IMG/VR virus record: IMGVR_UViG_3300030019_000003
Span: 62,001 to 126,000 of that record
Strand: one strand, 5' to 3'
DNA: 64,000 nucleotides
Shown: positions 1-64,000 of the stretch, piece after piece
Layout of the letters: each line of letters opens with the position of its first letter
Position numbering within the stretch: position 1 is the first letter of the stretch
Notes under the pieces: generated by a model
Database searches by the model: none
What the model was told of the DNA's origin: nothing
Seen by the model: the letters and a program-made list of their open reading frames with translations, nothing else
Position numbers and translations under genes: made by a program

Positions 1-2748
1 TATACACCAGTAGTAGGCGATAAACTCTATACCGATACAGCTGAAGAATTTGAAGTAAAATCGTTTACAGCAAATGTCACTGTTGATCTTACAAATGTAA
101 TATCCGGGGCATGTGGTTCTGATTATACAATGTTATTAAAAAGTAATGGTGACCTGTATGCAGCTGGATCTAACATGTATGGTCAATTAGGTTTACCCGA
201 TACTATTGCTGGAGTAGAATATTTTACATTAGTAACAACGGGTGTTAAACAAGTAAGCGCTGGTCTCTATCATACTGTTATTGTTAAAAATGATGGTAAG
301 GTTTATGTTACAGGAAGAAATAACTTTGGGCAACTAGGGTTAGGAGATAATGTAGATAGGCACGGTTTTACAGAATTGAGTATTGGTAGCTTACTTACAG
401 TATTTGCTTTTGATAATCAAATAGCTGTATTAAGAACAACAGGTACCGTTGCAACATGTGGGTATAACATGGGTGGCGAGTGTGGTGTAGGTGACCTTAG
501 TAACAAGATGGCTCTTACGGAAACAAACCTAACAGGTATTACCTTTATTGTTGTAACAGGTAGTGGTATAGCATGTCTTGATGCTGCTGGTAATGGATAT
601 GTTACTGGATTAAACACACAGGGTATGTTAGGTACTGGAAATACTACTCCAACAACTACTTTTATTAAAACAAGTACTACAGGTTTATTAAACTTAAGCA
701 TAGGCTATACTCATGGGTTGTTTGTAAAAGCAGATGGTACAGTAGTAGTTGTAGGTTCAAATACTTATGGACAAATTGGTCAAGGCGTGTTACCTAGTTC
801 AAGTGCGCTATTAACATTACCTATTACTAATATTAAAAAAGCATTTGCCCCTAGATGGAGTAGTTTACTATTAGCTAATGACGGTAGTGTATATGCAGCT
901 GGATTTAATAACTTTGGTCAAACTGGCCTAGAAGTTACAACTGCTAATATTACAGCATTTACATTAACAGGATATAAAGCTTCTGATATCATAGCTGGTC
1001 CAAACCATACATTAGTTATTAAAGCAGACGGGTCAATACTTTTATTTGGACTAAATGCAAGTAACCAACTTGGTTTTAAATCAAGAGATATTAACAAGAT
1101 TTATATTAACACACCAAGTTTGTATTATCCGGATATGTATGTTACACCTGTTACTAACTTGGGACATGTACCTATTGGTGTACATCGTAAAGATGTTACT
1201 ATTATAGCAGAGCCAGTTGTTCAAAATACAGGTGATTCTGATTTTTCAGCTGTTAATGATTGTGTTATTTCAGAGTCTACTCGTAATGTGATAGACAGTA
1301 CATTACAATCAACGGCTAATAAGCTTTACATCAATAACCAGTATGTTGACTTAAAACTAGGTCAGCAACTTATAACTGAGAATAACGAAATTATTACCAT
1401 AGGTAATATTGGTAGTGATGGTTCTGATACTGCTATATCTGGTATCAAAAGTATTATAGGTGCTACTTCAGGTGTGTTTGCTATTAAAGAAAACTCTGAG
1501 CTTTGGTATATAGGTTTAAACATCTACGGTGAAGCTGGTGTTGGCCATAATAGTAATCTAACGGAATGGGCCTATTGTGGTATTAAAGTTAGTTCAATTG
1601 CTACAGGTAAAGGATTTACATTAGCCATTAGAGATACTGATGGAATGGTTCTTAGTGCAGGTATTAATGTTTATGGCCAATTAGGACTAGGTACCGTTAC
1701 TGATACTAATATCTGGAAAGAATCTAATTTTTATGCAACTCGTGTAGCTGCTGGTAATAACCATGCTTTAGCACTAGATCTACAAGGATTACTTTATGCT
1801 GTAGGTTTAAATAATCATGGACAACTTGGTATTAACTCATCTACTATTCTTAATAAGACCGTGTGGACAGCTTGTGTTCTTCCTCCTACTGTTTATACTG
1901 TAGCTGCTAGAATCTATTGTGGCGGTGATAGTTCTTACGTTATTAGAACAGATAGTGTGTTATATTCAGCCGGTAGAAATGATTATGGTCAATTAGGTAT
2001 TAACACTACTACGGATGCTTTGTCATTTACGAATACGAGTGTTAGTGCCCTAGATATGGCAGCAGGTGATTACCATATTGTTGTTATTAAGGTTAATAAT
2101 AAACTCTTTGGTTGTGGTCTTAATGATAAAGGGCAGTTAGGTATTGGTGTTGTTGGTAATAAGTCAGTACTCGTAGATTTAGGATTAACTGCTAGTAAAG
2201 TATTTTGTAATGCTAATGGTAGTTATATTAGAAAACTTGACGGTACATGGGCATACTCAGGTATTAATACGTATGGTCAATCTGGAAATGGGTTAACAGC
2301 TAATATCTTTACATGGTATACACCCGTTATTGTTCCTAAATATATTGCGTGCATGGGTTTGTCAACTATGGTTATTACTGAAGATGGCCTATTCTACGCC
2401 ACTGGTAATAACGATGCTGGTCAATTTGGTAAACCTGAAATAGATGTTACTTTAACATGGGTAAAGTTATCGGTAACTAAACCATTTTTAGGTATGTGCA
2501 AAACAGGTTACTGGATAGCTCCTAAAGTAACTATTGCAAGAATACCACAAGCAGTGTACCCTATTAGTAGAGTATCCTTTAATGGTGTAGTAGCAAGTGC
2601 TAAAGAGGGTACGTATAACACCCCAAATGTTACTGTTATTTTAGAAGATACAGAGTTTTCAAACTCTAGAACACTAACAACATCTGTCGATATTCCGTAC
2701 ACTAACAGAGTGTATAAAATATTAGGCACTGTTTCAAAAATAAGTTGA
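1..2748 (+). CDS. RCC1-repeat tail fibre / receptor-binding-like protein (5'-partial, two RCC1 propellers)
   Basis: Frame is open from base 1, so the true start lies upstream; many G-x-N-x-x-G-Q-L-G and AG-x-x-H repeats; tail-module context. Confidence 0.8.
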   Translation, partial: YTPVVGDKLYTDTAEEFEVKSFTANVTVDLTNVISGACGSDYTMLLKSNGDLYAAGSNMYGQLGLPDTIAGVEYFTLVTTGVKQVSAGLYHTVIVKNDGKVYVTGRNNFGQLGLGDNVDRHGFTELSIGSLLTVFAFDNQIAVLRTTGTVATCGYNMGGECGVGDLSNKMALTETNLTGITFIVVTGSGIACLDAAGNGYVTGLNTQGMLGTGNTTPTTTFIKTSTTGLLNLSIGYTHGLFVKADGTVVVVGSNTYGQIGQGVLPSSSALLTLPITNIKKAFAPRWSSLLLANDGSVYAAGFNNFGQTGLEVTTANITAFTLTGYKASDIIAGPNHTLVIKADGSILLFGLNASNQLGFKSRDINKIYINTPSLYYPDMYVTPVTNLGHVPIGVHRKDVTIIAEPVVQNTGDSDFSAVNDCVISESTRNVIDSTLQSTANKLYINNQYVDLKLGQQLITENNEIITIGNIGSDGSDTAISGIKSIIGATSGVFAIKENSELWYIGLNIYGEAGVGHNSNLTEWAYCGIKVSSIATGKGFTLAIRDTDGMVLSAGINVYGQLGLGTVTDTNIWKESNFYATRVAAGNNHALALDLQGLLYAVGLNNHGQLGINSSTILNKTVWTACVLPPTVYTVAARIYCGGDSSYVIRTDSVLYSAGRNDYGQLGINTTTDALSFTNTSVSALDMAAGDYHIVVIKVNNKLFGCGLNDKGQLGIGVVGNKSVLVDLGLTASKVFCNANGSYIRKLDGTWAYSGINTYGQSGNGLTANIFTWYTPVIVPKYIACMGLSTMVITEDGLFYATGNNDAGQFGKPEIDVTLTWVKLSVTKPFLGMCKTGYWIAPKVTIARIPQAVYPISRVSFNGVVASAKEGTYNTPNVTVILEDTEFSNSRTLTTSVDIPYTNRVYKILGTVSKIS

Positions 2749-2756
2749 GGTGATAA

Positions 2757-5700
2757 ATGGTTACTGAACCAGTATTTGTAATAAAAAATGAAGATGCCGA
2801 AGCAGGCATCGCTTTAAAAATAAACCCGGATGCTGTTAGACCTGTTTATACCTTACCTCCGGAGACAGGTATTCTTATAACAAAAGAATCTGTAGTTGCA
2901 AATGTTAATTCTCTTGTAGATGCTAATGAAAAAGAATTAGTATCTATTACTAAACCGGTGATTCTTTCACCGGTCAGTGGTAAAGAATATAATCAAACAG
3001 GAATTCATTCTACACAGTATGCATGTAGTGATACCTATCTTGGTAAGCATACTGCTAGTGATTGGGAAGTGGCTACAGACTTTGATTTTAATAATATTGA
3101 AGTTAGTAGCTATAAAGATAGTTTAAATAAAACAACTTTCTTATTTACAGCAAAACAGCATCAAGCTACTTACTACGCTAGAGTACGTTATCGTTCCGAT
3201 AACTTCTTAAGTGCGTGGTCAAGTGTGGCTAGATTTACTTCATCTTCTACATTCATAGGTAATCCTGTGCTAACAGTATCAGGTGATCAAAATGCTGCAA
3301 GTGTTAAACCTACTTTTTATGGTTCAGCTTTTGAAACCTATAATACTACGGATACACATCAAGGTAGTATGTGGGTTGTGAGTACTGATGCTGAGTTTAA
3401 AAATGTAGTTTATTCATCAGGTATTAGTACTACTAATCTATTATCATTAGAGTATCCAAACACATTACTTCCAGATGCTACCTATTATGCTAGGGTTATG
3501 TATTTTGGAGATACTTTAAACAGTTCATGGTCAGATACTATGGTACTTAAAGTAGGCGTTATGATGGATACACCTATCCTTGTAGCAAACGGATATGTTT
3601 ATGAAGGTGGATCTATTGATATTAATATTATTAATTATGATTCAGCTGCTAAATACGATATTTATACAACAGCAGGTGAGTATGTTCGTAATAATGATAT
3701 TGTGACTATCAAGGTTCCTAATAATCTTGTTATTGGTACTGAAGTTGGTGTTACTGTCAACATCATATGCTCTAATGCAACGACAGGAAAGATAGATAGC
3801 TTTCCAGGAGTGTGTAATTTTACTATTTTGAATTATCATACTACTGTAGATCAAAGTATCAGGATAGACGACTCTAACTTTAATTCCTTAGTTTCTAGTA
3901 AATCTACATTATGGATGAATCTAGATACAAATTTGTTCGGTATTAATAATAATATTAAAGATAGCAGTCACGTCTCTACTATTTCAAAATTTTATATCAA
4001 TAATAAAATTTGTGATATCAAAGCAGGTGAAATACTTACTTGTGAGACAGGCGAAACATTCGCAGTTAAGACTGTAGAAGATGACGGCGCCGTTGCAAGT
4101 ATTTATGATATTGTGAAAATAGTATCCGGAATGGGTCATGTTCTGTTATTAACTGCTAATGGTGATGTTTATGCAGCTGGTAAAAATGATAAAGGTCAGT
4201 TAGGTCTAGGTGATAAAATTGATAGACCTAATTTTGTAAGAACCTTTAGAGATGCTAAAGACATTGGTGCTGGCTATTATCATTCTATTGTTCATACAGT
4301 ATTTGGGAATATAAAGTTATCAGGTTATAATATCTACGGCCAATTGGGTAATAGCAGCATATCGGATAGCGTTGTCTGGATTGGGCCAGCTGATGCAATG
4401 CCGACAGTAAAATCATTTAGTGCCGGATTATATCATACTGCCATCATACTAGATGATGGTTTAGGTACATTAATGGTAGCTGGAGGTAATACTGATGGTC
4501 AGCTATGTTCTTTTGTGTCCACAGGTGGTTATAGCGCTACATTTGTTAAGATAACCACAGGTATTGATAAAGTAGTTTCCGGACAGTACCATGTAGCATG
4601 TAAGACAACAGATGGTTATTATGCTGGTTTCGGTAGAAACTTGGAATATCAATTAGGTATGAACATTACTGGTAACAGAATGGTGTTTACTAAATCAACA
4701 ACACATATTAACGATGTGTGGGCTAGTTCAAACTCTACTTATATTACAGATGCTAATGGTGTTCTTTATTGTGCGGGGTTAAATGCTGATGGTCAACTTG
4801 GCACTAACGATCTTATTAATAAGAATGTTTTTGTAACAACGAATCTTATTGTTGATAAAGTCTATCCACAAATGTATGGTGTTATTATTAAAACAATAGA
4901 TGGTATCTTTAAGGCTACTGGTAGAAATACTAGCGGTGAGCTGTTAATAGGTACTAAAGTATCTACTCAGGTATTTACAAATGTTACTGAGAAAGCTTTG
5001 GATGTTATTGGTATTAACGGATATTCCAATCTATTAGTTACAAAAACAGATAAGCATATGTACGGTATCGGTCTTAATAGTAGTTCACAATTTGGTAATA
5101 ACTCTACGCTACCATTGATATCTTTAACAGATATTTATGATAAAACTGTATACGGTTTGTATAAACCAGTATATTGGGTAACACTTGAAACTAACGCAAC
5201 AGTTGTACCAGATCATTTTTATAGATCTGTCGTGCAAACTAATATGACAGATATTATTCAAAATACCGAAGATGATGATTTTGAAAAGATATCTACTATT
5301 ACTACTACGGAGCCGCTAACCAATATTTTAAATACTATGTTGCAGTCTACTGCTGATAAGATATATATTTCTGATTTACTTAGTAATGTCAAATCTGGTA
5401 ACAAGTTACTAATTAATGATGGCACCGTTATAACTGTAGATACTGTTTCCGATGACGGTTCTATAGTAAATATCCCAACAATTTCTAAAATGATTTCATA
5501 TTCAAATCTAGGAACCTATGTTGTGATGTTGGAAGATGGATCAGTTTACACATGTGGTAGCAACTGGTATGGTTCCGCGGGAACAGGAAATATAGTAAAT
5601 AGCGCAGGGTGGAATAAACTTAGCATCATAGCTTCAGATATTTTTAATGCGATAAGCGGTGTGTTTGTTGTGCGCAAAAATGATGGAAAAGTATTTGCTT

Positions 5701-6800
5701 TTGGTGGGAATGGCGCAGGTCAACTTGGTGTAGGTAACACAACAGCAGCTATCACAACTTTAACAGAATGTGTTGGTATTACCAATCCAACATACATGAC
5801 TGGGTCAGGCTCTCATAGTGTAGCTATAGGACAAGACGGTAGACTATATTCAACTGGTTATAATACAGTTGGGCAACTTTGTTTAAATAACACCATTGAT
5901 ACAACGGTATTTACACCTACTAGCTATGTTGTAAAAGCCGTAGCATGTTCCTATGATAATACTTTGTTTATATCGATTGCAAATGAGTTAATGTTCGTTG
6001 GTAGGAATGCGAATGGCCAGGCTGGGTTAGGGAATACGATTGCTAAGACTACCCCTACGTTTACTAATATTTACGCAACTGATGTTAAGTGCGTTGGAGA
6101 GCTTTTTGTTATTAAAAAACTGGATGGGTTACTTTATTATGCTGGGTTGTTTGGATATCTTCTTAATGCTCTTCCCGGCACTATTGTAACTACATACACG
6201 CAGATATCAGGGTTATCGGATATAGTTTCTTTTGAAGTAAATGAGTCATCTGTATACGCCATTAATACAGAAGGTTATCTTTATACTTTTGGAAATAATC
6301 TACTTGGAAAACTTTGTTTGGGTACAACTAGTGATGTACTAGACGGGTTTCACTCTACTGGGTACAAATGTAAATTTTATAGTGTTGGTAGTTTTGGCGC
6401 TACTTTATTCTTAACTACTGGTAAAATCATTGGGTTTGGGTACAGATTTGATTATAACAGAGGTGATAACAGAATGTACCCAGCTGGCACACCTATCACA
6501 CTTGATTATGCTTATCCATTAGGTGGATCTTATAAAGTTAATAAATGGATAACCGTTAAAGAAACACTTGCAAATGTTCCAACGGCTATTTATCCATTAG
6601 CTAACATCTATTTTAACGGAATAGAAGCTATACCTAATACGGGTATAATAAATAATGGTGTTGCTAGTGTTTGGCATGACGATATAGAGTTACCTTTATG
6701 TCGATCTATTGAAACAAAAGTAGAGAGACAACAAAGCGCCTTAGTTACATTGATTACAGCGAATCTAGAAAAAATAGGTTCAAAAGTTACGGTTAGTTAG
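2757..6800 (+). CDS. Large tail fibre-like protein: Fn3/Ig-like modules plus two RCC1 propellers
   Basis: SD GAGGTG upstream; HTASDWEVATDFDF and YYARVRY...SAWS Fn3-like motifs; two blocks of GxNxxGQLG repeats. Confidence 0.8.
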   Translation: MVTEPVFVIKNEDAEAGIALKINPDAVRPVYTLPPETGILITKESVVANVNSLVDANEKELVSITKPVILSPVSGKEYNQTGIHSTQYACSDTYLGKHTASDWEVATDFDFNNIEVSSYKDSLNKTTFLFTAKQHQATYYARVRYRSDNFLSAWSSVARFTSSSTFIGNPVLTVSGDQNAASVKPTFYGSAFETYNTTDTHQGSMWVVSTDAEFKNVVYSSGISTTNLLSLEYPNTLLPDATYYARVMYFGDTLNSSWSDTMVLKVGVMMDTPILVANGYVYEGGSIDINIINYDSAAKYDIYTTAGEYVRNNDIVTIKVPNNLVIGTEVGVTVNIICSNATTGKIDSFPGVCNFTILNYHTTVDQSIRIDDSNFNSLVSSKSTLWMNLDTNLFGINNNIKDSSHVSTISKFYINNKICDIKAGEILTCETGETFAVKTVEDDGAVASIYDIVKIVSGMGHVLLLTANGDVYAAGKNDKGQLGLGDKIDRPNFVRTFRDAKDIGAGYYHSIVHTVFGNIKLSGYNIYGQLGNSSISDSVVWIGPADAMPTVKSFSAGLYHTAIILDDGLGTLMVAGGNTDGQLCSFVSTGGYSATFVKITTGIDKVVSGQYHVACKTTDGYYAGFGRNLEYQLGMNITGNRMVFTKSTTHINDVWASSNSTYITDANGVLYCAGLNADGQLGTNDLINKNVFVTTNLIVDKVYPQMYGVIIKTIDGIFKATGRNTSGELLIGTKVSTQVFTNVTEKALDVIGINGYSNLLVTKTDKHMYGIGLNSSSQFGNNSTLPLISLTDIYDKTVYGLYKPVYWVTLETNATVVPDHFYRSVVQTNMTDIIQNTEDDDFEKISTITTTEPLTNILNTMLQSTADKIYISDLLSNVKSGNKLLINDGTVITVDTVSDDGSIVNIPTISKMISYSNLGTYVVMLEDGSVYTCGSNWYGSAGTGNIVNSAGWNKLSIIASDIFNAISGVFVVRKNDGKVFAFGGNGAGQLGVGNTTAAITTLTECVGITNPTYMTGSGSHSVAIGQDGRLYSTGYNTVGQLCLNNTIDTTVFTPTSYVVKAVACSYDNTLFISIANELMFVGRNANGQAGLGNTIAKTTPTFTNIYATDVKCVGELFVIKKLDGLLYYAGLFGYLLNALPGTIVTTYTQISGLSDIVSFEVNESSVYAINTEGYLYTFGNNLLGKLCLGTTSDVLDGFHSTGYKCKFYSVGSFGATLFLTTGKIIGFGYRFDYNRGDNRMYPAGTPITLDYAYPLGGSYKVNKWITVKETLANVPTAIYPLANIYFNGIEAIPNTGIINNGVASVWHDDIELPLCRSIETKVERQQSALVTLITANLEKIGSKVTVS

Positions 6801-6818
6801 GGGATTAAACCCCTAGCT
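6795..6818 (+). terminator. Stem-loop overlapping stop codon
   Basis: AGTTAGGGG-ATTAAA-CCCCTAGCT followed by ATTTT. Confidence 0.55.
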
Positions 6819-6876
6819 ATTTTAATGACAAATAATGATTAAGCTGATTAAAAATTTTAAACATTAGGAATATATC

Positions 6877-7290
6877 ATGGGATATGAAAAAAAGATTGAA
6901 CAGAATGGTGCTTTAGCCACAGTTGTCTATGAGAACAGCAATGGTGTTAGGGTTAGCAAGAGTAAGGGTGAGATTAGAAATGCTCTTGTAGCGGCTGGAA
7001 TTGATCCTGAGGACGTATTAGCAGACATCTCGAATAGTCTTTCACTCATGATCTCATTAACATCTAGAATGTACGGCGTTATGCCGGAAGAACAAAAAGC
7101 AAATTTGTTACCTGCTGATAGAACTCTTATTGAATATGTCTTTAAGAAACATCTAGAGACAAATACAACAGCAGATCTTAAGTTGTCAAGTGAAGGTACT
7201 ACTATGATTGATAACATCTTCACACGCTGGTCAACCATCACGAACATTGTAAACAGTATTAAAAAGTTTGTAACAACTGTTACTAAATAG
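6877..7290 (+). CDS. Hypothetical protein (possible fibre chaperone/assembly factor)
   Basis: 137-aa ORF with AGGA SD between fibre genes; function inferred from context only. Confidence 0.55.
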   Translation: MGYEKKIEQNGALATVVYENSNGVRVSKSKGEIRNALVAAGIDPEDVLADISNSLSLMISLTSRMYGVMPEEQKANLLPADRTLIEYVFKKHLETNTTADLKLSSEGTTMIDNIFTRWSTITNIVNSIKKFVTTVTK

Positions 7291-7307
7291 ACATCTTAAG
7301 ATTATGG

Positions 7308-7354
7308 ATATGATAGGACCATTGAGTCCTATCATATTCTATCCACTTTTTTTT
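7308..7354 (+). terminator. Stem-loop plus T-tract
   Basis: ATATGATAGGAC-CATTGA-GTCCTATCATAT, then T8 after a short spacer. Confidence 0.7.
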
Positions 7355-7366
7355 AAAGGTTAACCT

Positions 7367-7867
7367 ATGGAATTATTTACAGGGGCTGAACAAGAAATGG
7401 AGTGTTTAAAACTACCTGTTTCTATAGCTTTTAAACGTATTAACAAGAATAAACATGAAGAATTTGCCCATAAAGCAATTTGCTGGTGGACTAAGAGTGA
7501 ACTCTATCATGTTGAAATAGTAATTGGTGATATATGGATATCATCCACTGGTAAGGGTACTCATGTTGAAGCTCTTAAAGAGGATCTTAGTGATTGGAAC
7601 GTATTAGATATTGAGGATGTTGTGTTAACAAGAGAACAGTATAATAATGTGTTAGATTGGTTAAAAGATCATGAGCATATGAAATATGATTGGTTAGCTA
7701 TTGTTATGTCACAGTTTATACCTATAGGTATTCAAAGTGATAAACGTTGGTTCTGTTCAGAGATGGCTACACGTGTATTACAACTTCTAGGATATCCACA
7801 GGTACAAGATGTAGAAGCTTATAATGTATCACCTGGTTATCTGGGAATGTTATTTAATTATAAATAA
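7367..7867 (+). CDS. Permuted papain-like (YiiX/YaeF-type NlpC/P60) enzyme
   Basis: N-terminal YHVEI His motif, KYDW, and C-terminal RWFCSE catalytic Cys in the permuted order. Confidence 0.7.
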   Translation: MELFTGAEQEMECLKLPVSIAFKRINKNKHEEFAHKAICWWTKSELYHVEIVIGDIWISSTGKGTHVEALKEDLSDWNVLDIEDVVLTREQYNNVLDWLKDHEHMKYDWLAIVMSQFIPIGIQSDKRWFCSEMATRVLQLLGYPQVQDVEAYNVSPGYLGMLFNYK

Positions 7868-7916
7868 ACAGTAAAGAATAATTACGTTTGTAGTTATGAC
7901 TTAAAAAGGAAAGAGA

Positions 7917-10900
7917 ATGAGTAAAGGACTAAAAATTAAGTCAGTAGGTGGCGGTAGTCTTACTATTAAACCTAGTGACAGTGCTGACGTAGTCATCACG
8001 TTACCAGAAAATGGTGGAGACTTAGCAGGAGAAAGTGATCTTACAGCGGGTATTGATGCTATTGTATCAACTACGGTTAGTAGTGTTGCCTTTATAGAAA
8101 AACCAGCTGTAACATCACCATTGTTAGACGCCATTGATTTTACAGGCGTGATAACAACAACACCTTTTAAGACTATCGGTAATTATAAGGGTCAACATTT
8201 ATCAACTGAATGGAAAATAGCATTAGATGCTAACTTTACCAATATGGTTTTAGATAGCACAGATATTATTAATCTTGAGGCTATAACAATAGCGGCAGGT
8301 ATAGGTGTAAAATACTTTATCAAATGTAGATATAATACTCCACTCTATGTTAGTGAATGGTCCGGCGTAGTTTCAGCTACTGGTAAAGGTATTATTATAG
8401 ATGCTCCAGTTTTGAATACTGTACCTATATCAGCTATTGATCAGAATGGATTTCCTTATAAAGATGTACGTTTTAGGGATATCTCAGGATACGGTTATAC
8501 TGAAAAAGATGGCGTGGCGCTAACTAGTTATGGTTTATATTTTATTTATGGAACATCTCTTGCTGATCTTAATACTAAGATAGCTGCATTTGATGCCGGG
8601 ACTGCAACATGGGAAAGTCTTAGTCCTGTCAATAATAACATGACGATAGTACCAAATAGTTATGTTAGTACGGTTATAACACCTGATTATAATCAAACAT
8701 TGTATGTTGCTGCTGGGTACACAGCTGTCTATGGAGCTTCTGCAGTATTGCATGGTAAATTCTCTTCACCTTTTACTATTACAGGATTGACACAACTAGT
8801 AGTTCCTGTTGTAGCAGGTGATTCAATTGGATATGAGTTTAATACATCTACATTGACAATAAGCAATTATTCTTCTAAAACAGATCTACAAGGGTATACC
8901 ATTAATGTAACTCTTGGATCAATCGTCAGAACAGGCAATACTTTAAAATGGTCACTCCCAGCTGTAACAGCAGATACTCAAGCGACTATAACTATCAGTA
9001 ATTATAGTTTAACTTCAGCTGTAGCGACAAGTCCTGTTTATAGTAAAACTATTACTGCTAAGAACGTCAATGGTACCATAACAACCAACTGGGTTGAAGA
9101 TGTTTATAGACTTAGATCAGGTAACCTTATTGCTAGAACAGCTGCTGATACACATAATGGTGCTACTGCAGGTGCTGCTATGGTTGATATTTTAAACCAT
9201 ACTAAAACATCTACTACCAGTACATTATATGTAGATGACAGAGGTTTTAAAATCAAATCAGGTGATATGCTTATTAATGAAATAGGCGATGAAGTTATTG
9301 TTGACACGGTTGTTGATGATGGTGTGAGAGAGTATGTTTTTGATAACACAACTTCTAAAATATATGCAGATAATACTCATGGTAATGCTGCAAGTACAGG
9401 ATGTGTTGTTAAGAGTGATGGGACACTATACTATGGTGCATTTACTAAGTATAACCCTAGTGTGCAGTTTAATGCTGAAGAAGGTAAAAAGTATCTTGAT
9501 GATACATGTAACTTTATTAAGTTACCTTTTAAAGCAAAGTATGTTTATTTTAATTCACATATAGCTGGATCAGGTTATGCTATTGATAGCACAGGTTGTT
9601 TATGGACTATAGGTAACACAGCTCCGTTTTTCTATGCCACAGGGTATACAACACCAACTATGAATACATGGAGAAAAACTCAAACGATCGTTATTGATTT
9701 CTACAACAGGTGGATTATTGGTAATGACAATAATATGTATGATGTGTTTGCTACTAATATTACAGCAATTGCTGTACGTGTTTGGAGAATCGTAAGAGGC
9801 TCAAATGCAGATTTACCTGTTATAGGGTGTATTAGTACAGAAGCAAATACATTATATGTAAAAGGTATTAATACCTATAGCCAGTTAGGTACAGGTAATA
9901 ATACAACAGCAGCAAATTTTGTAAGTACAGGACTAAGTGTAGTAGATGCTGTCTTCGTAGGAGATGAAAACAATATTTATGGTACCGTGTGTATTGAACA
10001 AACAACGAATCTCGTTAAAGTAGCCGGTACTAACTCATTATTTCAATTTGGTGCGTTATTAGCGACCAGTACTACGTATTTAAACTTTACATCATTAGGT
10101 ATACACGCTACCCATTTATATTATCTTATTTATGGCCATGCTTTACAAACTGTTTCAAATGGTTTATACATATCTCCTAACGCAATAGATCCTGTAAACG
10201 CTACCTATAATTCTACCATAGGCTGGAAAACAACGGCATTAGCGTGTACTGATTTGAATTCATACGCTGCGTTAATGAGCGACGGATATTGGTATGCTAA
10301 CGATAGCTCCAGAGATGGTTGCTGGTATGGTAAAGGTGACTCAAGAGCTAACTATAAAATAACTCCTAACGCAAACTTCACTACGCCAACAGGGGTATTC
10401 GGTAGAATAAGTGATTTAAATCCTTATAAGCCTAACTTATATGTAACATCTAAAACACCTTACTTCGCAGCAGTTCCTAAACGTTTATTTGTAGCAGACA
10501 CACAGTTCAACATCTATGTTGATAAACATACAAATACTGCTACCAATATTAAACAGATTGGTTGTTCTTATTCTGAACTGTATATGAATATTCTTTATAA
10601 ATATCCGCTTACAGTAACGAATACTAATACCACAACTAGCTTTAGGGTGAATGGTAAAGAGATTGATGTTAATGTAGGGGATAGAGTTGTAGATGTCAAT
10701 GGTAACATACGTAATGTTGCGGCTGTTTCTAAATCAACTTTGACAAAACAACCTTTTTGTCCATCAATAGGTCAAAACATAATAACCTCCACAGATTTTA
10801 ATTCTTTCATATCTGCAAGTGATAAAACTTATGAGTTTAAAACAAATGGCTACTATGATGAAGGATCTGTAGAAGGTATATCTCCTTATCCATTAGTGTT

Positions 10901-12116
10901 TAAGAAAATAATGAAAAATCAGTACGTTACATTGGCACTTACTACGGATGGTGTCTTATACGGTAAGGGTTCAAATATGCAGGGTGGACTAGGTGCCGGG
11001 CCATATTCATTAACCTATACTAATTTCACACCACTTGGTATGACTGATGTCGTAGATTTCTGTTTAAGTTACACTTCCACATTTGTACTTAAATGGGACG
11101 GGACTGTTTATGTAACAGGTGGTAATGATAATGGTGAATTAGGTATTAATGCTATTGATGAATATGGCGATACCGTGACAGTATACGGGTTCACACCTAT
11201 AAGTATTAAAGCAACAGCTATAGCCGCAGGGTATAATAACTTTGCTATGATAGGAACAGCTGGCGATGTTTATGTTGCCGGATCAAATCAATATAATGCT
11301 TTTTTAAATAGTGGTTTTGCAAACGGCAATGATGATAATCATCCCGCATTAACACTGCTACCATTTAAAGCAACAGCTATAGCATTAAGCAGGCATAACC
11401 TAGTGATGATAAACCAAAGTGGTTTTTTAGTCGGCACAGGCGTTGGTAAATATCTTGGGGTTGGTTCTACAGAAGGGTATAGTTCTAATATAACTACTAG
11501 TATTAAACCTAAATATATAGTAGCGGGCGAGAGTTGTACTGGGTATATTACAGATACTGATGACTTTTACGTATCTGGCAGTAATACCGCCGGTGCTATT
11601 ATAAATACTAATATATGTGATACCGTTACTATACTATCTACATATACATTAGTGGCATCTGGTATTAAAACTATTAATATTAATGGTTATAACATGTTTG
11701 CTGCTAGTTATACTGGAGAAATTATAGGATCTGGTACCAATGGTTCAAAACTTCTAGGTAACACTGGACCATCTACGTCACAGCCATTTAAAAGAATAAC
11801 AAACTCTCTTACGGATCCTGATAGTAATCTTACAGCGAAATTTAATTATCGTGATAAGTATTACAGTGTTTATACGATTACGGTTGATACACCATTCCCT
11901 AGTATACCAACTTCATTGCACATCTTACCGAAGATGGAAATAGAAGGTATCGTGGATACAGTTAGTATAACAGGTGCCGTTACTAGTTCTGGTGTTGTTA
12001 CTTCAACATTTGCTACTACCGAATTTTCTCCAGTTGAGGCTGCTAGATTATTCTTTAGAACGCATCGTAAAGCAGCAATTACAAGTTTAAATTGTTCTTT
12101 CTATACAGTAAGTTAG
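7917..12116 (+). CDS. Large tail fibre-like protein with Fn3/Ig modules and two propeller regions (second clearly RCC1-like)
   Basis: GQHLSTEWKIALDANF module shared with neighbours; GGNDNGELG, GSNMQGGLG and GINTYSQLG repeats. Confidence 0.75.
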   Translation: MSKGLKIKSVGGGSLTIKPSDSADVVITLPENGGDLAGESDLTAGIDAIVSTTVSSVAFIEKPAVTSPLLDAIDFTGVITTTPFKTIGNYKGQHLSTEWKIALDANFTNMVLDSTDIINLEAITIAAGIGVKYFIKCRYNTPLYVSEWSGVVSATGKGIIIDAPVLNTVPISAIDQNGFPYKDVRFRDISGYGYTEKDGVALTSYGLYFIYGTSLADLNTKIAAFDAGTATWESLSPVNNNMTIVPNSYVSTVITPDYNQTLYVAAGYTAVYGASAVLHGKFSSPFTITGLTQLVVPVVAGDSIGYEFNTSTLTISNYSSKTDLQGYTINVTLGSIVRTGNTLKWSLPAVTADTQATITISNYSLTSAVATSPVYSKTITAKNVNGTITTNWVEDVYRLRSGNLIARTAADTHNGATAGAAMVDILNHTKTSTTSTLYVDDRGFKIKSGDMLINEIGDEVIVDTVVDDGVREYVFDNTTSKIYADNTHGNAASTGCVVKSDGTLYYGAFTKYNPSVQFNAEEGKKYLDDTCNFIKLPFKAKYVYFNSHIAGSGYAIDSTGCLWTIGNTAPFFYATGYTTPTMNTWRKTQTIVIDFYNRWIIGNDNNMYDVFATNITAIAVRVWRIVRGSNADLPVIGCISTEANTLYVKGINTYSQLGTGNNTTAANFVSTGLSVVDAVFVGDENNIYGTVCIEQTTNLVKVAGTNSLFQFGALLATSTTYLNFTSLGIHATHLYYLIYGHALQTVSNGLYISPNAIDPVNATYNSTIGWKTTALACTDLNSYAALMSDGYWYANDSSRDGCWYGKGDSRANYKITPNANFTTPTGVFGRISDLNPYKPNLYVTSKTPYFAAVPKRLFVADTQFNIYVDKHTNTATNIKQIGCSYSELYMNILYKYPLTVTNTNTTTSFRVNGKEIDVNVGDRVVDVNGNIRNVAAVSKSTLTKQPFCPSIGQNIITSTDFNSFISASDKTYEFKTNGYYDEGSVEGISPYPLVFKKIMKNQYVTLALTTDGVLYGKGSNMQGGLGAGPYSLTYTNFTPLGMTDVVDFCLSYTSTFVLKWDGTVYVTGGNDNGELGINAIDEYGDTVTVYGFTPISIKATAIAAGYNNFAMIGTAGDVYVAGSNQYNAFLNSGFANGNDDNHPALTLLPFKATAIALSRHNLVMINQSGFLVGTGVGKYLGVGSTEGYSSNITTSIKPKYIVAGESCTGYITDTDDFYVSGSNTAGAIINTNICDTVTILSTYTLVASGIKTININGYNMFAASYTGEIIGSGTNGSKLLGNTGPSTSQPFKRITNSLTDPDSNLTAKFNYRDKYYSVYTITVDTPFPSIPTSLHILPKMEIEGIVDTVSITGAVTSSGVVTSTFATTEFSPVEAARLFFRTHRKAAITSLNCSFYTVS

Positions 12117-12134
12117 CGGGGTAATTCCCCGCTA
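12114..12134 (+). terminator. Stem-loop overlapping stop codon
   Basis: TAGCGGGG-TAATT-CCCCGCTA. Confidence 0.5.
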
Positions 12135-12151
12135 TAATTTAAGGATCATAT

Positions 12152-13750
12152 ATGCAAATAAAAACAAATGGAAACATTTCAAACATCAATATCGGATCTA
12201 TTCCAGATGATAGAGAGATCATTTTTAGCTCAAGTTCGATATCTCCTATTACTAAAAGTACTTTGGGTATTAAACTTAGTGGTTTAACTATAAAGAATAC
12301 TGTGGTGACTTCTCCTATTTCACAACCAGAGATTATTGATTCTGAGAAATTAGGATATGTATCTACATCTTCTTATGCTGTGAGCGACGGTTTTGTAGAA
12401 CCCCATGTTAGTACAAGTTGGATCATTAGTTCTACATTAGATAAAGCAACTGCTGGAAATGGTGATATCGCCAATGTTGCTAAATCAACAAGTTATTTAA
12501 CAGATTTTCCTAATAGTTTATTAAACTATGGTGGCACGTATTTTGTTAAAGCAAAACATCATAGTGCGAGTTATGACTCCGATTGGTCTATTGTTAAAGA
12601 AGTTAGTATTACTGATAAGTATATACAAACACCAACCATAACACTTGTTGATTCTAACATACTCGCGGCAACTCTCTCACCAGTTTTAACAATTACGGCA
12701 TTTAGAGCTGAAGGATTTACAGATACTCTTAAGGCTATTACTGTATTAGTAAGTGAAGATAGTAACTTTACATATGGCGTACCTTATACGGTAACAACAC
12801 CAACGATTACCTTAGAAGCATTAACACCTGGTACTGAGTATTTTGTTAAAGCAAAAATGCTTGGAGAGACACTAGAATCTGAATGGTCAGATGTTATTAG
12901 TTTTACAACAATGTTTAAAACAGAGAAGCCAGTTATAACAGGTGATACATCAGGATATGAAAACAACGTAGTTGTTATTACGATTACTAATTATAACCCT
13001 GAATTGTTATATTCTATATCTTTAACAGGTGGAACCAGTGAACAAGATGGTGATAAGATAAATTGGAAGTTACCTGTTGTTAATACTACAATCGATACCT
13101 ATACTGAAACACATACTTTACAAGTTGTAGCTTTGAATCTCAAAGATTCATTAGGCTTAAGCGATATTACAAGTCATGATGTGCTGGTAATGAATATTCC
13201 TGCCAGTGTAGACTATTTGTTTAATTATCCTACAGTTATGGTAAATGGATTTCATTCTGCTGTTTCAGGTATGAATAAATTTATAACAACAAAAACGATT
13301 GATCAACCAGAAAGTGATACTCCATTTGTTTCTGTTAGAGATATTATCTGTGTCGAAAATGCTGTTACGATACTTGATCCGTTACGTAGAAGTTTTGGGC
13401 CTACGACTATTTTTAACTATAATGAAAGTGTCTATATTCCTAAAGCAGGTGATATTCTCTTTACAGATACGAGTGCAATGTTATACGTTCTAAGTGTTGA
13501 TATTGAGAATAAAACATTTACAGTTAACAATGAGGTGGCAGTTTACAGTAAGATATTTAAACCTGCTAGTATGAATATAGGTATAGATACAGCTACTATA
13601 GTAAGAGCTTCTTATGTTGATGGTTTATTACAAACTTACTATGGTGAACTTGTAGTAGAAGAGACGTACTCATTAACACTTATTGTCGAGACATTAACTG
13701 GAAACACTGTTATGAATGTTTCTGGATCAATTTGTAAGAAGGCGGTGTAA
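12152..13750 (+). CDS. Fn3/Ig-like virion protein, paralog of neighbouring fibres, lacking RCC1 repeats
   Basis: HVSTSWIIS, YFVKAK...SDWS, PVITGDTSGYE motifs shared with 2757, 7917 and 13752. Confidence 0.7.
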   Translation: MQIKTNGNISNINIGSIPDDREIIFSSSSISPITKSTLGIKLSGLTIKNTVVTSPISQPEIIDSEKLGYVSTSSYAVSDGFVEPHVSTSWIISSTLDKATAGNGDIANVAKSTSYLTDFPNSLLNYGGTYFVKAKHHSASYDSDWSIVKEVSITDKYIQTPTITLVDSNILAATLSPVLTITAFRAEGFTDTLKAITVLVSEDSNFTYGVPYTVTTPTITLEALTPGTEYFVKAKMLGETLESEWSDVISFTTMFKTEKPVITGDTSGYENNVVVITITNYNPELLYSISLTGGTSEQDGDKINWKLPVVNTTIDTYTETHTLQVVALNLKDSLGLSDITSHDVLVMNIPASVDYLFNYPTVMVNGFHSAVSGMNKFITTKTIDQPESDTPFVSVRDIICVENAVTILDPLRRSFGPTTIFNYNESVYIPKAGDILFTDTSAMLYVLSVDIENKTFTVNNEVAVYSKIFKPASMNIGIDTATIVRASYVDGLLQTYYGELVVEETYSLTLIVETLTGNTVMNVSGSICKKAV

Positions 13751-13751
13751 T

Positions 13752-15620
13752 ATGGGTAACATACTCTTATACGGAGATAATAATAAAAACACTACAACTA
13801 TTATTGTTCCAGCAGCAGGCGGGGATTATATATTCCCAACTACTAATTTAGTATCAGAAGATTCTGCTGCTTTAGAAGTAGTGAAACGAACAAATGATGT
13901 TTTAGTAAAAGTAGGTGGAATATCTAAACCAAGTATCATAACTCCCCTTGTTGGTATATTAGGATTTACAGGTTATGTAAAAACTGATGATTTTAGTTTA
14001 ACAGGATCTTATAAAGGTCAACATGTTAATACTGATTGGGAGTTAGGTTTAGATCCAGATTTTGTAAATCTTATGGATAGTAGTTATAACAATGCTACTG
14101 ATTTAACGGCACATACATTTAAAATAACAGATCCAAGTTATAAAGTATATGTAAGATGTAGATTTAGATCTGGTACATATACCAGTGATTGGTCTGATAC
14201 TGTTCAAGTCACAACGGTGAATGCCTATATTGCTACTCCTGCTTTAACAGCAACGGATACCAGTGATGCTAGTAATCATTTGTTTACTATTAACGGAACA
14301 GTATTCGCACCTGTTAACGTTGATATGGAAGCTCATATTAAAACACGATGGGTTGTTAGTTTAGACAGTGATTTTAAAACAACTCTGTATGATGTTAAAA
14401 CAACAGATTTAGTATCAACTGTTTTAGGTAAAACAGGATCTATTAATATTGAACTTCTTAGAGGTAAGACTTACTATGTCAAATGTAAATACATGGGTGA
14501 ATTTTATAACAGCGGGTGGTCTAATACGGTAATTATTTCTGTAAAGGCTATAACAATTGCCCCAGTTGTAACAGGTCCAGCCTATGGCGTAGAGGGTACT
14601 ACGGTTAATGTTATTATTAACAATTTTAATCCTAACTATAAGTATACGGTATTAAAACAAACAGGTAGCTACGTTATAGACAGCGGAGTCATTAGTTATA
14701 CTTTACCCTATGTTGACAATGATACTGACATTACTTTATCTGTTATTGCAGAAGATGTTATAGCAGGTAGTTTAGAATCACCACATACTGATTTTAAAAT
14801 CAGAGTTCTTAATAGAGCTTTTGTAGCTGATACTAGTTTAGTATTTGATCCTACCACGTTCTCTACAGCTATTGGTAAAACAAATATGAGTTTTGTTACT
14901 AGTGGTATGACGTTTAACAAGAATATTAATATTTTCAATAATCATCTTGTTTCTTCTAAAGATGTTATTTGGATTAACAATAAACTTATTAATCTTAAAC
15001 CAGGTGATATTCTTATAGATGATTTAAAAAATGAGATTATTGTTGGCACTGTTAAGTTTGCTGGTGATTATATCAATACTAATGGTGGGTATTATGGAAC
15101 CTATTGGATAGTTCCTGCTATACCTATAGATAGAGTTCCGTTAACACTTTATTTAAAGCATGGTCGAGCTGTGAGTAATATCGCTATGCAAAGTATTACA
15201 GAAAAAGACTTTGTAGGCTTTGGGTCATTTACCGTAACTGAATCAACCAGTAACGCATTGGTTTCAGTATCAGATGATAGAAAAACATTAACGTTAAATA
15301 TTCAACCTTTTGTGGATATGGTATTGCATACTAATCTTGATACTTATTTAGTAGCTACTACTAACGATGTTGATGGTAAGGTAACATTAAATGATCCGTT
15401 AGACCAGGGCGTTACTGTTATTAATGCATTAACATCAGTGGTCATTAATAATGAGTCTGCGACACCTCTAAGTTCTACTTATAGTAATGATGGTTTAACT
15501 ATGACAACTACATTTGCTGCGGGTGAGCTTATTAGTACACGAACACTTCTTGTTGAGTTTGAAGTTCCTAACAATCATACTCTTGAGATTGTTAATATTC
15601 CTATTACTAAACAAGGGTAA
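13752..15620 (+). CDS. Fn3/Ig-like virion protein, paralog of neighbouring fibres, lacking RCC1 repeats
   Basis: Start moved to ATG 13752 (AAGGCGG upstream); GQHVNTDWELGLDPDF, YVRCRF...SDWS motifs. Confidence 0.7.
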   Translation: MGNILLYGDNNKNTTTIIVPAAGGDYIFPTTNLVSEDSAALEVVKRTNDVLVKVGGISKPSIITPLVGILGFTGYVKTDDFSLTGSYKGQHVNTDWELGLDPDFVNLMDSSYNNATDLTAHTFKITDPSYKVYVRCRFRSGTYTSDWSDTVQVTTVNAYIATPALTATDTSDASNHLFTINGTVFAPVNVDMEAHIKTRWVVSLDSDFKTTLYDVKTTDLVSTVLGKTGSINIELLRGKTYYVKCKYMGEFYNSGWSNTVIISVKAITIAPVVTGPAYGVEGTTVNVIINNFNPNYKYTVLKQTGSYVIDSGVISYTLPYVDNDTDITLSVIAEDVIAGSLESPHTDFKIRVLNRAFVADTSLVFDPTTFSTAIGKTNMSFVTSGMTFNKNINIFNNHLVSSKDVIWINNKLINLKPGDILIDDLKNEIIVGTVKFAGDYINTNGGYYGTYWIVPAIPIDRVPLTLYLKHGRAVSNIAMQSITEKDFVGFGSFTVTESTSNALVSVSDDRKTLTLNIQPFVDMVLHTNLDTYLVATTNDVDGKVTLNDPLDQGVTVINALTSVVINNESATPLSSTYSNDGLTMTTTFAAGELISTRTLLVEFEVPNNHTLEIVNIPITKQG

Positions 15621-15664
15621 CTATAGAGCGCAACTGCGCTCTATAGTCTCTTTTTAATTTTTTA
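15620..15664 (+). terminator. Stem-loop plus T-rich tract
   Basis: ACTATAGAGCGCA-AC-TGCGCTCTATAGT then CTCTTTTTAATTTTTT. Confidence 0.75.
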
Positions 15665-15686
15665 ATCTTAATATAAAGGAAGTAAA

Positions 15687-16364
15687 ATGGTAGATATTAC
15701 AAATATAGATAGTAAGATAGCTAGCATCAGTGACAAGTATAAATATGTTTTAGATTATCTAAAAGATGCAGAAGGTAATGTTGTTGAACGTAATCCAGGC
15801 GAATCTGATATTACTGCACCTTTAGGTGTTTATAGAAAAGAACATCCTAATGCTGATGTGTTTGTGTACATCGATAGTGTTGCTAAAGCAGTAACAAGTG
15901 ATCCATCAACAGCATGGAGCGCTTCTACTATTGCTAAGGTAGATAGTTTAGTAGATAAGAAAGTATGTTATTATTTAGCATATCTTTATTACAGTGATTT
16001 TTATAAATCTGCCGCATTAGATTATTATGATGCTGAAGTAGCTATTGCTATTGTTAGTATTTATGCTAATAGTCCATTGCTATGTAACACATCAGTTCAA
16101 AAAGCGGTTAACACCATGGGTGTTAAGAATTATATACATCTTGATAATGGCCCTCTTAAAGTAGATGGCGGTGTTGGTTCTGGTACTAAAAGTGAACTAA
16201 CTGAAATTGATGGATTATCAAAAGATGTTAATTACTCTTTTAGACTTTTGATTCTTCACCATGTTAAAACAGGATACCTTACATTATATCTTGGTAATAT
16301 TGATAAATTTTGTACCTTTATTAAAGGTTGGTTTAATCGTGTTGATAACTTATTAGCACTATAA
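15687..16364 (+). CDS. GH108-like lysozyme / endolysin with C-terminal PG-binding domain
   Basis: AEG...PGESDIT..LGV resembles the GH108 EGG...DPGGxTxxGIT motif; LKVDGGVGSGT; terminal FIKGWFNRV typical of the PG_binding_3 end. Confidence 0.65.
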   Translation: MVDITNIDSKIASISDKYKYVLDYLKDAEGNVVERNPGESDITAPLGVYRKEHPNADVFVYIDSVAKAVTSDPSTAWSASTIAKVDSLVDKKVCYYLAYLYYSDFYKSAALDYYDAEVAIAIVSIYANSPLLCNTSVQKAVNTMGVKNYIHLDNGPLKVDGGVGSGTKSELTEIDGLSKDVNYSFRLLILHHVKTGYLTLYLGNIDKFCTFIKGWFNRVDNLLAL

Positions 16365-16373
16365 GGAAATAGT

Positions 16374-16757
16374 ATGGGTGATACAGTAACCACAACAACA
16401 ACTGCAGCTGAAACAGCTGTAGAAAATAATTACCCTTATTCTTCAGCAACAGGATTAGATCCAACTGTAGGAGTAACAGATGGTGTAGTAGATGTTACTA
16501 CACGTATACGTAGACCGAACTTTGAAACAATAGCTCAAAACCTAGCAGCATTTCCTTCTAGAGAATTATATCCTGAAGCTAATTTAAAAGTAAAAACATT
16601 CTATATAACAGCAACATCAACAATTACATTAACAACAGATTGGCGTGTTAAAGGCACTGTTGTTAAAACATTAGCAGGGGATACTGGTCTTACAACAGGG
16701 TTAACTAAAACCGTTGTAAGAGTTAAAGGTAAGGTTAAGGATACGGTTTACAGCTAA
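16374..16757 (+). CDS. Hypothetical Thr-rich protein (putative virion protein)
   Basis: 127-aa ORF, AAGGA SD, structural-module context. Confidence 0.55.
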   Translation: MGDTVTTTTTAAETAVENNYPYSSATGLDPTVGVTDGVVDVTTRIRRPNFETIAQNLAAFPSRELYPEANLKVKTFYITATSTITLTTDWRVKGTVVKTLAGDTGLTTGLTKTVVRVKGKVKDTVYS

Positions 16758-16821
16758 ACCATTTTAAATGAGACATATTGTCTAACATTACGTAATGATT
16801 ATGATTAAAAAGAGGTGAGAA

Positions 16822-18105
16822 ATGGCAGGAATTTCATTTACTACTGAGGCAGTTATTGTTGATGGTGTAAGTACTAGTTTCGCAGGACTCTATAGCGCAT
16901 CACAAGCTGCAGGAAATACGTTAGTTACAAAGTCAGGTAGTATTTATGTGGTTAACGCTAATATTGTTTTAAAGAATAATGCTAAGTTATCAGATACCTC
17001 TAAAACGGTCTCTATTCTAGGCGAGTCATTCGATATACAATATGGGTCTACGTTTCAAGTCGGTACCAAATACAGTAACTCATCTGTAGGCAATGGCTGT
17101 ACCATTTCGATGCCTAACCTCATAAATGAATATGGCTTTGGAGGTCTTGATCCGACTAACTCCGGTAACTTTTTATGTTATGGGTCGATAGTAGATGCTT
17201 ATTGTTATTGGAGCTTCTTTAAGGGAACTAACATTGTTGATATCATTCAGTCTACGATTGACGGTTATGGTAGGGTCTCTGGTCCTACTAGTGCATTACG
17301 CACAGTAACTATTAGACGTGCTCATGGTAAATACGGTGCTTTGTTACCTTCTGATAATATAGCAGCCTACAGCAATGTAACCATTCTAGACGTTGATGCT
17401 TATAATGTTGCTGACGATTTACCGGATTTAAGAAACCTATATACATTAGATGGTAATACTAGCACGACATCGTCGAGCATAGATATTTACTATGTTGATG
17501 CGAAATATGCCTATTCAGACTTGTTAACTGTTTTGGATTCAGAAGTAAGTAAACCCATTAAGTTATATGGCGGAAGCGTTGATAATGGGTATAACATTTC
17601 TAGATCGGATCCTAACAAGAATGACTTTTATCATTTGTTAAAGTTTTCACCGTATATTCAAAATACGGATGGTGTTAGATTAACAAAGATACCTGTTGTT
17701 ATTAAAAACAAGTTAGGGGTTGTTGAATTCAGTGGTGTCACAGGTGATGACGGTTCCATAGACGTGTGGCTAACCCGATATCAAGATCTAGCAGGTCCAA
17801 CTGTTGGAGAGTACCTTACGCCGCATACAGTAACAGTTACCTATAACGGTGAGGATATAGTTTCAATTGTTAATATGACTGATAACTTAGAGGATTTTCC
17901 TTTAATTATGCACCCACAGTTGACTATTAATTCTGACAGTTTAGCGACATTGCTTACAAGTGTTGTTATGGCGGCTAATACGAAGTTAGAAGAAGATCTA
18001 GGTCTTATTTCAAATGCTACTAATACAATCTTATTAGCAGTGAGTGATAAAGTAACGGCTACAGATACTATTCTTAAGCGTAATGGTATTACTATAAAGT
18101 TATAA
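16822..18105 (+). CDS. Putative virion protein (beta-rich N-terminus, Ig-like domain, C-terminal helix)
   Basis: GAGGTG SD; TGDDGSI...HTVTVT Ig/prealbumin-like motif. Confidence 0.55.
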   Translation: MAGISFTTEAVIVDGVSTSFAGLYSASQAAGNTLVTKSGSIYVVNANIVLKNNAKLSDTSKTVSILGESFDIQYGSTFQVGTKYSNSSVGNGCTISMPNLINEYGFGGLDPTNSGNFLCYGSIVDAYCYWSFFKGTNIVDIIQSTIDGYGRVSGPTSALRTVTIRRAHGKYGALLPSDNIAAYSNVTILDVDAYNVADDLPDLRNLYTLDGNTSTTSSSIDIYYVDAKYAYSDLLTVLDSEVSKPIKLYGGSVDNGYNISRSDPNKNDFYHLLKFSPYIQNTDGVRLTKIPVVIKNKLGVVEFSGVTGDDGSIDVWLTRYQDLAGPTVGEYLTPHTVTVTYNGEDIVSIVNMTDNLEDFPLIMHPQLTINSDSLATLLTSVVMAANTKLEEDLGLISNATNTILLAVSDKVTATDTILKRNGITIKL

Positions 18106-18146
18106 AGTTATTTAATTTAAAAAACTCTTTTAAAAGGTATGACACA

Positions 18147-19175
18147 ATGAGAAAACAAAATATCCCTTTCGGAATTCTTATCGAACTTTCACCAGATGCA
18201 ACTGGCTTGGCTGCAACATTCCTAGCGAAATATCGTTTACAAAATGCAACAGGTGAATGGACAACTTTACCAGGTACATTTGTTGAACTTAAACCAGGTA
18301 CTTATGAACTTGCTGCAACATTTACAACTGTTGGTACATACAACGTTCTTCTAGAGTCTAGCGATGCAAGCATTGATAGTAACTCTATGGTTCTTGTTAT
18401 TGGTAAAGCAAGTATTGATGATGTTTATGACGTTGTTACTGCTGCAAGTACAGAGATCGGTCTTATCAAGGACAAAGTTAACTCTTTGGATACAACCGCA
18501 CTAAGTACAATTCAATCAGGTGTTTCTAACGCTATCTCATTGCTTAACGAATTAAGCAATATGGTTGGTAATACTGAAGTTGCAAGTATTACAGCTCTTA
18601 AAGACTTGTTGATCGCTATCGGTAATAGTGAAGATGCCCAAACTGGTCTTATCAATGCTATCAGAAGTATTTCTGACGGTATCAAAGAGATCTTGATGGG
18701 TCAAGATCAGTTCCTTGCTGATGGTACAACTCCAAACCCTAACTACCAAGCAACTAACGTTGAGCTTAAAGCTTTAATCGTTGCTTCTGTTGACGCTATG
18801 AAAGCTGATATCACTGCTGCTCAAGCTGCTATTATTGCAGATGCTCAAGCTACACGTGATCTTATCGTTACTAAACTTACAGGTGTTAAAACTGTAGTTG
18901 ACGCTAACGCAACTCTTCTTGGTGACAGTACCGCAGGTCTTGTTGCTATTAGAGCTGTTTTAGATCAAATCGCTACAAACACTGCAGGTGGAACAAATAC
19001 AATCATCGACGCATTGAACAATGCTGAGAATGGTCTTGCTGTTCTTAAAGCACAAACTGTTAGTATCCTTACAGCTATTGCTGGTGTTGATACTAAAGTA
19101 TCAAGTATTGCTACAGACGTTACAGCTCTTAAAGCAGCTGGTGGCGCTTCTACCAAGATTTCAGTCGTTATGTAA
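18147..19175 (+). CDS. Putative virion protein, Ig-like N-terminus plus long Ala-rich coiled coil
   Basis: PGTYELAATFTTVGTYNV Ig-like strands followed by heptad-rich helices. Confidence 0.6.
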   Translation: MRKQNIPFGILIELSPDATGLAATFLAKYRLQNATGEWTTLPGTFVELKPGTYELAATFTTVGTYNVLLESSDASIDSNSMVLVIGKASIDDVYDVVTAASTEIGLIKDKVNSLDTTALSTIQSGVSNAISLLNELSNMVGNTEVASITALKDLLIAIGNSEDAQTGLINAIRSISDGIKEILMGQDQFLADGTTPNPNYQATNVELKALIVASVDAMKADITAAQAAIIADAQATRDLIVTKLTGVKTVVDANATLLGDSTAGLVAIRAVLDQIATNTAGGTNTIIDALNNAENGLAVLKAQTVSILTAIAGVDTKVSSIATDVTALKAAGGASTKISVVM

Positions 19176-19182
19176 TCTTTCA

Positions 19183-19214
19183 ACACAGGGGTCACAACCC
19201 CTGTGTGATTTTTT
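19183..19214 (+). terminator. Stem-loop plus T-tract
   Basis: ACACAGGGGT-CACA-ACCCCTGTGT then GATTTTTT. Confidence 0.75.
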
Positions 19215-19231
19215 AAGTATAAAGGTGTCGT

Positions 19232-19621
19232 ATGAGCAGTATAATTTTCACATGGAATGAAAACACACAAAACATTATCACTATCACGGCTGATGCCACC
19301 GCTAAGATTAAGGCTGCTTATAAGAAAAGGGGTTCTTCGGTGGCCTTTAAAGAGATTAGTGAAGAGCCAACCTATCGCGGTGAGAATATCTGGGAGATAG
19401 CCACTTCCTTTAGTCTTGGAGAATACATTATCTGGGTAGAAGCAGAAATAACCGGTTCCACTTACGATGATTACAGTTTATTAAAAGTTATAACACCTGC
19501 AGATACTACTATAAACGATTCCTTATTAACATTGGAAGATAAAGTAAGTCTGTTAGAAGATGTTATCACATCGTTACAAGAAACAATAAAAGCAAAAACA
19601 AATATTAAAGCCGTAGGTTAA
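19232..19621 (+). CDS. Hypothetical protein, short paralog-like of 18147 (Ig-like plus coiled coil)
   Basis: WEIATSFSLGEYII resembles YELAATFTTVGTYNV of 18147; C-terminal heptads. Confidence 0.55.
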   Translation: MSSIIFTWNENTQNIITITADATAKIKAAYKKRGSSVAFKEISEEPTYRGENIWEIATSFSLGEYIIWVEAEITGSTYDDYSLLKVITPADTTINDSLLTLEDKVSLLEDVITSLQETIKAKTNIKAVG

Positions 19622-19625
19622 TACG

Positions 19626-20429
19626 ATGCGTTACAATAACACATTTAAAGTAACCGAAACCCCTACTATAGTATTACCAATAGCGATCAATTACCTTAGG
19701 GTAAAAGCGTATAAATACAGTCTTGTTGATGGGCTTATTTTGGTAGACTTAGTAGTTGATAAACAGAAGTTATTTAATTTTTTCACATTAACAAATGTTG
19801 AAGCAGATACCTATTACATTATAGTCTATACAGGTGGCTTTGAAGTTATACGTGTTGGTAATCCTCCTATATCTTATTTTGCCTATTGTGAGGATGTCAG
19901 TATTACAGAGTTACCTTATACTCAATATGACTATACTGGTAATATTATTAAATCTGGTACGTTAACAAAACTAACAGATTATGTTTATGGTATGTTAATA
20001 ACAGAGACTGTTAAAAGCTTTGTTACAACAGATAATACCTTAACAACAATTACCTTACCAAGCAAGTTTATATTAGCTAACAACTATTCACAAGGTGAAA
20101 TATTACTACAACGTGGTAGATGGCAGTTGATAGCAATACCCGAAGCAGGTAAAGTGAAAGATATCTTCTTAGATAGATTAGCTAAACAAGAAGGTGTTGA
20201 AGCATCAAGTATGATAGACTTTGTTAGTGCGTATCCTGGTAGTGTTAATAAGTATCTTACTTATGTACCTGGTTTTACCAGTACTACAAGTGAGCATAAT
20301 TTTGATCTTATGCTAGTAGATGCTGGGCATAAAGAGATAACAGGATTCTGGGTAAAGTGTAAAGAGTGGTCACATACAACATCTGATATCGTATTCTCTT
20401 GGAGTAATACTGAAAGTGAGGTTGTCTAA
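19626..20429 (+). CDS. Hypothetical virion-associated protein
   Basis: 267-aa ORF, translationally coupled (TAATG) to the next gene. Confidence 0.55.
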   Translation: MRYNNTFKVTETPTIVLPIAINYLRVKAYKYSLVDGLILVDLVVDKQKLFNFFTLTNVEADTYYIIVYTGGFEVIRVGNPPISYFAYCEDVSITELPYTQYDYTGNIIKSGTLTKLTDYVYGMLITETVKSFVTTDNTLTTITLPSKFILANNYSQGEILLQRGRWQLIAIPEAGKVKDIFLDRLAKQEGVEASSMIDFVSAYPGSVNKYLTYVPGFTSTTSEHNFDLMLVDAGHKEITGFWVKCKEWSHTTSDIVFSWSNTESEVV

Positions 20430-21784
20430 TGGCTTTATTTACACTATTAACAGGTAATATTATTGATGTTAACAATAATCCTGTATCTAAATTTAGATAC
20501 AGGGGGTACCATAAAGAAACTAAGACATGGTCTGGATGGTATAGTAACAATAACGAAACACAGTATAACTTCAATATGGGCGATGCCGCGTGGTTAACAC
20601 CTGCCGGTACCGTTAATAGTGGAGACACTGTTTATATTGTTGTTGAAACTTTAGAAGATACTGTAACTGCTAGAGCTTTTGCTATGATAAGTTTAACATT
20701 AACAAATGAAACTAGCTATGTTAATGATATTCAATTACTAAAATGTATCAAACCTAACGTTATTGGACTATGGTCATTACAGTCACCTACAGATGGTATT
20801 ACACTTGTAACCGATGATTCACACCCTGGATGGAAAATCTATACAGGTCGTGTCGGCGAGAGTATTGATGTAGTTGAAACTTTTAACGATAACAGCACGT
20901 GGAAGTATAACAATGTAGTACACTATCATACATTAGTTCATGATGGTGTTGATATTTTTTCAGATAGACTTGGTGTTGCTAGGACAATGTATGATTGGGG
21001 CGATAGTTCTTTTGTTACTTCTAATACAAATGTGTTTGCTTATGTTAGTAATGGAGCTGATAATGGCTACTATACTATCAACGCTAGGATTACAAACTTA
21101 GCCGGATTAACAACTACAGATACTGTTTATATTAAGGTTAAAAATAATGTTCCTGTACTAGTTTACACATGGGAACCTGTTAATCCTACTATAAAAGATA
21201 CTTTCATTATTACAGGTACTATAAAAGATATTAACAGTTCTATTATTACCGCTAAACATTATTTTGATAATGTTCTTATCGTTAGTAATAAGAAACTTTC
21301 TCAGAACTGGGAACAATCTTTAGGTGTTAAATATGTGAAAGAGCATATAATCAAAGGTGTTGTAAGTTGGTCAGATGGTTTTGCAGCACAATCTTTTGAG
21401 GTACTTGCTACGATAACAACCTTAAATATTCCTCCTAAATTTACAGTAAGCGAAGCACCTTCTGATACAGTAGGCTCTATACGTTTAACGTGTAATGATT
21501 TAGAAGATGTTGATGGTGTTACCAGTAACATACGAGTGCGTTGGGAATTATATTTTAAGACACCTGTTGATAATGATTATAAGAAGATCTTTGAAACAGC
21601 TTATCCTACAAGTACTAATAAGCGTTATATCGATATAGCAGTTGATACTGCTGGTTCGTATAAAGGTATTTGTTATGCTATTGATGAAGCAGGTGGAGAA
21701 ACGAATAATTATGTTGAATTTGTTATAACGGCTGTGGTAAGTGACGCTGATAGCGAAGCTTGTAACAAGATAGAGTGGGAGTAG
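20429..21784 (+). CDS. PKD/Ig-like domain virion protein
   Basis: YDWGD, GYYTINARITNLAG, DVDG...WE, GSYKGICYAIDEAG are PKD-like motifs. Confidence 0.6.
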   Translation: MALFTLLTGNIIDVNNNPVSKFRYRGYHKETKTWSGWYSNNNETQYNFNMGDAAWLTPAGTVNSGDTVYIVVETLEDTVTARAFAMISLTLTNETSYVNDIQLLKCIKPNVIGLWSLQSPTDGITLVTDDSHPGWKIYTGRVGESIDVVETFNDNSTWKYNNVVHYHTLVHDGVDIFSDRLGVARTMYDWGDSSFVTSNTNVFAYVSNGADNGYYTINARITNLAGLTTTDTVYIKVKNNVPVLVYTWEPVNPTIKDTFIITGTIKDINSSIITAKHYFDNVLIVSNKKLSQNWEQSLGVKYVKEHIIKGVVSWSDGFAAQSFEVLATITTLNIPPKFTVSEAPSDTVGSIRLTCNDLEDVDGVTSNIRVRWELYFKTPVDNDYKKIFETAYPTSTNKRYIDIAVDTAGSYKGICYAIDEAGGETNNYVEFVITAVVSDADSEACNKIEWE

Positions 21785-21788
21785 ATAG

Positions 21789-22163
21789 ATGAGATATATT
21801 AAAGGTGAAAAAGCTATACTTGTAGGTATTTTTAGTAAACCAGGATTAACAGTCACTATGAAAATGATCGTATTAGAAGGTGATAATCTTGTTGAGCTAA
21901 CCAGCAATATATGTGTTGAGAGTGAACATATGCCGGGTGTCTATATGTTTAGTACAGAAAACATTAAAGATGATTCTATCGTAACTGACTGCAATATACT
22001 AGCTGAGATGACAAATACGGCAGATGAGACGATGAAGCGGTACGGTAAGATATCCTTTGGTGGTGGCTTTAATAATGATACTGTCGTTGATCTTACAGAG
22101 ATAAAAACACTCCTTATGACTTTAACAAGTGACATAGAAGAGTTGATCGCGGAGGTATCATAA
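21789..22163 (+). CDS. Hypothetical protein (Ig-like plus C-terminal helix)
   Basis: 124-aa ORF in the operon; PGVY motif as in 18147. Confidence 0.5.
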   Translation: MRYIKGEKAILVGIFSKPGLTVTMKMIVLEGDNLVELTSNICVESEHMPGVYMFSTENIKDDSIVTDCNILAEMTNTADETMKRYGKISFGGGFNNDTVVDLTEIKTLLMTLTSDIEELIAEVS

Positions 22164-23042
22164 ATGGCTGCTCGTATTGAGATACTAGATCTTAAACTAG
22201 AAGACCAGGTTGATCATATTTGGACAGATTGGGAGATAAGTACAACCTTAGCTTTTAATGCCGTTGTTGCCAGATCAACTATGGACAAAGTGAATAAAAC
22301 AGACATTATGTTTCAGCAGGTATTTAACCCTAATGTTAAGTACTATGCCAGAGCAAGAGCATTATTAAGTACAGGTTATACAATATGGGGTAACATTGAT
22401 GTTACAAGACCAAAACGTGTTAACGATATTGGTGACAATGATGATATCCCTAGCAGGATAAGTATCCCTGTTATTACTACGGATAGTAACGATCTTGAAC
22501 ACGATATTACCTTATTTAAAATAAGTGTAACTGGGTTCAGTGCACTGGGTACAGCTAACCATTCTGCTACATCTTGGTTTATAGAAACACTAGAGGGTGT
22601 TCCTATTTGGAGTAGAGTATTTGAAGAAGTCGATATGTTGAATATACTGGTTGATGATGTTATCCTTGAAAGTAATACAGCTTATCGTATTAAAGCTATG
22701 TTTCATAGTAGTTCTAATGATGCATCACAAATGGTTAGTAAAACAATCAGAACTTCTGATAGTAGTACTATAGAGTTAGCAACTTATCTTGATGATATTG
22801 ATATTACAACAAGTGTGTCTTTAGAGATCAATTCTGTTGATAACGCTACAGGTTATACGTATGAGTTACTAGAACTAGATCGTGGTCTAGTGACACAATT
22901 ATGGAGCGCTAGTAGTACTGAGACGACAGCTATTATACCTGCTAACATTATGATTAACGCAAGTGTTTATATTCTGCGTATTAAAGATAATTATACTAAT
23001 GTGTGGAAATACTTTACCTTTACAACTCAACCTCTACAGTAG
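22164..23042 (+). CDS. Fn3-like repeat virion protein
   Basis: DHIWTDWEISTTLAF, YYARAR and HSATSWFI match the Fn3-like module of the fibre proteins. Confidence 0.65.
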   Translation: MAARIEILDLKLEDQVDHIWTDWEISTTLAFNAVVARSTMDKVNKTDIMFQQVFNPNVKYYARARALLSTGYTIWGNIDVTRPKRVNDIGDNDDIPSRISIPVITTDSNDLEHDITLFKISVTGFSALGTANHSATSWFIETLEGVPIWSRVFEEVDMLNILVDDVILESNTAYRIKAMFHSSSNDASQMVSKTIRTSDSSTIELATYLDDIDITTSVSLEINSVDNATGYTYELLELDRGLVTQLWSASSTETTAIIPANIMINASVYILRIKDNYTNVWKYFTFTTQPLQ

Positions 23043-23083
23043 ACCCTAGGGTCTACTGTAGAGTAGTGAGTCTCCATTTTTTT
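23032..23083 (+). terminator. Perfect 32-bp palindrome plus T-tract ending the structural module
   Basis: CTCTACAGTAGACCCT|AGGGTCTACTGTAGAG, T7 about 13 nt later. Confidence 0.75.
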
Positions 23084-23088
23084 ATAAA

Positions 23089-23098
23089 GATACATTAT
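23089..23098 (+). promoter_or_regulatory. Putative phage early promoter motif
   Basis: GATACATTAT, a variant of the recurrent (G/A)ATATATTAT found just after terminators. Confidence 0.5.
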
Positions 23099-23113
23099 AA
23101 AGGTAGATTAAAA

Positions 23114-23149
23114 TACAAGATCAACTACAGCAATGTAGTTGATCTTGTA
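23114..23149 (+). other. 16-bp perfect hairpin with GCAA tetraloop
   Basis: TACAAGATCAACTACA-GCAA-TGTAGTTGATCTTGTA. Confidence 0.8.
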
Positions 23150-23227
23150 CGATTACGGAAATGATTATAGTGGTGAAAAGCAGTGGGACACATCATTATC
23201 CCACTGCACTAACCGAAAGGAAATATA

Positions 23228-23815
23228 ATGAAAGAAGCTTCTTTCATTAAATATATCACTACTCCTAGTAGAGAAAAAATGGTACTTGCCTATATTGGGT
23301 TCTTTGCAATAGTTGTATTAATACTGTCTACTATAGCAGTGTTAATATGGGTTATCCTTATGTTAAATAATATTATTATCATAGACGAAAAAGAACGTTT
23401 TATGGTATTAACACTAGGATACGGTAGTATAGTTATTATAGCTCTAGGTCTGTATAACAGAGCGGTGTTAGCACCGCCTAAATTAGATCAAAGAGAATGC
23501 TTGGTTAAAGCCTATCGTATGTACGGATTGGACCAAATAAATGAAAACGACCTTATGGCTATTAAAAAGTCATATCTAAATAGAAAAAATATTAGAGCTA
23601 TTATGAAAATGGATATACCATTTATAATAGTATGGCTGGCATTGAATGCCCCAATTGTTTTTGTACCAGTTTTTCATTGGCCACTAACGTTAGTTGTAGT
23701 TTCTCTTTACAGCTCTTATATACTGTCTGTAATAACAAAGTATGAACAAACTGAGGATACACTAACAATGATTTTAAATATACACAAAAAAAGGATACAT
23801 AATGTTTTTAATTAA
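23228..23815 (+). CDS. Hypothetical membrane protein (about 4 TM)
   Basis: Four hydrophobic segments; AAGGA SD. Confidence 0.65.
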   Translation: MKEASFIKYITTPSREKMVLAYIGFFAIVVLILSTIAVLIWVILMLNNIIIIDEKERFMVLTLGYGSIVIIALGLYNRAVLAPPKLDQRECLVKAYRMYGLDQINENDLMAIKKSYLNRKNIRAIMKMDIPFIIVWLALNAPIVFVPVFHWPLTLVVVSLYSSYILSVITKYEQTEDTLTMILNIHKKRIHNVFN

Positions 23816-24233
23816 AATAGTAAATGGGAAAGAAAATAAATTAATCAAATCAGGTGAATCTTATACTTCAGTAATACAAAACCAAGGTTTTGATGTTATT
23901 GTAAGTTTTGGGGATTTTAACAACGTAGAAATACTTACTGATGTTAAACAAGTATGCGCTGGTTATACACATTGTGTTGCCGTAACAACAGATAATAAAC
24001 TCTATGGTATCGGTAACAATGTGAGAGGACAACTAGGTCTAAAAGAAACACAGAATGCCAAAGGTTGGTGTTTCTTAATGGATAACGTAGCAAGTGTTCA
24101 TACTGGGTTAACAAATACGATTGTTAAGAATTCTGAAGGTTATACCTACGCTACCGGTGACTTTAGAAAATCTGATCCAGTGCTCGGTGTGTTGAAAGAG
24201 TTTAAAATGATTTTACAAGATAAAATAGCTTAA
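23802..24233 (+). CDS. Small stand-alone RCC1-repeat protein
   Basis: VKQVCAGYTHCV...GNNVRGQLG; about 2 RCC1 blades. Confidence 0.7.
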   Translation: MFLIKIVNGKENKLIKSGESYTSVIQNQGFDVIVSFGDFNNVEILTDVKQVCAGYTHCVAVTTDNKLYGIGNNVRGQLGLKETQNAKGWCFLMDNVASVHTGLTNTIVKNSEGYTYATGDFRKSDPVLGVLKEFKMILQDKIA

Positions 24234-24246
24234 AGGTAGGAATATA

Positions 24247-24750
24247 ATGGTATATGGCAAAAGTGATAACATTCTAATGATTAAAGATATTGTTGCGGCT
24301 GGAGATGACCATGTCGCAGTTCTAAAAAATTGGATGGATGCTACGGCATTAACAATTCTGAATAAATGTAATGAAGAGTGCGGTGTGGAATTACCATATA
24401 ACCATCGACATGATGATGTCGATCTGGATACCGATATTTGTATAGAAATAACTACTGAAACTAGTTATCATATGATAACTAGTGAGTCAGGTGAGCAAGA
24501 AATAATCGCAGCTCTTGGTGGTTTCGGAGTCTATATCAAAAGTAAAGAAAGTACCAATATTCATCACGTTCACATTCCAGAACAATTTCCATTACCTGAG
24601 GTAATGATAAAACTCTGTGAAGAAATTAATATTATCTTAATGAAAACTCTTACTGGTGATTCAGATTCAAGACTTTTAGCTAATGTTGGATTAGCTACTA
24701 TTGAATTAATGGAAATGATCTCTAAGTGCGTGGCGAGGTTAAAAAAATAA
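24247..24750 (+). CDS. Hypothetical protein
   Basis: 167-aa ORF with AGGA SD. Confidence 0.6.
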   Translation: MVYGKSDNILMIKDIVAAGDDHVAVLKNWMDATALTILNKCNEECGVELPYNHRHDDVDLDTDICIEITTETSYHMITSESGEQEIIAALGGFGVYIKSKESTNIHHVHIPEQFPLPEVMIKLCEEINIILMKTLTGDSDSRLLANVGLATIELMEMISKCVARLKK

Positions 24751-24767
24751 ATAGGAAAGGAATAAAG

Positions 24768-25271
24768 ATGACGACCTCTAATTATAAGGTGGCTAAAAAT
24801 ACAGTAGAGTACTATAAAAGTCTAGGTGAACAACCTATCACTTTACCGGCAGATATCTTAGCTAATCTTCTTGAAAAGAATTTAGATATGCTTATCGAGC
24901 TTGAGATGACAAGAGAGCATTCTTCAAAAGTAGTTGTAGATTCATTAGCAAAAGGACTTGCTAAGAGTGGTGTTCGTATTGTTACACCAGAGGAACTAAA
25001 AGATGATTTAACTATCACAGGTAATATTATTACAGATGCTGGTGAGATTCGTTCTTTAGTAATATCTAAAGAACGCTATCGTAGCAAGTCTGAAGACACC
25101 TTAAAGGAACTTAACCGTCACAAAGATAAGATTGTAGATTTGAATCGTAGAATTGATTCTATGCTCATTAAGGTACCTTTAAAGACGTCGTCGTCTGGTA
25201 CAGAAACAGCAGCCTTTGCAATAGCAGTCTTTACAGATATCGTTGGAAATACTTTAGACAAACACGCATAA
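24768..25271 (+). CDS. Hypothetical coiled-coil protein
   Basis: ATG 24768 after AAAGGA SD; heptads near the C-terminus. Confidence 0.6.
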   Translation: MTTSNYKVAKNTVEYYKSLGEQPITLPADILANLLEKNLDMLIELEMTREHSSKVVVDSLAKGLAKSGVRIVTPEELKDDLTITGNIITDAGEIRSLVISKERYRSKSEDTLKELNRHKDKIVDLNRRIDSMLIKVPLKTSSSGTETAAFAIAVFTDIVGNTLDKHA

Positions 25272-25315
25272 CAAGAGATAGCCTAGGCTATCTCTTGTTA
25301 CTTTGTTATTTTTTT
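25269..25315. terminator. Perfect 32-bp palindrome between convergent genes
   Basis: TAACAAGAGATAGCCT|AGGCTATCTCTTGTTA then T-tract. Confidence 0.75.
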
Positions 25316-25316
25316 C

Positions 25317-26123
25317 TTAGAGAGGTAAATGCTTATAAGTCTGCCCTGTGACACAACGATTAATCGTACTAGTAGAGACATTAAAGTCTTTTGATATTAT
25401 TGTATCTCTTTCACCTGCTTTTGATCGTGATCTGATAACCGCAACATCTTCATCTGAAAGTACTTTCTGATTTTTAATATTACCGGCTTTAACTGCTTTT
25501 TCAGCTTTAATCTGAGTTATAGTAGCTTTAGCTTCTTCTAAAGCAGTTTTAAATTTATCTGCTTTTAAAATAGCATCACCTGCTGTTTTTGATAAACTTG
25601 CTTTTTCAGATTCAAGTCGTTTACGCATACTGTCCATAGCTTTTTCTAACTCATTGGTATCTTTAGTATGCCCTGCTATAAGTTTATGCATTTTTATATC
25701 TGCACATCTTACATGCTCAGTATGCTCTATCTTAAGAGCATCATAAGCTATTGCTAATGCTTCTTTCTCTTCAAGGAGTTGTTTATACCCGTGGTCTTTG
25801 GTACAGTCAGAAACATTAATAAGAAAAGTAATAAAATGTTCTGTCTTTTGAAAAGGTAAGTTTTTTAAAGCTTTTACAGCTGTGCTAATATTAGTAGTAA
25901 TTGTTTTACTAACATCATAAGTGAAAGCCTTAATAAATTTATCAACCATAGAACCACACTCGGCCATGTCGTGCTCAAAATGTTTATTCTTTTCAACAGC
26001 CCCATCAAAAGCATGTTTATGCTGTTCTGCTGTCATTCCCGATTTCAACATTCCTTTACCATAAATAAACCAGGCGAATAATTCGCTAACGTAACTACCT
26101 GTAGACTTAACAAAACCACGCAT
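25317..26123 (-). CDS. Coiled-coil protein with C-terminal HTH (homing-endonuclease-associated type)
   Basis: AAGGAG SD on the minus strand; KVLSDEDVAVIR...ISKDFNVSTSTINRCVTGQTYKHL matches the KLTxxxVxxIR...FxVSxxTIxxI..G.TW.HL HTH; only convincing minus-strand gene. Confidence 0.7.
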   Translation of the reverse strand: MRGFVKSTGSYVSELFAWFIYGKGMLKSGMTAEQHKHAFDGAVEKNKHFEHDMAECGSMVDKFIKAFTYDVSKTITTNISTAVKALKNLPFQKTEHFITFLINVSDCTKDHGYKQLLEEKEALAIAYDALKIEHTEHVRCADIKMHKLIAGHTKDTNELEKAMDSMRKRLESEKASLSKTAGDAILKADKFKTALEEAKATITQIKAEKAVKAGNIKNQKVLSDEDVAVIRSRSKAGERDTIISKDFNVSTSTINRCVTGQTYKHLPL

Positions 26124-26184
26124 AAACGCTCCTTATTGAGTAAGTATATCAATTAACTAGTATTAGTTTTGAAATACTTATAAA

Positions 26185-26194
26185 GATATATTAT
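26185..26194 (+). promoter_or_regulatory. Putative phage early promoter motif
   Basis: GATATATTAT upstream of an operon start. Confidence 0.6.
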
Positions 26195-26241
26195 AAAAGT
26201 AATAACAAGAGATTGTTATAATAAAATCTAAGGGAGATCCC

Positions 26242-26520
26242 GTGAAAAAGAAAATTGCTGCTGTCGTTAGCAGAAAGTTAGGTAAAAAAGAACCAGTCGT
26301 TATGATGGTTTTAGAATCAGATGACAGAGAAACCCCGCCATTTTCAGCAAGGAAGGCATTGATGATGGGTTGTAAGATGCGAATAGTGGAGTACTGTAAC
26401 ACGTTTCCAGAATTTAAGAAAGCGTCCTGGATTATTGCGTATGTGAAAGTAAATGAAACAAGCGCCTTTGAGACAAGCGAGACGTTGTCTTATTCAGACT
26501 GTTTAAAGGTGGAGGGGTAA
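26242..26520 (+). CDS. Hypothetical protein
   Basis: GTG start after AAGGGAG. Confidence 0.55.
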   Translation: MKKKIAAVVSRKLGKKEPVVMMVLESDDRETPPFSARKALMMGCKMRIVEYCNTFPEFKKASWIIAYVKVNETSAFETSETLSYSDCLKVEG

Positions 26521-26560
26521 AACCCTCCTTAGTTTATAATAAGATACGAGAGCAATTGAA

Positions 26561-26809
26561 ATGAGTAATATGCACACTTTTTGGGATAGATGGGATAAAT
26601 ATCGTAAAGGTGAGATTACTATGGTAGATCTCTATGGAGCGGGTGATTTAATTAGGGAATACAGACAAAGGCAACGACTACTAAATCAAAAACACCCACG
26701 ATATAGTTTTAGGCTGCGTAAGACTAAAATATTTTATAACGATAAAGTGTATGAAATGTTGACTAGAAAAGAGTTACGGTTAGTGGTCAGAGCAGGTATT
26801 AAAAAATAA
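26561..26809 (+). CDS. Hypothetical basic protein (C-terminus paralogous to 26823)
   Basis: YNDKVYEMLTRKELRLVVR. Confidence 0.55.
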   Translation: MSNMHTFWDRWDKYRKGEITMVDLYGAGDLIREYRQRQRLLNQKHPRYSFRLRKTKIFYNDKVYEMLTRKELRLVVRAGIKK

Positions 26810-26822
26810 AGGGGGTTGTGTT

Positions 26823-27071
26823 ATGAGTGATATAAAAAATGGTACTAGTAATATTAAAAAAGCCCTGTATATTTATGGTGGATATTATAGTTTATCAAAC
26901 ACGGTTAGGCGTGAGGTAGGTATTGGTGATTTTGACGGAGATAGTGTATCCTACGGTTTTATCACCGGAAAGAAAATCGTAAGATTTAATAATGTAAGAT
27001 ATACCTTGCTCTCTAAAAGAGAATTAAAAATGTCTGTTAGAAAACAAGTTAAAATCAAAAGAAAAGGATAG
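26823..27071 (+). CDS. Hypothetical basic protein containing a DFDGD motif
   Basis: FNNVRYTLLSKRELKMSVR paralogous to 26561; GDFDGD in the middle. Confidence 0.55.
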   Translation: MSDIKNGTSNIKKALYIYGGYYSLSNTVRREVGIGDFDGDSVSYGFITGKKIVRFNNVRYTLLSKRELKMSVRKQVKIKRKG

Positions 27072-27074
27072 TAA

Positions 27075-27302
27075 ATGGAAACAATAGGAATGATATGTAC
27101 AGGATGGTTATTGATCATGGACATATACACGGGTAGACCAACATCTAAAACGGATACACAAATTTCCACAATTGCAGTATGCGTGCCTAGCGAGATAGCT
27201 TGTAGAAGAGCAGGCGCTGAACGTGAAGTTACATTAAGAAATGAATTCGGCTTCTTTCCAAAACAATACGCGTTTACATGCACGGATATGTCCAAAAAAT
27301 AA
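27075..27302 (+). CDS. Hypothetical protein
   Basis: 75-aa ORF, AAAGGA SD. Confidence 0.5.
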   Translation: METIGMICTGWLLIMDIYTGRPTSKTDTQISTIAVCVPSEIACRRAGAEREVTLRNEFGFFPKQYAFTCTDMSKK

Positions 27303-27323
27303 TAAGTACTAAAAAGGAGTCTT

Positions 27324-27545
27324 ATGAATCCGCTACTATTAAATAGTTTATGTATCGCAATGCTGCTAGTGGTTATGGTAGCTTTGGCTACTATAATCTA
27401 TGATAGGTATAAAACTGGTAAGCAAGAAGGTATCGGTGGCGATATCGAGTACGTTATTAAAAATTTTGCTGTGCTATTGTTTTTGGAGTTTATTATTATG
27501 AATTTGTTAGGGTATAGAATTTATACCTTATGTTTACTTTTATAA
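27324..27545 (+). CDS. Small membrane protein
   Basis: AAGGAG SD; two hydrophobic helices. Confidence 0.55.
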   Translation: MNPLLLNSLCIAMLLVVMVALATIIYDRYKTGKQEGIGGDIEYVIKNFAVLLFLEFIIMNLLGYRIYTLCLLL

Positions 27546-27566
27546 TAAAATATACTGCGCTATTCC

Positions 27567-27623
27567 ACCTGTATCATTCGGTATTATCCGAATGATACAG
27601 GTACGGCGTCTCTTATAATTTTT
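27567..27623 (+). terminator. 15-bp stem-loop
   Basis: ACCTGTATCATTCGG-TATTAT-CCGAATGATACAGGT, distal T-tract. Confidence 0.65.
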
Positions 27624-27660
27624 CTTTAAACACTCCTTCGATGATTGATAATTTTTTAAA

Positions 27661-27670
27661 AATATATTAT
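27661..27670 (+). promoter_or_regulatory. Putative phage early promoter motif
   Basis: AATATATTAT. Confidence 0.55.
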
Positions 27671-27707
27671 TTAAATATGTAGAAATAACTGTTAAAAAGG
27701 AGATATC

Positions 27708-27974
27708 ATGAATATTAGTGTCAGTATGCGGCTAGCCGATGGTAATAATTACATAGTAACTTATACGTCTGGAAATAATGATTACGTCGCTGTTAGTAGA
27801 ACGGATACTAATGAAAGAATCTTAGTTATCTTATTAGAAGTCAATAGTACCATAGTTGCTGAGCATTTTGATTCTACTAATGTAAGTGAGGATCTTATGG
27901 TAACCTTACATAATCTACAAACTAATATTGAGTATTTTAATGCTAAAATACGTGAATACAATACTAGCAAGTAG
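27708..27974 (+). CDS. Hypothetical protein
   Basis: AAGGAG SD, 88 aa. Confidence 0.6.
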   Translation: MNISVSMRLADGNNYIVTYTSGNNDYVAVSRTDTNERILVILLEVNSTIVAEHFDSTNVSEDLMVTLHNLQTNIEYFNAKIREYNTSK

Positions 27975-28022
27975 AACTACGAGATAATAATAATAATAAT
28001 AATAAACCCAAAGGAAGTAAGT

Positions 28023-29843
28023 ATGTCATCACCATTTGACGTAGAGTCATTCATGTCTTCGCACAATATTCAAAAGACTGTCCCTGAAATTGTTAACAAT
28101 CTTAATACTACTTTTACTATTAAGATTGGTAAATCAGGTATACCTACTTTAATTTACAAAGTAGTTAAGCAACCTAAAGGTAATAAATATTACTTAGAGC
28201 CTACCTTACCAAGATGGTCACTACCGCATAAAATCTATGGGGATCTTCGTGATAAAGCAGTTATCATTTGGAATAACTATGCCAAGTTATATAATAAAGG
28301 TGGTGGCTCTAGTGGGGCTATGCTAACAGGAGATTCTGGTGCTGGTAAAGCACTACATGGTGATACACTTGTTAGGGTAACGAATGGTTGGAAACCTATT
28401 AAAGATATCAAAATTAATGATAAAGTAATTGGAAAAAATGGGTTACCTGCTAAAGTAGTCGGCGTATTTCCACAAGGAAAAGTTCCATTATACAGAATAA
28501 CCTTTGAAGATGGTAGATCAACTAGGCCCTGTGGTGATCATCTATGGGAGATTATTCAAGATGGTGTAAAGGATGTGTATAATACTAAAGAACTTATTCT
28601 AAGAATGGATAAGCATCCTGACAGTATCTTTAGTATACCGCTTTGCGATGCTGTTTTAAATACACCTTTTACGATACCTTATGAGCCAGATGATTATACT
28701 AAACGTGTTAACAATTATCTGGAAGAGCGTATTCGCAAGTGTTATTTAGACAACACTGCTGATGTTAGAGAGAAGCTTCTACGATGTCTTTTAAAAGATA
28801 GTGTAAGTGAAGAAAAACCTTTCTTTCATTATGAATGTACAAATGAATTCATCGTTAAAGATATTGTTATGTTGGCACGTTCGTTAGGGTATATTGCTAA
28901 AGAGTATGCTACTACGGACACGAAGTCAATACCGCTGTTTGGTGTACGTGTTGAAGGTGAGAAACGAACATTACAAATATCATGTATTGAACCTATTGAA
29001 GCAGCTGAGGCTTATTGTATCTCTGTTAATAATGCCGATCATCTTTATGTTGTTGAAGATTATATTGTTACGCATAATACAGAAACATGTAAGATACTCT
29101 GCAATATTGCTATTGATAACAATATGCCTGTGATCGAGGTTAGTAACCTTGAAGCAACGATGGAGCTAGTTCAATTCTTAAGCGGACTAAATGATGTTGT
29201 AATATTCCTAGATGAATTTGTAAAGAACTTTGCATCATTACAGGATACGATGTTAACAGCTCTGAGTGATCTTTATAAAACGAATAAGTTGTTTATCATT
29301 ACAGAGAATGACTCAAGGCGTATTAATCAATATATCTTAAATAGTCCTAGTCGTATAAAACATCATTATCGTTTTAAACGTATTGGTAAAGATGTTCTAG
29401 AAGAATACAGTACAGATATGAAAGTAAGAGAAGATTTCTTAAAAGATCTTCTCTTAAAATATGATAGGTCGCCTGTTTTCTCGTTTAACCATTTACGTGC
29501 TATTGTAGAAGAACATGTTGAGTACCCTAATGATAGTCTTGATGATCTTATAGGAAGACTAAATGTATCCGTGCTTGACAATACTACAGCATTAAAAGTA
29601 ACCAAGGTATATGACACTGTTGCAAAAGAAGAATTAAAGTTTGACAGCTGTATTATAGATATACCTTATTTTAATAAAGGTTACTCTCAAGCTATAAAAG
29701 TAGCAAACAATGTTTATAAGTTTAGTAAAAATGACATCATAACAACGTATGATGATGGTGATAGAATTCTTTTAGGTATTGAGAATTTGGTTATCACACT
29801 TGATCTAATTAAAGAAACGGGGGGATCGACATCACGATGGTAG
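28023..29843 (+). CDS. AAA+ ATPase containing an intein in the Walker A motif
   Basis: Spliced Walker A GDSGAGK|T, Walker B VIFLDE, sensor ITEN, SPSR arginine finger. Confidence 0.85.
   Translation: MSSPFDVESFMSSHNIQKTVPEIVNNLNTTFTIKIGKSGIPTLIYKVVKQPKGNKYYLEPTLPRWSLPHKIYGDLRDKAVIIWNNYAKLYNKGGGSSGAMLTGDSGAGKALHGDTLVRVTNGWKPIKDIKINDKVIGKNGLPAKVVGVFPQGKVPLYRITFEDGRSTRPCGDHLWEIIQDGVKDVYNTKELILRMDKHPDSIFSIPLCDAVLNTPFTIPYEPDDYTKRVNNYLEERIRKCYLDNTADVREKLLRCLLKDSVSEEKPFFHYECTNEFIVKDIVMLARSLGYIAKEYATTDTKSIPLFGVRVEGEKRTLQISCIEPIEAAEAYCISVNNADHLYVVEDYIVTHNTETCKILCNIAIDNNMPVIEVSNLEATMELVQFLSGLNDVVIFLDEFVKNFASLQDTMLTALSDLYKTNKLFIITENDSRRINQYILNSPSRIKHHYRFKRIGKDVLEEYSTDMKVREDFLKDLLLKYDRSPVFSFNHLRAIVEEHVEYPNDSLDDLIGRLNVSVLDNTTALKVTKVYDTVAKEELKFDSCIIDIPYFNKGYSQAIKVANNVYKFSKNDIITTYDDGDRILLGIENLVITLDLIKETGGSTSRW
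28350..29078 (+). mobile_element. Class 3 intein (243 aa, Ala1) with degenerate LAGLIDADG remnant
   Basis: ALHGDTLV block A, CGDHLW block B, YCISV block F, VTHN|T block G; ARSLG block H remnant. Confidence 0.85.
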
Positions 29844-30049
29844 TAGTATTAACAGACAAGGCTAAGGATTACTGGTTATCAAGGCATTTGGGGCTTAATC
29901 TTAAACCAGGACAACGTTACACGATAGTAGCAGGAAGTAAGATATGTGTACATGTTAATACCCCTAAGGTATCAGGAACTATGTTTATTAGTGCTACGAA
30001 TCTTTTGAATGCTGGTGCTGCTAAAGCTGCTATGGAATTAGAAGGATGA
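29837..30049 (+). CDS. Hypothetical protein
   Basis: 70-aa ORF overlapping both neighbours. Confidence 0.5.
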   Translation: MVVVLTDKAKDYWLSRHLGLNLKPGQRYTIVAGSKICVHVNTPKVSGTMFISATNLLNAGAAKAAMELEG

Positions 30050-30411
30050 GAACTATCATTATTGCTGGATCAAGAGATTTTAGCGATAGGGAACTGATGA
30101 CGAAAACTCTTGACTCTCTTATAACAGATAAGAAAGATATCAAGATTATTCATGGGGATGCCCGTGGTGCTGATAAGATGGCAGGTGAGTATGCTAAAGT
30201 AAATAATATTCCATATGAAGCTTATCCTGCAGATTGGGATAAGTACAAAAAAGCAGCTGGACCTATTCGTAATAGAGAAATGTCTAAAGTAGGTAATGAA
30301 CTGGTAGCCTTTTGGGATGGGATTAGCCCTGGTACTAAGAACATGATTAATGTTATGGAAAAGAAAAAAGCTAAAGTCACTACGGTAATATATAAAAGAG
30401 AAGAAGAGTAG
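30046..30411 (+). CDS. DUF2493 / YspA-like SLOG family protein
   Basis: IIAGSRDF, IIHGDARGAD, ADW...AAGPIRN, AFWDGxSxGT motifs. Confidence 0.85.
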   Translation: MRTIIIAGSRDFSDRELMTKTLDSLITDKKDIKIIHGDARGADKMAGEYAKVNNIPYEAYPADWDKYKKAAGPIRNREMSKVGNELVAFWDGISPGTKNMINVMEKKKAKVTTVIYKREEE

Positions 30412-30430
30412 CTAACGCTACTCTTCTTCT
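30399..30430 (+). terminator. 14-bp stem-loop overlapping stop codon
   Basis: AGAAGAAGAGTAGC-TAAC-GCTACTCTTCTTCT. Confidence 0.7.
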
Positions 30431-30462
30431 TGTGTTTATCTTGATTTCCAGTAAAACATAAA

Positions 30463-30472
30463 GATATATTAT
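30463..30472 (+). promoter_or_regulatory. Putative phage early promoter motif
   Basis: GATATATTAT. Confidence 0.6.
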
Positions 30473-30525
30473 ACTATTAGATAAAGACAGTAATGCCTTT
30501 ATAATTCATACCCTAGGAGTATACC

Positions 30526-30708
30526 ATGTCTGAGAAAGTACAAGATGAGGCAGTAGCTTCACAACCATCCACTTTAAGAAAAGTTTTAGTTATGAGCGGT
30601 AAAGTAGTAGCAGGTGTCGCAGTTGTCGGAGTCGTTGTGTTTGGTGCGTTAAAAGCATTTGAGTGCGCTGGTGGTAGTGTCAGTGTTAGCCTTCCGTCAG
30701 AGGCATAA
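30526..30708 (+). CDS. Small single-TM protein (monocistronic)
   Basis: AGGAG SD; VVAGVAVVGVVVFGAL helix; flanked by promoter motif and hairpin. Confidence 0.6.
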   Translation: MSEKVQDEAVASQPSTLRKVLVMSGKVVAGVAVVGVVVFGALKAFECAGGSVSVSLPSEA

Positions 30709-30711
30709 TTT

Positions 30712-30758
30712 CATAGGACTCGAAAGAGTCCTGTGTTTCTATTAACTATTTTTTTTTT
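30712..30758 (+). terminator. GAAA-loop hairpin plus T10
   Basis: CATAGGACTC-GAAA-GAGTCCTGTG. Confidence 0.7.
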
Positions 30759-30812
30759 GTTCTGTTCACCGAACGTTGATAGCTAATGTTTTTTAGCAAC
30801 ATATTATTCATT

Positions 30813-30981
30813 TGATAAAGGGAAATATTGTATAACATTATTTTTCAACAGATCCCTATTATCATGAGTACATTAGCATGTACTTACAATCGTCATAAGA
30901 AATTGTATATCAGTTTCTTAAGCAATACTCCTTTGGGTAAGGGGTGGGAGAGATTCGTAGTTGTATCTCTCCCATTTTTTT
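30813..30981 (+). ncRNA. Candidate about 165-nt multi-hairpin small RNA
   Basis: Promoter-like AACATATTAT at 30798; five consecutive hairpins ending in GGGAGAGAT/ATCTCTCCC plus T7; no SD-led ORF. Confidence 0.5.
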
Positions 30982-31002
30982 AGTTACGGTGTTTAATAAT
31001 AC

Positions 31003-31077
31003 GGGCCTATAGCTCAGAGGTAGAGCAATCCGTTCATAACGGATCGGTCGGGATTTCAAAACTCTCTGGGCCCACCA
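31003..31077 (+). tRNA. tRNA with CAT anticodon, probably tRNA-Ile2 (lysidine type)
   Basis: Cloverleaf GGGCCTA/TGGGCCC, D arm GCTC/GAGC, anticodon arm ATCCG-TTCATAA-CGGAT, encoded CCA; C4:G69 and C5:G68 as in TilS substrates; T53-C61 mismatch in the T arm. Confidence 0.85.
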
Positions 31078-31101
31078 CTTTATTAAGTAAGGATAGTTAA
31101 G

Positions 31102-31266
31102 ATGAACGAGATAAAAGAAATCCTATACTTTATTTTAGGTATCCTTATTATTCAAGGTATGCTTGCAATACCTGTATTTACAGTAATACTAGTAGTAAGT
31201 GTGCTGGCTATTATATGGGTGATATCTAAGATAGTAAACGGTATAAAGAAGATATTTGCAGACTAA
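31102..31266 (+). CDS. Small membrane protein (54 aa, below the ORF-track cut-off)
   Basis: TAAGGA SD; MNEIKEILYFILGILIIQGMLAIPVFTVILVVSVLAIIWVISK. Confidence 0.55.
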   Translation: MNEIKEILYFILGILIIQGMLAIPVFTVILVVSVLAIIWVISKIVNGIKKIFAD

Positions 31267-31327
31267 CACTGGAATTAACTTTCCAGTGTTAGAAGTTTTT
31301 TATTTTTTATCTATAAGGGAGTTAATA

Positions 31328-31975
31328 GTGGAAAAAGGTAAGTTAATCGTGTTAGAGGGTCTAGATGGTTGTGGTAAAACTACACAACAGGGATTACTGT
31401 ATAATGCTCTAAATCGCGAAGGGTTAGAGACTATAGCTATTAATAATGTTTCCGATAGTATCTTCGGTAAAACGATACGCGCTGCTTTAGCAGATAGAAA
31501 ATACTGTGTTAATTCTAAACAAATGGCTGCGTTGTATATTGCTGAATTGCACTATGTTACAGAGACTATTAAAGAAGCTATTTATTCTGGTAAGAATGTT
31601 ATATGTTCTAGGCATTATCTTTCAACCTTGGCTTATGCAGGTACTGACGATAGTGTTGTTAACGGTATTATAGAATTATCTAAGTATGATATTATGCCAG
31701 ATGTAATCTACTACATAGGCGTTCCTTTTAAAACAATACATGAACGATTAACGAAAAATAGTAATCCAGACTTTTACGAAACTTCTCATAAACAAAAAGA
31801 AGTACTAGAGCGATATGAATATTTCACTCATCCGGATAATGAACCATTCGGAACACCTATTGTTAAGATAGATGGAAGTCTCAGTGTATATGCTATAGTA
31901 ACTTTAATATTACAAGATTTATATCCACGTTTAAGCTACAAATATTCTAAAGATGAAAAGGATCCACAGTGTTAA
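31328..31975 (+). CDS. tmk: Thymidylate (dTMP) kinase
   Basis: LIVLEGLDGCGKTTQ P-loop, CSRHYLSTLAY, PDVIYY; GTG start after AAGGGAG. Confidence 0.9.
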   Translation: MEKGKLIVLEGLDGCGKTTQQGLLYNALNREGLETIAINNVSDSIFGKTIRAALADRKYCVNSKQMAALYIAELHYVTETIKEAIYSGKNVICSRHYLSTLAYAGTDDSVVNGIIELSKYDIMPDVIYYIGVPFKTIHERLTKNSNPDFYETSHKQKEVLERYEYFTHPDNEPFGTPIVKIDGSLSVYAIVTLILQDLYPRLSYKYSKDEKDPQC

Positions 31976-32418
31976 AAATTATAATGGTTTTAATGTTAAC
32001 GTTAGGTTATTTAGTATCAGGTCAAGGTGATGGACAAGTTCTTAATACTGTTCCTGGTAAGATACATGTTCTTGATGGTGACACTATCCGTGTCGATATG
32101 GCTGTTGAGAATTGTCCCGCGGTTCTTTGTAAGGATTTAGATATTCGTATCACCGGTATCGATGCTCCTGAGGTACATACTAAAATAGCTTATGAAAAAA
32201 CACTTGGCGAAATGTCTAAAACTCTTTTTGAGGACTTCATTAAGAAAAGTACAATTACTATACATAATTGTTTTAGAGATAAATACTTTAGACTTAACTG
32301 TCAAGTCCAAGATGCCAATGGAACAGATTGGTCAGAATATGTTATTAGTAAAAAACTTGCGATACCTTATCAAGGTGAGAAGAAAGTTTATGACTGGACA
32401 AAACATACTTTAAACTAG
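31969..32418 (+). CDS. Staphylococcal nuclease (thermonuclease) family protein with signal peptide
   Basis: VLDGDT, IRITGIDAPE, RDKYFR, LAIPY; hydrophobic N-terminus. Confidence 0.9.
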   Translation: MLKIIMVLMLTLGYLVSGQGDGQVLNTVPGKIHVLDGDTIRVDMAVENCPAVLCKDLDIRITGIDAPEVHTKIAYEKTLGEMSKTLFEDFIKKSTITIHNCFRDKYFRLNCQVQDANGTDWSEYVISKKLAIPYQGEKKVYDWTKHTLN

Positions 32419-32426
32419 GATAGACC

Positions 32427-32612
32427 ATGACAAATAATTTAAGAATGGCAAGCTCCGCATTACATAGTATAAATATCGCAGCGGAGATATGCGATACTTT
32501 TTGTGGCCCTATTAATAAAAAAAAAAAGACTCCTATAGAGATGCGAATAAAAGCCAATCGTGCTAAAGCCAAGATAGCTAAGAAATCTAAAAAAGAAAAT
32601 CGTAAAAAGTGA
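32427..32612 (+). CDS. Small Lys/Arg-rich protein
   Basis: 61 aa, AGGA SD. Confidence 0.5.
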   Translation: MTNNLRMASSALHSINIAAEICDTFCGPINKKKKTPIEMRIKANRAKAKIAKKSKKENRKK

Positions 32613-32622
32613 GGTAAATACT

Positions 32623-33018
32623 ATGGGTAGTTGTAGTGATATTAAAAGAAAGTATAAACGTGCATTGTTTACAGGTGGTGCTAATACAGCTATGGTTATA
32701 GCTGCAAAGCACACAGTGTTTATAAATAGTATTATTTACCCTACGGCATTAATAACGCCAGTATTCAGCTTTAACGGTTTTGATACTGGTAATGATAAAA
32801 CGAATCTAAATTTAAGAACCACGTACAGGTCTACAGCCAAATTCACAACAAAGGATAACGCAGTGTGCGTCGCGCAACAACTTAAAACAAAAGTAGTGTC
32901 AGAGAAAGAAGAAAAAATCTTTGAAGAAATGACCGACGAAGAGCTAGAAGAACTCGCTAAGAAGAAAATAGCTGAAGGGCTATCTATATCACAAGATGAA
33001 ATTAAATCAGAAGAGTAA
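32623..33018 (+). CDS. Hypothetical protein
   Basis: GAGGT SD, acidic C-terminus. Confidence 0.55.
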   Translation: MGSCSDIKRKYKRALFTGGANTAMVIAAKHTVFINSIIYPTALITPVFSFNGFDTGNDKTNLNLRTTYRSTAKFTTKDNAVCVAQQLKTKVVSEKEEKIFEEMTDEELEELAKKKIAEGLSISQDEIKSEE

Positions 33019-33058
33019 CGGGTTGTCCCGTTACTCTTCTGAGAGTACTCATTTTTTT
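33007..33058 (+). terminator. 16-bp stem-loop plus T7
   Basis: TCAGAAGAGTAACGGG-TTGT-CCCGTTACTCTTCTGA. Confidence 0.75.
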
Positions 33059-33063
33059 ATAAA

Positions 33064-33073
33064 CGTATATTAT
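33064..33073 (+). promoter_or_regulatory. Putative phage early promoter motif
   Basis: CGTATATTAT immediately after a terminator. Confidence 0.55.
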
Positions 33074-33102
33074 AAAAGTATAAATCAATTAGGAGGTAAT
33101 AA

Positions 33103-33348
33103 ATGTGCGAATTAACTGCTCCAGATATTAACAAGGATATTAACATTGTCAATGCTGATGATTATGTTAATAAGGTGGATAGTAGCCTAATACTAACCGA
33201 TGAGGTTGTAAATGTGCTAGATGAACTAATTTCATTAGAAATAGCTTGTTACCTGATGTCACGTATTGGTGGAAAAAGACCTTTTGATCAAACACATTCT
33301 GATACATTACGCGTACTACATGAAAATAAAACAACGGAGTTTTTTTAA
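33103..33348 (+). CDS. Hypothetical protein
   Basis: AGGAGGT SD. Confidence 0.6.
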   Translation: MCELTAPDINKDINIVNADDYVNKVDSSLILTDEVVNVLDELISLEIACYLMSRIGGKRPFDQTHSDTLRVLHENKTTEFF

Positions 33349-33417
33349 TAAAACCGAAAAAGTATACATTAGTAATAATGTTGAGTGGTAAAAAAAAATA
33401 AAATTAAGGAGTTTCCT

Positions 33418-33897
33418 ATGCTTAATAAAGAATTAAAACAAACAAAACGGGATTTTCTAGGTTTAGGAGTTTTAGCATGTATTATTATACTATGCTTTTT
33501 ATCATCTATTATCAAAAGTATTAACAATAATATCATCTCTTATGATTTAACAGAGGCATCCTATGCTAAAGTTACTCCTAACGGGGCAGCAGTTCACTTT
33601 GATATCTATAGCATAGATAGTAGTACCTATGAGGTAATCATAACACCTTTTACTGGTACTTGTGAGGATTATAAAAAGAATGTAACTCATGTCCCATCTA
33701 ACACAGGAACAATTATTTCCAAAGTACCTTCTGGTATGAACATACCTATTTCATTTTGTATACAAAATGTGAATGATACTACAACTATGAAAGTTGAAGT
33801 AATAGGCAAAGTTAATGGCGACACAGCTTTAAGAACTAGTAAGGTGATTTATGACAGCTTATTAAAGTATATTGATAACAATAACACATCTAAGTAG
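33418..33897 (+). CDS. Membrane-anchored hypothetical protein
   Basis: ATG after AAGGAG; N-terminal TM. Confidence 0.6.
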   Translation: MLNKELKQTKRDFLGLGVLACIIILCFLSSIIKSINNNIISYDLTEASYAKVTPNGAAVHFDIYSIDSSTYEVIITPFTGTCEDYKKNVTHVPSNTGTIISKVPSGMNIPISFCIQNVNDTTTMKVEVIGKVNGDTALRTSKVIYDSLLKYIDNNNTSK

Positions 33898-33938
33898 TCG
33901 GATTGATCCGACTACTTAGATGTAGTTCTTTTTTTTTT
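33886..33938 (+). terminator. 18-bp inverted repeat plus T10
   Basis: ACATCTAAGTAGTCGGAT-TG-ATCCGACTACTTAGATGT. Confidence 0.8.
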
Positions 33939-33979
33939 CTATTTTAGAGTATTATTTAGATTAACCAATAAGGATAACT

Positions 33980-34228
33980 ATGAGTCTTATACTTGATGCT
34001 AAAGCTGAACCTTTAGTAGGTGAATATTTAAGCTATGTTGGATTAACTACTACAGAAAAGGATAAGTACCTTAATATGATTAAGCAAGCTATTGCTGCTG
34101 TTAAATATCGTATTAAACTCGTAAGAAGAAAAAAAGTATCGGACTCTGAGCCTGTTCTATTAGCTACCTTAATTGACTTTAACGAGGACTACAGCTTAGT
34201 CAATACTGCAAGAATAATAAAGGAATAG
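33980..34228 (+). CDS. Hypothetical protein
   Basis: AAGGA SD. Confidence 0.55.
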   Translation: MSLILDAKAEPLVGEYLSYVGLTTTEKDKYLNMIKQAIAAVKYRIKLVRRKKVSDSEPVLLATLIDFNEDYSLVNTARIIKE

Positions 34229-34230
34229 TT

Positions 34231-34785
34231 ATGGTGCTTATAGAAAAAGTTATACCTGAATTGATTCAGGATATACATGGTGTTAATAGGTTTGGTGTTT
34301 ATGTTGTTATACGAAAAGGCTTATTCTTTCCGAAGTATTTTGGTAAAACTTATATCGTTTATGTCGATAGTAGTATGAGCCATGAGAAAATGGATAGTAA
34401 ATATTGCATCTATGCTAATGATAAGTATAGTGGTAAAGAGTTCTTAGTTTTTTCAGACTCTGAAGCAATTCGTATTGATACAGCTATCATAGAGGAATGT
34501 AAAGAAACCATAGAATGCGTAATTAAAAACCTGTATGGCGATAGACCTTTAAAACCAGGTAATAAAAAGATAGACCATTACTTAAGAAACATTAAAGATA
34601 ATATTGATATTGTCACATTATCAATGGATGAAGATGTTCCTAATCAGAAAGCTGCTATTTATGCTGTTTTAAAAATAGCAGATCAAGTAGTTTGTAATGT
34701 TAGAAACTATCTTAGAACAGGGGATTTCTCAAGTCACAAACACGTTATTATTGAAACAGATGCTATTTTAAATACTAATGAATAA
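34231..34785 (+). CDS. Hypothetical protein
   Basis: 184-aa ORF in operon. Confidence 0.6.
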   Translation: MVLIEKVIPELIQDIHGVNRFGVYVVIRKGLFFPKYFGKTYIVYVDSSMSHEKMDSKYCIYANDKYSGKEFLVFSDSEAIRIDTAIIEECKETIECVIKNLYGDRPLKPGNKKIDHYLRNIKDNIDIVTLSMDEDVPNQKAAIYAVLKIADQVVCNVRNYLRTGDFSSHKHVIIETDAILNTNE

Positions 34786-34799
34786 AAAAAAGGGTTACT

Positions 34800-35375
34800 A
34801 TGAACAAGGAATTGATAGAGGGTGATGGTGTTAATTTTATAAATATAAGTCCACAAGCTACAACTGAGCTAGGAAAATGGCTATCGCCTTTTGCAGAACA
34901 CGCACCTATTATTGTAGAAGGAACAGCTTATAGTGTTAAAACACTTGAGGCTGCTAGATGGGTACTAAAATATCTATATGTTATTAATGAGACACCAACG
35001 ATAGATGATGCTCTAAAGTGTAAATTGTGTAAACATTATATACGTAATATTGTAGCAGGCAGTGGTGAAAAATCACGTTACTATGGTACAAGAATGATGA
35101 TGTATCTTGTTAATATACACGATATCAGTATTTCCTTATTTAAAGATAAGAATACTATCATAGCCGAGTTAAGCCATTACTATGATTTACTAACACATGA
35201 TACTGGAGACAATATTGATGCTCTTATTAAAAATGAGCTTGCATTTAAATATATTCAGATCAATGAGAAAGGTAAATACGTTAGAGATCTTAGTTTACAA
35301 TATGGTCTTAGAATACAAATATTGTCTAAAATCAAATTCCTGAGAAAGTTATGCGAAGAATCTCTTCATTCATAA
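34800..35375 (+). CDS. NADAR-like protein (phiKZ-type DGxxxINI...TELGxxLSxF family)
   Basis: DGVNFINISPQATTELGKWLSPFA..PIIVEG...TLEA; paralog at 62760. Confidence 0.5.
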   Translation: MNKELIEGDGVNFINISPQATTELGKWLSPFAEHAPIIVEGTAYSVKTLEAARWVLKYLYVINETPTIDDALKCKLCKHYIRNIVAGSGEKSRYYGTRMMMYLVNIHDISISLFKDKNTIIAELSHYYDLLTHDTGDNIDALIKNELAFKYIQINEKGKYVRDLSLQYGLRIQILSKIKFLRKLCEESLHS

Positions 35376-35596
35376 TACTTACTCTAATAGGTGTAGTATT
35401 ATCAGGTTGTATCCTAAAATCATTTACGATACCTATTACAACTAGAACTGTGTTAGATTGTAATATAGGTAGAGGCACGCTTGTAAATAATCTGTATCAT
35501 GATGTTTCAAATACAGATATGTACGCTGCTATTACTATTAACTGCGAGATTAAAACAATTAATATGCTTGAACACCCACTACAAGTTACGGAGTAA
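35351..35596 (+). CDS. Putative lipoprotein
   Basis: MRR-hydrophobic-LSGC lipobox. Confidence 0.55.
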   Translation: MRRISSFIILTLIGVVLSGCILKSFTIPITTRTVLDCNIGRGTLVNNLYHDVSNTDMYAAITINCEIKTINMLEHPLQVTE

Positions 35597-35622
35597 TCCG
35601 TAACTTGTAAGAGTCTATTTTT
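35580..35622 (+). terminator. 13-bp GTAA-loop hairpin plus T-tract
   Basis: TACAAGTTACGGA-GTAA-TCCGTAACTTGTA. Confidence 0.7.
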
Positions 35623-35635
35623 ACAATCTTTTAAC

Positions 35636-35700
35636 GATATATTATTTAATTAATAACCTATAACTAGTTTACTAGTTGTTGGTTAATTAATAACGAACAA
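35636..35700 (+). promoter_or_regulatory. Promoter motif plus conserved leader (second copy at 45450)
   Basis: GATATATTATTTAATTAATAAC...AACTAGTTTACTAGTTG. Confidence 0.65.
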
Positions 35701-35750
35701 GTACGTTAGTAATTAAGAGTTAATATATAAAATGGCACTAAGGACTTGAA

Positions 35751-35999
35751 ATGAGAAAGTTTTTTAAAATGTTATTGGCTTATACGTGCTATATTACTTT
35801 TATAGCAAAATTCTATAAAAAAGAAGTTGTTATTTACTTTATACCAACTACGTTGTTATCAGGTGTAAGTGAACAAGTTAACGCTGATATTGTTTCTACC
35901 TATGGTAGAAGACTATTTGGAATTAGCGCGCCTAGAGGTACTAAACGTACTGTAATACGCACTATTTTAAATAAACTAAAACTATGCCTTATCTGGTAA
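35751..35999 (+). CDS. Hypothetical protein
   Basis: AAGGA SD. Confidence 0.5.
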   Translation: MRKFFKMLLAYTCYITFIAKFYKKEVVIYFIPTTLLSGVSEQVNADIVSTYGRRLFGISAPRGTKRTVIRTILNKLKLCLIW

Positions 36000-36015
36000 A
36001 AAAGGGAATACTAAA

Positions 36016-36420
36016 ATGAGTATAAAAACAATCCTAGATGGAAAAACATTTGATGCTTTTGTTAATGATGATGCTAAGCATTATGAGAATTTAGATTACA
36101 GTGAGGCAAAATTATTAGATAGTTTGACACCTACTATTTTAAGTATCATGAGTAAACTTGCTCCTGTAAGACAAGCTATTATTCATAACTTGATCATGAA
36201 ATGTCCTGATAAGATTACTTATTATCAAACTAAGGATATTGCTAATGCTATACGCGAAACAGTAAATGAAACATCTATCTGGTGTAAATTACTGTATGAT
36301 ATGGGTATGCTAAAGCGACGACGTGTTGAGGGTGAGACAGGTGGAGTTAAGTTTGAATACGCCATTACTAATGGGCTATTTAGAAAATGGTTTATCATGC
36401 GCTATACTATAAAAAAATAA
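36016..36420 (+). CDS. Stand-alone winged-helix protein resembling the wHTH of STAND/AAA ATPases
   Basis: LLDSLTP...LAPVRQAII...TKDIAN...LYDMGMLKR...YAITNGLFRKWFIMR. Confidence 0.55.
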   Translation: MSIKTILDGKTFDAFVNDDAKHYENLDYSEAKLLDSLTPTILSIMSKLAPVRQAIIHNLIMKCPDKITYYQTKDIANAIRETVNETSIWCKLLYDMGMLKRRRVEGETGGVKFEYAITNGLFRKWFIMRYTIKK

Positions 36421-36429
36421 GGATTATCC

Positions 36430-38205
36430 GTGATTAAAAATAATAAAGGTCTTGTGGACTATACCGGTGATAATGAGGCTATGCAACTTTTAGAAGGAAC
36501 AAATAGACAAGAGTTATTAAATATGATGGGCTACGAACCTTTCGTATCGTTTATGGGCGATCTTATTCATACATGTAACATGTTCATAAGGAAAGCTGAT
36601 TCTAAAAAGAAACGCTCAAGAACAGAAGGTCTTAATGCGCTTACGTTTTTAGCAGATAGTATAGTAAATAGACATCTTGTAAAAATATCGAAATATGCTA
36701 AAACGGTTGATATTAGGTTTAAACCAAATCGATACGGATTTGAACCTTTTACCTTAGAGATATGTTTTAGATCTAAAAACGGTAGTGACATTATAACCTT
36801 ATATTTACCTAATATGGAGTTAGGGGGTGGAATACTTTCATTAGCCGAAATATTGACCCTCTCTGATACAAGACGTCCTATTAATTATTTCATTAATAAC
36901 TATCCTGTTACTGAAACTTTTAACTTTAAGATACGCATGTTTATGAGAAGTGACAATTTAGAGCACGTACGGTTCTACGCAGATGTTATGGGTAGATCTT
37001 ATCAGGGATTTATTTGTTCAACACTTATGAGTATCTACACCAACTTCTTATCTTGTATGTATGGTAAACACGACAACTATTCAGATGTCGATCTTTTAAA
37101 AGAGATGCTTGCCGAGTCTGATATTGATAATTTGATTACTTATGCTGGGCGCGAATCAGAATGTCTTATTGATGGCGAGTATACAGTAATACATACAAAC
37201 AAAGGTAGAATGTGGTGTAAGGTACTGCCAAGCAGCGATTACTTTATAGGTACGACTTCTGAAAATATAGATGTGATTATACCTATCATTACTAGTGCTG
37301 AACTTACAAAACTAAAACTACATATGAAGTTTTTTAAGAATCCCGTACTTAAAGAAGTCTATGATAAGGTTTCTAAATTAGCAGAGTTATATTATGAAGG
37401 CAATGATGCCGAACATGGTATTAATCATGTTAACGAAGTTCTTTATAAAGCTTTGGATATGAATAGAAAACAATCACTAGGTGTTGACGAGACTCATATT
37501 ATAAAAGCTGCGATGTTTCATGATATTTGCGCCACATCACACCGTAAAGATCACGAGATAAAAGGTGGTGAGGTGTATCTTACAAAAATAGCATTAGAAT
37601 ATTTTATAACAGAAAGTCGTTTCGAGTCAGAGACTATCGCTAATGCCATAGTACAACATCGTGGATCTTATAAAGGTGAGTTTACAAGTACGTTAGCAGA
37701 GCTCATTAACGCTGCTGATAGGGACAGCCCTATCTTATCCGATTGTATAAGTCGTGTATACAGCTGTGCTACAGACGATAAACTTGTCTTTAATACTGAT
37801 ATTGATACTAGTAAGATAGATCCTATGTATAAAGATAAAGTAGCTACTGCTTTACGTAATCTTGATACTTTTAAAAATAATAATATTAAGAAAGCAATAC
37901 GCCGTACATATCTGCACCTGTTAGAAAAATATTCTAGGGTTGGATACGGTAGGCGTAATGCTATCTATATTGAATACTGGAAAGATCATTTAGAAGCATT
38001 CTATACTGAAATCGATGAACTTACGGTAGCTACTTTGATGCAAAAACTATATGCACTCGGTTTTAAAAGTATTAAGTATTATGACGTTCCTGGTTTAAAA
38101 GATGTTATCAAGAGGTGCGACGGCGATACGGTAACGGCGATGCAGCATATCTTTAGAAAAAGAATAGATATAGCTACTAACGCGGCGTTTAACCCGCAGT
38201 TTTAA
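36430..38205 (+). CDS. HD-domain phosphohydrolase with long N-terminal extension
   Basis: HGINH, AAMFHDI, HEIKG, IVQHR, INAADR in the C-terminal half. Confidence 0.8.
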   Translation: MIKNNKGLVDYTGDNEAMQLLEGTNRQELLNMMGYEPFVSFMGDLIHTCNMFIRKADSKKKRSRTEGLNALTFLADSIVNRHLVKISKYAKTVDIRFKPNRYGFEPFTLEICFRSKNGSDIITLYLPNMELGGGILSLAEILTLSDTRRPINYFINNYPVTETFNFKIRMFMRSDNLEHVRFYADVMGRSYQGFICSTLMSIYTNFLSCMYGKHDNYSDVDLLKEMLAESDIDNLITYAGRESECLIDGEYTVIHTNKGRMWCKVLPSSDYFIGTTSENIDVIIPIITSAELTKLKLHMKFFKNPVLKEVYDKVSKLAELYYEGNDAEHGINHVNEVLYKALDMNRKQSLGVDETHIIKAAMFHDICATSHRKDHEIKGGEVYLTKIALEYFITESRFESETIANAIVQHRGSYKGEFTSTLAELINAADRDSPILSDCISRVYSCATDDKLVFNTDIDTSKIDPMYKDKVATALRNLDTFKNNNIKKAIRRTYLHLLEKYSRVGYGRRNAIYIEYWKDHLEAFYTEIDELTVATLMQKLYALGFKSIKYYDVPGLKDVIKRCDGDTVTAMQHIFRKRIDIATNAAFNPQF

Positions 38206-38240
38206 ATAAAACAGATTTATTAAAATATAAGGAAAATCCT

Positions 38241-39179
38241 ATGGTATACAATATATACTTATTCGGTAACTTTATAGGTCCAGTATCACTCTCTGATGAG
38301 AGTGATACTGAAACTGAGTTATTGAACGCTGTTGTCGACATAGTTGGAGTTTATTTAGAAACTTCTCATTATATATCAGGTATAGGACAAAAAGATCTAG
38401 GAGTTGATATCACCCCTAGTGTTAAAAAACTATCACTTGCTATTAATTTAACCCATGTTATTAGTTATGCTAATAATGAAGATAGCAGTGATGGGTACAG
38501 GTTTAATATCTTAGAGGTGATGGCTATCATTAGATATTTTGATGGTAAGGAAGAGCAGTTTATAACATCAACAGCTAACACTATCAGTAACACTGTAGAT
38601 ATTATAACTGAGGGTAAACAACTTGCGAAAATACTAGATAATCTTTCTATTGAAGACTTAGCAAGTAAAGATATTTTAGAAAAATGTGCCCATGTTGAAA
38701 TAGACAATTCTCTTAATGATGCTACTGAGGTTGTATTATTCGACAAGTCTATAGGACGTATTGGTGATGTTAATAATAAGAAAACAAAAGATAGCTCGCC
38801 AAAAGAGAAAGTTAACATACTGGTTAAAGAGTATATGAAAAAGCGTATAGTTAATTTTCTAGATGCCAAAGGCTATCCTGAAGATTATATTAAATTATTT
38901 ACACCGTGCGGCAAAGATGGTATGCTTATAGATCATGGTATCACAGCATCTACCAATCTTGAGAATAATTTTCGTATAACCAATATACTGTATACGTTAT
39001 ATTTTAGATTGAAAAAGGTACCTTACGGTGTTTCTGTTGGAATTGATTCTAATGAGGATTATGAAATGGCTATGACAAAACTTATAGCTATGTCGACTGC
39101 GATCAAATCCTTATATGGTAGAGCTAGAACGACAGAAAGAATAAAAAAACTAGCTGAGGTTATTTTAAAGAAAGATTAA
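38241..39179 (+). CDS. Hypothetical protein
   Basis: 312-aa ORF, AAGGA SD. Confidence 0.65.
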   Translation: MVYNIYLFGNFIGPVSLSDESDTETELLNAVVDIVGVYLETSHYISGIGQKDLGVDITPSVKKLSLAINLTHVISYANNEDSSDGYRFNILEVMAIIRYFDGKEEQFITSTANTISNTVDIITEGKQLAKILDNLSIEDLASKDILEKCAHVEIDNSLNDATEVVLFDKSIGRIGDVNNKKTKDSSPKEKVNILVKEYMKKRIVNFLDAKGYPEDYIKLFTPCGKDGMLIDHGITASTNLENNFRITNILYTLYFRLKKVPYGVSVGIDSNEDYEMAMTKLIAMSTAIKSLYGRARTTERIKKLAEVILKKD

Positions 39180-39290
39180 CTATTATAGAGTATAGCCTAA
39201 AAATAGTTATCATAGTTGTTCACCGAACTTATAATAGACGAATTGGAATGCGCGCAATCTGAATAAAAATAAAATAAAAAAGGTAGTCAA

Positions 39291-39764
39291 ATGAAGATTG
39301 TGGAATACAACTCTCTTTTACAAGAGGTCGATGAATCAAAACTTATACAAAGTATACTACAGGTTTACAAGGTAACCTTTAAAGGTGATAAGAATATCTA
39401 TACCTTACGTAAGGTTATAAACAAGTTTGTTAAAACAAGAAAAGCAACCATGCTTCTTTGTATAAACGACACAAGTGTTTTAGGATATTGTTTTGTGTTT
39501 GAAGTTTTAAAGACGGACAGAACATGTTTATATCGTAGATATTCTGAAACAAATACTTTTGGTTTTATTTCAGAGTTCTGCAGTATTAAAAAAGGCTGTG
39601 GTACTTTATTAATGAATCATGTTATAAATGATTCAGACTTTAAAGATAAAGACCTGATATTAACTATAAATAAAAAATCATTAATACATTACTATCATAG
39701 GTTTGGATTTATTCCACAAAATGTTGGTAAGAATGTACTGGTAAAAGCAATAAATAAAAAATAA
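39291..39764 (+). CDS. GNAT-family acetyltransferase
   Basis: ISEFCSIKKGCGTLLM (motif A), LIHYYHRFGF (motif B). Confidence 0.75.
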   Translation: MKIVEYNSLLQEVDESKLIQSILQVYKVTFKGDKNIYTLRKVINKFVKTRKATMLLCINDTSVLGYCFVFEVLKTDRTCLYRRYSETNTFGFISEFCSIKKGCGTLLMNHVINDSDFKDKDLILTINKKSLIHYYHRFGFIPQNVGKNVLVKAINKK

Positions 39765-39789
39765 AATTAAAAAAAAAAGAGGTAAAAAA

Positions 39790-40362
39790 ATGTTACATGT
39801 AAGTAAATATCCTAATGTGGATAAAGGCTTGAAGACAACAATTGGGGTTAGTATCGTTACTCTAGCGTTTGGTGGTAAACAAGATCACCGTGTTAGTATC
39901 AGGTTTTTAACAGCTACTGACGCTGAAGCGTTCTATGACGAAATTAAAAACCTGCAGTCATTTAGAGCTCTTACACTACTGTCTATTAAAAAGAAAGACT
40001 ATTCATATCTATTAGTTATTGATAATATTTCTGCGGACAATAAAATGGAAACTTTTTGTAAATTATTTCCAGAGGAAGTGATCATTGATGTAGTTAGTAC
40101 GCTTCCTGAAACACGTGACATGGACCATAAGTTAATGAAAAAGACACTTAACCATGCAAGTAATATTTACTGCGTGGTTAACAATTACAACATGTTACTT
40201 TCTTTTAAACATCCGGAGGATTACGCCGATAGGTGTATTATCAGTATTACTCTAAGTGATGATCAGTTTAGTGGGGCAGTTTTAAATCTTCTAACTGAGA
40301 AAAATATTGGGCATGCGGGTACTTTACACAATACCTTCGTAAATGATATTCAGATAGGCTAA
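39790..40362 (+). CDS. Hypothetical protein
   Basis: GAGGT SD. Confidence 0.6.
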   Translation: MLHVSKYPNVDKGLKTTIGVSIVTLAFGGKQDHRVSIRFLTATDAEAFYDEIKNLQSFRALTLLSIKKKDYSYLLVIDNISADNKMETFCKLFPEEVIIDVVSTLPETRDMDHKLMKKTLNHASNIYCVVNNYNMLLSFKHPEDYADRCIISITLSDDQFSGAVLNLLTEKNIGHAGTLHNTFVNDIQIG

Positions 40363-40414
40363 CGCTAAGTGTCCTACACCACTGGACTAACTTTTAAAAA
40401 ATAGGAGATGTGCA

Positions 40415-40645
40415 ATGCCAAAAGGTAGCAAAGTAGACAGTTGTCATGATAAGATTAAAAAAGCTTTAATTAAAGAAGGTAAATCTGAAAAAGATGCCGA
40501 AAGAGAATCTCGGGCTATTTGTAAAGAACAAGAGCGAAAGCGTAACAAGGAAGCCGCTACAAAAGAGAGAGAAAAGAAGTTAGCAAAAGAAAAGAAAGAC
40601 AAAGAGAAAGAACGTGAAAATATTAAAAAACTTAAACAATGGTAA
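40415..40645 (+). CDS. Small charged (Lys/Glu-rich) protein
   Basis: AGGAG SD; MPKGSKVDSC...GKS...RAIC. Confidence 0.6.
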   Translation: MPKGSKVDSCHDKIKKALIKEGKSEKDAERESRAICKEQERKRNKEAATKEREKKLAKEKKDKEKERENIKKLKQW

Positions 40646-40653
40646 ACCATACC

Positions 40654-40688
40654 CAGGACACGCGCTCTTTTTAGGAGCGCATGTCCTG
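40654..40688 (+). terminator. Stem-loop
   Basis: CAGGACA-C-GCGCTC...GAGCGC-A-TGTCCTG; no clear T-tract. Confidence 0.45.
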
Positions 40689-40732
40689 CTAGTATTGAGT
40701 AATTATACCAAAATTCAAAAAATAAAAGGAAC

Positions 40733-41218
40733 ATGGAAATGTTAGTAACTGAAATAGTAAACCACACGCCATATACTATAGGTTTTACCTATGGTGATAA
40801 AGAAATTGTTTTAGCGTCTAGAGGATTATTTAATGCAAATCATGCTTATAATAAAAACGAAGATGCTGGTGTTTTACGTATTGTAGATGATGAGATGATA
40901 ATTAGCTTAGCTGCACGATCAGGTATACCTAATTTTATTACGTTATCCGATATGTTAGAGAAGTATGTTAAAAGTAATAGTATTACAGAGCATGTATGTT
41001 TCTTTGTTAATTCAGGTTTTGGGAAAGCCGTTAATGTATTGGATATTTACAAACCTACAACACCGTACTACCAACCTGATAAAAATCGTGTTAATATATG
41101 TGATGATGACCACACAGATCATCTTGGTTGGGAATTAGCTATACCAGAATCATTCTTTAAAAATAGTGAAGGAACATACGATAATGACAAATACACATCT
41201 ATATTTATTAATCCTTAA
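40733..41218 (+). CDS. Hypothetical protein
   Basis: AAAGGA SD. Confidence 0.6.
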   Translation: MEMLVTEIVNHTPYTIGFTYGDKEIVLASRGLFNANHAYNKNEDAGVLRIVDDEMIISLAARSGIPNFITLSDMLEKYVKSNSITEHVCFFVNSGFGKAVNVLDIYKPTTPYYQPDKNRVNICDDDHTDHLGWELAIPESFFKNSEGTYDNDKYTSIFINP

Positions 41219-41273
41219 TGACTAGTGCCGTTCTGAATCAAAAATTAAAGTCTGTAAATTAAAATAAAAGGAG

Positions 41274-42377
41274 TTGGTTATGATACTATACGTTGTTACT
41301 GATATACCTGAGGTAGTATTAGCAGCCGAAAGGATTAAAAAGATATATGCCGCTATTCCTGAAATAAACATACCCATTAAAATTATTAGTATGTTCGAAC
41401 ACATAATCGAACCTGTAGAGTTTTTTGAACTCCGTGTTAGTAAGATTATGGTCAAGTATGAGTTTAAGTTAATATCCTCCGGCGGAGACATAATTGATGT
41501 TAAAACAGCAAGGGCGCCCTACACAGAATATTCCAGCGAGTCACCTTTTCAAATATCAACTATAAGTAACATACTTGTGTACCGTATGCTATCAATGATT
41601 TATAATAACCAAAAAAGGTTATTTAAAGACGATGTGTCATCACAACTGCTCTTAACCAGATATGCCAACGCACTTTGTGATGATGAAATCAAAACGAATA
41701 CTTCTGGGTGGAATGAAGCTTACAGAAATATTCCATTTGAAAAAGAAGACCAAATAGAAGTTACGAAGCCAACAGTTGTTAACTCTTTAGAGGCTAAACA
41801 ACTGTTGCGTATGCATAACAAAACTAATGGAGATTCTGGCGAGACACATGTGTTTACAAAGCATGACCATATGATTATGAAGTGGTGCAAAGATCTTGCG
41901 GGTATGTCGTACTGTGAACGTTCACAGATGGGCGCTATTATAGCTATTGATGAAAAAACATTTATCACTGGTTATAATGGTACACTAGAAGGGTTTGAAA
42001 ATAAATGTGATGAAATGGCGCTGGTGTGCAATGTTTGTAATGTTGCTGTTGACCCTAATGACTATATTGAAGGTGAAAAACATTGTAAGAAAGGTTGGGT
42101 TGAGAAAAGACCTAAATCTACTCTCAATGTTATACATGCTGAAACGAACGCGTTATTCCATGCTAATGTTAACGGTATCAGTGTTGTTGGTAAGACAATG
42201 TATATGACAACATCTCCGTGCGTCACATGCGCCAACAACATCGTTAAAGCTAAAATAGGTATGATTATCTACGAAAATGAACATGATGATCTACGAGGCT
42301 TAGAGACGTTAAGAAAAGCTGGTGTTAAAGTTGTTAAGTATACGGATCAAAGTAGCACTAATGAAAACTGCCAATAG
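41274..42377 (+). CDS. dCMP deaminase fused to an unknown N-terminal domain
   Basis: SYCERSQMGAII, TGYNG, HAETNAL, SPCVTC zinc-deaminase motifs; CNVC...HC insertion. Confidence 0.85.
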   Translation: MVMILYVVTDIPEVVLAAERIKKIYAAIPEINIPIKIISMFEHIIEPVEFFELRVSKIMVKYEFKLISSGGDIIDVKTARAPYTEYSSESPFQISTISNILVYRMLSMIYNNQKRLFKDDVSSQLLLTRYANALCDDEIKTNTSGWNEAYRNIPFEKEDQIEVTKPTVVNSLEAKQLLRMHNKTNGDSGETHVFTKHDHMIMKWCKDLAGMSYCERSQMGAIIAIDEKTFITGYNGTLEGFENKCDEMALVCNVCNVAVDPNDYIEGEKHCKKGWVEKRPKSTLNVIHAETNALFHANVNGISVVGKTMYMTTSPCVTCANNIVKAKIGMIIYENEHDDLRGLETLRKAGVKVVKYTDQSSTNENCQ

Positions 42378-42504
42378 CGTATGGCTTAATATGGCCATCG
42401 CAGAGACAATAGTTGTTCTGGGGTTATCGATAATCATTTCTTACTTAGAATGGCGTGTTGATTGCAACTTAGCTACCATCATCTTTAATAGGTGTGGTAA
42501 ATAA
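42361..42504 (+). CDS. Small membrane protein
   Basis: Hydrophobic 47-aa ORF from ATG 42361. Confidence 0.35.
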   Translation: MKTANSVWLNMAIAETIVVLGLSIIISYLEWRVDCNLATIIFNRCGK

Positions 42505-42528
42505 AAAAATAATGCTTAAGAGGGTATT

Positions 42529-43581
42529 ATGAAAAATAAGATTGAGTGCCTTGAGATTGAAATACTCAAGGATGAACTGATTATGGATGTTGTTGATTTA
42601 AATGGGGATGTTTCTAATTCATTATATGGAAAAAGAAACACTAATGATTTAAATTTTGGAAATACTAAAAGATTAGCATTTAAAACTTACGGCAATCAAG
42701 TGATGCTAAATTTTACAAAAGATGGCGTTTGTTGTATTACAGCTTCACTTGACTTCTTTTTGAATAAGTATTATACACATCTTTTGCATTATGCTGATGA
42801 ACTGCATACAAAATATCGCAAGACAATACCAGGATTTAAACAAGTAGGTTTATTAATAAATATTGAAGTAACCCCTAATTATTTTGCAGTACTTACTGCT
42901 AATAGGTATTTACTAGATGAACTTGATTTGTTATACGATGGTATCGTTAAAGCAGCTGTAGCTATTAAAGAAAAAAGATCTATGATAACTAGTGATGTGT
43001 TTAATTCACTAACTTATAAAAAGATACCAGGGACAGAAATGTTTTTGAATAAAGATATGTATCTGCTTGTAGATTTGGATCGCACATCTAGTTATTTATC
43101 CAAAGATGTTTTAGAGTTTATGCCGTCAGAGAATGAGGTTCCAGATAACACTGTTTTATATAAAGCAGGCGCCAATATCAATATTAAAATTCGTAAGATT
43201 CTTAATTATGGTATATCTGAATTCTTAGCAAAGTTTAAAACAACAGATGATCTTTACACCGATGTTGAAAAATATCTTAAAGAATATGTTTCACTTGGTG
43301 TTACTTATGATAAAGTAACTATCATTTTAAATTTCCTTAATGATATTTCTGATCATGGTCAAAAAGTAGCTAGATCAAGTATTGAACGTAAACTTGATAA
43401 AGAGTTACGTGTTGTTAAAAAATCTTTAGAAGATATCAAGTTTGTATATGTTATTAGACCAGATGGGTACGTACAGGTAAAGTCACCACATGAACGTAGT
43501 GGGCACTGGCGTAACTATAGAAGTGGTAAAACTATATGGGTACCTAAATGTAAGGTACACAGTGAACTGATGTCGGCATAA
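42529..43581 (+). CDS. Hypothetical protein with C-terminal PHxRxGHWR motif
   Basis: KSPHERSGHWRNYRSGKTIWV, a motif recurrent in phage proteins. Confidence 0.65.
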   Translation: MKNKIECLEIEILKDELIMDVVDLNGDVSNSLYGKRNTNDLNFGNTKRLAFKTYGNQVMLNFTKDGVCCITASLDFFLNKYYTHLLHYADELHTKYRKTIPGFKQVGLLINIEVTPNYFAVLTANRYLLDELDLLYDGIVKAAVAIKEKRSMITSDVFNSLTYKKIPGTEMFLNKDMYLLVDLDRTSSYLSKDVLEFMPSENEVPDNTVLYKAGANINIKIRKILNYGISEFLAKFKTTDDLYTDVEKYLKEYVSLGVTYDKVTIILNFLNDISDHGQKVARSSIERKLDKELRVVKKSLEDIKFVYVIRPDGYVQVKSPHERSGHWRNYRSGKTIWVPKCKVHSELMSA

Positions 43582-43591
43582 AAAAGGAGTA

Positions 43592-43816
43592 ATGGTGGGT
43601 GAAACAGTTTCAAAAGTATGGGAAGTTAAACAGCGTGTTAAAAATAAACATGCCGAGTTAATCGCAGCTGGAGTAGATATAAAAATTAGTAAAGTCTATG
43701 AGAAGATGGCTACTGAACACGGATATCGCGATTGGAATACTTACGTGGCCATATTAAAACGTGCTGATGAGAAGGCAGGGTTTATTACGAATAAAAGGAA
43801 ATCCTATGGAAAATAA
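43592..43816 (+). CDS. Small helical protein (glyoxalase-superfamily / Glyoxalase_8-like)
   Basis: YEKMATEHGYRDWNT motif. Confidence 0.55.
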   Translation: MVGETVSKVWEVKQRVKNKHAELIAAGVDIKISKVYEKMATEHGYRDWNTYVAILKRADEKAGFITNKRKSYGK

Positions 43817-44315
43817 GAAACCATTAGTTAAAGATAGCGAAGGTTACTATACTGTACAATTAGGAACTATCATAGGTGAGAATGTTGTTCTTCATAAGGG
43901 AACGCCCCATGAGATTACTTTACATTACCCTGCGAAGGATTTTGCTGTAGCCTTAAATATTTTAAAGGAAGGCTTAAAAGAAAAACCTCTTCTAGGCGAA
44001 ATGGGCAGTCCTAAATATTATGAGAACATGCCGAGGGATCAACGTTTTACAATGTTTCGTACAGTCATGTTAGATAGGGTCTCACATGAAGTAGTAGATG
44101 TTGAAATGATTCCAGTAGGTGAAACAGAAACATTTATTATTAAAGGTAAGATAAAACCTTGTGGCCCAAACGGTCATATGCTAGCAGCCTTTATAGCTGA
44201 GGATAACTTTCCAGTATTTGGACTAAGATCTATAGCTAATATACATCTACTTGATGAGAAAGTTCACACACGCACAGTGGAAAGAATCATAACTTGGGAT
44301 TGGATTTTAGAATGA
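43806..44315 (+). CDS. Prohead protease-like protein (phiKZ gp175 / T4 gp21 fold), catalytic residues apparently lost
   Basis: KDSEGYYTVQLG, GEMGSP, RVSH, GKIKPCGP, FGLRS, IITWDW; His and Ser positions hold Ser and Gly. Confidence 0.7.
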   Translation: MENKKPLVKDSEGYYTVQLGTIIGENVVLHKGTPHEITLHYPAKDFAVALNILKEGLKEKPLLGEMGSPKYYENMPRDQRFTMFRTVMLDRVSHEVVDVEMIPVGETETFIIKGKIKPCGPNGHMLAAFIAEDNFPVFGLRSIANIHLLDEKVHTRTVERIITWDWILE

Positions 44316-44530
44316 AAAACATTTTTGCAAAGGTTCTAGCATTTTTAGTTTTAGCCTGTACTGGTGTGTTTTTAGCAGGAGGGTTCTTACCAATATCTTT
44401 TAAACTTATTGGTGGAATACCTCAGGCTATAACCAGTATGGAACTATGGTTTCTTACGGGTATTGTACCCTTTATTATATCTGTGCTTATTGGTAAACGC
44501 CACAATGCGGCTATGAATAAAAAACCATAA
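44312..44530 (+). CDS. Small membrane protein
   Basis: Two TM helices; ATGA overlap with the previous gene. Confidence 0.55.
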   Translation: MKNIFAKVLAFLVLACTGVFLAGGFLPISFKLIGGIPQAITSMELWFLTGIVPFIISVLIGKRHNAAMNKKP

Positions 44531-44598
44531 CACTTTATTGATTACACAGTTCATGTTTTAAAACAACACATACTGTAGACAATAAATGGTGGTGCCAC

Positions 44599-45384
44599 AT
44601 GAGTCCTATTTATGAGAAGTTAGATCCGTTTCATCTTTTAGATGTTAAAAATCCCCTTCATCCTTCTATCTTTATAGATACACCAGAATACAATATGTTG
44701 ATACTAGCATTACCAGCATATGTGGAGAATGAAATTGTTATAAATCCTTGTTCCTTTGTGTTCAACGATACGGAATATTATTACTATGATATTAGTGATG
44801 ATAGATTTGTAAGTTGTGGCTCTATGGAACAGATTTATGAAATTATCAATGCTAAAACGACATTAGTCATGGATATGATGGAAGAGTTTCACGATGCTAT
44901 TGATTGTGTTGAAGATATGCTTTATAATAATAAAGCTTTTAAAACATTTAATAGCTATTGGCTTACGAACAAGAAAAAACTGAGTAAGATAAGCAGACTA
45001 CTGATCGTTGCAATAGATGCTGTAGAGGATTTTCTAGAAGTCTGTGTTAAAGACGATTCGCCATTAGCAGTACACTTTAAAGATATCTATGAACATTTAG
45101 AGCGTACGGATAGATCAGCAACCTATGCTTTAGAACAGTTGGCTAACCTTTATAGCTTTTACGATAGTAGAAATAGTGAACGCATGAATAGTATCATGTA
45201 TTTTCTAACAATATTATCTGGTGTATTCTTACCACTAAGCTTGATAGTAGGTTACCTCGGTATGAACACACATGGCTTGCCATTGGTAGATAATGAATAT
45301 GGTACATGGATAGCAACAGGTATGCTATTATCGTGTGCTAGCGGTATGGGATTCCTTATACGTTACTTAAGTAATAAACACTAA
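44599..45384 (+). CDS. corA: CorA-family Mg2+/Co2+ transporter
   Basis: MNSIMYFLTILSGVFLPLSLIVGYLGMN (GMN signature), two C-terminal TMs, FKDIYEHL helix. Confidence 0.9.
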   Translation: MSPIYEKLDPFHLLDVKNPLHPSIFIDTPEYNMLILALPAYVENEIVINPCSFVFNDTEYYYYDISDDRFVSCGSMEQIYEIINAKTTLVMDMMEEFHDAIDCVEDMLYNNKAFKTFNSYWLTNKKKLSKISRLLIVAIDAVEDFLEVCVKDDSPLAVHFKDIYEHLERTDRSATYALEQLANLYSFYDSRNSERMNSIMYFLTILSGVFLPLSLIVGYLGMNTHGLPLVDNEYGTWIATGMLLSCASGMGFLIRYLSNKH

Positions 45385-45396
45385 CAAAATCAATAT

Positions 45397-45444
45397 GATA
45401 CTCAACAGCCAAGGCTGTTGAGTATCGTGACTATTTATTTTTTT
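45397..45444 (+). terminator. 14-bp inverted repeat plus T-tract
   Basis: GATACTCAACAGCC-AA-GGCTGTTGAGTATC. Confidence 0.75.
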
Positions 45445-45449
45445 ATAAG

Positions 45450-45492
45450 GATATATTATTTAATTAATAACGAACAACTAGTTTACTAGTTG
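45450..45492 (+). promoter_or_regulatory. Promoter motif plus conserved leader (second copy of 35636)
   Basis: GATATATTATTTAATTAATAACGAACAACTAGTTTACTAGTTG. Confidence 0.65.
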
Positions 45493-45523
45493 AGTTAAAA
45501 TATAAAACATTAAAGGGGATCCT

Positions 45524-46189
45524 ATGAGAGTTATTTTACTTTGTGATAAAGTTGATGAATACTACGTAAGTGGTGTTATGACACATTCAGGTATTGACAT
45601 GTCAAAATGCGCTATTGATAACACATGTACAAGTGATGATGGCGATACACGTTTTACTTTTGAGATCGAAGATGGTTATGATACATCTGATAAGGTTATT
45701 TCAAGATTAGCCGGGTTAAATGGCCGCTATCATATACACTATGATGAACGCGGATACTATTTTCTTGTAAATAAAACTATCGTGATGCATAAATTAAATA
45801 CTGGTTTTGCATCGTATCCGTGTGAAACAGGGGTAACCCAAAAGATTCCACACCACACAAAAGCAAATATGTTAGACGTGCTAAAAAAATCATCTTTTGG
45901 TTTAAAACAGCACGGGTTTAAAACAATCGGGGAGTTGCAGGATAAAGTTTATGAAAATGATGGTAGCAGCTATGGCTCAGTACTTACAGATATATTGACA
46001 CAAAAAGTAATTTCAGATTATACTAAAATATCCGAAGCACTAGCACTATTGAAAATATATGTTGCTTCCGGGGAGTGTAACGATTTTGATAGCGATATTG
46101 TTAGTCTATTTGAATTAGTATTCCATAGGAATCCTGATGTTGATCTAGTAGCACCTTACAGTATGCATACAAATAAAGAAGGAAAGTAA
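45524..46189 (+). CDS. Hypothetical protein
   Basis: AAGGGG SD. Confidence 0.6.
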   Translation: MRVILLCDKVDEYYVSGVMTHSGIDMSKCAIDNTCTSDDGDTRFTFEIEDGYDTSDKVISRLAGLNGRYHIHYDERGYYFLVNKTIVMHKLNTGFASYPCETGVTQKIPHHTKANMLDVLKKSSFGLKQHGFKTIGELQDKVYENDGSSYGSVLTDILTQKVISDYTKISEALALLKIYVASGECNDFDSDIVSLFELVFHRNPDVDLVAPYSMHTNKEGK

Positions 46190-46585
46190 ATGGACGCTAT
46201 CACCGTATATAAAATCATTATTACAACCATTGTCGTTGCCTTCGTCATATTCGCTGTTTATCGCATAGAAAGAAATGTATTTGGCATTAATGATGCTAAA
46301 GAGTATCCTCTTAAAAAGACAACAGTTAGCCATAATGTAGATTGTATATTTGTAAATGACATGGTTGAAACTCTTAATAAGTATTTTGAGTTAGGTCTCT
46401 TTACAGATGCAAGAACATATCTTGATAGAATATTTAACATAGCAGGATTAAGTTCTGAAGAAAAACTTCTACTAGTTACATTATTACGTCAAGAGATACA
46501 TGATGAACACGTAAAGACAGAGACGGGTAATAATTATCTTAGAATATATTTACTACGTGCTGATCTAAGATATAGAAAAATATAA
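46190..46585 (+). CDS. Membrane-anchored protein, distant paralog of 61545/62277
   Basis: N-terminal TM; VETLNKYFELGLFTDARTYL. Confidence 0.55.
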   Translation: MDAITVYKIIITTIVVAFVIFAVYRIERNVFGINDAKEYPLKKTTVSHNVDCIFVNDMVETLNKYFELGLFTDARTYLDRIFNIAGLSSEEKLLLVTLLRQEIHDEHVKTETGNNYLRIYLLRADLRYRKI

Positions 46586-46598
46586 AAGGTGTTGCGAT

Positions 46599-46829
46599 AT
46601 GAAGATTAAGCGTCCGGAGATAGTTTTAAATCATATACAGATAAAAAGTCTAAAGGCTTTTAAGAAGTTGGCCAAGGCCTTAACTGTTATTGAGGAAGAA
46701 TGTGGTATAAAGGAAACACGTATTACTATTAAAGGTGTGTTCTTTTGTCCGTGGATAGATAAGTCTAAATGTGAAGATACTCCTATGGAGAAATTACTTA
46801 TAGATATTGTAAAAGAGGTAAAATGGTGA
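46599..46829 (+). CDS. Hypothetical protein
   Basis: 76-aa ORF in operon. Confidence 0.5.
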   Translation: MKIKRPEIVLNHIQIKSLKAFKKLAKALTVIEEECGIKETRITIKGVFFCPWIDKSKCEDTPMEKLLIDIVKEVKW

Positions 46830-47173
46830 GAACAGTTGTTATGGATTTTGAAAACGGGTTAGTAGTCCCTGATGGGCAAGTGCTAAGTTGTATCGAAGAG
46901 TTATTTAAGTCCGATAAAGACGAATTGATACTGGGATCTAACGTCATGTTATATGGCGTTAGATATTACTGTAAAAAAGAAAAGATCGTGTTTAAACTAG
47001 TACTTATGAACGGTACCAGCGTCGAAGTAGAGAATGACATACTAAAGGGCGAGAGTACCAGGTTAGGAACAGGGTTATTAGATGTTCCCTACCACGAGAT
47101 ACATGGCATTTGTTTAGATTATCTATTAGGTATAGACGATGGTAGCATTGTGAAACTAAAGGATACCCTATGA
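46823..47173 (+). CDS. Hypothetical protein
   Basis: GAGGT SD. Confidence 0.55.
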   Translation: MVRTVVMDFENGLVVPDGQVLSCIEELFKSDKDELILGSNVMLYGVRYYCKKEKIVFKLVLMNGTSVEVENDILKGESTRLGTGLLDVPYHEIHGICLDYLLGIDDGSIVKLKDTL

Positions 47174-47616
47174 ATGCTACACAGTGGCTAGAATGGCTAG
47201 AAAAACAAATGGTGGATAATAACGCTATTGAAATGGATTTTGACCCAGGTGAGCTAATTGCTAAAATTTTTAATATAACAACATATGACTCAGCAATGTC
47301 ACGTATTTTTGCAGAACAAATTGTTGAAGTATTTGAAGTAATCCGCGACAAGAATACATTTCAATATATACAGAAGTCGCATGAGCATTACTATCGTTTC
47401 TTAATGGTTATAAATCTCAAGAAAATTATTAAATTATTATCGTGGGGTACCTCTATACGTGGATGTTGGTTCGATGTTAGTATAGACTCTGTATTTGATC
47501 CAGTTGATGGGTTAACACGTTTTGACAATCAAACATACCCACAGATAACTACTAATGAAGAAATGGGTGAATTCATAACAGCGTTGCACTTATATTTAGA
47601 TAAGTACCCAGAATAA
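47170..47616 (+). CDS. Hypothetical phage protein
   Basis: ATGA overlap; TTYDS and WGTSIRGCWF motifs. Confidence 0.6.
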   Translation: MNATQWLEWLEKQMVDNNAIEMDFDPGELIAKIFNITTYDSAMSRIFAEQIVEVFEVIRDKNTFQYIQKSHEHYYRFLMVINLKKIIKLLSWGTSIRGCWFDVSIDSVFDPVDGLTRFDNQTYPQITTNEEMGEFITALHLYLDKYPE

Positions 47617-47691
47617 ATAGAAGAACTATTTTCTAAATAATTTGTATAATAAAGAGGTCGGGGCTTCGCCCCTCCCTATAGTATTTTTCAT

Positions 47692-47862
47692 TTCAGAATA
47701 TATTTCATGCGGTGAGCATGTACCGATTAGTTTATAGTGTTACCGTGTGGTGCCCGCTTCCCCTACGCCAGAATCTCGTCTGACTCAAAGTAGTCTAACC
47801 CGCATGAAACATAAACTGAACCCGCAATATAGTTGCCAAAGGACTGACACCAAAAGATGTCA
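47692..47862. ncRNA. Candidate structured RNA / leader element
   Basis: GC-enriched intergenic stretch with TTTCATGCGG/CCGCATGAAA, nested CTAC/GTAG and CAGA/TCTG stems and two downstream hairpins. Confidence 0.45.
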
Positions 47863-47903
47863 TATAATACCATAGTGTAAACTATTATTAATAAGGAATA
47901 GAA

Positions 47904-48155
47904 ATGATACAAGAAACTACCATAACGTTTAATGAACCTATTGGTAAGGATTATGTTGTGTATGCCGAACAGCTGCATACGTTAGCTAAGGAAGTAGGTA
48001 TGAGCTATTCTCTAACCTATCAAGAGTTTTCTAATAATTGGTATGGTAGTGTTACAGATTCTGTCACAGAGAATGAACTAGAGACTAGAGACTATATGCT
48101 TAGTAGCACAATGGAGTTAATGATAGATCATCTTACCAAAATAAAAAATAAATAA
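47904..48155 (+). CDS. Hypothetical protein
   Basis: AAGGA SD. Confidence 0.55.
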   Translation: MIQETTITFNEPIGKDYVVYAEQLHTLAKEVGMSYSLTYQEFSNNWYGSVTDSVTENELETRDYMLSSTMELMIDHLTKIKNK

Positions 48156-48165
48156 GGAGTTTCCT

Positions 48166-48483
48166 ATGTTAGAAAAAGGTTATTGCGAAGTATGTGGTAA
48201 TAGTGATTTATCTGTCGATACTGGTAAAACAGAATATGGTGAATTCACCCGTTGCTCTATCTGTTTAAGAGTAGGTGCAGGTATCCCTGGTGATCCTAGG
48301 TTTGTTAAAAACACTACTCGTTACGATAAAGAAACGGATCAGTATATTCGTGACGGTAAAGTGGTAACACTGCGTGAACGTCACACTGCGAATAGAACAG
48401 TGCTTAAAACTAGGAAAGACATGATAGGTAGTATTACAGCAATAGCTGCTGAAAAAGGTAGAAAGTGGCCTAATGTAAAATAA
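48166..48483 (+). CDS. Zinc-ribbon protein
   Basis: CEVC...CSIC. Confidence 0.55.
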   Translation: MLEKGYCEVCGNSDLSVDTGKTEYGEFTRCSICLRVGAGIPGDPRFVKNTTRYDKETDQYIRDGKVVTLRERHTANRTVLKTRKDMIGSITAIAAEKGRKWPNVK

Positions 48484-48498
48484 TAAAAAGGAATCAAT

Positions 48499-48954
48499 AT
48501 GAGAATACAAAAAAGGGTATATGACATAGTAGATTACGGCGCGATGCTAACTTTTGTAGTGGCGCTAGTAAGTTACGTCATATCTATAGATATTGATGTA
48601 TACACCTATTGGAATGCCGATAGTGTAACATCAAATTTAATGGCAGTGATGTTTTACTTTAATAAAGCGTATATTGCAACAAGCATACTTTGTTTTGTCT
48701 TTCTCTCCGTAGTTTATTTTGACGAACTGGGGTTTAGGGCTTATCTACTTAACAGTGCGTGTCTAATGTTGGTAATTATGGCGTTCTGGTTTTTGCATAT
48801 GTACTGCATTACATATCTTTTATACGGTATACACCCAGAGGTGTATGCTCAGAGTAGTTTATTATTCGCAGGCTCAGTATTGTTTATTTTCTTTAGCGTT
48901 GCTATTTTATTTAAGGTGCTAGTTGAAGTTATTAATATTTTTAAAAATACATAA
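48499..48954 (+). CDS. Membrane protein (about 4 TM)
   Basis: Hydrophobic segments. Confidence 0.6.
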   Translation: MRIQKRVYDIVDYGAMLTFVVALVSYVISIDIDVYTYWNADSVTSNLMAVMFYFNKAYIATSILCFVFLSVVYFDELGFRAYLLNSACLMLVIMAFWFLHMYCITYLLYGIHPEVYAQSSLLFAGSVLFIFFSVAILFKVLVEVINIFKNT

Positions 48955-48971
48955 TAGTCTGAGGAGTCTCT

Positions 48972-49289
48972 ATGCCAGAAAATAAAAGATACCCTTATAT
49001 CAATAAGGACTTTAAATACAGTCTTGAACAGCCGGCCCAAGTTGAAAGTTTCGTAAAAATAGCCACTATAAAATGTGATAGTTGCAAGACTATCGCTACT
49101 GTAACGGTATGTTACCATGATTTTGGAGCTGATGATGATGCCGATAATCTAGATACATATTGTTCTAAATGCGGTAAATACTGGAAAAAGTATGATAGGC
49201 TTTTAGAGTCCGAAATTCTTTCAGAAGTTTTCAAATGGTATGTCGGTAAGAAACCGTTACCTAAACCAGAAATAGGGTACATAAAATGA
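48972..49289 (+). CDS. Zinc-ribbon protein
   Basis: CDSC...CSKC; GAGGAG SD. Confidence 0.6.
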   Translation: MPENKRYPYINKDFKYSLEQPAQVESFVKIATIKCDSCKTIATVTVCYHDFGADDDADNLDTYCSKCGKYWKKYDRLLESEILSEVFKWYVGKKPLPKPEIGYIK

Positions 49290-49398
49290 TTAATGTCTTA
49301 AAAATGTTCATATTAGCCTGGCTAGTTCTAGATATATTCATCACTCTTGTAAAACATTTTAAATTAGTTTAGTATTATAAATAAATAGAGGAGCAATC

Positions 49399-50226
49399 GT
49401 GTTAAAATATAACGATCTGAAAGATAGACCGGCAATAGTGTTTAGCGTAATAAACGCGGTCACTTATGAAGCTGTACTTGTTGTTGACACCGGAGGGGAT
49501 ATTTTATATATTATTAACAGGACAATTAAGAAGATTGCCGGTATATATAAGTTACCATCTGGTCGTCAACCTTACTCTGGAACATTTGATCCGGCATATA
49601 CAGGAGAAGATCTTTTTAATATTCTTGTTAAACTTCAAAATGATAAAGATTTTAAAGAAAGTCTATTATGTAGTGAAAACGCCAAAGATAAACTTGCAAA
49701 GTATCAAAGTATTGATAGGCTATCTAGAGCAAAAAGAAAAGTTCTTAATGAAATTATTAAGGTAAACTTCTTATCAGTATGGCGTGCCTGTTCTGGTATA
49801 GATTCTGATAAAATTCCCAAAGACGGCATAGCCTCGGGGATCACTGCCTATTTTGTAAAGAATATTATGTTACCTACAATAGACGGTTCTAATTGTTTAT
49901 TAATATCTAATAATGATACGGTATTTGTACCTAAAGCCAACAGTGTACTTAAACAAGATGGTAAGATCTATACATATGTCGATATTATTTTTAAACATAA
50001 CGGATGTGACATTAAAGAACTTGAGCAAAGTGATGTGAGTACTTATAATGTAAGAGATAATTTTGAAGATCCTGCAAACAAAAAGCTCACACATTACTAC
50101 GTCACAAATAATGGTATTAATAGTGCACGACTTACTTTAGAGTTAGTATCTATTAAAGAATCGGCATGCGTTAAATTCAGGGTACTTGGTCAGTTATTTA
50201 AATTTAACTTTGTTATCGAACACTAA
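49399..50226 (+). CDS. Hypothetical protein
   Basis: GTG after GAGGAG. Confidence 0.6.
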   Translation: MLKYNDLKDRPAIVFSVINAVTYEAVLVVDTGGDILYIINRTIKKIAGIYKLPSGRQPYSGTFDPAYTGEDLFNILVKLQNDKDFKESLLCSENAKDKLAKYQSIDRLSRAKRKVLNEIIKVNFLSVWRACSGIDSDKIPKDGIASGITAYFVKNIMLPTIDGSNCLLISNNDTVFVPKANSVLKQDGKIYTYVDIIFKHNGCDIKELEQSDVSTYNVRDNFEDPANKKLTHYYVTNNGINSARLTLELVSIKESACVKFRVLGQLFKFNFVIEH

Positions 50227-50237
50227 AAGGAGTAGTT

Positions 50238-50915
50238 ATGAGGTTTGCTACATATGTTTGGAATAAATTATTTAATAGCAAAGAGGATAATCCTGTTAAA
50301 GAGATTAAGAAAGATTATCCTCTTTACGCTATTGATAAACTTATTCGAGCTTGTAACCAATCAGTAATAGACGCGCTGCTACCATTAGCAGATATTGGTA
50401 AGTATCTTGGTTTTCCAGAAGGTGTTCCTAACGATGAAGCTGACATAGTACTTAAACTTAATGATACCGAGTATTTATATCTATATTCTATCGTATGTGA
50501 AGAGGATATTCTATTCTGTACTTTTGAGTATACAGATAAAGGAGATGTAGAAATATACCCTTATAAAAGTGTTAATCAGTTCATGCGACTAAGCGATTGC
50601 TTCTATACAAGGGGACTGTTAAATGTGATTATCAGTACACTCCAAAGAGTAGCAAGTGACAGAATATATAACTGCCCTTATGTGATTGTTGGGGTATGCG
50701 ATAATGCTTATATACTTGGTGCCGAAGCAACCTTTGAAAACTATGTTCTTCCTAAATGGATCGTTGAGGATAAGACTCAACTTAAAGATTTTTTAGGATT
50801 AAAGAGCTCTGCAGATATGGTAGTTACTAATGTATACGCCGAGGTTAAAGATTATGTCAGGGATGCAGTTATAAAAAATAAGGATCCGAAGACATTATTC
50901 AGATTACCATATTAA
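50238..50915 (+). CDS. Hypothetical protein
   Basis: AAGGAG SD. Confidence 0.6.
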   Translation: MRFATYVWNKLFNSKEDNPVKEIKKDYPLYAIDKLIRACNQSVIDALLPLADIGKYLGFPEGVPNDEADIVLKLNDTEYLYLYSIVCEEDILFCTFEYTDKGDVEIYPYKSVNQFMRLSDCFYTRGLLNVIISTLQRVASDRIYNCPYVIVGVCDNAYILGAEATFENYVLPKWIVEDKTQLKDFLGLKSSADMVVTNVYAEVKDYVRDAVIKNKDPKTLFRLPY

Positions 50916-50947
50916 AAAAAAAAACAACTACAAAAAAAGGATAAATA

Positions 50948-52360
50948 ATGAAAACAGCGATTTCACTATTTGCAATTAACACAATGAGTGCCGTCTATCT
51001 TGGTAAAGGTAAACTGGCATCGGCCAACATTGAAACAGGGATTATATGGGATTTATTATTTACGACCAAGAAATATCTTCTTGATTTAGACATTAGTTTA
51101 GGAACGTCCGAACATCTTAACTTTTACACATCACGTGATTATTTCGCGTGGGTTAAAAAACTTAAAAAATCAGATGAAAGTGCCGAAAAAGAGCCTGTCT
51201 TACATGCGAGTTTTGATGTGGATGTTGAAAAAGGTGTTCTTGTTATTACCGGTGATGTCAAGCTTATGATATCTACTAGCTTTACACCCGAAGAAAATTT
51301 TGAGACATGTGGTATGACAACGACTATCGGTGATTTAAAAAGAGACTTAAAGATTTTATTAAAAAATTATGATATGGGTAATTTTGAAAAAGCTGATACT
51401 AAACAAGTGAAGCCTAACTACAACGTCGGGGATACTGTAACAGTTGCTGAGGATCGTAATCCATATATAGATGATGTGACGGAAACAGCGATGCTTAAAT
51501 TTACTGGTAAAAAAATGGTAATTGATACGATCGATATCGTAGGCGGAGGTCTTATTCGTTACTTTTGTACTGATGAGAATTCTGTTTCTCCAATGCTTGG
51601 TAGTAGAAGGCTTGCGTTTTTTGATTCAGATTTAGTTTCATATCATGATCAAGATACAACAAAAAAATGTGATACATTAGCAGCGTATCTAAAGGAACTT
51701 AAACTACTAAATGTGGCAAAACCTTTCATTTTAAAACTTGTAAATGACGTGTACGACGTAGACTATGTTAAAAATTGTGAAGATGGTTTCAAATGGTTAG
51801 TAGCAGGTAATCTAGTTACCGCTACACATCCCACTATAACAGATGTGTATAATTTAAAATTCTCTTTTGAGGATAATAATATATCAGGAACAGTCTCAAT
51901 CTATGACGGGGTTGAACTTTTAGAAATTTTAAAATATGGGGGTAGTCTGTCCGATTTTAAATTCGCCTTTCAGGAATTTACTTTTAGTATTAGTAAAGAA
52001 AAGACGCTTCCTGAGACAGTAACCAATGCCGAGCTTATAGCTGAAAAATTCACACCTGTTTATAGTATTTTAGCTATGGCTCAGGCTTTTAATGTTAATG
52101 GGTATACTAGTACTAATTTTCAACTTATGTCATTATCAGAGATTATCGATATAACAGATAACTTTTCTAATAATGAGAATCCGGCTATTTTAAATATACA
52201 TAATCCAGATAGAGAGCACATGGAACTGGATGAAGCTTTTGATGTGGAAGATTTTATAAAAACACCGCGAAGAAACGATACCTTTATGAGTATTGAGGGT
52301 ATTCATGGTCCTGTGAATCTTAGACTAATTTTTAGGAATAAAGATGTCAATATATCATGA
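50948..52360 (+). CDS. Hypothetical protein with internal SH3/KOW-like segment
   Basis: YNVGDTVTV...MLKFTGKKMVIDTI...Y. Confidence 0.6.
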   Translation: MKTAISLFAINTMSAVYLGKGKLASANIETGIIWDLLFTTKKYLLDLDISLGTSEHLNFYTSRDYFAWVKKLKKSDESAEKEPVLHASFDVDVEKGVLVITGDVKLMISTSFTPEENFETCGMTTTIGDLKRDLKILLKNYDMGNFEKADTKQVKPNYNVGDTVTVAEDRNPYIDDVTETAMLKFTGKKMVIDTIDIVGGGLIRYFCTDENSVSPMLGSRRLAFFDSDLVSYHDQDTTKKCDTLAAYLKELKLLNVAKPFILKLVNDVYDVDYVKNCEDGFKWLVAGNLVTATHPTITDVYNLKFSFEDNNISGTVSIYDGVELLEILKYGGSLSDFKFAFQEFTFSISKEKTLPETVTNAELIAEKFTPVYSILAMAQAFNVNGYTSTNFQLMSLSEIIDITDNFSNNENPAILNIHNPDREHMELDEAFDVEDFIKTPRRNDTFMSIEGIHGPVNLRLIFRNKDVNIS

Positions 52361-52826
52361 GTGTAGATTTAAAGAAGTTAAACTAGATCTTTCTGAAAGA
52401 CCTGACATCATCAGTTGGTTAGTCTATTCTGAGAATGCCAGACTAGGTGTAGAGTGCGCTATAGAACTTCCGCCAGAAATCACACCTGGTAGTATATGTA
52501 ATGAGTTGTTTCATCAATGTATAACAACCGATTCTGACGATACTCTAACATTGGATATATCCAATGTTAGAGAAGTTCTTATAGATTACACACTAGGTAA
52601 TGCTAATAAGGATAATGATATTGAGGAAGTTGTTCTTTTATTAAGTCAGTACATTATCTCTGGAAAGATTATTCTAAGCTATGATGGTATTTATCGTAAT
52701 TTTGATTTAGAGGCTATTAAAATGGATCACGATATACTTACTAAAGATGATCTTTATAAGTATACTACATATAGAGGTAGCTGCGGGAAAAATGAGCCTG
52801 AAGAGGATTTTTACTATTATTATTAA
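52344..52826 (+). CDS. Hypothetical acidic protein
   Basis: 160-aa ORF. Confidence 0.55.
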   Translation: MSIYHECRFKEVKLDLSERPDIISWLVYSENARLGVECAIELPPEITPGSICNELFHQCITTDSDDTLTLDISNVREVLIDYTLGNANKDNDIEEVVLLLSQYIISGKIILSYDGIYRNFDLEAIKMDHDILTKDDLYKYTTYRGSCGKNEPEEDFYYYY

Positions 52827-52844
52827 ATATACCGTGGAGGTAAC

Positions 52845-53522
52845 ATGTCGTTATTTATTTGTAGCAAATGCAAGGCTATTGAGAATACTGCATTAGTATT
52901 AGCAAGCTTAGAAAATGAAAAAGATTTTCCTATGCCAGAAGATGAACCTGAAAAAGGTATTCATATTCGTAGTAAGGGTAATCTAAGACAACTTTATAGA
53001 ACAGATAGGCATCCTTGTTATGCTCTTATGGATATGCAGGGTTTTGGATGTATTGATCATGTTGAAATGTTGTGTTGTGAATGTAACACAGGTAAGCATC
53101 ACAATGAATTTCCAAGAACTATTGCTAATGAAGATGAACTTAAGTTAGCAACCTATTCTAAATATAATTTGATAACTCCTTTCGATCATGTTGACGGAAC
53201 AATCATAAGTGATGACGCTGCCCGTTTTGGATATCGAGCACCTACAGAAGAAGAAGAAAAAAACAGATCTAAAAAAGGTAAAGCTCTTTTAGCTGAAATG
53301 GCGGGTTTAGCAGCAGGGCTAGGCGGGTCAGACATATTTGCAGGTAGTAAATACTTTAGAGATAAACCAGATAGGTTTGCAGATCAAACTGAGCTTGAAA
53401 AGAAAAAAGCGCTTATGAAAGCGGATCTTAAAAGACAGATTAAAGAACTTAAACGTTCTGGCGAAGATCCTGTAAAACTTAGTAATTTTATTTCAATGTA
53501 TAATAAATTTAAGGAGAAGTAA
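52845..53522 (+). CDS. Cys-rich (zinc-binding) hypothetical protein
   Basis: CSKCxxxENTA...LCCEC..GKHHNEFP; GGAGG SD. Confidence 0.6.
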   Translation: MSLFICSKCKAIENTALVLASLENEKDFPMPEDEPEKGIHIRSKGNLRQLYRTDRHPCYALMDMQGFGCIDHVEMLCCECNTGKHHNEFPRTIANEDELKLATYSKYNLITPFDHVDGTIISDDAARFGYRAPTEEEEKNRSKKGKALLAEMAGLAAGLGGSDIFAGSKYFRDKPDRFADQTELEKKKALMKADLKRQIKELKRSGEDPVKLSNFISMYNKFKEK

Positions 53523-53527
53523 TGCGT

Positions 53528-53537
53528 GATATATTAT
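53528..53537 (+). promoter_or_regulatory. Putative phage early promoter motif
   Basis: GATATATTAT. Confidence 0.5.
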
Positions 53538-53609
53538 AAAAAGCCCTTACATGCGATAAAGCTATTCTTGGATTAATTATTAATTGATTTAACTGGTAAA
53601 GAGGGTGAG

Positions 53610-53873
53610 ATGACGTTTTCAAGAGATAGTGATGTAAGAGTTCCTAATAAGGAATACCTAGAAAACATGGTAGACGATGTCGAAGGATCTATTAAGAAAC
53701 TTTGTAAAGTTGTAGGGAGTAATTTTGAATTAACCCAAACAATAGATAGGTTACAGTTTGATCTTAAGAATGTTTTTCTAGGTCTTAACTTATGTCTTCC
53801 AAGAGATAAACTTAGAGCGAAAGAAGCTATAGAGGATATTGCTATCCGTGTTGCAAGTGTTATAAGAAAATAA
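53610..53873 (+). CDS. Hypothetical protein
   Basis: GAGGG SD. Confidence 0.55.
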   Translation: MTFSRDSDVRVPNKEYLENMVDDVEGSIKKLCKVVGSNFELTQTIDRLQFDLKNVFLGLNLCLPRDKLRAKEAIEDIAIRVASVIRK

Positions 53874-53931
53874 GGTATACTGGTTAACCCACACGGGTTA
53901 ACCAGTATACCTAGTAGTCATTTATTTTTTT
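53873..53931 (+). terminator. 18-bp stem-loop plus T-tract
   Basis: AGGTATACTGGTTAACCC-ACAC-GGGTTAACCAGTATACCT. Confidence 0.8.
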
Positions 53932-53974
53932 AAGAATAGATTCTTAAATAGAATATATTAAACATTAAGGATCA

Positions 53975-54583
53975 ATGATGTCAACAATTATACGCGTAAT
54001 TACTCGCTTTCCTAAGATCTTAGAAGGATATCAAACTACTAGCTACGATAAAGCATCAAACTGTGAATATGCTAGTTTGTTAGTTGTTTTAAAACATGTT
54101 GTAGAAATAAAACCACTTCCGGTATCAGAGAAAGATTGTTACTATCTGCGAGAAGGTGAAATCGAGAAAATAAAAGGTGATAGGTTAGGGTTAGAATACC
54201 ACCCCAACGATAAACCGAATATTGATAAGTTTTTGAATTTTTATACCAACAACTTCATTATGTCTCCGGATAGCGGCAAACCACTGGTTTGTGAAAACAC
54301 GGCACTCTATAAGGGCGACCCTAAAGATTTGGTACTTAATGAGTATGGTCTTTTATCGCCAGAGTTTTATACATTCGATCTCATCACACTGCTCACTGAT
54401 GATAAACAACAGCTCGTGCGTTGTTGTAAACACTTTAACTGCACACCACTTTACATTAAACTGTTGGGCGAGCCTTTTCCTAAATTAGAGTTTACAGGGG
54501 TGCGCAAGTTTAATACCGCCATACTAGCTGAAGCAGAAGGGATCTTATCTAAGATATTAAACCTAGAATCTACTGGAGAATAA
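53975..54583 (+). CDS. Hypothetical protein
   Basis: AAGGA SD. Confidence 0.6.
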   Translation: MMSTIIRVITRFPKILEGYQTTSYDKASNCEYASLLVVLKHVVEIKPLPVSEKDCYYLREGEIEKIKGDRLGLEYHPNDKPNIDKFLNFYTNNFIMSPDSGKPLVCENTALYKGDPKDLVLNEYGLLSPEFYTFDLITLLTDDKQQLVRCCKHFNCTPLYIKLLGEPFPKLEFTGVRKFNTAILAEAEGILSKILNLESTGE

Positions 54584-54714
54584 AATGGCTAATAAAAAAA
54601 GAATCATTTATGTTGATTATCTTTATACTGAGTATGCAATTCTTGATAAAAAGAAATATGATATTCGGCTTATAAACCAAGATTAGTAAAATCTATATAG
54701 TGTAAATAACATTA

Positions 54715-54746
54715 TTACAAGTAACCGTTATAACGGTTACTTGTAA
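54715..54746. terminator. Perfect 32-bp palindrome
   Basis: TTACAAGTAACCGTTA|TAACGGTTACTTGTAA, followed by promoter-like AACATATTAT at 54758. Confidence 0.65.
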
Positions 54747-54802
54747 CTACATTTAACAACATATTATTTATATATGTATATAATAAAACCAAGGAGTAAA
54801 CC

Positions 54803-55111
54803 ATGAGTACTGTTTTAGAAAAGTTGACCAAAAAGGTTATTAAAAGCACCGGTAATAAAAACTTAAAAGTTACATTTGAAAATGATACACTCTATGTTGA
54901 TAACTTTGTAACATCGGAATGTGTGTTTGAGGGTATGAGAGTAGATACTATTACTATGGAATCTACAGGTAAACTTAAAGATATAGGTTTAACATCTAAA
55001 GATTTAGCACTAGTAGGTCTTCCACCTATTCTAGATGACACCATTCTTGAAGAGTTAGTGTTGAAAGATTCGTTTGAAATTGAAGGTACTCTTGAAGTGC
55101 CTGAAGATTAA
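54803..55111 (+). CDS. Hypothetical protein
   Basis: AAGGAG SD. Confidence 0.6.
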   Translation: MSTVLEKLTKKVIKSTGNKNLKVTFENDTLYVDNFVTSECVFEGMRVDTITMESTGKLKDIGLTSKDLALVGLPPILDDTILEELVLKDSFEIEGTLEVPED

Positions 55112-55125
55112 GAAAAGGACATAGT

Positions 55126-55539
55126 GTGAATGCGAATAAAGAGAAAGTTCTTAATGAAATTATTAAAGAAATGATGGAAAAATCAGAATATGAAATTATG
55201 GGTACTAGGACGTTGATTAACAAATTAATCAACGTCTTTAGAAAGATTGCCGACAATAGTATAGCTATTTTTGATATTCCAGTTGTACTTCAAGATTTAG
55301 AAGTGTCTATGCTCATACGGTATGAAGATCAAGATGAAAATGAAACATACTTAAGAGTGGATGAAGTTGTATACACTATAGGTTTGAAAGATGCAGAAAG
55401 TGACAAAGCCCAGATTATCCTACAGGGAAATGGTCTACTACCAGAACTATTTGAAGTTTCATATCATGAAGCTATAAAAAAGACCAAAGTAAATGACAAA
55501 GTATATCCACCTTATGGTAATTACACTATTTTAAATTAA
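55126..55539 (+). CDS. Hypothetical protein
   Basis: GTG after AAAGGA. Confidence 0.55.
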   Translation: MNANKEKVLNEIIKEMMEKSEYEIMGTRTLINKLINVFRKIADNSIAIFDIPVVLQDLEVSMLIRYEDQDENETYLRVDEVVYTIGLKDAESDKAQIILQGNGLLPELFEVSYHEAIKKTKVNDKVYPPYGNYTILN

Positions 55540-55551
55540 GAGGATAACAAA

Positions 55552-56490
55552 ATGCAAGATAACTTTGTATTACAGGTTACGCTGTTAAAAGATGGCGAGT
55601 TATTATACGATGAAGATATCCACGCCACGGTGCTGCATGGATTAGTCTTTGCCGGGATAGGCTGCGATACCTCTATTAACAAAAGTGTTTCAGAGTCGGC
55701 TATTATAATCGATCTAGACAAAAAAGGAAACTTTAAGTACAAAGGCGTACTTAATGGTGTAGCATATACTGTGCCTTCAATGTTCCTTAATGCAGCTAAT
55801 TTGGCTATGGCTGTTAATAGGCATATGCTAAAAATAAATGATGTAAACTATCTTATGAACGATTTGTACGTACTTAATTTGTATGGTAAAATGAAATACG
55901 GTTTTTCAGATACTAAGAATAGGTCGGGTGAAAACAGTGTTATTATAACACCGTTCTTTTCATGTGTTTATAATATTAGTTCAGCTAAAAATCTTGGTAA
56001 AGTTTTAGCGGTAGCGTCACATTATGCTAGTGTTAATATAGGCGAAGCGCATGGTATTAAAAACGCTTTAATAACCACAAACAGTATAAAATCTGATTGG
56101 TCGCATGCGGACATTTCTAAAAATAAAAACTTCATTATTATTAAAAAACACATTAAGACTGTGATAGATCCGATGGCTACCATCTATAAATTTAAATTTA
56201 GAATGTATAGCCTGTCACTGTCTGACATAACTGCCACAGTACGTTACACGTCTGATAAAAAATATATCATGGAGACTATCACGATAGGTGTTTCTAGCAA
56301 TATCGATACTTATAGCAAAATCCATAATTTTGTTAATAATAATATTGAAGAAAGATATATAGGTTTTTTAAATGGTGTTATAAAATCTATTGCCGGTGAA
56401 ACAAAAATATTAGGCGGTATTAAAAACAAATTTATAAAAGGGTTAGATCAAGTTATAGAAGAGTATAGTACTTTTACGAAATTTAAATAA
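55552..56490 (+). CDS. Hypothetical protein (tandem paralog of 56502)
   Basis: YGFSDTKNRS...FSCVYNISSAK...HYAS. Confidence 0.6.
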   Translation: MQDNFVLQVTLLKDGELLYDEDIHATVLHGLVFAGIGCDTSINKSVSESAIIIDLDKKGNFKYKGVLNGVAYTVPSMFLNAANLAMAVNRHMLKINDVNYLMNDLYVLNLYGKMKYGFSDTKNRSGENSVIITPFFSCVYNISSAKNLGKVLAVASHYASVNIGEAHGIKNALITTNSIKSDWSHADISKNKNFIIIKKHIKTVIDPMATIYKFKFRMYSLSLSDITATVRYTSDKKYIMETITIGVSSNIDTYSKIHNFVNNNIEERYIGFLNGVIKSIAGETKILGGIKNKFIKGLDQVIEEYSTFTKFK

Positions 56491-56501
56491 AGGAAATTCC
56501 T

Positions 56502-57437
56502 ATGATGTATTTGATAATAAGGAATCTAGATAACGATGATAAAAGCCGTGAAGAGTCAGTGGTAGCTACAATACAAGCAGCTGTGGCTACTATAGGTCTT
56601 AAAGAATTGACAGTATCAGATAATTTTGGCTTACTCAAGACAGAAAAAAACTTCATTTATATTTTATACGAAAAAAGTAGTTGTCTTGTTATAAATGTTT
56701 GTATTGGCGGTGTTCTTTCTAGGCAAAAAGGTTGTGAATTGACAGAACTAAATCTTTCTCGTAAACTATCTTTTGCCTTGTCCGATAGTGTTTCTCGTAA
56801 TAAGAAAGGGCTAGATGGTCTAAACCTATTAATAGAAGATAAACATTTTTTTCCAGGTGTAATATTATTATTACCTTATGGTTTTAAGGATCGTAAGTCT
56901 AAAACACCGGACACCATAGAGTTGACAGTCGTTACAAAACATTTCAGGGCAACCTATAGTGTGAGTACTGGGAAAGCATATAAAGAGATCATGTTACACT
57001 ATTCAAATTTGTTAACAAATGAATTTTCTCTTGATCTAGGTATTAAAACTTTTAAGATAGTTCCAAGTGGTATATCATATGATTTTGCTTTTTATACAGA
57101 TACGCCTAACAGCATACGTTTTATGTTAGAAGTAGTTACCACTACAGGAACATCGGAAGATGGTTCATTAACGTCAATATGGTTTGAGCCTGGTCGTTTA
57201 CTATTCGACATAGGTGAATCCAACGGTGAATCTTATCTTGTTGGCGAGTATTATCCGGGTAGAGTTTTACCAGGTGAGACAACTTATAAAATGTTTGCAG
57301 AGGGTTTTGTAAACTTTGCAATACGGGTGCGTAACCATATCGTAACCGAAGCTAACATTCTTGACAATGTTAAGAAACAGTTGTTAGATATATTAGATAT
57401 GGAAATAGAACGTGTTAAGGGGTTTAATAACTTATAA
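56502..57437 (+). CDS. Hypothetical protein (tandem paralog of 55552)
   Basis: YGFKDRKSKT...FRATYSVSTGK...HYSN; 311 versus 312 aa. Confidence 0.6.
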   Translation: MMYLIIRNLDNDDKSREESVVATIQAAVATIGLKELTVSDNFGLLKTEKNFIYILYEKSSCLVINVCIGGVLSRQKGCELTELNLSRKLSFALSDSVSRNKKGLDGLNLLIEDKHFFPGVILLLPYGFKDRKSKTPDTIELTVVTKHFRATYSVSTGKAYKEIMLHYSNLLTNEFSLDLGIKTFKIVPSGISYDFAFYTDTPNSIRFMLEVVTTTGTSEDGSLTSIWFEPGRLLFDIGESNGESYLVGEYYPGRVLPGETTYKMFAEGFVNFAIRVRNHIVTEANILDNVKKQLLDILDMEIERVKGFNNL

Positions 57438-57447
57438 AGGACTAATA

Positions 57448-57765
57448 ATGAGAGTTGGTTATGTTGTATCTGAAAAAATAGTAAAGCATGGTATGTATAT
57501 TATGTTTTACGATAAAGACAGTATTGAGGCTGCTATGCGGTTCTTGAAAAATAATTTAAAACATTTGGAGTACCTGTATAGATTTTACCGTAAACGTGAA
57601 ATAAAGAGTGGGTATTTTTCAAAAAGAGTTATTGTTGACCCGCCGCTATCTGAGTGTGCTTACGTGCTTACGTGTTATAAATGCACTTATCGTGTCCAAG
57701 TGCTTATTACATACATTAAAGAGAACTTCACGAATAATAAAGGGGCCAGACGTGGAAAAAACTAA
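57448..57765 (+). CDS. Hypothetical basic protein
   Basis: ATG 57448 after AAAGGA. Confidence 0.5.
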   Translation: MRVGYVVSEKIVKHGMYIMFYDKDSIEAAMRFLKNNLKHLEYLYRFYRKREIKSGYFSKRVIVDPPLSECAYVLTCYKCTYRVQVLITYIKENFTNNKGARRGKN

Positions 57766-58465
57766 TAATAATAATAATAAGCCGGTGTCGGCTATTACAT
57801 TAGTCACACCAGCTGTTTTTGAGCAATACCATGTAGATATTGATTATGTTGCAGCATCTAAGGCTATTAACAAACATTTAGAAGAGGGTGTTATACCTTA
57901 TGACATGTCAAAAATTTATGGTAGTGAACTAGCTACGGATGGAGCCATCGGGCAACGCCGATCGCCATCGTTTTCTGACATGTGCCATAATTCAGTACTA
58001 GAAGGGATGAACGAGGTTAAATTTGATTTTGAACTTGATTACAAAGATATGGTCGAGACAGGAATTGAATTTTATAAGTTATTTTTTAAAAGAAAAGTAG
58101 CGCTTGCAATAAAAGCTGAAAGTGATTCTCTAGAAGTAATAGAGGTTTTTCCTAAAGAAGAAATACCTTATGTTATCGTGGCTAATAAGCATGTTCCGTT
58201 TACAAAAAATAGTAAATATTTGCTAGATAGGGATAAACATGCTAGGGGTAAATTTATTGTTATATCAAACGTATTATATACAAATCACTTCTTATGGTAT
58301 TGTGTGTTTACTAAAATTGGTAAACAATATTTTGCGATACTTCTTCCACCGGAGATAGATACGCATGTTAGTGATAACTTTCCAGCTGAGTTTGGATGGG
58401 ATATACTTTCGACGCAGATAACTATTAGTAATTATAATAGAGCAAAGGATAAAAAAGATGACTAA
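57752..58465 (+). CDS. Hypothetical protein
   Basis: GTG 57752 after AAGGGG preferred over the upstream ORF-track start. Confidence 0.6.
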   Translation: MEKTNNNNNKPVSAITLVTPAVFEQYHVDIDYVAASKAINKHLEEGVIPYDMSKIYGSELATDGAIGQRRSPSFSDMCHNSVLEGMNEVKFDFELDYKDMVETGIEFYKLFFKRKVALAIKAESDSLEVIEVFPKEEIPYVIVANKHVPFTKNSKYLLDRDKHARGKFIVISNVLYTNHFLWYCVFTKIGKQYFAILLPPEIDTHVSDNFPAEFGWDILSTQITISNYNRAKDKKDD

Positions 58466-59159
58466 AACTCAAAAAGATTTGTTCGTAGGCAAAACCATTA
58501 AAGACATAACAAACATTGGACATCACGGGTATAGTAAATTAAAAATAGAATTTACAGATGGTACCATTGTTGTATTGACACCAGAGGGTGATGAAATTTG
58601 TGGGTATGCTGGACTTTACTCTGAAAAAAGTAATTGTAGTCTACTTAGAGATGATGTGGAATATACTGCTGATACTAATTGGTTTGAAAACAATGACCTA
58701 GTTACTAGACCATTGCCTGTGATCGTTATTAAAAATAAGGACGATCTAAACAATTTTATTAATCAGAGTATTAGACATAGTCAATATGATCCTGCGGAAT
58801 GGCCAATAACACCATTTAATGTATTCGATACAGCGAGTGGTGGGTTATATGTTATAGCCGATACGATAGTTAACAAAATTAATAAACATATTGTTACTGA
58901 TTTGGTAATAATATTACATATTCGTTGTTCTGTATGTGGTGGCGATGTACCTGTCAGTTTTGAAATTGGCAATGGAATTGGTACTCCTGTGCCTACTAAA
59001 TGTTGCTGTTCAAAATGTGGTGCAGATCTTGGTGATAAGACAAATGCTGCTATTTGGTTAGGTATATCACCTATAAAACCATTCTTTAACTACATACTCA
59101 CAGATCCAGAGGATGTTAAGGAATTCAAAAACATGTTAGAAACATGGAAAGAAGCATAA
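58458..59159 (+). CDS. Hypothetical protein with C-terminal zinc ribbon
   Basis: CSVCGG...CSKCGADL. Confidence 0.6.
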   Translation: MTKTQKDLFVGKTIKDITNIGHHGYSKLKIEFTDGTIVVLTPEGDEICGYAGLYSEKSNCSLLRDDVEYTADTNWFENNDLVTRPLPVIVIKNKDDLNNFINQSIRHSQYDPAEWPITPFNVFDTASGGLYVIADTIVNKINKHIVTDLVIILHIRCSVCGGDVPVSFEIGNGIGTPVPTKCCCSKCGADLGDKTNAAIWLGISPIKPFFNYILTDPEDVKEFKNMLETWKEA

Positions 59160-59160
59160 T

Positions 59161-60243
59161 ATGGTACTTTTTAAAGATGACTATCAATCCTCTCCAGTTA
59201 TAGATCTGTCTACTAGAAACATAACTTTTCTAGAGTATGCCTATAGTTTAAAAGAGTCAGGTATTAAAAATTGGGCATTCTGTCTAATATTACATAACGC
59301 AGAACTTATAGGCGTAGATCCTTTCTCTAAGGATCTTACTGTATTACAAAAAACCGCTATCATTCTTGAAGCAGCAGAAAATCCGTGGTATTTTTTTAGA
59401 GAGGTTGTTAGGGTACCTGCGCATGGCAATTGCGCGTCTAAATACTTTAAAGCAAATGCGTTTAGTATACCTATACTATGGTCACATCTTGCAGGTATCT
59501 CACTTTTAATTGCTGGGCCGAGGCAGGTAGGTAAATTATTACCTGTTGATATGCTACTAGAGTATAGTATCATTTTATCTGGTTATCATACATCAGAAAT
59601 ACTTTTCAAAGATGATAATATCCGCAGTATAAGTATTCTGACTATTCTAAATAACATAGAATTATTACCGGATTTTTTCAAAAGCAGTGTCACACCTCAA
59701 CATATTAAAGACCCTATAGAAAAATTAGTATGTAAACCTAATAGCACATGTATCAATACTAGTGTTGCAAATCAGATTGCTAAATACGCCGCGTTGGCAT
59801 ATCGCGGACAGACTTTTAATACTTTTGTAATTAGGGATGCCTTATTCGTAAAAAATCTAGATAAGTATATCACCAATGCTTTACCAAGTATGAACTACGC
59901 CAATGAACTTGTTGAGGCTAATTCTTTAGGAGGCATGATTGTTATCACGAACTATGATGATCTTAAACGTAAGGATTCAGAGGGATCTAAATATGTTTAT
60001 GATACCTTTGTTAAAAATCAGCCAGTTTGGGATGATACCCTTTATGATACTTTAAATTGTAACAATATTAAGGATACTTTTACTGTTAAAAAAGATGGTA
60101 AAGCTACGAGGTTGTTTCTTAATATTGATGCTAGTTATGCTAAAATAGGGTTTACGGAAGAAATGGTTAAACAACACATACTTGACAGTTGTATCGATAC
60201 TGAAAAATGCCCGTATGAATTCTTAGACCATTGGGTGATTTAA
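59161..60243 (+). CDS. phiKZ-type terminase large subunit-like protein, ATPase region only, degenerate motifs
   Basis: LFKDDY...GIKNWAFCLILHNAELIGVDPF...ENPWYFFREVVRVP N-terminus; GPRQVGKL Walker A; FVIRD at Walker B; no nuclease domain. Confidence 0.75.
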   Translation: MVLFKDDYQSSPVIDLSTRNITFLEYAYSLKESGIKNWAFCLILHNAELIGVDPFSKDLTVLQKTAIILEAAENPWYFFREVVRVPAHGNCASKYFKANAFSIPILWSHLAGISLLIAGPRQVGKLLPVDMLLEYSIILSGYHTSEILFKDDNIRSISILTILNNIELLPDFFKSSVTPQHIKDPIEKLVCKPNSTCINTSVANQIAKYAALAYRGQTFNTFVIRDALFVKNLDKYITNALPSMNYANELVEANSLGGMIVITNYDDLKRKDSEGSKYVYDTFVKNQPVWDDTLYDTLNCNNIKDTFTVKKDGKATRLFLNIDASYAKIGFTEEMVKQHILDSCIDTEKCPYEFLDHWVI

Positions 60244-60260
60244 AATCTGGAAGGAATGGC

Positions 60261-61538
60261 ATGTTAGAGACACTACTTGCAAGTTATAATGATTTTATAG
60301 AAATATCTAAAAGTAATCCTATGTTAGCAGGTGCTATAGGTTTATGGGGTGCTGGGCTAGTTACGTGGTTAGCACGTAATATACCCAGCAGTATAGGATC
60401 ATTTATAGTGGCACAATTAACAACAAGGATGACGATGACAAATGTCTCGTCATCTACGTCTTGGGATAGCAATGAGTTACAGTTTAACGCCTTCGTCAAA
60501 TGGGTAAATAGCGCTGGGTATATAGGGTGGAGTCGCTCATTCACAATCACAACTGATGAAGATGTTGAACAAACTCCAGTACTTGTATTTGGTTTAGGAT
60601 CACATTTTTTTATTTATAAAGGAATATTCTTTTATATCTTTCGCAGAAGATTAGAGGCGGCCTCCAGTAACCAAGATAAACAGGAAATATCAGTTATTGG
60701 TTTAACACGTAATCGACAAAAACTTTTAGATCTTTATAACGCTTTTAAATACGTAAAAGATTTTAAAGAACTTTGTGTACGTAGCTGGAGAAAAGATGAA
60801 TGGATATACTCCGGATTTATTACCAAGCGGTCAATAGAAACAGTAGCTATAAATGAGAATATCCTTAGTGACATAATGGATAAACTTACCTTTTTTACAG
60901 AACATAAAGAATGGTACACCTCTAGGGGTATGTCTTATAAACAAACATTTCTTCTTCATGGTTTACCTGGTACTGGAAAGACCTCTCTTATCAAGGCGCT
61001 AGCGAGTTATTATAACCGAGATGTCTATACCATTAATCTAGGATTAATGACCGATACAGCACTTAGTAAGGCTATGGCTACTATTCGTAAAAATAGTATT
61101 ATTCTTTTCGAGGATTTTGACGCTAATAAAACAGTGCAAAAACGAAAAGTTAAAGGAGAGTCTATTTCATCTGATGAAATAGAGGTAGAAAGTACTGAAC
61201 CAGAGGAGTATTCGCCGTTGACGTTATCAGGCCTTCTTAATGAGTTAGACGGCATTATCTCATTAGACGATGTGATTGTGTTTATGACAACAAACCATAT
61301 CGAGAATATCGATAAGGCTATCTTACGTAAAGGCAGGGTTAATTTTATGTATGAGATAGGGCTACTTAAAGATGCTGAGATTAAAAAACAGATGATGGTT
61401 TATTATCCAGGTAAAAGTTTGTCTAATGATGTCACATATGAGGATATTGCCGGGTGTAATTTAGAAGCTTTATTCTTAGAGCATACTGATGATTATGAAA
61501 GTTTCTTAAATTCGTTACCACACGCTATTAAAAAATAA
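60261..61538 (+). CDS. BCS1-like AAA ATPase with N-terminal TM
   Basis: GLPGTGKT, ILFEDFD, TLSGLLNELDG, MTTNH, AILRKGRV; BCS1_N-like region. Confidence 0.85.
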   Translation: MLETLLASYNDFIEISKSNPMLAGAIGLWGAGLVTWLARNIPSSIGSFIVAQLTTRMTMTNVSSSTSWDSNELQFNAFVKWVNSAGYIGWSRSFTITTDEDVEQTPVLVFGLGSHFFIYKGIFFYIFRRRLEAASSNQDKQEISVIGLTRNRQKLLDLYNAFKYVKDFKELCVRSWRKDEWIYSGFITKRSIETVAINENILSDIMDKLTFFTEHKEWYTSRGMSYKQTFLLHGLPGTGKTSLIKALASYYNRDVYTINLGLMTDTALSKAMATIRKNSIILFEDFDANKTVQKRKVKGESISSDEIEVESTEPEEYSPLTLSGLLNELDGIISLDDVIVFMTTNHIENIDKAILRKGRVNFMYEIGLLKDAEIKKQMMVYYPGKSLSNDVTYEDIAGCNLEALFLEHTDDYESFLNSLPHAIKK

Positions 61539-61544
61539 GGAGTC

Positions 61545-61934
61545 ATGATGTGGATTTGGAATACCAGTACCATAATGGCGTTACTGTTTATTGCTTTCAT
61601 TATTATCGCCGTAATTACGTTATACATATATGTGTGCATACACGACACTACTAAAGAGAATGTTGTTACTAATGATACTGAGCTTGAGTATCATGCTACT
61701 ATACATATTTATTGTGTTTTAGATAATGTAGATGACTTAATACAACGTGGAAAGATTGGTAGCGCAACTAAGTATCTAGTAGATGGTTTAAGTATCTTGA
61801 ATAAAGAAGATACCATATCCGCTATTGAAATCGCCCGGTTAAAGAAATCTACTTCACAATTCAAAGATAGGTGGAACCATGTTATTGATATGCATGATAT
61901 CTATACTGGTCAAAAATGGATAAGGAAAACGTAG
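61545..61934 (+). CDS. Membrane-anchored protein (paralog of 62277)
   Basis: TM plus NVDDLIQRGKIGSATKYL...FKDRWNHVI. Confidence 0.6.
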   Translation: MMWIWNTSTIMALLFIAFIIIAVITLYIYVCIHDTTKENVVTNDTELEYHATIHIYCVLDNVDDLIQRGKIGSATKYLVDGLSILNKEDTISAIEIARLKKSTSQFKDRWNHVIDMHDIYTGQKWIRKT

Positions 61935-61982
61935 TGGTGCTTTAAACTTGTTTATACATAATTATTTTTTAGAAGGAAAACT

Positions 61983-62261
61983 ATGGAAATAGACAATGTT
62001 GTTCCGACTGTTATCTTTAGAAAGGATAGTGTTGGAATGACATTTATGCTAAAAGATTTATTCGATAAAAAAGTTATAGAGGATAATACTAACTTTAGTA
62101 TCGTTATACCATCAGGCATAAGTGTCATTGGTTCTTTTAGAATTGGTAGTTCAGGTACTGCATTTGATTTTTCAGACGTACCTGATAAAAAGATTGTGAT
62201 GTCGGGTGGCGGACGTATATGCAATATAAAAACAAGAAAGTTATTTAACTTAACATTATAA
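61983..62261 (+). CDS. Hypothetical protein
   Basis: AAGGA SD. Confidence 0.5.
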   Translation: MEIDNVVPTVIFRKDSVGMTFMLKDLFDKKVIEDNTNFSIVIPSGISVIGSFRIGSSGTAFDFSDVPDKKIVMSGGGRICNIKTRKLFNLTL

Positions 62262-62276
62262 AAGAAGGAAAATAGT

Positions 62277-62753
62277 ATGGAGTTTTTTATTCAAATGTTA
62301 CCAGTAATACTAATATCGTCTGGTATGGCTTATTTTGTGCAATGGTATTTTAACCATAAGCAGTTAGTGTCTGACTTAGAAGATCTAGATAAAGAACTTC
62401 CACTACCGACAGCTATTATGAAAAGTTTGGAACGTAATCTAATACGCACACTTGTAAATGTTAACGAACTTATTAATACAGGAAAAATAGCTGAAGCCAC
62501 AAAATTACTTTGTGAAACATGTTCTAGTGGTTGTGGCTCTAAAGCTACTTTTGAGTATGCGTTTTCAGCAGTGACGCTTGCTAGGAATGTGTCATCTTTT
62601 AAAGACCGGTGGGATTACGTTATCATGGTTTTCAAGATCTATAAGAATCTAAATGGTGATGGTGATCAAAATACCAATCTAGACATACCTGATGTTAGCC
62701 CTAAAGATTTAATAAAACAATGTGGGATTAACTTAAAGCTAGTAACGAGATAA
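62277..62753 (+). CDS. Membrane-anchored protein (paralog of 61545)
   Basis: TM plus NVNELINTGKIAEATKLL...FKDRWDYVI. Confidence 0.6.
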   Translation: MEFFIQMLPVILISSGMAYFVQWYFNHKQLVSDLEDLDKELPLPTAIMKSLERNLIRTLVNVNELINTGKIAEATKLLCETCSSGCGSKATFEYAFSAVTLARNVSSFKDRWDYVIMVFKIYKNLNGDGDQNTNLDIPDVSPKDLIKQCGINLKLVTR

Positions 62754-62759
62754 AGGAAA

Positions 62760-63308
62760 ATGATGAGAAATGACGGAAAGACCTATATCAATATAGGTAA
62801 AGACGCTAAAACAGATTTAGGTAAAACACTTTGGCTGTATGCCGGTTTAAAGAAACAAATCACGTATGTTGATGAACAGGGCAAGAAGTTTAAGTTCATG
62901 TCTTTAGGAGGCCTTTATGAGTATCTACGAGTACTTAATGTTATTAAGACATATAACTTTGAAGGTGTGCCGTTAGCTATTCTAGAAATGCTTGATGGTT
63001 TGAAAGAATCAAAAGGATTTAATAGTTTAGCCGTTGGTACTTCTATTATTCGTAAACTGGTTGAAACCAGACGATATACCCTAATAGATTTTCAAAAAGA
63101 TTCTGCTGCTAGGGCAAGTGTACTTACTGCTATGGTAGACACTTTGAACAACCAACCTAAATTGGTAAAAGCACTTGTTGAAAACACTTTACCATTAGGT
63201 TCTTTTAGGGTTATTGGGTATACATCTATATATCCAAATGTATCTGAAGCATGGGTTAGCGAAAATTGGAATAAAGCACTTGAGATTGTTAATTCCAATA
63301 AAAATTAA
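62760..63308 (+). CDS. NADAR-like protein, paralog of 34800
   Basis: DGKTYINIGKDAKTDLGKTL; VLTAMVDTLNNQPKLVKALVEN resembles the NADAR C-terminal helices. Confidence 0.5.
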   Translation: MMRNDGKTYINIGKDAKTDLGKTLWLYAGLKKQITYVDEQGKKFKFMSLGGLYEYLRVLNVIKTYNFEGVPLAILEMLDGLKESKGFNSLAVGTSIIRKLVETRRYTLIDFQKDSAARASVLTAMVDTLNNQPKLVKALVENTLPLGSFRVIGYTSIYPNVSEAWVSENWNKALEIVNSNKN

Positions 63309-63326
63309 CACCATATTATTAAAAAT

Positions 63327-63438
63327 GTAGGGGCAATAGGGTGCAGTCTTAACCGACTGATACCTAGAGTAGCATAAACTACATAACCGGCAGGGATCAC
63401 ACCGTAGCTACCGTAAGGTAGTCTAGAAGTTATTTTTT
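63327..63438 (+). ncRNA. Candidate about 110-nt small RNA
   Basis: ACCATATTAT promoter-like motif at 63310; TAGG..CAGTC/GACTG..CCTA and GTAG/CTAC stems; CTACC-GTAA-GGTAG hairpin plus T6; no ORF. Confidence 0.45.
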
Positions 63439-63456
63439 AACAGGTCACTATTATAT

Positions 63457-64000
63457 TGAGAATAAAAAATAACCGCTTAACAAAATTAGCGATTACTCTT
63501 CTCAGTTGGTTTATAACGGTCGCCCCCGGCCGTATAACTGACACCAGGTGATACATAATGCCCAGCAGGTTATGTATCGATAACAGTAATAGCTGTTATA
63601 CCTACCACTGCTGCAAACCTACTGCATGACAAAAAATCCGACAAATCGTTAGCAGTATTGGGAACACGCATGCAGAGAGTCGGTAATCGTTATGCGTGTT
63701 AAACTTGGTGCCATAATGGGTTTTCACATGCAACATGTGAAAAAGCTTAGCTTTTCGCCTGACTTTAAGTCATATCGCGATGTGATGCAAGCAGCTTAGA
63801 CTAACGTCTCGGCAAGCCGGTAAACCGGAGGGTGGGATTGGCAAAAAGACTAATATTAAAAGTACGATGTTACTAATAATTACTAATGGAATGCTGTATA
63901 TGTTGCAAACAGTTTGACTTAGTCTAGCGGCCAATGGTCGTTATGTCCACATCGGAGTTACTAGTTAAGCAGCCGCCAAGCGCAACCATAGGTTGGTATG
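63457..64000 (+). ncRNA. Large structured non-coding RNA candidate (3'-partial)
   Basis: No ORF of 60 aa or more, raised GC, more than 10 nested helices and a loop-loop complementarity; promoter-like TCACTATTAT at 63445. Confidence 0.65.

What the first reader, a model, noticed from the sequence alone, without database searches (positions are those of the whole stretch)
1..15620. RCC1 propellers inserted as cassettes into one loop of a repeated carrier domain
Seen: each propeller is preceded by a motif like STxxKLYINNxxxDxKxGxxLIxxxxxxxxVxTVxDDG and followed by YKxxYWxxxxxxxxxPxxxY. Examples: STANKLYINN...SDG / KTGYWIAPK; STISKFYINN...DDG / YKPVYWV; STADKIYIS...DDG / YKVNKWI; STTSTLYVDD...DDG / YKPNLYV; TTTSFRVNG... 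/ YSVYTITV. In ORF 13752 the two halves are joined with only about 10 residues between them (SSKDVIWINNKLINLKPGDILIDDLKNEIIVGTVKFAG-DYINTNGG-YYGTYWIVP), and ORF 12152 has another empty version. Inference: a modular fibre system with filled and empty sockets for about six divergent propeller heads, possibly a host-range diversification device.
Basis: partly seen in the sequence, partly recalled or inferred. Interest (0 to 1): 0.65.

Follow-up and report, generated by a model that had tools for sequence, protein, structure and literature searches.

The report
Propeller heads plugged into fibre barrels
A giant phage from peat carries a row of fibre genes in which a small barrel domain has one loop that is either short or holds a whole RCC1-type propeller; relatives fill different sockets, so this looks like an undescribed plug-in scaffold for likely host-binding heads.

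Summary
Six tandem paralogues share a ~380-aa N-terminal module followed by one to two "carrier" units. These are U, just upstream of the window, and A–E at window 1–15620. Seven units hold a ~350-aa RCC1-like propeller between their halves. Two (U2, E1) have only about 10 residues there. D is a doubtful third.

A profile built only from the filled copies matches the empty copies as one contiguous stretch (E 1e-10 to 1e-12). An exhaustive profile search found about 30 further family members. In these the gap between the halves is bimodal: 0–10 aa or 260–390 aa.

AlphaFold2 models the empty unit at pLDDT 95.6. Both halves align as one small six-stranded β-barrel, closest to the K1-lyase "rider" / P22 I-domain / EF-Tu domain 2 type (Z 4–6). 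No Pfam, NCBIfam, PHROG or PDB family covers it.

In a syntenic relative the carriers are positional orthologues, yet the orthologous propeller sits in the other socket.

There is no reverse transcriptase, no flanking DNA repeat and no population variation. The modularity is therefore evolutionary, not a programmed switch. Fibre and receptor-binding roles are inferred, not shown.

The parts
1..2748 (+). Gene A, C-terminal 915 of 1313 aa (it starts 1193 bases upstream of the window). Layout in window coordinates:
- Unit A1: end of N-half 1-69, propeller 70-1122, C-half 1123-1203.
- Unit A2: N-half 1285-1422, propeller 1423-2493, C-half 2494-2583.
- C-terminal (Ct) domain 2602-2742.
   Evidence: ORF and translation. 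Pfam WD40_RLD 341 bits, RCC1_2 and RCC1 above their cut-offs. Half-domain HMM coordinates.
2757..6800 (+). Gene B (1347 aa). Layout in window coordinates:
- N-module 2757-3932.
- Unit B1: N-half 3948-4088, propeller 4089-5159, C-half 5160-5243.
- Linker.
- Unit B2: N-half 5319-5459, propeller 5460-6527, C-half 6528-6617.
- Ct domain 6639-6776.
   Evidence: The halves of B2 are predicted to associate: ipSAE 0.60 against control 0.01, rated weak support.
6877..7867 (+). Two small genes (137 aa at 6877-7290 and 166 aa at 7367-7867) that follow the third fibre gene in all three related phages. Their role is unknown and they are not shown to belong to the system.
   Evidence: Synteny in L007 (135 and 178 aa) and in L010/L011 (142 and 180 aa). 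The second gene hits phrog_1128 at E 9e-27.
7917..12116 (+). Gene C (1399 aa). Layout in window coordinates:
- N-module 7917-9167.
- Unit C1: N-half 9183-9323, degenerate propeller 9324-10424, C-half 10425-10511.
- Unit C2: N-half 10617-10733, propeller 10734-11855, C-half 11856-11942.
- Ct domain 11970-12110.
   Evidence: The C1 propeller is recognised only by the family propeller HMM (E 1e-11).
12152..13750 (+). Gene D (532 aa): N-module plus a doubtful, degenerate empty unit (N-half-like stretch at 13403-13498) and a C-terminal tail.
   Evidence: The N-module is homologous to that of A (E 1e-29). The carrier N-half is weak.
13716..15620 (+). Gene E (634 aa; the database start is at 13752). 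Layout in window coordinates:
- N-module.
- Empty unit E1: N-half 14925-15059, 10-residue socket loop 15060-15089, C-half 15090-15155.
- Probable second degenerate unit with C-half and Ct domain at 15378-15605.
   Evidence: (i-E 3e-12 over both halves).

Best explanation
Gene layout. These are six tandemly duplicated, bead-on-a-string fibre proteins of a 252-kb jumbo phage that has its own multisubunit RNA polymerase. Each protein has:
- a short N-terminal anchor;
- two FN3-like domains and an Ig-like domain;
- one or two 'carrier' units;
- a ~50-aa C-terminal domain.

The carrier. It is a ~80-aa six-stranded beta-barrel. The hairpin between its long fourth strand (ending in the ..V..DDG motif) and its fifth strand (the Y..YW[IV].P motif) is a permissive loop. 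That loop is either 0-10 residues long, or it carries a complete RCC1-like propeller of about seven blades (~350 aa). A propeller's two ends lie side by side, so it can be plugged into a hairpin without disturbing the barrel.

Likely function. The barrels act as rigid pedestals along the fibre, and the propellers are the exposed, fast-diverging ligand-binding heads. They most probably bind host-surface receptors. The phage displays seven different propellers on four proteins, plus head-less versions.

How the states change. Over evolutionary time sockets are filled, emptied and re-used, by ordinary recombination, duplication and deletion. The propeller's own repeated blades probably help deletion. 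Whole units and whole genes are also duplicated.

Shown here: the nested architecture, the homology of filled and empty units, the barrel fold of the empty unit, and the change of socket between orthologues.
Inferred: the fold of the filled state, virion location, receptor binding, and the mechanism of gain and loss.
For: The halves are one domain:
- The filled-only HMM matches empties U2 and E1 contiguously.
- In the 48-row alignment of units, every insert falls at the same column.
- AF2 of U 836-983 gives mean pLDDT 95.6 and pTM 0.88.
- VIA-align matches model residues 10-89 to single barrels. The best are 7w1c_A 141-230 (Z 6.3, rmsd 1.9, 67 aa), the phage Chi tail tip 8vjh_B (Z 6.0), and EF-Tu domain 2 entries (Z 4-5).
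- 7w1c 141-230 is the 'rider' barrel of the K1 lyase, which its authors liken to the P22 coat I-domain (PMC8822698).
- The split halves of filled unit B2 score ipSAE 0.60 against a best control of 0.01. The runs agree in at least 88% of contacts and the partner pLDDT is at least 72. At 0.60 or below, the mark was reached by 7 of 80 solved complexes and 2 of 110 mismatched pairs, so the tool calls this weak support.

The family is wider than this genome:
- The exhaustive profile search gave 44 hits at E<=1e-3, of which about 30 are true members.
- In 45 paired units, the gap between halves is 0-10 aa in 11, 261-388 aa in 30, 560-589 aa in 2 and 68 or 114 aa in 2.

Sockets change state:
- The syntenic array in L007 holds orthologues P0012, P0013 and P0015. 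The N-module tree pairs U+P0012 at 97/98, A+P0013 at 100/100 and B+P0015 at 97/95.
- U is filled-empty, whereas P0012 is empty-filled.
- The carriers pair by position in pairwise scores (U1N-X1N 108 vs 58, U2N-X2N 70 vs 54, U1C-X1C 42 vs 21, U2C-X2C 53 vs 40).
- They also pair by position in the carrier tree (85/84 and 83/77; forcing the alternative costs 10.4 lnL, p-AU 0.053).
- The two propellers are sisters (SH-aLRT 99, path 1.81). This is comparable to the orthologous pairs A1 (1.50), A2 (1.36) and B1 (1.42).

Fibre context:
- The FN3-like part is 33-43% identical to annotated tail-fibre proteins of Nitratiruptor phages.
- Two upstream paralogues hit phrog_17517, 'tail protein'.
- Relative P0017 carries a PHROG tail-fibre N-terminus (phrog_8147, E 1.7e-8).

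Phage type: phrog_3015 (RNA polymerase beta) at E 1e-136; direct terminal repeats and CheckV completeness 100%.
Against: - No coordinates could be inspected. The one-barrel reading of the empty unit therefore rests on aligned ranges and confidence values.
- The filled state rests on homology and on a weakly rated complex prediction.
- In the full-length model of U, which used only 6 sequences, the filled carrier had pLDDT of only 48-64.
- The structural matches (Z 4-6) lie in the range the tool calls common for small barrels, so homology to any known barrel is not established.
- There is no experimental or proteomic evidence that these proteins are in the virion or bind a host. The host is unknown.
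- The socket change between U and P0012 can also be explained by duplicating the propeller into both sockets and then losing it reciprocally. P0016 is filled-filled, and P0021 and P0017 carry sister propellers in two sockets.
- Support for positional orthology of the carriers is moderate, not decisive (p-AU 0.053).
Confidence: 0.75

Rival explanations
1. The flanking motifs are two independent linker or cap elements that always accompany an RCC1 propeller (for example strands that close the propeller). The 'empty' versions are deletion scars with no fold of their own.
For: The motifs always bracket a propeller in the filled copies. The filled carrier was modelled with low confidence in the shallow full-length model.
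Against: - Empty units are conserved across about 11 independent representatives with intact halves.
- The empty unit folds with pLDDT 95.6 and pTM 0.88.
- Residues 10-89 of the model align as one barrel.
- The isolated halves of a filled unit, without the propeller, are predicted to associate (0.60 vs 0.01, rated weak).
Confidence: 0.05
2. The architecture is as described, but the sockets never exchange. Each filled or empty state arose only by loss from ancestors in which all sockets were filled, so 'cassette' is a misnomer.
For: - P0016, the first gene of the third phage's array, is filled-filled.
- Short inserts of one or two blades (P0033, P0052) and of five or six blades (P0024_c1, P0021_c2) look like stages of erosion.
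- No DNA repeats lie at the borders.
- The propellers in this genome are old paralogues.
Against: - The propeller in socket 1 of U and the propeller in socket 2 of P0012 are sisters at an orthologue-like distance. Pure loss would therefore need a recent copy of one propeller in both sockets, and that is itself a filling event.
- P0021 and P0017 show exactly such sister propellers in two sockets of one protein.
Confidence: 0.15
3. The proteins are not virion fibres. They are intracellular or secreted RCC1-repeat effectors, for example involved in DNA organisation as once suggested for the RCC1 proteins of phage phAPEC6.
For: PHROGs label the RCC1 families as 'regulator of chromosome condensation' under DNA metabolism. 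PMC7247149 speculates on a DNA-ordering role. No sheath or baseplate-J gene was found nearby by Pfam.
Against: - The FN3/Ig bead architecture.
- Similarity of the N-module to annotated tail fibres.
- A recognised tail-fibre N-terminus in relative P0017.
- Neighbouring 'tail protein' paralogues.
- Tandem expansion with fast-diverging heads, which is typical of adhesins.
- The PHROG label is only a name transfer from eukaryotic RCC1.
Confidence: 0.08

Closest known systems
'Evolved' Dit, Tal and other adhesion-device proteins of siphophages with carbohydrate-binding modules inserted into loops (e.g. PMC6669499, PMC10688798, PMC7533335)
   Same: A structural tail protein has a permissive loop that is short in 'classical' versions and carries a whole binding module in 'evolved' versions. 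Occupancy differs between related phages and is linked to adsorption.
   Different: - The host domain here is a small six-stranded barrel repeated in series within a fibre, not the Dit galectin domain of a baseplate hub.
- The guest is a ~350-aa RCC1-like propeller, not a CBM.
- No sequence relation was found. The VIA match to T5 Dit pb9 is only Z 4.3.
K1-lyase 'rider' domain (7w1c) / P22 coat I-domain / EF-Tu domain 2-type six-stranded beta-barrels
   Same: This is the best structural match of the carrier (Z 6.3, rmsd 1.9 over 67 residues, 21% identity). It is a small barrel used as an accessory domain in phage structural proteins (PMC8822698).
   Different: In those proteins the barrel is itself the inserted guest, sitting in a beta-helix turn or in the HK97 fold. 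Here the barrel is the host of an insertion and is a serial module. No sequence similarity was found, and Z lies in the range of common folds.
RCC1-repeat proteins of phages (phiCD211/LIBA2945-type Clostridioides phages, SP-15, Jenst, S-SRM01, phAPEC6; phrog_7220, 4219 and 16766)
   Same: They have the same kind of propeller (tblastn 26-28% identity, E down to 7e-20; PHROG E 1e-112), often next to tail-fibre genes.
   Different: The 1627-aa LIBA2945 protein has tandem propellers but no carrier halves; all domain E-values were above 0.1. None of these proteins was described with a socket domain.
Endosialidase of phage K1F (recalled from memory: a beta-barrel domain nested inside a six-bladed propeller)
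   Same: It is a phage tail protein that combines a propeller and a small barrel by nesting one in the other.
   Different: The topology is the reverse: there the barrel sits inside the propeller. The propeller type also differs (sialidase, catalytic). This comparison was not tested here.

Membership tests
RCC1-like beta-propeller (Pfam RCC1 PF00415, RCC1_2 PF13540, WD40_RLD PF25390) | Scores above Pfam gathering cut-offs, with ~50-aa blades carrying the G.N..GQLG-type motif, about seven per propeller | tested here: met
   - A and B: WD40_RLD 341 and 225 bits (cut-off 150), and RCC1/RCC1_2 well above their cut-offs.
- C2: RCC1 25.6 bits and RCC1_2 23.2 bits, just above the cut-offs.
- Motif period is 48-50 aa, with 4-7 motifs per 350 aa.
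- C1 is the exception. It has no Pfam hit, and only the family propeller HMM recognises it (E 1e-11).
RCC1-like beta-propeller | Guanine-nucleotide exchange or chromatin binding, as in eukaryotic RCC1 | not testable with these tools
   This is not expected for a phage fibre. The name is a fold label only.
Phage tail fibre / receptor-binding protein | A recognised virion-attachment N-terminus and location in the tail module | tested here: inconclusive
   - No Pfam, PHROG or NCBIfam family hits the N-module of U.
- It is 33-43% identical over ~100 aa to annotated Nitratiruptor phage tail fibres.
- Relative P0017 has a PHROG tail-fibre N-terminus.
- Upstream paralogues hit phrog_17517, 'tail protein'.
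- Sheath and baseplate J were not found by Pfam.
Phage tail fibre / receptor-binding protein | Presence in virions and binding to a host receptor | not testable with these tools
   The genome is uncultured, from peat metagenomes.
Evolved Dit-type loop insertion | The host domain is a Dit (N-terminal ring domain plus galectin-like domain) of a siphophage baseplate | tested here: not met
   There is no sequence match. The structural match to T5 pb9 is only Z 4.3, over the barrel alone. The architecture is a serial fibre, not a hub. It works like this family but is not a member.
Diversity-generating retroelement target | A reverse transcriptase and a template/variable repeat pair | tested here: not met
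   No RVT_1 match was found in the complete genome. No long repeats occur in the 20-kb array.
Invertible or shufflon-type tail-fibre switching | Inverted repeats flanking the alternative segments, plus a site-specific recombinase | tested here: not met
   Only short, imperfect inverted repeats were found (at most 33 nt, 75-89% complementary), and they are not at cassette borders. All genes lie on one strand. A recombinase was not searched for specifically.
P22 I-domain / K1-lyase rider / EF-Tu domain 2 barrel | A six-stranded closed beta-barrel of this topology, with detectable homology | tested here: inconclusive
   Fold resemblance is Z 6.3-4. Foldseek found nothing at E<=1e-3 in PDB or BFVD. 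There is no sequence similarity.

The most novel reading that the evidence does not exclude
The barrel is a general plug-and-play socket. Across a whole clade of phages, propeller heads would be moved between sockets, between paralogous fibres and between phages, using the conserved barrel-coding flanks as recombination arms. Socket occupancy and head identity would then be a main determinant of host range. Nested further insertions (glycine-rich modules inside the propellers) would add a second level of modularity.
Probability: 0.25. Interest if true: 0.75.

Novelty: new variant of a known kind. Interest (0 to 1): 0.6.

Why it matters
Phage host range is set by the tips of tail proteins, and swapping such tips is how nature and laboratories retarget phages. 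This finding adds a natural scaffold with three useful properties:
- It has a defined, repeatedly used insertion loop.
- It tolerates both a ~350-aa guest domain and no guest at all.
- It occurs up to three times per protein and in several paralogues per genome.

It assigns a structural context and a plausible role to the many phage genes now labelled 'regulator of chromosome condensation'. It also defines a domain family that is missing from Pfam, NCBIfam, PHROGs and the PDB.

Comparing filled and empty states among orthologues gives a clean system for studying how nested domain architectures are gained and lost.

Tried and rejected
- Near-identical DNA search in the phage collection: nothing found.
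With protein B alone it found only a second assembly of the same phage (L005, 100% identity).
- Word search with E: only three distant relatives, which share the N-module alone.
- Full-length AF2 of U with six sequences: too uncertain around the filled carrier to be useful. No coordinates are available from the tool, so contacts could not be read.
- Foldseek against PDB and BFVD, the ESM Atlas shape and feature searches, and the PDB sequence-profile search: nothing significant for the carrier unit.
- Hypothesis that the Clostridioides phage RCC1 proteins share the carrier: rejected.
- About ten hits of the big search (P0032, P0034-36, P0042-46, P0048) are tail-fibre proteins with 22-aa tandem repeats. 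They match only the first strand of the N-half. They were treated as spurious and left out of all alignments and trees.
- Correlation between carrier identity and propeller identity within this genome: none (rho -0.01). All copies are about equally old, so the test is uninformative.
- DGR, invertible-segment and population-variation explanations: not supported.
- Literature searches for RCC1 in phage fibres: most hits were strain or locus names beginning 'RCC1'. Only the phAPEC6 paper was relevant.
- Complex prediction: passed its mark, but the tool rates the pass as weak. It is cited only with its control.

Full report
**What is there**

The window is bases 62001-126000 of a single 252,159-bp virus record.
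- The record has direct terminal repeats, and CheckV rates it 100% complete.
- GC content is about 0.34, and almost every gene lies on the + strand.
- A gene upstream matches the phage multisubunit RNA polymerase beta family phrog_3015 at E 1e-136. This points to a phiKZ/AR9-like jumbo phage.
- Pfam models for tail sheath and baseplate J found nothing.
- The DNA occurs in many peat metagenomes.

The flagged region belongs to an array of six tandem paralogues.

| Gene | Position | Length |
|---|---|---|
| U | genome 57783-60734, just upstream of the window | 983 aa |
| A | genome 60807-64748; window 1-2748 is its C-terminal 915 aa | 1313 aa |
| B | window 2757-6800 | 1347 aa |
| C | window 7917-12116 | 1399 aa |
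| D | window 12152-13750 | 532 aa |
| E | window 13716-15620; the database start is at 13752 | 634 aa |

All six share an N-terminal module of about 380 aa (phmmer E 1e-22 to 1e-43 against A). In relatives this module gives faint FN3, PhoD_N and Ig_Rha78A_N hits.

**Checking the observation**

- In the seven filled units the N-side and C-side anchors are 385-410 residues apart. These units are U1, A1, A2, B1, B2, C1 and C2.
- In U2, E1 and D the anchors are 42-47 residues apart.

I built an HMM from the concatenated halves of the seven filled copies only. It matched the empty copies as single contiguous stretches covering both halves: E 403-481 at i-E 3e-12 and U 842-923 at i-E 4.5e-10. Nothing else in the genome scored better than E 0.02. 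The filled and empty versions are therefore homologous over both halves.

D is the exception. Only its N-half is recognisable, and only weakly.

E seems to contain a second, degenerate unit followed by the family's C-terminal domain (hhalign E 2.6e-4).

Pfam confirms RCC1-type propellers in A1, A2, B1, B2 and C2. C1 is degenerate and is recognised only by the family's own propeller HMM (E 1e-11).

**The family outside this genome**

I made a profile from unaltered pieces of the carrier, namely the empty units, the N-halves and the C-halves (alignment A3). I searched it exhaustively against 1.84 billion representative proteins.
- It gave 44 hits at E<=1e-3 and 24 at E<=1e-10.
- About ten hits are unrelated tail-fibre proteins with 22-aa repeats and were set aside.
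- About thirty are true members.

Parsing all members with iterated half-domain HMMs gave 45 units with both halves. The gap between the halves was:
- 0-10 aa in 11 units;
- 261-388 aa in 30 units;
- 560-589 aa in 2 units, whose propellers carry a glycine-rich secondary insertion;
- 68 and 114 aa in 2 units, which hold only one or two blades.

In a 48-row alignment of units the insert always falls at the same position. It lies between the ..V..DDG end of the N-half and the Y..YW[IV].P start of the C-half.

The unit occurs behind at least two unrelated kinds of N-terminus. One of them, in P0017, matches PHROG tail-fibre N-terminal families (phrog_8147, E 1.7e-8).

No Pfam, NCBIfam or PHROG family and no PDB sequence matches the carrier unit.

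**Structure**

The shallow full-length model of U was mediocre, with mean pLDDT 68. It did show the same strand pattern in the filled and the empty unit, with a low-confidence socket loop.

With the 48-row alignment, the empty unit plus C-terminal domain (U 836-983) was modelled at mean pLDDT 95.6 and pTM 0.88.

Foldseek found nothing significant in the PDB or in BFVD.

The exhaustive VIA-align search aligned model residues 10-89, which span both halves, to single small beta-barrels:
- the 'rider' domain of the Klebsiella phage K1 lyase, 7w1c_A 141-230 (Z 6.3, rmsd 1.9, 67 residues, 21% identity);
- the phage Chi tail tip (Z 6.0);
- the JBD30 baseplate, the phi92 and Acinetobacter phage tailspikes, lambda gpJ and T5 Dit (Z 4.2-4.7);
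- many EF-Tu domain 2 entries (Z 4-5).

The K1-lyase authors describe the rider as a barrel of two three-stranded sheets resembling the P22 coat I-domain (PMC8822698).

These Z values lie in the range the tool calls common. I therefore claim the fold class, not homology.

No coordinates could be inspected, so I tested the filled state indirectly. The N-half of B2 (residues 847-905) and its C-half plus C-terminal domain (1254-1347) were folded as two chains without the propeller.
- They scored ipSAE 0.60 (runs 0.61, 0.52, 0.60) against a best control of 0.01.
- The runs agreed in at least 88% of contacts, and the partner pLDDT was at least 72.
- The tool rates such a pass as weak support.

The prior from the empty units was already high, so this is a modest addition.

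It is established knowledge that the two ends of an RCC1-type propeller lie next to each other. That geometry is what a hairpin insertion needs.

**Do the inserts behave as cassettes?**

Within this genome there is no sign of it.
- The seven propellers are 24-33% identical to each other and the carriers 14-36%, with no correlation between the two. All units are therefore old duplicates.
- There are no long direct or inverted DNA repeats at the borders.
- There is no reverse transcriptase.
- Contigs from four peat samples are identical over gene B, with no joints. These are low-depth contigs, so rare variants could be missed.

Between genomes the picture differs. Two related phage contigs carry syntenic arrays:
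- L007 holds P0012, P0013 and P0015, followed by two small genes.
- L010/L011 holds P0016, P0019 and P0018, followed by the same two small genes.

The N-module tree pairs U with P0012 (97/98), A with P0013 (100/100) and B with P0015 (97/95).

The first gene of the array is filled-empty in this phage (U), empty-filled in L007 (P0012) and filled-filled in L010 (P0016).

The carriers of U and P0012 pair by position:
- In pairwise scores: 108 vs 58, 70 vs 54, 42 vs 21 and 53 vs 40.
- In a carrier tree: 85/84 and 83/77, with all second carriers forming one clade at 90/88.
- Forcing the carrier of U socket 1 to join that of P0012 socket 2 costs 10.4 log-likelihood units (p-AU 0.053).

Yet the propeller in socket 1 of U is sister to the propeller in socket 2 of P0012 (SH-aLRT 99, path length 1.81). 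That distance is like those of the plainly orthologous pairs (1.36-1.50).

Two readings fit. Either the propeller moved from one socket to the other, or it was first copied into both sockets and then lost reciprocally. The second path is plausible because P0021 and P0017 carry sister propellers in two sockets of one protein. Both readings require a socket to be filled and a socket to be cleanly emptied while the barrel survives.

Inserts of five, six, two and one blade look like stages of erosion through the propeller's own repeats. That is inference.

The C-D-E block is absent from the third phage's array, so gene number also varies.

**What it most likely does**

The bead-on-a-string make-up, the fibre-like relatives and neighbours, the tandem expansion and the fast divergence of the heads all fit virion fibres whose propellers bind host-surface ligands. 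The barrels would serve as pedestals. None of this is shown experimentally, and the host is unknown.

The alternative idea that phage RCC1 proteins organise DNA (PMC7247149) has no support here.

**Comparison with what is known**

In principle this works like the 'evolved' Dit and Tal proteins of siphophages. There, binding modules sit in loops that are short in classical versions (PMC6669499, PMC10688798, PMC7533335).

It is not a member of that family. The host domain, the guest domain and the protein context all differ.

Barrels of the rider/I-domain kind are known in phage structural proteins as guests. Here the barrel is the host.

RCC1-repeat proteins are annotated in several phages, but the one examined (LIBA2945) lacks the carrier. 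The paper library holds no description of such a socket.

I therefore rate this a new variant of a known kind. It is an undescribed domain family and nested architecture, with direct comparative evidence that socket occupancy changes. It uses a known general strategy.

**Limits**

- No coordinates were available.
- Fold matches are moderate.
- Carrier trees rest on about 90 columns.
- Propeller alignments can slip by one blade.
- The relatives are metagenomic contigs of unknown host.
- Rows left out of the trees: the spurious repeat proteins, duplicates of the window's own proteins (P0001, P0011, P0023), and units lacking one half.

Noticed in passing
L007:10001-18308 (P0012 about residues 745-965; P0013 first propeller): Two orthologous propellers carry a further insertion of ~200-230 aa that is rich in glycine (Pfam Gly_rich_2, weak). 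It is an insertion inside the inserted domain, and it raises the gap between the carrier halves to 560-589 aa.
   Followed up: partly
P0033, P0052, P0024 unit 1, P0021 unit 2 (proteins): Some sockets hold only one or two blades (68 or 114 aa), or five or six blade motifs (261 or 300 aa). They may be erosion intermediates, partial propellers that complete each other in an oligomer, or assembly artefacts.
   Followed up: partly
window 6877-7290 and 7367-7867: Two small genes (137 and 166 aa) follow the third fibre gene in all three related phages. The second hits phrog_1128, annotated as enoyl-CoA hydratase-like. Possibly they help fibre assembly; their function is unknown.
   Followed up: partly
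window 7917-15620 compared with L010:18133-23993: The whole C-D-E block is missing from the third related phage. There the two small genes are followed directly by homologues of window 15687 onward. The number of fibre genes is therefore variable.
   Followed up: partly
L001:821-5883 (genome 44821-49886): Two more large ORFs (750 and 790 aa) share only the Ig-like piece of the N-module. They hit phrog_17517 'tail protein' and have different C-terminal parts, so the fibre cluster spans about 33 kb.
   Followed up: no
L001:8693-11441, and L007:5239-8425: Radical-SAM, QueC-like and methyltransferase-like genes sit between the fibre genes and are conserved in the relative. They may be a nucleotide or DNA modification pathway.
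   Followed up: no
L009:11479-13536 (genome 35479-37536): A phage multisubunit RNA polymerase beta subunit (phrog_3015, E 1e-136) places the genome among phiKZ/AR9-like jumbo phages. Pfam sheath and baseplate-J models find nothing in the genome.
   Followed up: partly
P0032, P0034-36, P0042-46, P0048: Tail-fibre proteins with 9-14 tandem 22-aa repeats (of the type ..LTSS.A.LYV.NKY.Q..SGL) match the first strand region of the carrier N-half (ST..K.Y..N). This could be chance or a very old shared strand motif.
   Followed up: no
window 13716-13752: The longest ORF of E overlaps the end of D by 35 bases. The database protein starts at the ATG at 13752, two bases after D's stop codon, and that is the more likely start.
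   Followed up: partly
internal linkers, e.g. window 5244-5318 (B) and 1204-1284 (A): The linker after an internal C-half carries the motif Q[DN].(2)D.[DN]F. It aligns with the first strands of the C-terminal domain that follows the last unit. The repeated unit is therefore larger than the barrel: barrel plus a partial copy of the C-terminal domain.
   Followed up: partly
window 15687-16364: The 225-aa ORF just after the array has a weak PHROG endolysin hit (phrog_315, E 1.6e-5). It is conserved after the array in the third phage.
   Followed up: no

What the first reader, a model, noticed from the sequence alone, without database searches (positions are those of the whole stretch)
43806..44315. 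Prohead-protease paralog missing both catalytic His and Ser
Seen: fold-defining motifs of gp175/gp21-type head proteases are kept (DxxGYYxxxLG, GExGxP, xVSH, GKIKPxGP, FxxR, IITWDW). The His of GExGHP is Ser (44007) and the Ser of FSxR is Gly (44220). The gene sits in the accessory region. Established: prohead proteases can trigger some CBASS systems. Inference: a pseudoprotease decoy or regulator. With the dead terminase, this suggests an inactivated-morphogenesis-paralog strategy.
Basis: partly seen in the sequence, partly recalled or inferred. Interest (0 to 1): 0.65.

Follow-up and report, generated by a model that had tools for sequence, protein, structure and literature searches.

The report
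Catalytically dead prohead-protease paralog
A peat-soil jumbo phage carries, besides its working head-maturation protease, a second tail-less copy that lacks the cutting residues; this kind of "cryptic protease" was first noted in 2017 and its job is still unknown.

Summary
Window 43806-44315 (+) encodes a 169-aa protein, P0001, that is a genuine homologue of phiKZ gp175/T4 gp21-type prohead proteases. It matches Pfam Peptidase_S80 at E 2e-14. Its AlphaFold model (pLDDT 95) aligns to T4 gp21 with Z 12.8.

The catalytic His is Ser68 (AGT, 44007-44009) and the catalytic Ser is Gly139 (GGA, 44220-44222). The third triad residue, Asp165, is kept. The roughly 80-aa C-terminal propeptide is missing. 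The working copy (263 aa; GHP, FSIR) lies about 100 kb away in the same 252-kb genome, which also encodes a chimallin homologue.

This is not a one-off decay product. Short, tail-less S80 copies with an incomplete dyad are widespread. About 14 of 20 carry the same Ser-to-Gly change (FGxR). A second S80 copy occurs in 10 of 15 jumbo-phage genomes surveyed, including a Bacillus phage, and it arose at least twice.

The class was already described as a "cryptic protease" (SPN3US gp117, PhiPA3 gp143, 201phi2-1 gp206; Ali et al. 2017). This is therefore a new, unusually well-preserved member of a known kind.

Its function is unknown. I infer a non-catalytic binding or regulatory role outside the prohead. 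The CBASS "decoy" idea is untested and needs recasting, because CBASS senses protease activity rather than the presence of the protease.

The parts
43806..44315 (+). CDS of the dead S80 prohead-protease paralog (169 aa, P0001)
   Evidence: ORF and translation. Pfam PF20034 at E 2.1e-14. AlphaFold pLDDT 95. T4 gp21 fold match at Z 12.8.
43796..43799 (+). AGGA ribosome-binding site, 6 nt before the ATG
   Evidence: Read from the sequence. The start is supported by the shared MENKKP N-terminus of the closest relative, P0002.
44007..44009 (+). Codon AGT = Ser68, in the column of the catalytic His (GEMGSP against GExGHP)
   Evidence: His is invariant in 32 full-length proteases.
44220..44222 (+). 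Codon GGA = Gly139, in the column of the catalytic Ser (FGLR against FSIR)
   Evidence: Gly at this position is the commonest residue of the short subfamily.
44298..44300 (+). Codon GAT = Asp165, the retained third triad residue (ITWDW)
   Evidence: Invariant in all 42 aligned long and short sequences, together with E65 and R141. It corresponds to gp245 D178.
43592..43816 (+). Upstream 74-aa ORF that overlaps the paralog's start by 11 nt. It matches only the N-terminal part of Glyoxalase_8.
44312..44530 (+). Downstream 72-aa ORF with two hydrophobic stretches (read by eye as transmembrane). Its ATG overlaps the paralog's TGA (ATGA), which suggests translational coupling.
   Evidence: Sequence. 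The arrangement is not conserved next to the closest relative P0002.
44599..45384 (+). CorA-like Mg2+-transporter homologue, the last gene before the terminator
   Evidence: Pfam PF01544 at E 2.8e-26.
45394..45429 (+). Intrinsic-terminator-like hairpin (16-bp stem), the probable end of the transcription unit that holds the paralog

Best explanation
**What is shown**
- The gene encodes a conserved, non-catalytic paralog (pseudoenzyme) of the phage's own S80 prohead protease.
- It consists only of the gp21-like protease core.
- The general-base His is Ser68 and the nucleophile Ser is Gly139.
- Four further positions that are conserved in active enzymes are also changed: the Asn of FNS, the second His of SHH, Gly123 and Asn136.
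- The fold and the invariant Glu65, Arg141 and Asp165 are kept.
- The roughly 80-residue C-terminal propeptide is absent.
- It belongs to a widespread subfamily of short S80 copies that coexist with an active protease in chimallivirus-like jumbo phages. This is the class of SPN3US gp117, PhiPA3 gp143 and 201phi2-1 gp206/gp210.

**What is inferred**
- In active enzymes the C-terminal propeptide is inferred to target the protease into the prohead, and it is removed by self-cleavage. Without it, the paralog is probably not packaged and acts in the cytoplasm.
- The gene lies in a non-structural gene cluster, which fits that.
- With both catalytic residues gone it cannot cut, so it must act by binding.
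- My favoured mechanism is that it uses the preserved protease core as a binding module. The partner would be either the active protease (mixed oligomers; T4 gp21 is oligomeric, from my own memory of the 5JBL paper) or Glu-containing cleavage motifs. The effect would be to restrain or buffer proteolysis outside the prohead.

**Probabilities**
- About 0.85 that it is a selected, catalytically dead S80 paralog.
- About 0.3 for the specific regulator-of-proteolysis mechanism.
For: **Homology and fold:**

**Catalytic columns**
- SPN3US gp245 H77, S153 and D178 fall in my alignment columns.
- T4 gp21 H85/S140 are the catalytic residues used to make a dead mutant.
- His, Ser and Asp are invariant in 32 full-length proteases.

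**An active copy in the same genome:** 263 aa with GHP, FSIR and TWD, scoring 187.5 bits.

**Evidence of selection rather than decay**
- The ORF is intact, and the sequence is identical in contigs from four further peat samples.
- An exhaustive search found 9 short relatives of 137-203 aa. Seven of them have Gly at the Ser column (FG[LMIV]R), and all keep Asp, Glu and Arg.
- The same signature, GSP plus FGIR, occurs in Bacillus phage AgentSmith.
- Ten of 15 jumbo-phage genomes have a second S80 copy.
- None of the 20 second copies examined has both His and Ser.
- P0042 is sister to the active P0032 (support 100/98, 49% identity) and lies on the same 188-kb contig. It shows the same truncation after WDxxxE and the same Ser-to-Gly change, so the form arose or was maintained independently.

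**Truncation:** the paralog ends at WDWILE, whereas SPN3US gp245 self-cleaves off a 64-residue C-terminal propeptide. [quoted passage not shown]

**Probably not a virion protein:** 201phi2-1 gp206 and gp210 carry no virion mass-spectrometry note, while their neighbours gp211-213 do.
Against: - There are no expression data. No RNA run holds the region.
- There is no binding evidence. The one complex prediction gave no verdict.
- The active-site neighbourhood is remodelled beyond the dyad, so the substrate groove may not be preserved.
- Gene neighbours are not conserved between members, so context gives no functional clue.
- phiKZ and four other surveyed phages lack a detectable copy, so the gene is dispensable for the basic life cycle.
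- I could not inspect model coordinates, so an unconventional active site is excluded only by lack of conservation.
Confidence: 0.6

Rival explanations
1. Anti-defence factor. The dead core binds the protease-sensitive activation loops of host sensors (CBASS CD-NTases or similar tripwires) without cutting them. Alternatively it sequesters the active protease until prohead assembly. Either way, protease-sensing immunity is not triggered.
For: CBASS is activated when phage prohead proteases cleave CD-NTase loops, and dead gp21 does not activate it. The paralog sits in an accessory region. One relative, P0024, lies near a NADAR gene and a gene with a faint Acb2/Tad1 hit. The patchy distribution among related phages is typical of accessory or counter-defence genes.
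Against: It is entirely untested. There is no match to a known anti-defence family, although I did not scan one specifically. Neighbours are mostly hypothetical or nucleotide-metabolism genes. The residues lining the active site are not conserved in the short subfamily.
Confidence: 0.12
2. Non-enzymatic assembly or structural role. The gp21-like core may have been recruited as a scaffold, chaperone or ring-forming component of the head core or another assembly. From memory of the 5JBL paper, this fold was reported there to be related to tail-tube/Hcp-like folds.
For: The fold is preserved at very high model confidence. In PhiPA3 and 201phi2-1 the paralogs lie beside virion structural genes. 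One database annotator called a member 'prohead core scaffolding protein'.
Against: It lacks the C-terminal region that is inferred to target the protease into proheads. 201phi2-1 gp206 and gp210 are not flagged as virion proteins. SPN3US gp117 is absent from the held virion tables. Here the gene is not in the head module.
Confidence: 0.1
3. A functionless remnant of a gene duplication that is slowly decaying.
For: The catalytic residues and several other conserved positions are lost. Short copies sit on long branches. Some related phages have none.
Against: The ORF is intact, has a good ribosome-binding site, and models at pLDDT 95. The subfamily is conserved across hosts from Proteobacteria to Bacillus, with invariant E, R and D and a recurrent Gly. 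The same dead, truncated form recurs independently. The sequence is identical in five peat samples.
Confidence: 0.08
4. It is still a protease and uses a relocated catalytic pair, for example Ser68 or Ser93 with His94 or His124.
For: Asp165 is kept. Ser68 occupies the His site. The SH94 motif is present.
Against: No alternative Ser, His or Cys is conserved among the short copies. Position 68 is S, N, T, R, I, A, E or F in different members, and the SH motif is absent in most. The nucleophile position is Gly. No precedent is known to me.
Confidence: 0.03

Closest known systems
'Cryptic protease' paralogs of giant phages: SPN3US gp117, PhiPA3 gp143, 201phi2-1 gp206 (and gp210), Erwinia phage homologues (Ali et al. 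2017, PMC5694885)
   Same: It is a second, diverged S80-like gene in a genome that also has the canonical prohead protease. The C-terminus is truncated and the catalytic set is incomplete. It lies away from the head-protease locus. Its function is unknown.
   Different: This copy is much less diverged: 52-54 bits to Pfam S80, against 13-25 bits for those three. It has lost both His and Ser, whereas gp117 keeps Ser and Asp and PhiPA3 gp143 keeps His. Orthology to any one of them is unresolved in the tree. Its nearest relative is an unnamed metagenomic protein at 35% identity.
phiKZ gp175 / SPN3US gp245 (MEROPS S80 prohead proteases)
   Same: It shares the fold and sequence family, the motifs DxxGYY, GExGxP, KPxGP, FxxR and TWD, and the retained Asp.
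   Different: It has no His and no Ser. It has no C-terminal propeptide with self-cleavage sites. It is not in the head gene module. It is about 95 aa shorter.
T4 gp21 (MEROPS S77; PDB 5JBL) and herpesvirus assemblins
   Same: It has the same fold: Z 12.8 to gp21 and Z 4-5 to herpesvirus proteases.
   Different: Sequence identity is about 15%. The gp21 catalytic residues H85 and S140 have no counterpart.
Pseudoenzymes in general (for example pseudoproteases such as iRhoms or cFLIP; from my own knowledge)
   Same: A paralog of an active enzyme keeps the fold, has lost the catalytic residues, and is maintained by selection.
   Different: No binding partner or regulatory output is known for the phage protein.

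Membership tests
Peptidase S80 (Pfam PF20034; phiKZ gp175 type) | Sequence match above the curated cut-off | tested here: met
   53.7 bits against a cut-off of 23.4, E 2.1e-14, covering residues 4-169. Genome scan gives 52.2 bits.
Peptidase S80 (Pfam PF20034; phiKZ gp175 type) | gp21/assemblin-like fold | tested here: met
   AlphaFold pLDDT 95. 5jbl: Foldseek probability 1.00; VIA-align Z 12.8, rmsd 2.8 A over 137 residues.
Peptidase S80 (Pfam PF20034; phiKZ gp175 type) | Catalytic His (xHP) | tested here: not met
   Ser68 occupies the column that is His in 37 of 37 full-length proteins.
Peptidase S80 (Pfam PF20034; phiKZ gp175 type) | Catalytic Ser ([FYC]S[ILV]R) | tested here: not met
   Gly139 occupies the column that is Ser in 37 of 37 full-length proteins.
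Peptidase S80 (Pfam PF20034; phiKZ gp175 type) | Third triad residue, Asp | tested here: met
   Asp165 is invariant.
Peptidase S80 (Pfam PF20034; phiKZ gp175 type) | C-terminal propeptide with self-cleavage (x-x-E) sites | tested here: not met
   The protein ends at WDWILE. The active copy continues for 79 more residues, including the TIES and SIED motifs. The gp245 propeptide is 64 residues.
Peptidase S80 (Pfam PF20034; phiKZ gp175 type) | Peptidase activity | not testable with these tools
   This needs a biochemical assay.
Giant-phage 'cryptic protease' paralogs (SPN3US gp117 class) | Coexists with a canonical S80 protease in the same genome | tested here: met
   The 252-kb genome has two S80 matches, at 187.5 and 52.2 bits.
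Giant-phage 'cryptic protease' paralogs (SPN3US gp117 class) | Truncated at the C-terminus and with an incomplete catalytic set | tested here: met
.
Giant-phage 'cryptic protease' paralogs (SPN3US gp117 class) | Common descent with gp117, gp143 and gp206 (one ancient duplication) | tested here: inconclusive
   Short copies fall outside the clade of active proteases (support 83/95). They sit on long, unresolved branches, and P0042 is an independent origin. A sister relation of the query to its own active copy is disfavoured but not rejected (AU p = 0.089).
Chimalliviridae-like (nucleus-forming) jumbo phage, as host genome | Chimallin (phiKZ gp54) homologue | tested here: met
   E 8.2e-9 to a 639-aa ORF at G000:C1:230418-231260. 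The match is weak (23% identity), and other hallmarks were not checked.

The most novel reading that the evidence does not exclude
The short FGxR-type dead S80 copies could be a widespread jumbo-phage counter-measure against immunity that senses protease activity, such as CBASS CD-NTase activation loops. They would act as uncleaving binders of the tripwire loops, or as cytoplasmic restrainers of the prohead protease until it is packaged.
Probability: 0.12. Interest if true: 0.8.

Novelty: new member of a known kind. Interest (0 to 1): 0.42.

Why it matters
Dead paralogs of the head-maturation protease are common in jumbo phages, are kept by selection, and have been unexplained since 2017. RefSeq still labels several of them "head maturation protease" although they cannot be proteases.

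This copy is the best-preserved one I found. It gives a confident structural model and clean alignments, and it helps define a subfamily signature:
- Gly in place of the nucleophile (FGxR).
- Loss of His.
- Retained Glu, Arg and Asp.
- Truncation right after WDxxxE.

CBASS is now known to sense prohead-protease activity. A naturally dead, tail-less protease is therefore a concrete, testable candidate for a regulator of off-target proteolysis or of immune sensing. For annotation, these genes should be named non-peptidase homologues.

Tried and rejected
- **Word-index protein search.** It found only the query itself. This is uninformative about distant relatives, and the exhaustive search then found 45.
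- **tblastn of P0001 against GenBank phages.** It gave one weak hit, Bacillus phage AgentSmith. That hit later proved to be a real dead S80 copy.
- **Sequence searches of the PDB.** They gave no significant hit. S80 and S77 are too distant by sequence, and only the fold search found T4 gp21.
- **Complex prediction of the paralog with the full-length active protease.** The result was "no answer". It is not evidence either way.
- **Pfam Terminase_6N and Terminase_6C scans of the genome.** No match.
- **Scanning the large metagenomic contigs that carry P0036, P0042 and P0024 for an active copy.** These contigs are not held. For P0042 I solved this instead by looking up its active sister P0032 on the same contig.
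- **Sequencing runs.** There are only DNA contigs from peat metagenomes, no RNA, and no sequence differences. This gave no expression evidence and no pN/pS estimate.
- **Conserved gene neighbourhood as a functional clue.** It is not conserved. The ATGA coupling to a small membrane protein seen here is absent next to the closest relative.
- **Recent duplication from the genome's own active copy.** The shared IITWDW-LE suggested it, but the tree disfavours it. It is not formally rejected (AU p = 0.089).
- In my scripts the two 201phi2-1 paralogs were mislabelled. The 145-147-aa ORF is gp206 and the 125-aa ORF is gp210.
- **Alignment of SPN3US gp117.** MAFFT misaligned the Ser region. I follow Ali et al. 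(ISPR, S126) for that protein.

Full report
**1. What is there**

Window 43806-44315 (+) is an intact ORF of 169 codons. AGGA lies 6 nt before the ATG. The alternative GTG start at 43761 is unlikely, because the closest relative begins with the same MENKKP.

The ORF's start overlaps the end of a 74-aa upstream ORF. Its TGA overlaps the ATG (44312) of a 72-aa ORF with two hydrophobic stretches. A CorA-like gene follows, and then a strong terminator-like hairpin at 45394-45429. A dCMP deaminase and several hypothetical genes lie upstream.

**2. Homology and fold**

- The protein matches Pfam Peptidase_S80 (the phiKZ gp175 family) at E 2.1e-14, 53.7 bits against a cut-off of 23.4, over residues 4-169.
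- It matches PHROG 3014, head maturation protease, at E 8.6e-16.
- An AlphaFold2 model built on 42 homologues has mean pLDDT 95 and pTM 0.86.
- Foldseek's only significant PDB hits are the three chains of T4 gp21 (5jbl; probability 1.00, E 2e-5).
- VIA-align gives Z 12.8 and rmsd 2.8 A over 137 residues for gp21. Herpesvirus proteases follow at Z 4-5.
- The ESM Atlas's own model of this sequence points to S80 clusters as well. It also lists two clusters of short (184 and 193 aa) S80-domain proteins with 74 members each.

**3. The catalytic residues**

The genome is a 252,159-bp IMG/VR virus with direct terminal repeats, and the window is bases 62001-126000 of it. It contains exactly two S80 matches.

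The strong match (187.5 bits) is a 263-aa protein at G000:C1:208432-209223, outside the window. It has GEAGH76P, FS155IR and ITWD180W, and a C-terminal tail with x-x-E motifs. It lies in a block of large ORFs that I did not annotate.

BLASTP of the two copies gives 29% identity and E 1e-16. It aligns GEMGSP with GEAGHP and FGLR with FSIR.

The columns are the right ones:
- In my 54-sequence alignment, SPN3US gp245 has H77, S153 and D178 in these columns, which is the triad reported by Ali et al..
- T4 gp21 H85/S140 is the pair mutated to make a dead enzyme in the CBASS work.
- His, Ser and Asp are invariant in 32 full-length proteases.
- A profile-profile comparison of short against long members (probability 99.95%, E 1.3e-38) pairs the consensus "gsP" with "gHP" and "FGmR" with "FSIR".

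P0001 therefore has Ser68 (AGT, 44007-44009), Gly139 (GGA, 44220-44222) and a retained Asp165 (GAT, 44298-44300).

**4. It is one of many**

The word-index search found only the protein itself. I therefore ran the exhaustive search, which returned 45 proteins at E <= 1e-3.

The proteins of roughly 240-268 aa all have H-P, [FYC]S[ILV]R and D. The nine short ones (137-203 aa) all lack Ser: seven have Gly, one Ala and one Lys. All nine also lack His at the aligned position. All nine keep Asp, the Glu of GE and the Arg of FxxR.

Scanning 15 jumbo-phage genomes with the Pfam model found a second, weaker copy in 10:
- With a second copy: this genome, SPN3US, 201phi2-1 (two extra copies), PhiPA3, Burkholderia FLC9, Cronobacter CR5, Vibrio pVp-JHP1101, Erwinia pEa_SNUABM_11 (below the cut-off), Erwinia Machina and Bacillus AgentSmith.
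- Without one: phiKZ, RP12, LucasX, Simmy50 and RTH11.

Of the 20 second copies I examined, none has both His and Ser, and about 14 have Gly at the Ser position. The Bacillus phage protein carries the same GSP and FGIR as the one here.

Four further positions are conserved in active enzymes and lost in the short group: the Asn of FNS, the second His of SHH, Gly123 and Asn136.

**5. Evolution**

In a maximum-likelihood tree, the active proteases plus P0042 form one group (support 83/95). The other short copies fall outside it on long, poorly resolved branches. The query pairs weakly with P0002 (86/64). Long-branch effects cannot be excluded. A tree that forces the query together with its own active copy is 24 log-likelihood units worse but is not rejected (AU p = 0.089).

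P0042 is a clear separate case:
- It is sister to the active P0032 (support 100/98), with 49% identity.
- Both lie on the same 188-kb contig, about 100 kb apart.
- It too ends right after WDLVIE and has Arg for His and Gly for Ser.

The same dead, tail-less form has therefore arisen, or been maintained through gene conversion, at least twice. With the intact ORFs and the confident fold, this argues for selection and against simple decay.

The locus is identical in contigs from four further peat metagenome samples. Sequence matching the region, at least in part, is held by about 20 more.

**6. What is already known**

Ali et al. [quoted passage not shown] They named SPN3US gp117, Erwinia phage homologues, 201phi2-1 gp206 and PhiPA3 gp143. 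[quoted passage not shown]

SPN3US gp245 removes a 64-residue C-terminal propeptide by self-cleavage. I found no later functional study of these paralogs. RefSeq labels several of them "head maturation protease".

The kind is therefore known and the function is open. What this case adds:
- It is the least diverged member (52-54 bits, against 13-41 bits for the second copies in all surveyed phages except Bacillus phage AgentSmith, which scores 51.6).
- It has lost both dyad residues.
- It helps show a subfamily signature: FGxR, retained E, R and D, and an end after WDxxxE.

**7. How it probably works**

*Shown.* It has the fold, lacks the nucleophile and the general base, and lacks the C-terminal tail. 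It coexists with an active enzyme. The subfamily is conserved.

*Inferred.* It cannot cleave. Lacking the tail, it is probably not packaged. This is consistent with 201phi2-1 gp206 and gp210 not being flagged as virion proteins while their neighbours are, and with gp117 being absent from the held SPN3US virion tables. It should therefore act by binding.

I favour a role as a cytoplasmic binder of the active protease or of Glu-containing cleavage motifs, restraining proteolysis outside the prohead (about 0.3). The one complex prediction gave no verdict and counts for nothing.

*The anti-defence variant* is attractive. CBASS CD-NTases are switched on when prohead proteases cut an activation loop, and dead gp21 does not trigger them. 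A dead copy could help only by shielding the loops or by holding back the active enzyme. I put this at about 0.12.

*Other rivals:*
- Structural or assembly role: 0.1.
- Decaying remnant: 0.08.
- Relocated active site: 0.03. No alternative Ser, His or Cys is conserved.

**8. The "dead terminase" link**

I did not examine this in depth. The only window ORF with terminase-family PHROG hits is 28023-29843. Those hits cover residues 100-200 and overlap a Hint/intein Pfam match at 124-161. The same segment also hits primase and DnaC families, and the rest of the protein matches an ATPase family. This looks like an intein-driven match. The proposed "inactivated-morphogenesis-paralog strategy" is therefore not supported by my data.

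**9. Verdict**

The finding is a new member of a known kind and of moderate interest, because the function of the class is unresolved and is now testable.

Noticed in passing
window 44312-44530: A 72-aa ORF with two hydrophobic stretches (read by eye as transmembrane). Its ATG overlaps the paralog's TGA (ATGA), which suggests translational coupling. The gene after the closest relative, P0002, is unrelated and soluble.
   Followed up: partly
window 44599-45384 and 45394-45429: A phage-encoded CorA-like Mg2+ transporter homologue (PF01544, E 2.8e-26), followed by a 16-bp-stem terminator-like hairpin.
   Followed up: no
window 43592-43816: A 74-aa ORF that matches only the first ~55 positions of Glyoxalase_8 (PF20066). 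It is either a fragment or a stand-alone N-terminal domain.
   Followed up: no
window 41274-42377; L028; L041; L058: Dead S80 copies lie beside pyrimidine-metabolism genes in four unrelated contexts. Here it is a dCMP deaminase with a ~190-aa N-terminal extension. Next to P0024 are thymidylate synthase and kinase. Next to AgentSmith_182 is dCTP deaminase. Near CR5_110 are ThyA and MazG. This may only reflect a shared early/middle gene region.
   Followed up: partly
window 28023-29843: A 606-aa ORF. Its PHROG hits to terminase large subunit, primase and DnaC all fall in residues ~100-200 and overlap a Hint/intein match (residues 124-161). The C-terminal part matches an ATPase PHROG (E 2.5e-43).
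   Followed up: partly
window 130-12116: Three very large ORFs (872, 1347 and 1399 aa) with strong RCC1-repeat PHROG matches. One also has a tail-protein match. They are probably fibre or host-recognition proteins.
   Followed up: no
window 36430-38205: A 591-aa protein with an HD domain and a weak PIN-like match.
   Followed up: no
window 45446-45497: Short stretches (32-51 nt) just after the terminator match other, longer contigs in the peat runs, whose sequence then diverges. This is either a repeated intergenic element of this phage or sequence shared with relatives.
   Followed up: no
G000:C1:230418-231260 (outside the window; L022): A 639-aa ORF with a weak but significant match to phiKZ gp54 chimallin (E 8e-9, 23% identity). 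The phage is probably nucleus-forming. It comes from peat metagenomes.
   Followed up: partly
L024, L056, L059 (201phi2-1 gp206/gp210, Machina gp131, SPN3US gp117): RefSeq names these dyad-deficient short copies 'head maturation protease'. Vibrio phage pVp-JHP1101_087 is called 'prohead core scaffolding protein'. These annotations transfer a function that the sequences cannot have.
   Followed up: yes
L028 2494-2871 and 1861-2406: Upstream of the dead S80 copy P0024 lie a NADAR-domain gene and a gene with a faint Acb2/Tad1-hairpin hit. This hints at an anti-defence neighbourhood.
   Followed up: no

What the first reader, a model, noticed from the sequence alone, without database searches (positions are those of the whole stretch)
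59161..60243. Truncated, apparently ATPase-dead terminase paralog in the accessory/early region
Seen: a phiKZ-type TerL N-terminus, but Walker A is GPRQVGKL (no S/T after K), the Walker B position reads FVIRD instead of hhhDE, motif III is replaced (VITNY), and the 360-aa protein ends before any RNase H-like nuclease domain. It lies among early-type genes, far from packaging genes. Established: Avs1-3 STAND defence proteins sense the terminase ATPase fold. Inference: a repurposed terminase mimic (decoy or inhibitor of terminase-sensing immunity) or a packaging regulator.
Basis: partly seen in the sequence, partly recalled or inferred. Interest (0 to 1): 0.7.

Follow-up and report, generated by a model that had tools for sequence, protein, structure and literature searches.

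The report
Catalytically dead terminase ATPase-domain paralog
A peat jumbo phage related to phiKZ keeps, besides its real DNA-packaging enzyme, a shortened second copy that has lost the residues needed to burn ATP and its DNA-cutting half but is still under selection, so it probably acts by binding rather than by catalysis.

Summary
Window 59161-60243 (+) encodes a 360-aa protein that aligns end to end with residues 1-359 of phiKZ-type large terminases (TerL). It folds confidently (pLDDT 90) as a T4 gp17-type ATPase domain. Walker A reads GKL, against GK[ST] in 139 of 141 TerLs. Walker B reads RD, against DE in 141 of 141. Motif III reads ITN, usually TTT. There is no nuclease domain.

It is not the phage's terminase. 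A complete TerL with intact motifs and a nuclease domain lies 11.4 kb downstream, outside the window. That gene is interrupted by a 439-nt group I intron.

The copy is not a pseudogene. It forms a supported clade with two metagenomic proteins of 359 and 338 aa, at a syntenic locus, all still open although synonymous sites are saturated. It keeps 21 of 22 near-invariant TerL positions in residues 1-125, while the catalytic core has diverged.

A second lineage of similar dead ATPase-only copies sits directly upstream of full-length TerL genes, and a third kind occurs in cultured Vibrio jumbo phages.

Best reading: a non-catalytic TerL-derived subunit that acts in packaging through retained binding surfaces. 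This is inferred, not shown. Nothing supports the Avs-decoy idea, and it is mechanistically awkward. New variant of a known kind; moderate interest.

The parts
59161..60243 (+). Gene for the 360-aa TerL ATPase-domain-only paralog (P0001), a pseudo-ATPase without a nuclease domain
   Evidence: ORF. PHROG TerL families 1e-28 and 9e-25. Aligns to TerL residues 1-359. AF2 model pLDDT 90.2, pTM 0.90. Best PDB match is the T4 gp17 ATPase domain.
59161..59538 (+). N-terminal module (residues 1-126, up to and including the P-loop), the part that keeps TerL-level conservation
   Evidence: 21 of 22 near-invariant TerL positions are kept. Identity to TerLs is 40.5% here against 20.5% in the rest, a ratio of 1.98 against a TerL-TerL median of 1.33 and 99th percentile of 1.78. 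The 15-aa block ENPWYFFREVVRVPA is identical to the phage's own TerL although 10 of its 45 nt differ without changing the protein. pLDDT is 92-98.
59515..59538 (+). Degenerate Walker A, GPRQVGKL (residues 119-126): Arg, Gln, Gly and Lys are kept, the Mg-coordinating Ser/Thr is replaced by Leu
   Evidence: Corresponds to T4 gp17 SRQLGKT.
59824..59838 (+). Degenerate Walker B, FVIRD (residues 222-226): the Asp is replaced by Arg and the catalytic Glu by Asp
   Evidence: DE in 141 of 141 full-length relatives. Column-by-column comparison. Corresponds to T4 gp17 D255-E256.
59938..59958 (+). Degenerate motif III (coupling motif), IVITNYD (residues 260-266), in place of IFTTTAG

Best explanation
Shown: the gene encodes a well-folded copy of only the ATPase domain of the phage's T4 gp17-type large terminase. 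The copy has lost the Mg-coordinating Ser/Thr of Walker A, both Walker B acidic residues in their normal form (DE became RD), the coupling motif, and the entire nuclease domain. The phage has a separate, complete, intron-containing TerL with all motifs. The copy belongs to a small, vertically inherited group of 338-360-aa proteins at a syntenic locus, and it is under purifying selection that is strongest on the N-terminal 125 residues.

Inferred: it cannot hydrolyse ATP or cut DNA, so it works by binding. Because it keeps the TerL-specific N-terminal module and the P-loop scaffold, it most likely contacts what the TerL ATPase domain contacts. That could be TerL itself in the motor ring, the portal, or a still unknown TerS-like partner (no small terminase is known to me for phiKZ-like phages). 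In that way it would modulate assembly, timing or specificity of genome packaging as a non-catalytic subunit or competitor. Non-catalytic paralogs in other ring ATPases, such as clamp-loader delta-prime or F1 alpha, are an analogy.

Its two clade relatives keep GKT and the Walker B Asp and lack only the catalytic Glu (DN). The shared ancestral state was therefore probably a form that binds ATP but does not hydrolyse it, and this copy has degenerated further.
For: Fold and extent.

Motif loss measured against 141 TerLs; mapping onto T4 gp17.

Separate intact TerL: exons at genome 136199-135459 and 135019-133634, which give one 708-aa ORF when joined. The interruption is a group I intron (RF00028, 52.2 bits against a gathering score of 50, E 1.8e-12).

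Selection:
- Clade with P0003 and P0013, SH-aLRT 98.
- The P0013 contig is collinear with genome 90-122 kb of this phage.
- Third bases at 4-fold sites under identical residues agree in only 35-38%, so synonymous sites are saturated, yet all three ORFs are open.
- 21 of 22 N-terminal invariant positions are kept.
- N-terminal to remainder identity ratio 1.98, above the 99th percentile of TerL-TerL pairs.
- An identical 15-aa block with 10 synonymous differences.

Recurrence and a link to packaging: an independent clade of dead ATPase-only copies (P0046 with QKN/ED, P0128 with RKS/DD) sits 70-115 nt upstream of full-length TerL genes, the position a small terminase usually has. All five degenerate copies have lost the catalytic Glu.
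Against: No direct evidence of any interaction: the single complex prediction gave no verdict. No expression data: no RNA run was listed. The immediate neighbours are not conserved among the three clade members, so there is no conserved operon partner. The gene is not next to TerL in this genome. The group is rare: of the 80 loci kept from the IMG/VR scan, only this phage carries it, and no cultured phage has a close copy. It therefore cannot be a general part of the chimallivirus packaging machine. A dead subunit that entered the phage's own motor could be harmful.
Confidence: 0.45

Rival explanations
1. Anti-defence mimic: the dead ATPase domain binds terminase-sensing STAND proteins (Avs1-3) and blocks or diverts them, protecting the real TerL.
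For: It has the TerL ATPase fold, and the Avs3-bound terminase 8dgc_E is among the structural matches, as for any TerL. KpAvs2 is predicted to contact the TerL ATPase domain (PMC11564622). Loss of catalysis would make a decoy harmless to the phage. Patchy distribution is typical of counter-defence genes.
Against: Avs proteins are activated by binding their target (PMC13581612; PMC11564622), so a look-alike should trigger them rather than silence them. The part kept best is the lineage-specific N-terminal module, not the generic fold surface. The independent clade B copies sit directly upstream of TerL, which points to packaging. No paper found describes a terminase decoy.
Confidence: 0.1
2. 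Weapon for competition between phages: a dominant-negative terminase subunit that poisons the packaging motor of a related jumbo phage co-infecting the same cell.
For: Related chimalliviruses are documented to interfere with each other during co-infection (intron endonuclease case reviewed in PMC12908238). A hydrolysis-dead subunit is a classic poison of ring motors (established knowledge, from memory). Distribution is patchy and lineage-specific.
Against: The N-terminal module of all three clade members is closest, or nearly closest, to this phage's own TerL lineage (rank 2, 1 and 1 of 77). That suggests it fits the phage's own partners rather than a rival's. There are no co-infection data.
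Confidence: 0.12
3. The TerL-derived scaffold has been recruited to a job unrelated to packaging, for example a nucleotide-binding adaptor in replication, recombination or phage-nucleus biology.
For: It lies in a block of unknown genes downstream of nucleotide-metabolism genes, beside a conserved AAA+ gene (phiKZ gp285/286 homolog), and not beside structural genes. The Arg, Gln, Gly and Lys of the P-loop are retained.
Against: The neighbours are not conserved among clade members. The best-kept region is the one specific to TerL of this phage group. The clade B copies are physically coupled to TerL.
Confidence: 0.2
4. A duplicated terminase fragment on its way to being lost, with no function.
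For: Catalytic residues are gone and its terminal branch is long (0.87 against a median of 0.54). A far more decayed third remnant exists in the same genome (268 aa, only profile positions 17-88 recognisable), which shows that such copies do decay.
Against: Three lineages with saturated synonymous sites all keep open frames of 338-360 codons that align over nearly their whole length. None of 20,000 shuffles is open. 21 of 22 N-terminal invariant positions are kept. A 15-aa block is identical to TerL with only synonymous differences. The AF2 fold is confident.
Confidence: 0.08

Closest known systems
Large terminase TerL of phiKZ-like / T4 gp17-type phages (phrog_2; T4 gp17 ATPase domain, PDB 2o0h)
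   Same: Homologous over the whole ATPase domain (about 30% identity to the phage's own TerL and to TerLs of Erwinia, Vibrio, Ralstonia and Pseudomonas jumbo phages). Same fold. It keeps the N-terminal module and the Arg, Gln, Gly and Lys of the P-loop.
   Different: No nuclease domain. Walker A Ser/Thr replaced by Leu, Walker B DE replaced by RD, coupling motif TTT replaced by ITN. It evolves about twice as fast outside the N-terminal module. It coexists with a complete TerL.
Other degenerate ATPase-only TerL copies found here: clade B (P0046, P0128) directly upstream of TerL in metagenomic contigs, and CZP2022_112-type genes of Vibrio jumbo phages (C-ZP2022, pir03, BONAISHI, Yong), annotated hypothetical
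   Same: Truncated TerL N-terminal or ATPase copies of about 320-366 aa. All match phrog_32359. The catalytic Glu is lost in P0046 and P0128 as well; the Walker B region of the Vibrio copy could not be aligned with confidence. All keep the N-terminal NPWYFFREV-type module.
   Different: Separate origins in the tree, different motif decay, and different genomic positions: clade B is adjacent to TerL, while this one is 11 kb away.
Non-catalytic paralogous subunits of other ring or oligomeric P-loop ATPases (clamp-loader delta-prime, F1 alpha). Analogy from general knowledge.
   Same: A duplicated ATPase fold that has lost hydrolysis but is retained, presumably for binding.
   Different: No evidence yet that this protein joins a hetero-oligomer. 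As far as my searches reached, no viral packaging motor is known to contain such a subunit.
Group I introns in phage TerL genes (this applies to the genuine TerL, not to the paralog)
   Same: RF00028 match above the gathering score. Inserted between Walker B and motif III. Removal restores one ORF.
   Different: It carries no homing-endonuclease ORF. Splicing has not been observed.

Membership tests
Functional large terminase (TerL, T4 gp17 type) | ASCE P-loop ATPase fold of the terminase type | tested here: met
   AF2 model pLDDT 90.2. The top PDB matches are T4 gp17, P74-26, Sf6, D6E and HK97 TerL. PHROG TerL families.
Functional large terminase (TerL, T4 gp17 type) | Walker A G-K-[S/T] | tested here: not met
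   GKL here, against GK[ST] in 139 of 141 full-length relatives.
Functional large terminase (TerL, T4 gp17 type) | Walker B Asp followed by the catalytic Glu | tested here: not met
   RD here, against DE in 141 of 141. Aligned to T4 gp17 D255-E256.
Functional large terminase (TerL, T4 gp17 type) | Coupling motif III (T/S-T-T) | tested here: not met
   ITN here, against TTT in 99 of 141 and xTT variants in most others.
Functional large terminase (TerL, T4 gp17 type) | C-terminal RNase H-like nuclease domain | tested here: not met
   The protein ends at the position of TerL residue 359. The downstream ORF is an unrelated AAA+ protein.
phrog_32359 (short 'terminase large subunit' family) | Significant match to the profile | tested here: met
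   E 1e-28 over profile positions 9-196 of 210. The other degenerate copies match it as well.
Anti-Avs decoy or inhibitor | Binds an Avs sensor and prevents its activation | not testable with these tools
   No host and no Avs partner are known for this uncultured peat phage. No such family was found in the literature.
Small terminase (TerS) | Small oligomeric DNA-recognition subunit that binds TerL | not tested
   No TerS family hit in Pfam or PHROGs. Only the position of the clade B copies upstream of TerL resembles a TerS gene.
Pseudogene | Neutral evolution and frame decay | tested here: not met
   open frames in three saturated lineages, and region-specific conservation.
Group I intron (in the genuine TerL, outside the window) | Covariance-model match at or above the gathering score, and exon joining that restores the ORF | tested here: met
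   RF00028, 52.2 bits against 50, E 1.8e-12, full-length model match. Joined exons give a 708-aa TerL collinear with Ea35-70 TerL without gaps at the junction. Splicing itself was not observed (no RNA run).

The most novel reading that the evidence does not exclude
Nucleus-forming jumbo phages have repeatedly (at least two or three independent times) evolved non-catalytic TerL ATPase-domain proteins that join or gate the packaging motor. This could be a heteromeric viral packaging ATPase, or a TerL-derived substitute for the small terminase that no one has found in phiKZ-like phages.
Probability: 0.2. Interest if true: 0.8.

Novelty: new variant of a known kind. Interest (0 to 1): 0.55.

Why it matters
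Terminases are treated as single-copy hallmark enzymes of tailed phages, and they are used both as phylogenetic markers and as the target of Avs immunity. A selectively maintained terminase ATPase domain that cannot hydrolyse ATP, arising more than once in phiKZ-like phages, would be the first hint of a non-catalytic accessory subunit in a viral packaging motor. It could also bear on the missing small terminase of this group.

There are practical consequences. Such copies are annotated either as 'terminase large subunit' or as 'hypothetical protein'. They can mislead TerL-based phylogeny, binning and packaging-strategy prediction. Here the real TerL would additionally be missed or called truncated because of its intron.

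Tried and rejected
- megablast of the region against cultured phages found no match.
- The first Rfam scan of 4 kb around the TerL interruption found nothing. Only the 521-nt scan found the intron.
- Population dN/dS was not possible. Three other IMG/VR contigs are 100% identical to the genome. Contigs of four peat runs show no differences over 3.2 kb.
- No RNA run was listed, so neither expression of the paralog nor splicing of TerL could be checked.
- Complex prediction of the paralog against the phage's own TerL ATPase domain, given as its two exon products, returned no verdict (score 0.01). This is neither evidence for nor against binding.
- The sigma-70 promoter and terminator scan showed no enrichment and is uninformative for a phage with its own RNA polymerases.
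- Conserved operon partners were looked for and rejected. The upstream 233-aa gene and the downstream AAA+ gene are absent from the contigs of the two clade relatives, and the AAA+ gene is a general phiKZ-group gene.
- Recent gene conversion with TerL is rejected: the identical 15-aa block differs at 10 of 45 nt.
- Split TerL (the paralog as the N-terminal half of the only terminase) is rejected, because a complete TerL exists.
- Literature searches for terminase decoys, pseudo-ATPase terminases or TerL paralogs in jumbo phages found nothing relevant. The library is incomplete, so this is not proof of novelty.

Full report
**Where the window lies.** The window is bases 62001-126000 of a 252,159-bp IMG/VR virus record with direct terminal repeats, estimated 100% complete. 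It is AT-rich (about 34% GC) and its genes lie almost entirely on one strand. It is an uncultured phage seen in at least 24 peat metagenome runs. It belongs to the phiKZ-like, nucleus-forming jumbo phages:
- Its TerL groups with those of Erwinia, Ralstonia, Vibrio, Pseudomonas and Salmonella jumbo phages.
- It has a chimallin (phiKZ gp54) homolog (E 8e-9).
- It has a homolog of phiKZ gp285/286.
- An SbcD gene followed by ORFs with the sizes and order of phiKZ gp66-gp70 lies next to TerL; only the SbcD gene itself was confirmed by homology.

**The observation.** The ORF at 59161-60243 (+) is real: 360 aa, ATG, starting one base after the stop of the upstream gene. It has no Pfam hit, but it matches two PHROG terminase families (1e-28 and 9e-25). 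By tblastn it aligns over residues 1-359 with the annotated TerL of 315 jumbo-phage records at about 29-30% identity.

I compared the motifs with 141 full-length relatives from an exhaustive profile search.

| Motif | Full-length TerLs | This protein |
|---|---|---|
| Walker A | GK[ST] in 139/141 | PRQVGKL |
| Walker B | DE in 141/141 | FVIRD |
| Motif III | TTT in 99/141, xTT variants in most others | IVITNYD |

A profile-to-PDB alignment puts these on T4 gp17 SRQLGKT and D255-E256. From memory of the T4 genetics (Rao and co-workers), substitutions at these positions, even E256D, abolish function. That is established knowledge and was not tested here.

The protein ends where the ATPase domain ends. 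An AlphaFold2 model (pLDDT 90.2, pTM 0.90) matches best the crystallised gp17 ATPase domain (2o0h, 357 residues, E 2e-10, TM 0.56), followed by other TerL ATPase domains.

**It is not the phage's terminase.** Mapping the Ea35-70 and Vibrio C-ZP2022 TerLs onto the whole genome finds a second, much better copy on the minus strand, 11.4 kb downstream and just outside the window. Residues 1-244 lie at genome 136199-135465 (48.6% identity) and residues 248-691 at 135016-133664 (36.8%). This copy has PRQTGKS, NQVDE, FTTT and the nuclease-domain motifs.

The two pieces are separated by 439 nt. Removing L004 9458..9020 (minus strand) joins them into one 708-aa ORF that is collinear with Ea35-70 TerL without a gap. 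The second piece has no usable start codon upstream of motif III. A focused Rfam scan identifies the insert as a group I intron (RF00028, 52.2 bits against a gathering score of 50, E 1.8e-12, full model), although a broader scan had missed it. The insert also folds better than all 100 shuffles (z = -3.4). The condition 'only TerL, split gene' is therefore refuted.

A profile search of all six frames finds exactly three TerL-like loci: the genuine gene, this paralog, and a badly decayed 268-aa remnant at genome 131909-132715 that keeps only profile positions 17-88.

**It is not a pseudogene.** The closest proteins of similar length are P0003 (359 aa, 31% identity) and P0013 (338 aa) from other metagenomes. 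In a tree of ATPase domains the three form a clade (SH-aLRT 98) on a long stem, separate from all full-length TerLs.

The P0013 contig is collinear with genome 90-122 kb of this phage: homologs of the dNK, dCMP-deaminase and other genes occur in broadly the same order (one local inversion), at 32-70% identity. The locus is therefore orthologous and old.

Several lines point to purifying selection:
- At 4-fold degenerate sites under identical residues the third base agrees in only 35-38%, about what base composition alone gives. Synonymous sites are saturated, yet all three frames are open and align over nearly their whole length.
- None of 20,000 shuffles of the gene is open.
- Conservation is uneven in a telling way. 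Of 52 positions that are at least 90% conserved in full-length TerLs, P0001 keeps 32. It keeps 21 of the 22 that lie in residues 1-125, and it loses the catalytic ones and several between Walker A and motif III.
- Identity to TerLs is 40.5% in residues 1-126, as high as between divergent genuine TerLs, but 20.5% in the rest. The ratio is 1.98, against a median of 1.33 and a 99th percentile of 1.78 for 2701 TerL-TerL pairs.
- The N-terminal modules of all three clade members are closest, or second closest, to this genome's own TerL among 77 TerLs.
- A 15-residue block (ENPWYFFREVVRVPA) is identical in the paralog and the TerL, while 10 of its 45 nucleotides differ without changing the protein. 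That indicates selection, not recent gene conversion.

The two relatives keep GKT and the Walker B Asp and lack only the catalytic Glu (DN), the classical state that binds ATP but does not hydrolyse it. P0001 has gone further.

**The theme recurs.** Two other short proteins from the exhaustive search, P0046 (363 aa; QKN, ED, HTT) and P0128 (366 aa; RKS, DD, PTI), form an independent, well-supported clade nested among full-length TerLs. Each lies 70-115 nt upstream of a complete 761-772-aa TerL on its contig. P0128 is 48% identical to its neighbour, so this is a tandem duplication in that lineage.

Seven of the listed cultured Vibrio jumbo phage records (C-ZP2022, pir03, BONAISHI, four Yong isolates) carry a second place matching TerL. 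In C-ZP2022 it is a 321-aa degenerate N-terminal copy with PRQRGRS, annotated 'hypothetical protein'. All five copies scanned match phrog_32359, as does this paralog.

Other short hits with intact motifs (P0024, P0029, P0134, P0150) sit on short branches next to full-length TerLs. They are most simply first exons or truncated gene calls.

All five degenerate ~340-366-aa copies (P0001, P0003, P0013, P0046, P0128) lack the catalytic Glu, and all keep the N-terminal module.

Close relatives of the P0001 type are rare. Among the 80 loci kept from the IMG/VR scan (85 confirmed relatives), only this phage has it (several contigs, 100% identical), and all others are full-length TerLs. No cultured phage has a close copy of the clade A or clade B type.

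**How it most likely works.** It is shown that the protein lacks the residues for Mg-ATP hydrolysis and has no nuclease domain. It therefore cannot translocate or cut DNA as a terminase does.

The rest is inferred. What selection preserves is the TerL-specific N-terminal module together with the P-loop scaffold (Arg, Gln, Gly, Lys). The likeliest activity is therefore binding to a partner that the TerL ATPase domain also binds: TerL protomers in the ring, the portal, or an unidentified DNA-recognition partner. From memory, TerL N-termini bind the small terminase in lambda and T4, the gp17 ATPase domain faces the portal in the T4 motor, and no TerS is known for phiKZ-like phages. The position of the clade B copies, exactly where a small-terminase gene normally sits, supports a packaging role for this kind of protein.

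Whether the effect is activation, gating or inhibition cannot be decided here. I put about 0.45 on this packaging-modulator reading.

**Rival readings.**
- A role outside packaging on a recycled scaffold (0.2).
- A dominant-negative weapon against co-infecting relatives (0.12). Interference between chimalliviruses is documented (PMC12908238), but the module looks matched to the phage's own TerL lineage.
- The Avs decoy (0.1).
- Functionless decay (0.08).

The decoy idea is weak. Avs sensors are switched on by binding terminase (PMC13581612; PMC11564622 reports a predicted contact with the TerL ATPase domain, co-IP of the whole TerL, and toxicity when the two are co-expressed). The region under strongest constraint is lineage-specific rather than the generic fold. 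No published example of such a decoy was found.

**What could not be done.** No RNA data were available. There is no population variation to use. The one complex prediction returned no verdict. The host is unknown.

**Verdict.** It is a new variant of a known kind, a selectively retained pseudo-ATPase derived from TerL and part of a recurrent but undescribed pattern in phiKZ-like phages. Interest is moderate (0.55). It would be higher if a heteromeric or TerS-substituting role were demonstrated.

Noticed in passing
Outside the window: L004 9020-9458 (-) = genome 135020-135458: The genuine TerL gene is interrupted, between Walker B and motif III, by a 439-nt ORF-less group I intron (RF00028, 52.2 bits, E 1.8e-12). 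Joining the exons gives a 708-aa TerL. A gene caller would report a truncated 257-aa 'terminase' plus a 421-aa hypothetical protein.
   Followed up: yes
Outside the window: genome 131909-132715 (+) = L004 5909-6715: A third TerL-derived ORF (268 aa) in which only the N-terminal module (profile positions 17-88, including ECSENPWYYFREV) is still recognisable (E 5e-9). It may be a further repurposed or decaying copy.
   Followed up: partly
L093 1355-2446 with 2520-4838; L095 606-1706 with 1820-4105: In two metagenomic contigs, an independent lineage of catalytically degenerate ATPase-only TerL copies (363 and 366 aa) lies directly upstream of a full-length TerL, the usual position of a small-terminase gene.
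   Followed up: partly
L010 4081-5046 (-) (Vibrio phage C-ZP2022, CZP2022_112): Cultured Vibrio jumbo phages (C-ZP2022, pir03, BONAISHI, four Yong isolates) show a second place matching TerL. In C-ZP2022 it is a degenerate N-terminal copy (PRQRGRS) annotated as hypothetical. These phages could serve as an experimental system.
   Followed up: partly
window 60261-61538 (+): AAA+ ATPase (PF00004 1e-17, weak BCS1_N-like N-terminus, phrog_7485). It probably starts at the ATG at 60261 rather than the TTG at 60231. It is a homolog of phiKZ gp285/286, which in the phiKZ and PhiPA3 groups is matched as two pieces covering two annotated CDSs, so the gene may be split or intron-containing there.
   Followed up: no
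window 55552-56490 and 56502-57437 (+): Two adjacent ORFs of 312 and 311 aa with no family hits are weak paralogs of each other (23% identity over 120 aa, E 5e-5).
   Followed up: partly
window 53873-53912 and 54714-54747: Two long, nearly perfect palindromes (18-bp and 15-bp stems), scored as terminator-like on the minus strand, lie just upstream of the co-directional gene block that contains the paralog. They may be transcription boundaries.
   Followed up: no
Outside the window: genome 230418-231260 (+) (L099): A chimallin (phiKZ gp54 nuclear shell protein) homolog, 639-aa open frame, E 8e-9. This indicates a nucleus-forming phage.
   Followed up: partly
Outside the window: genome about 131298-131382 and 159345-159429: An 85-bp direct repeat, 96.5% identical, seen as a secondary blastn hit.
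   Followed up: no
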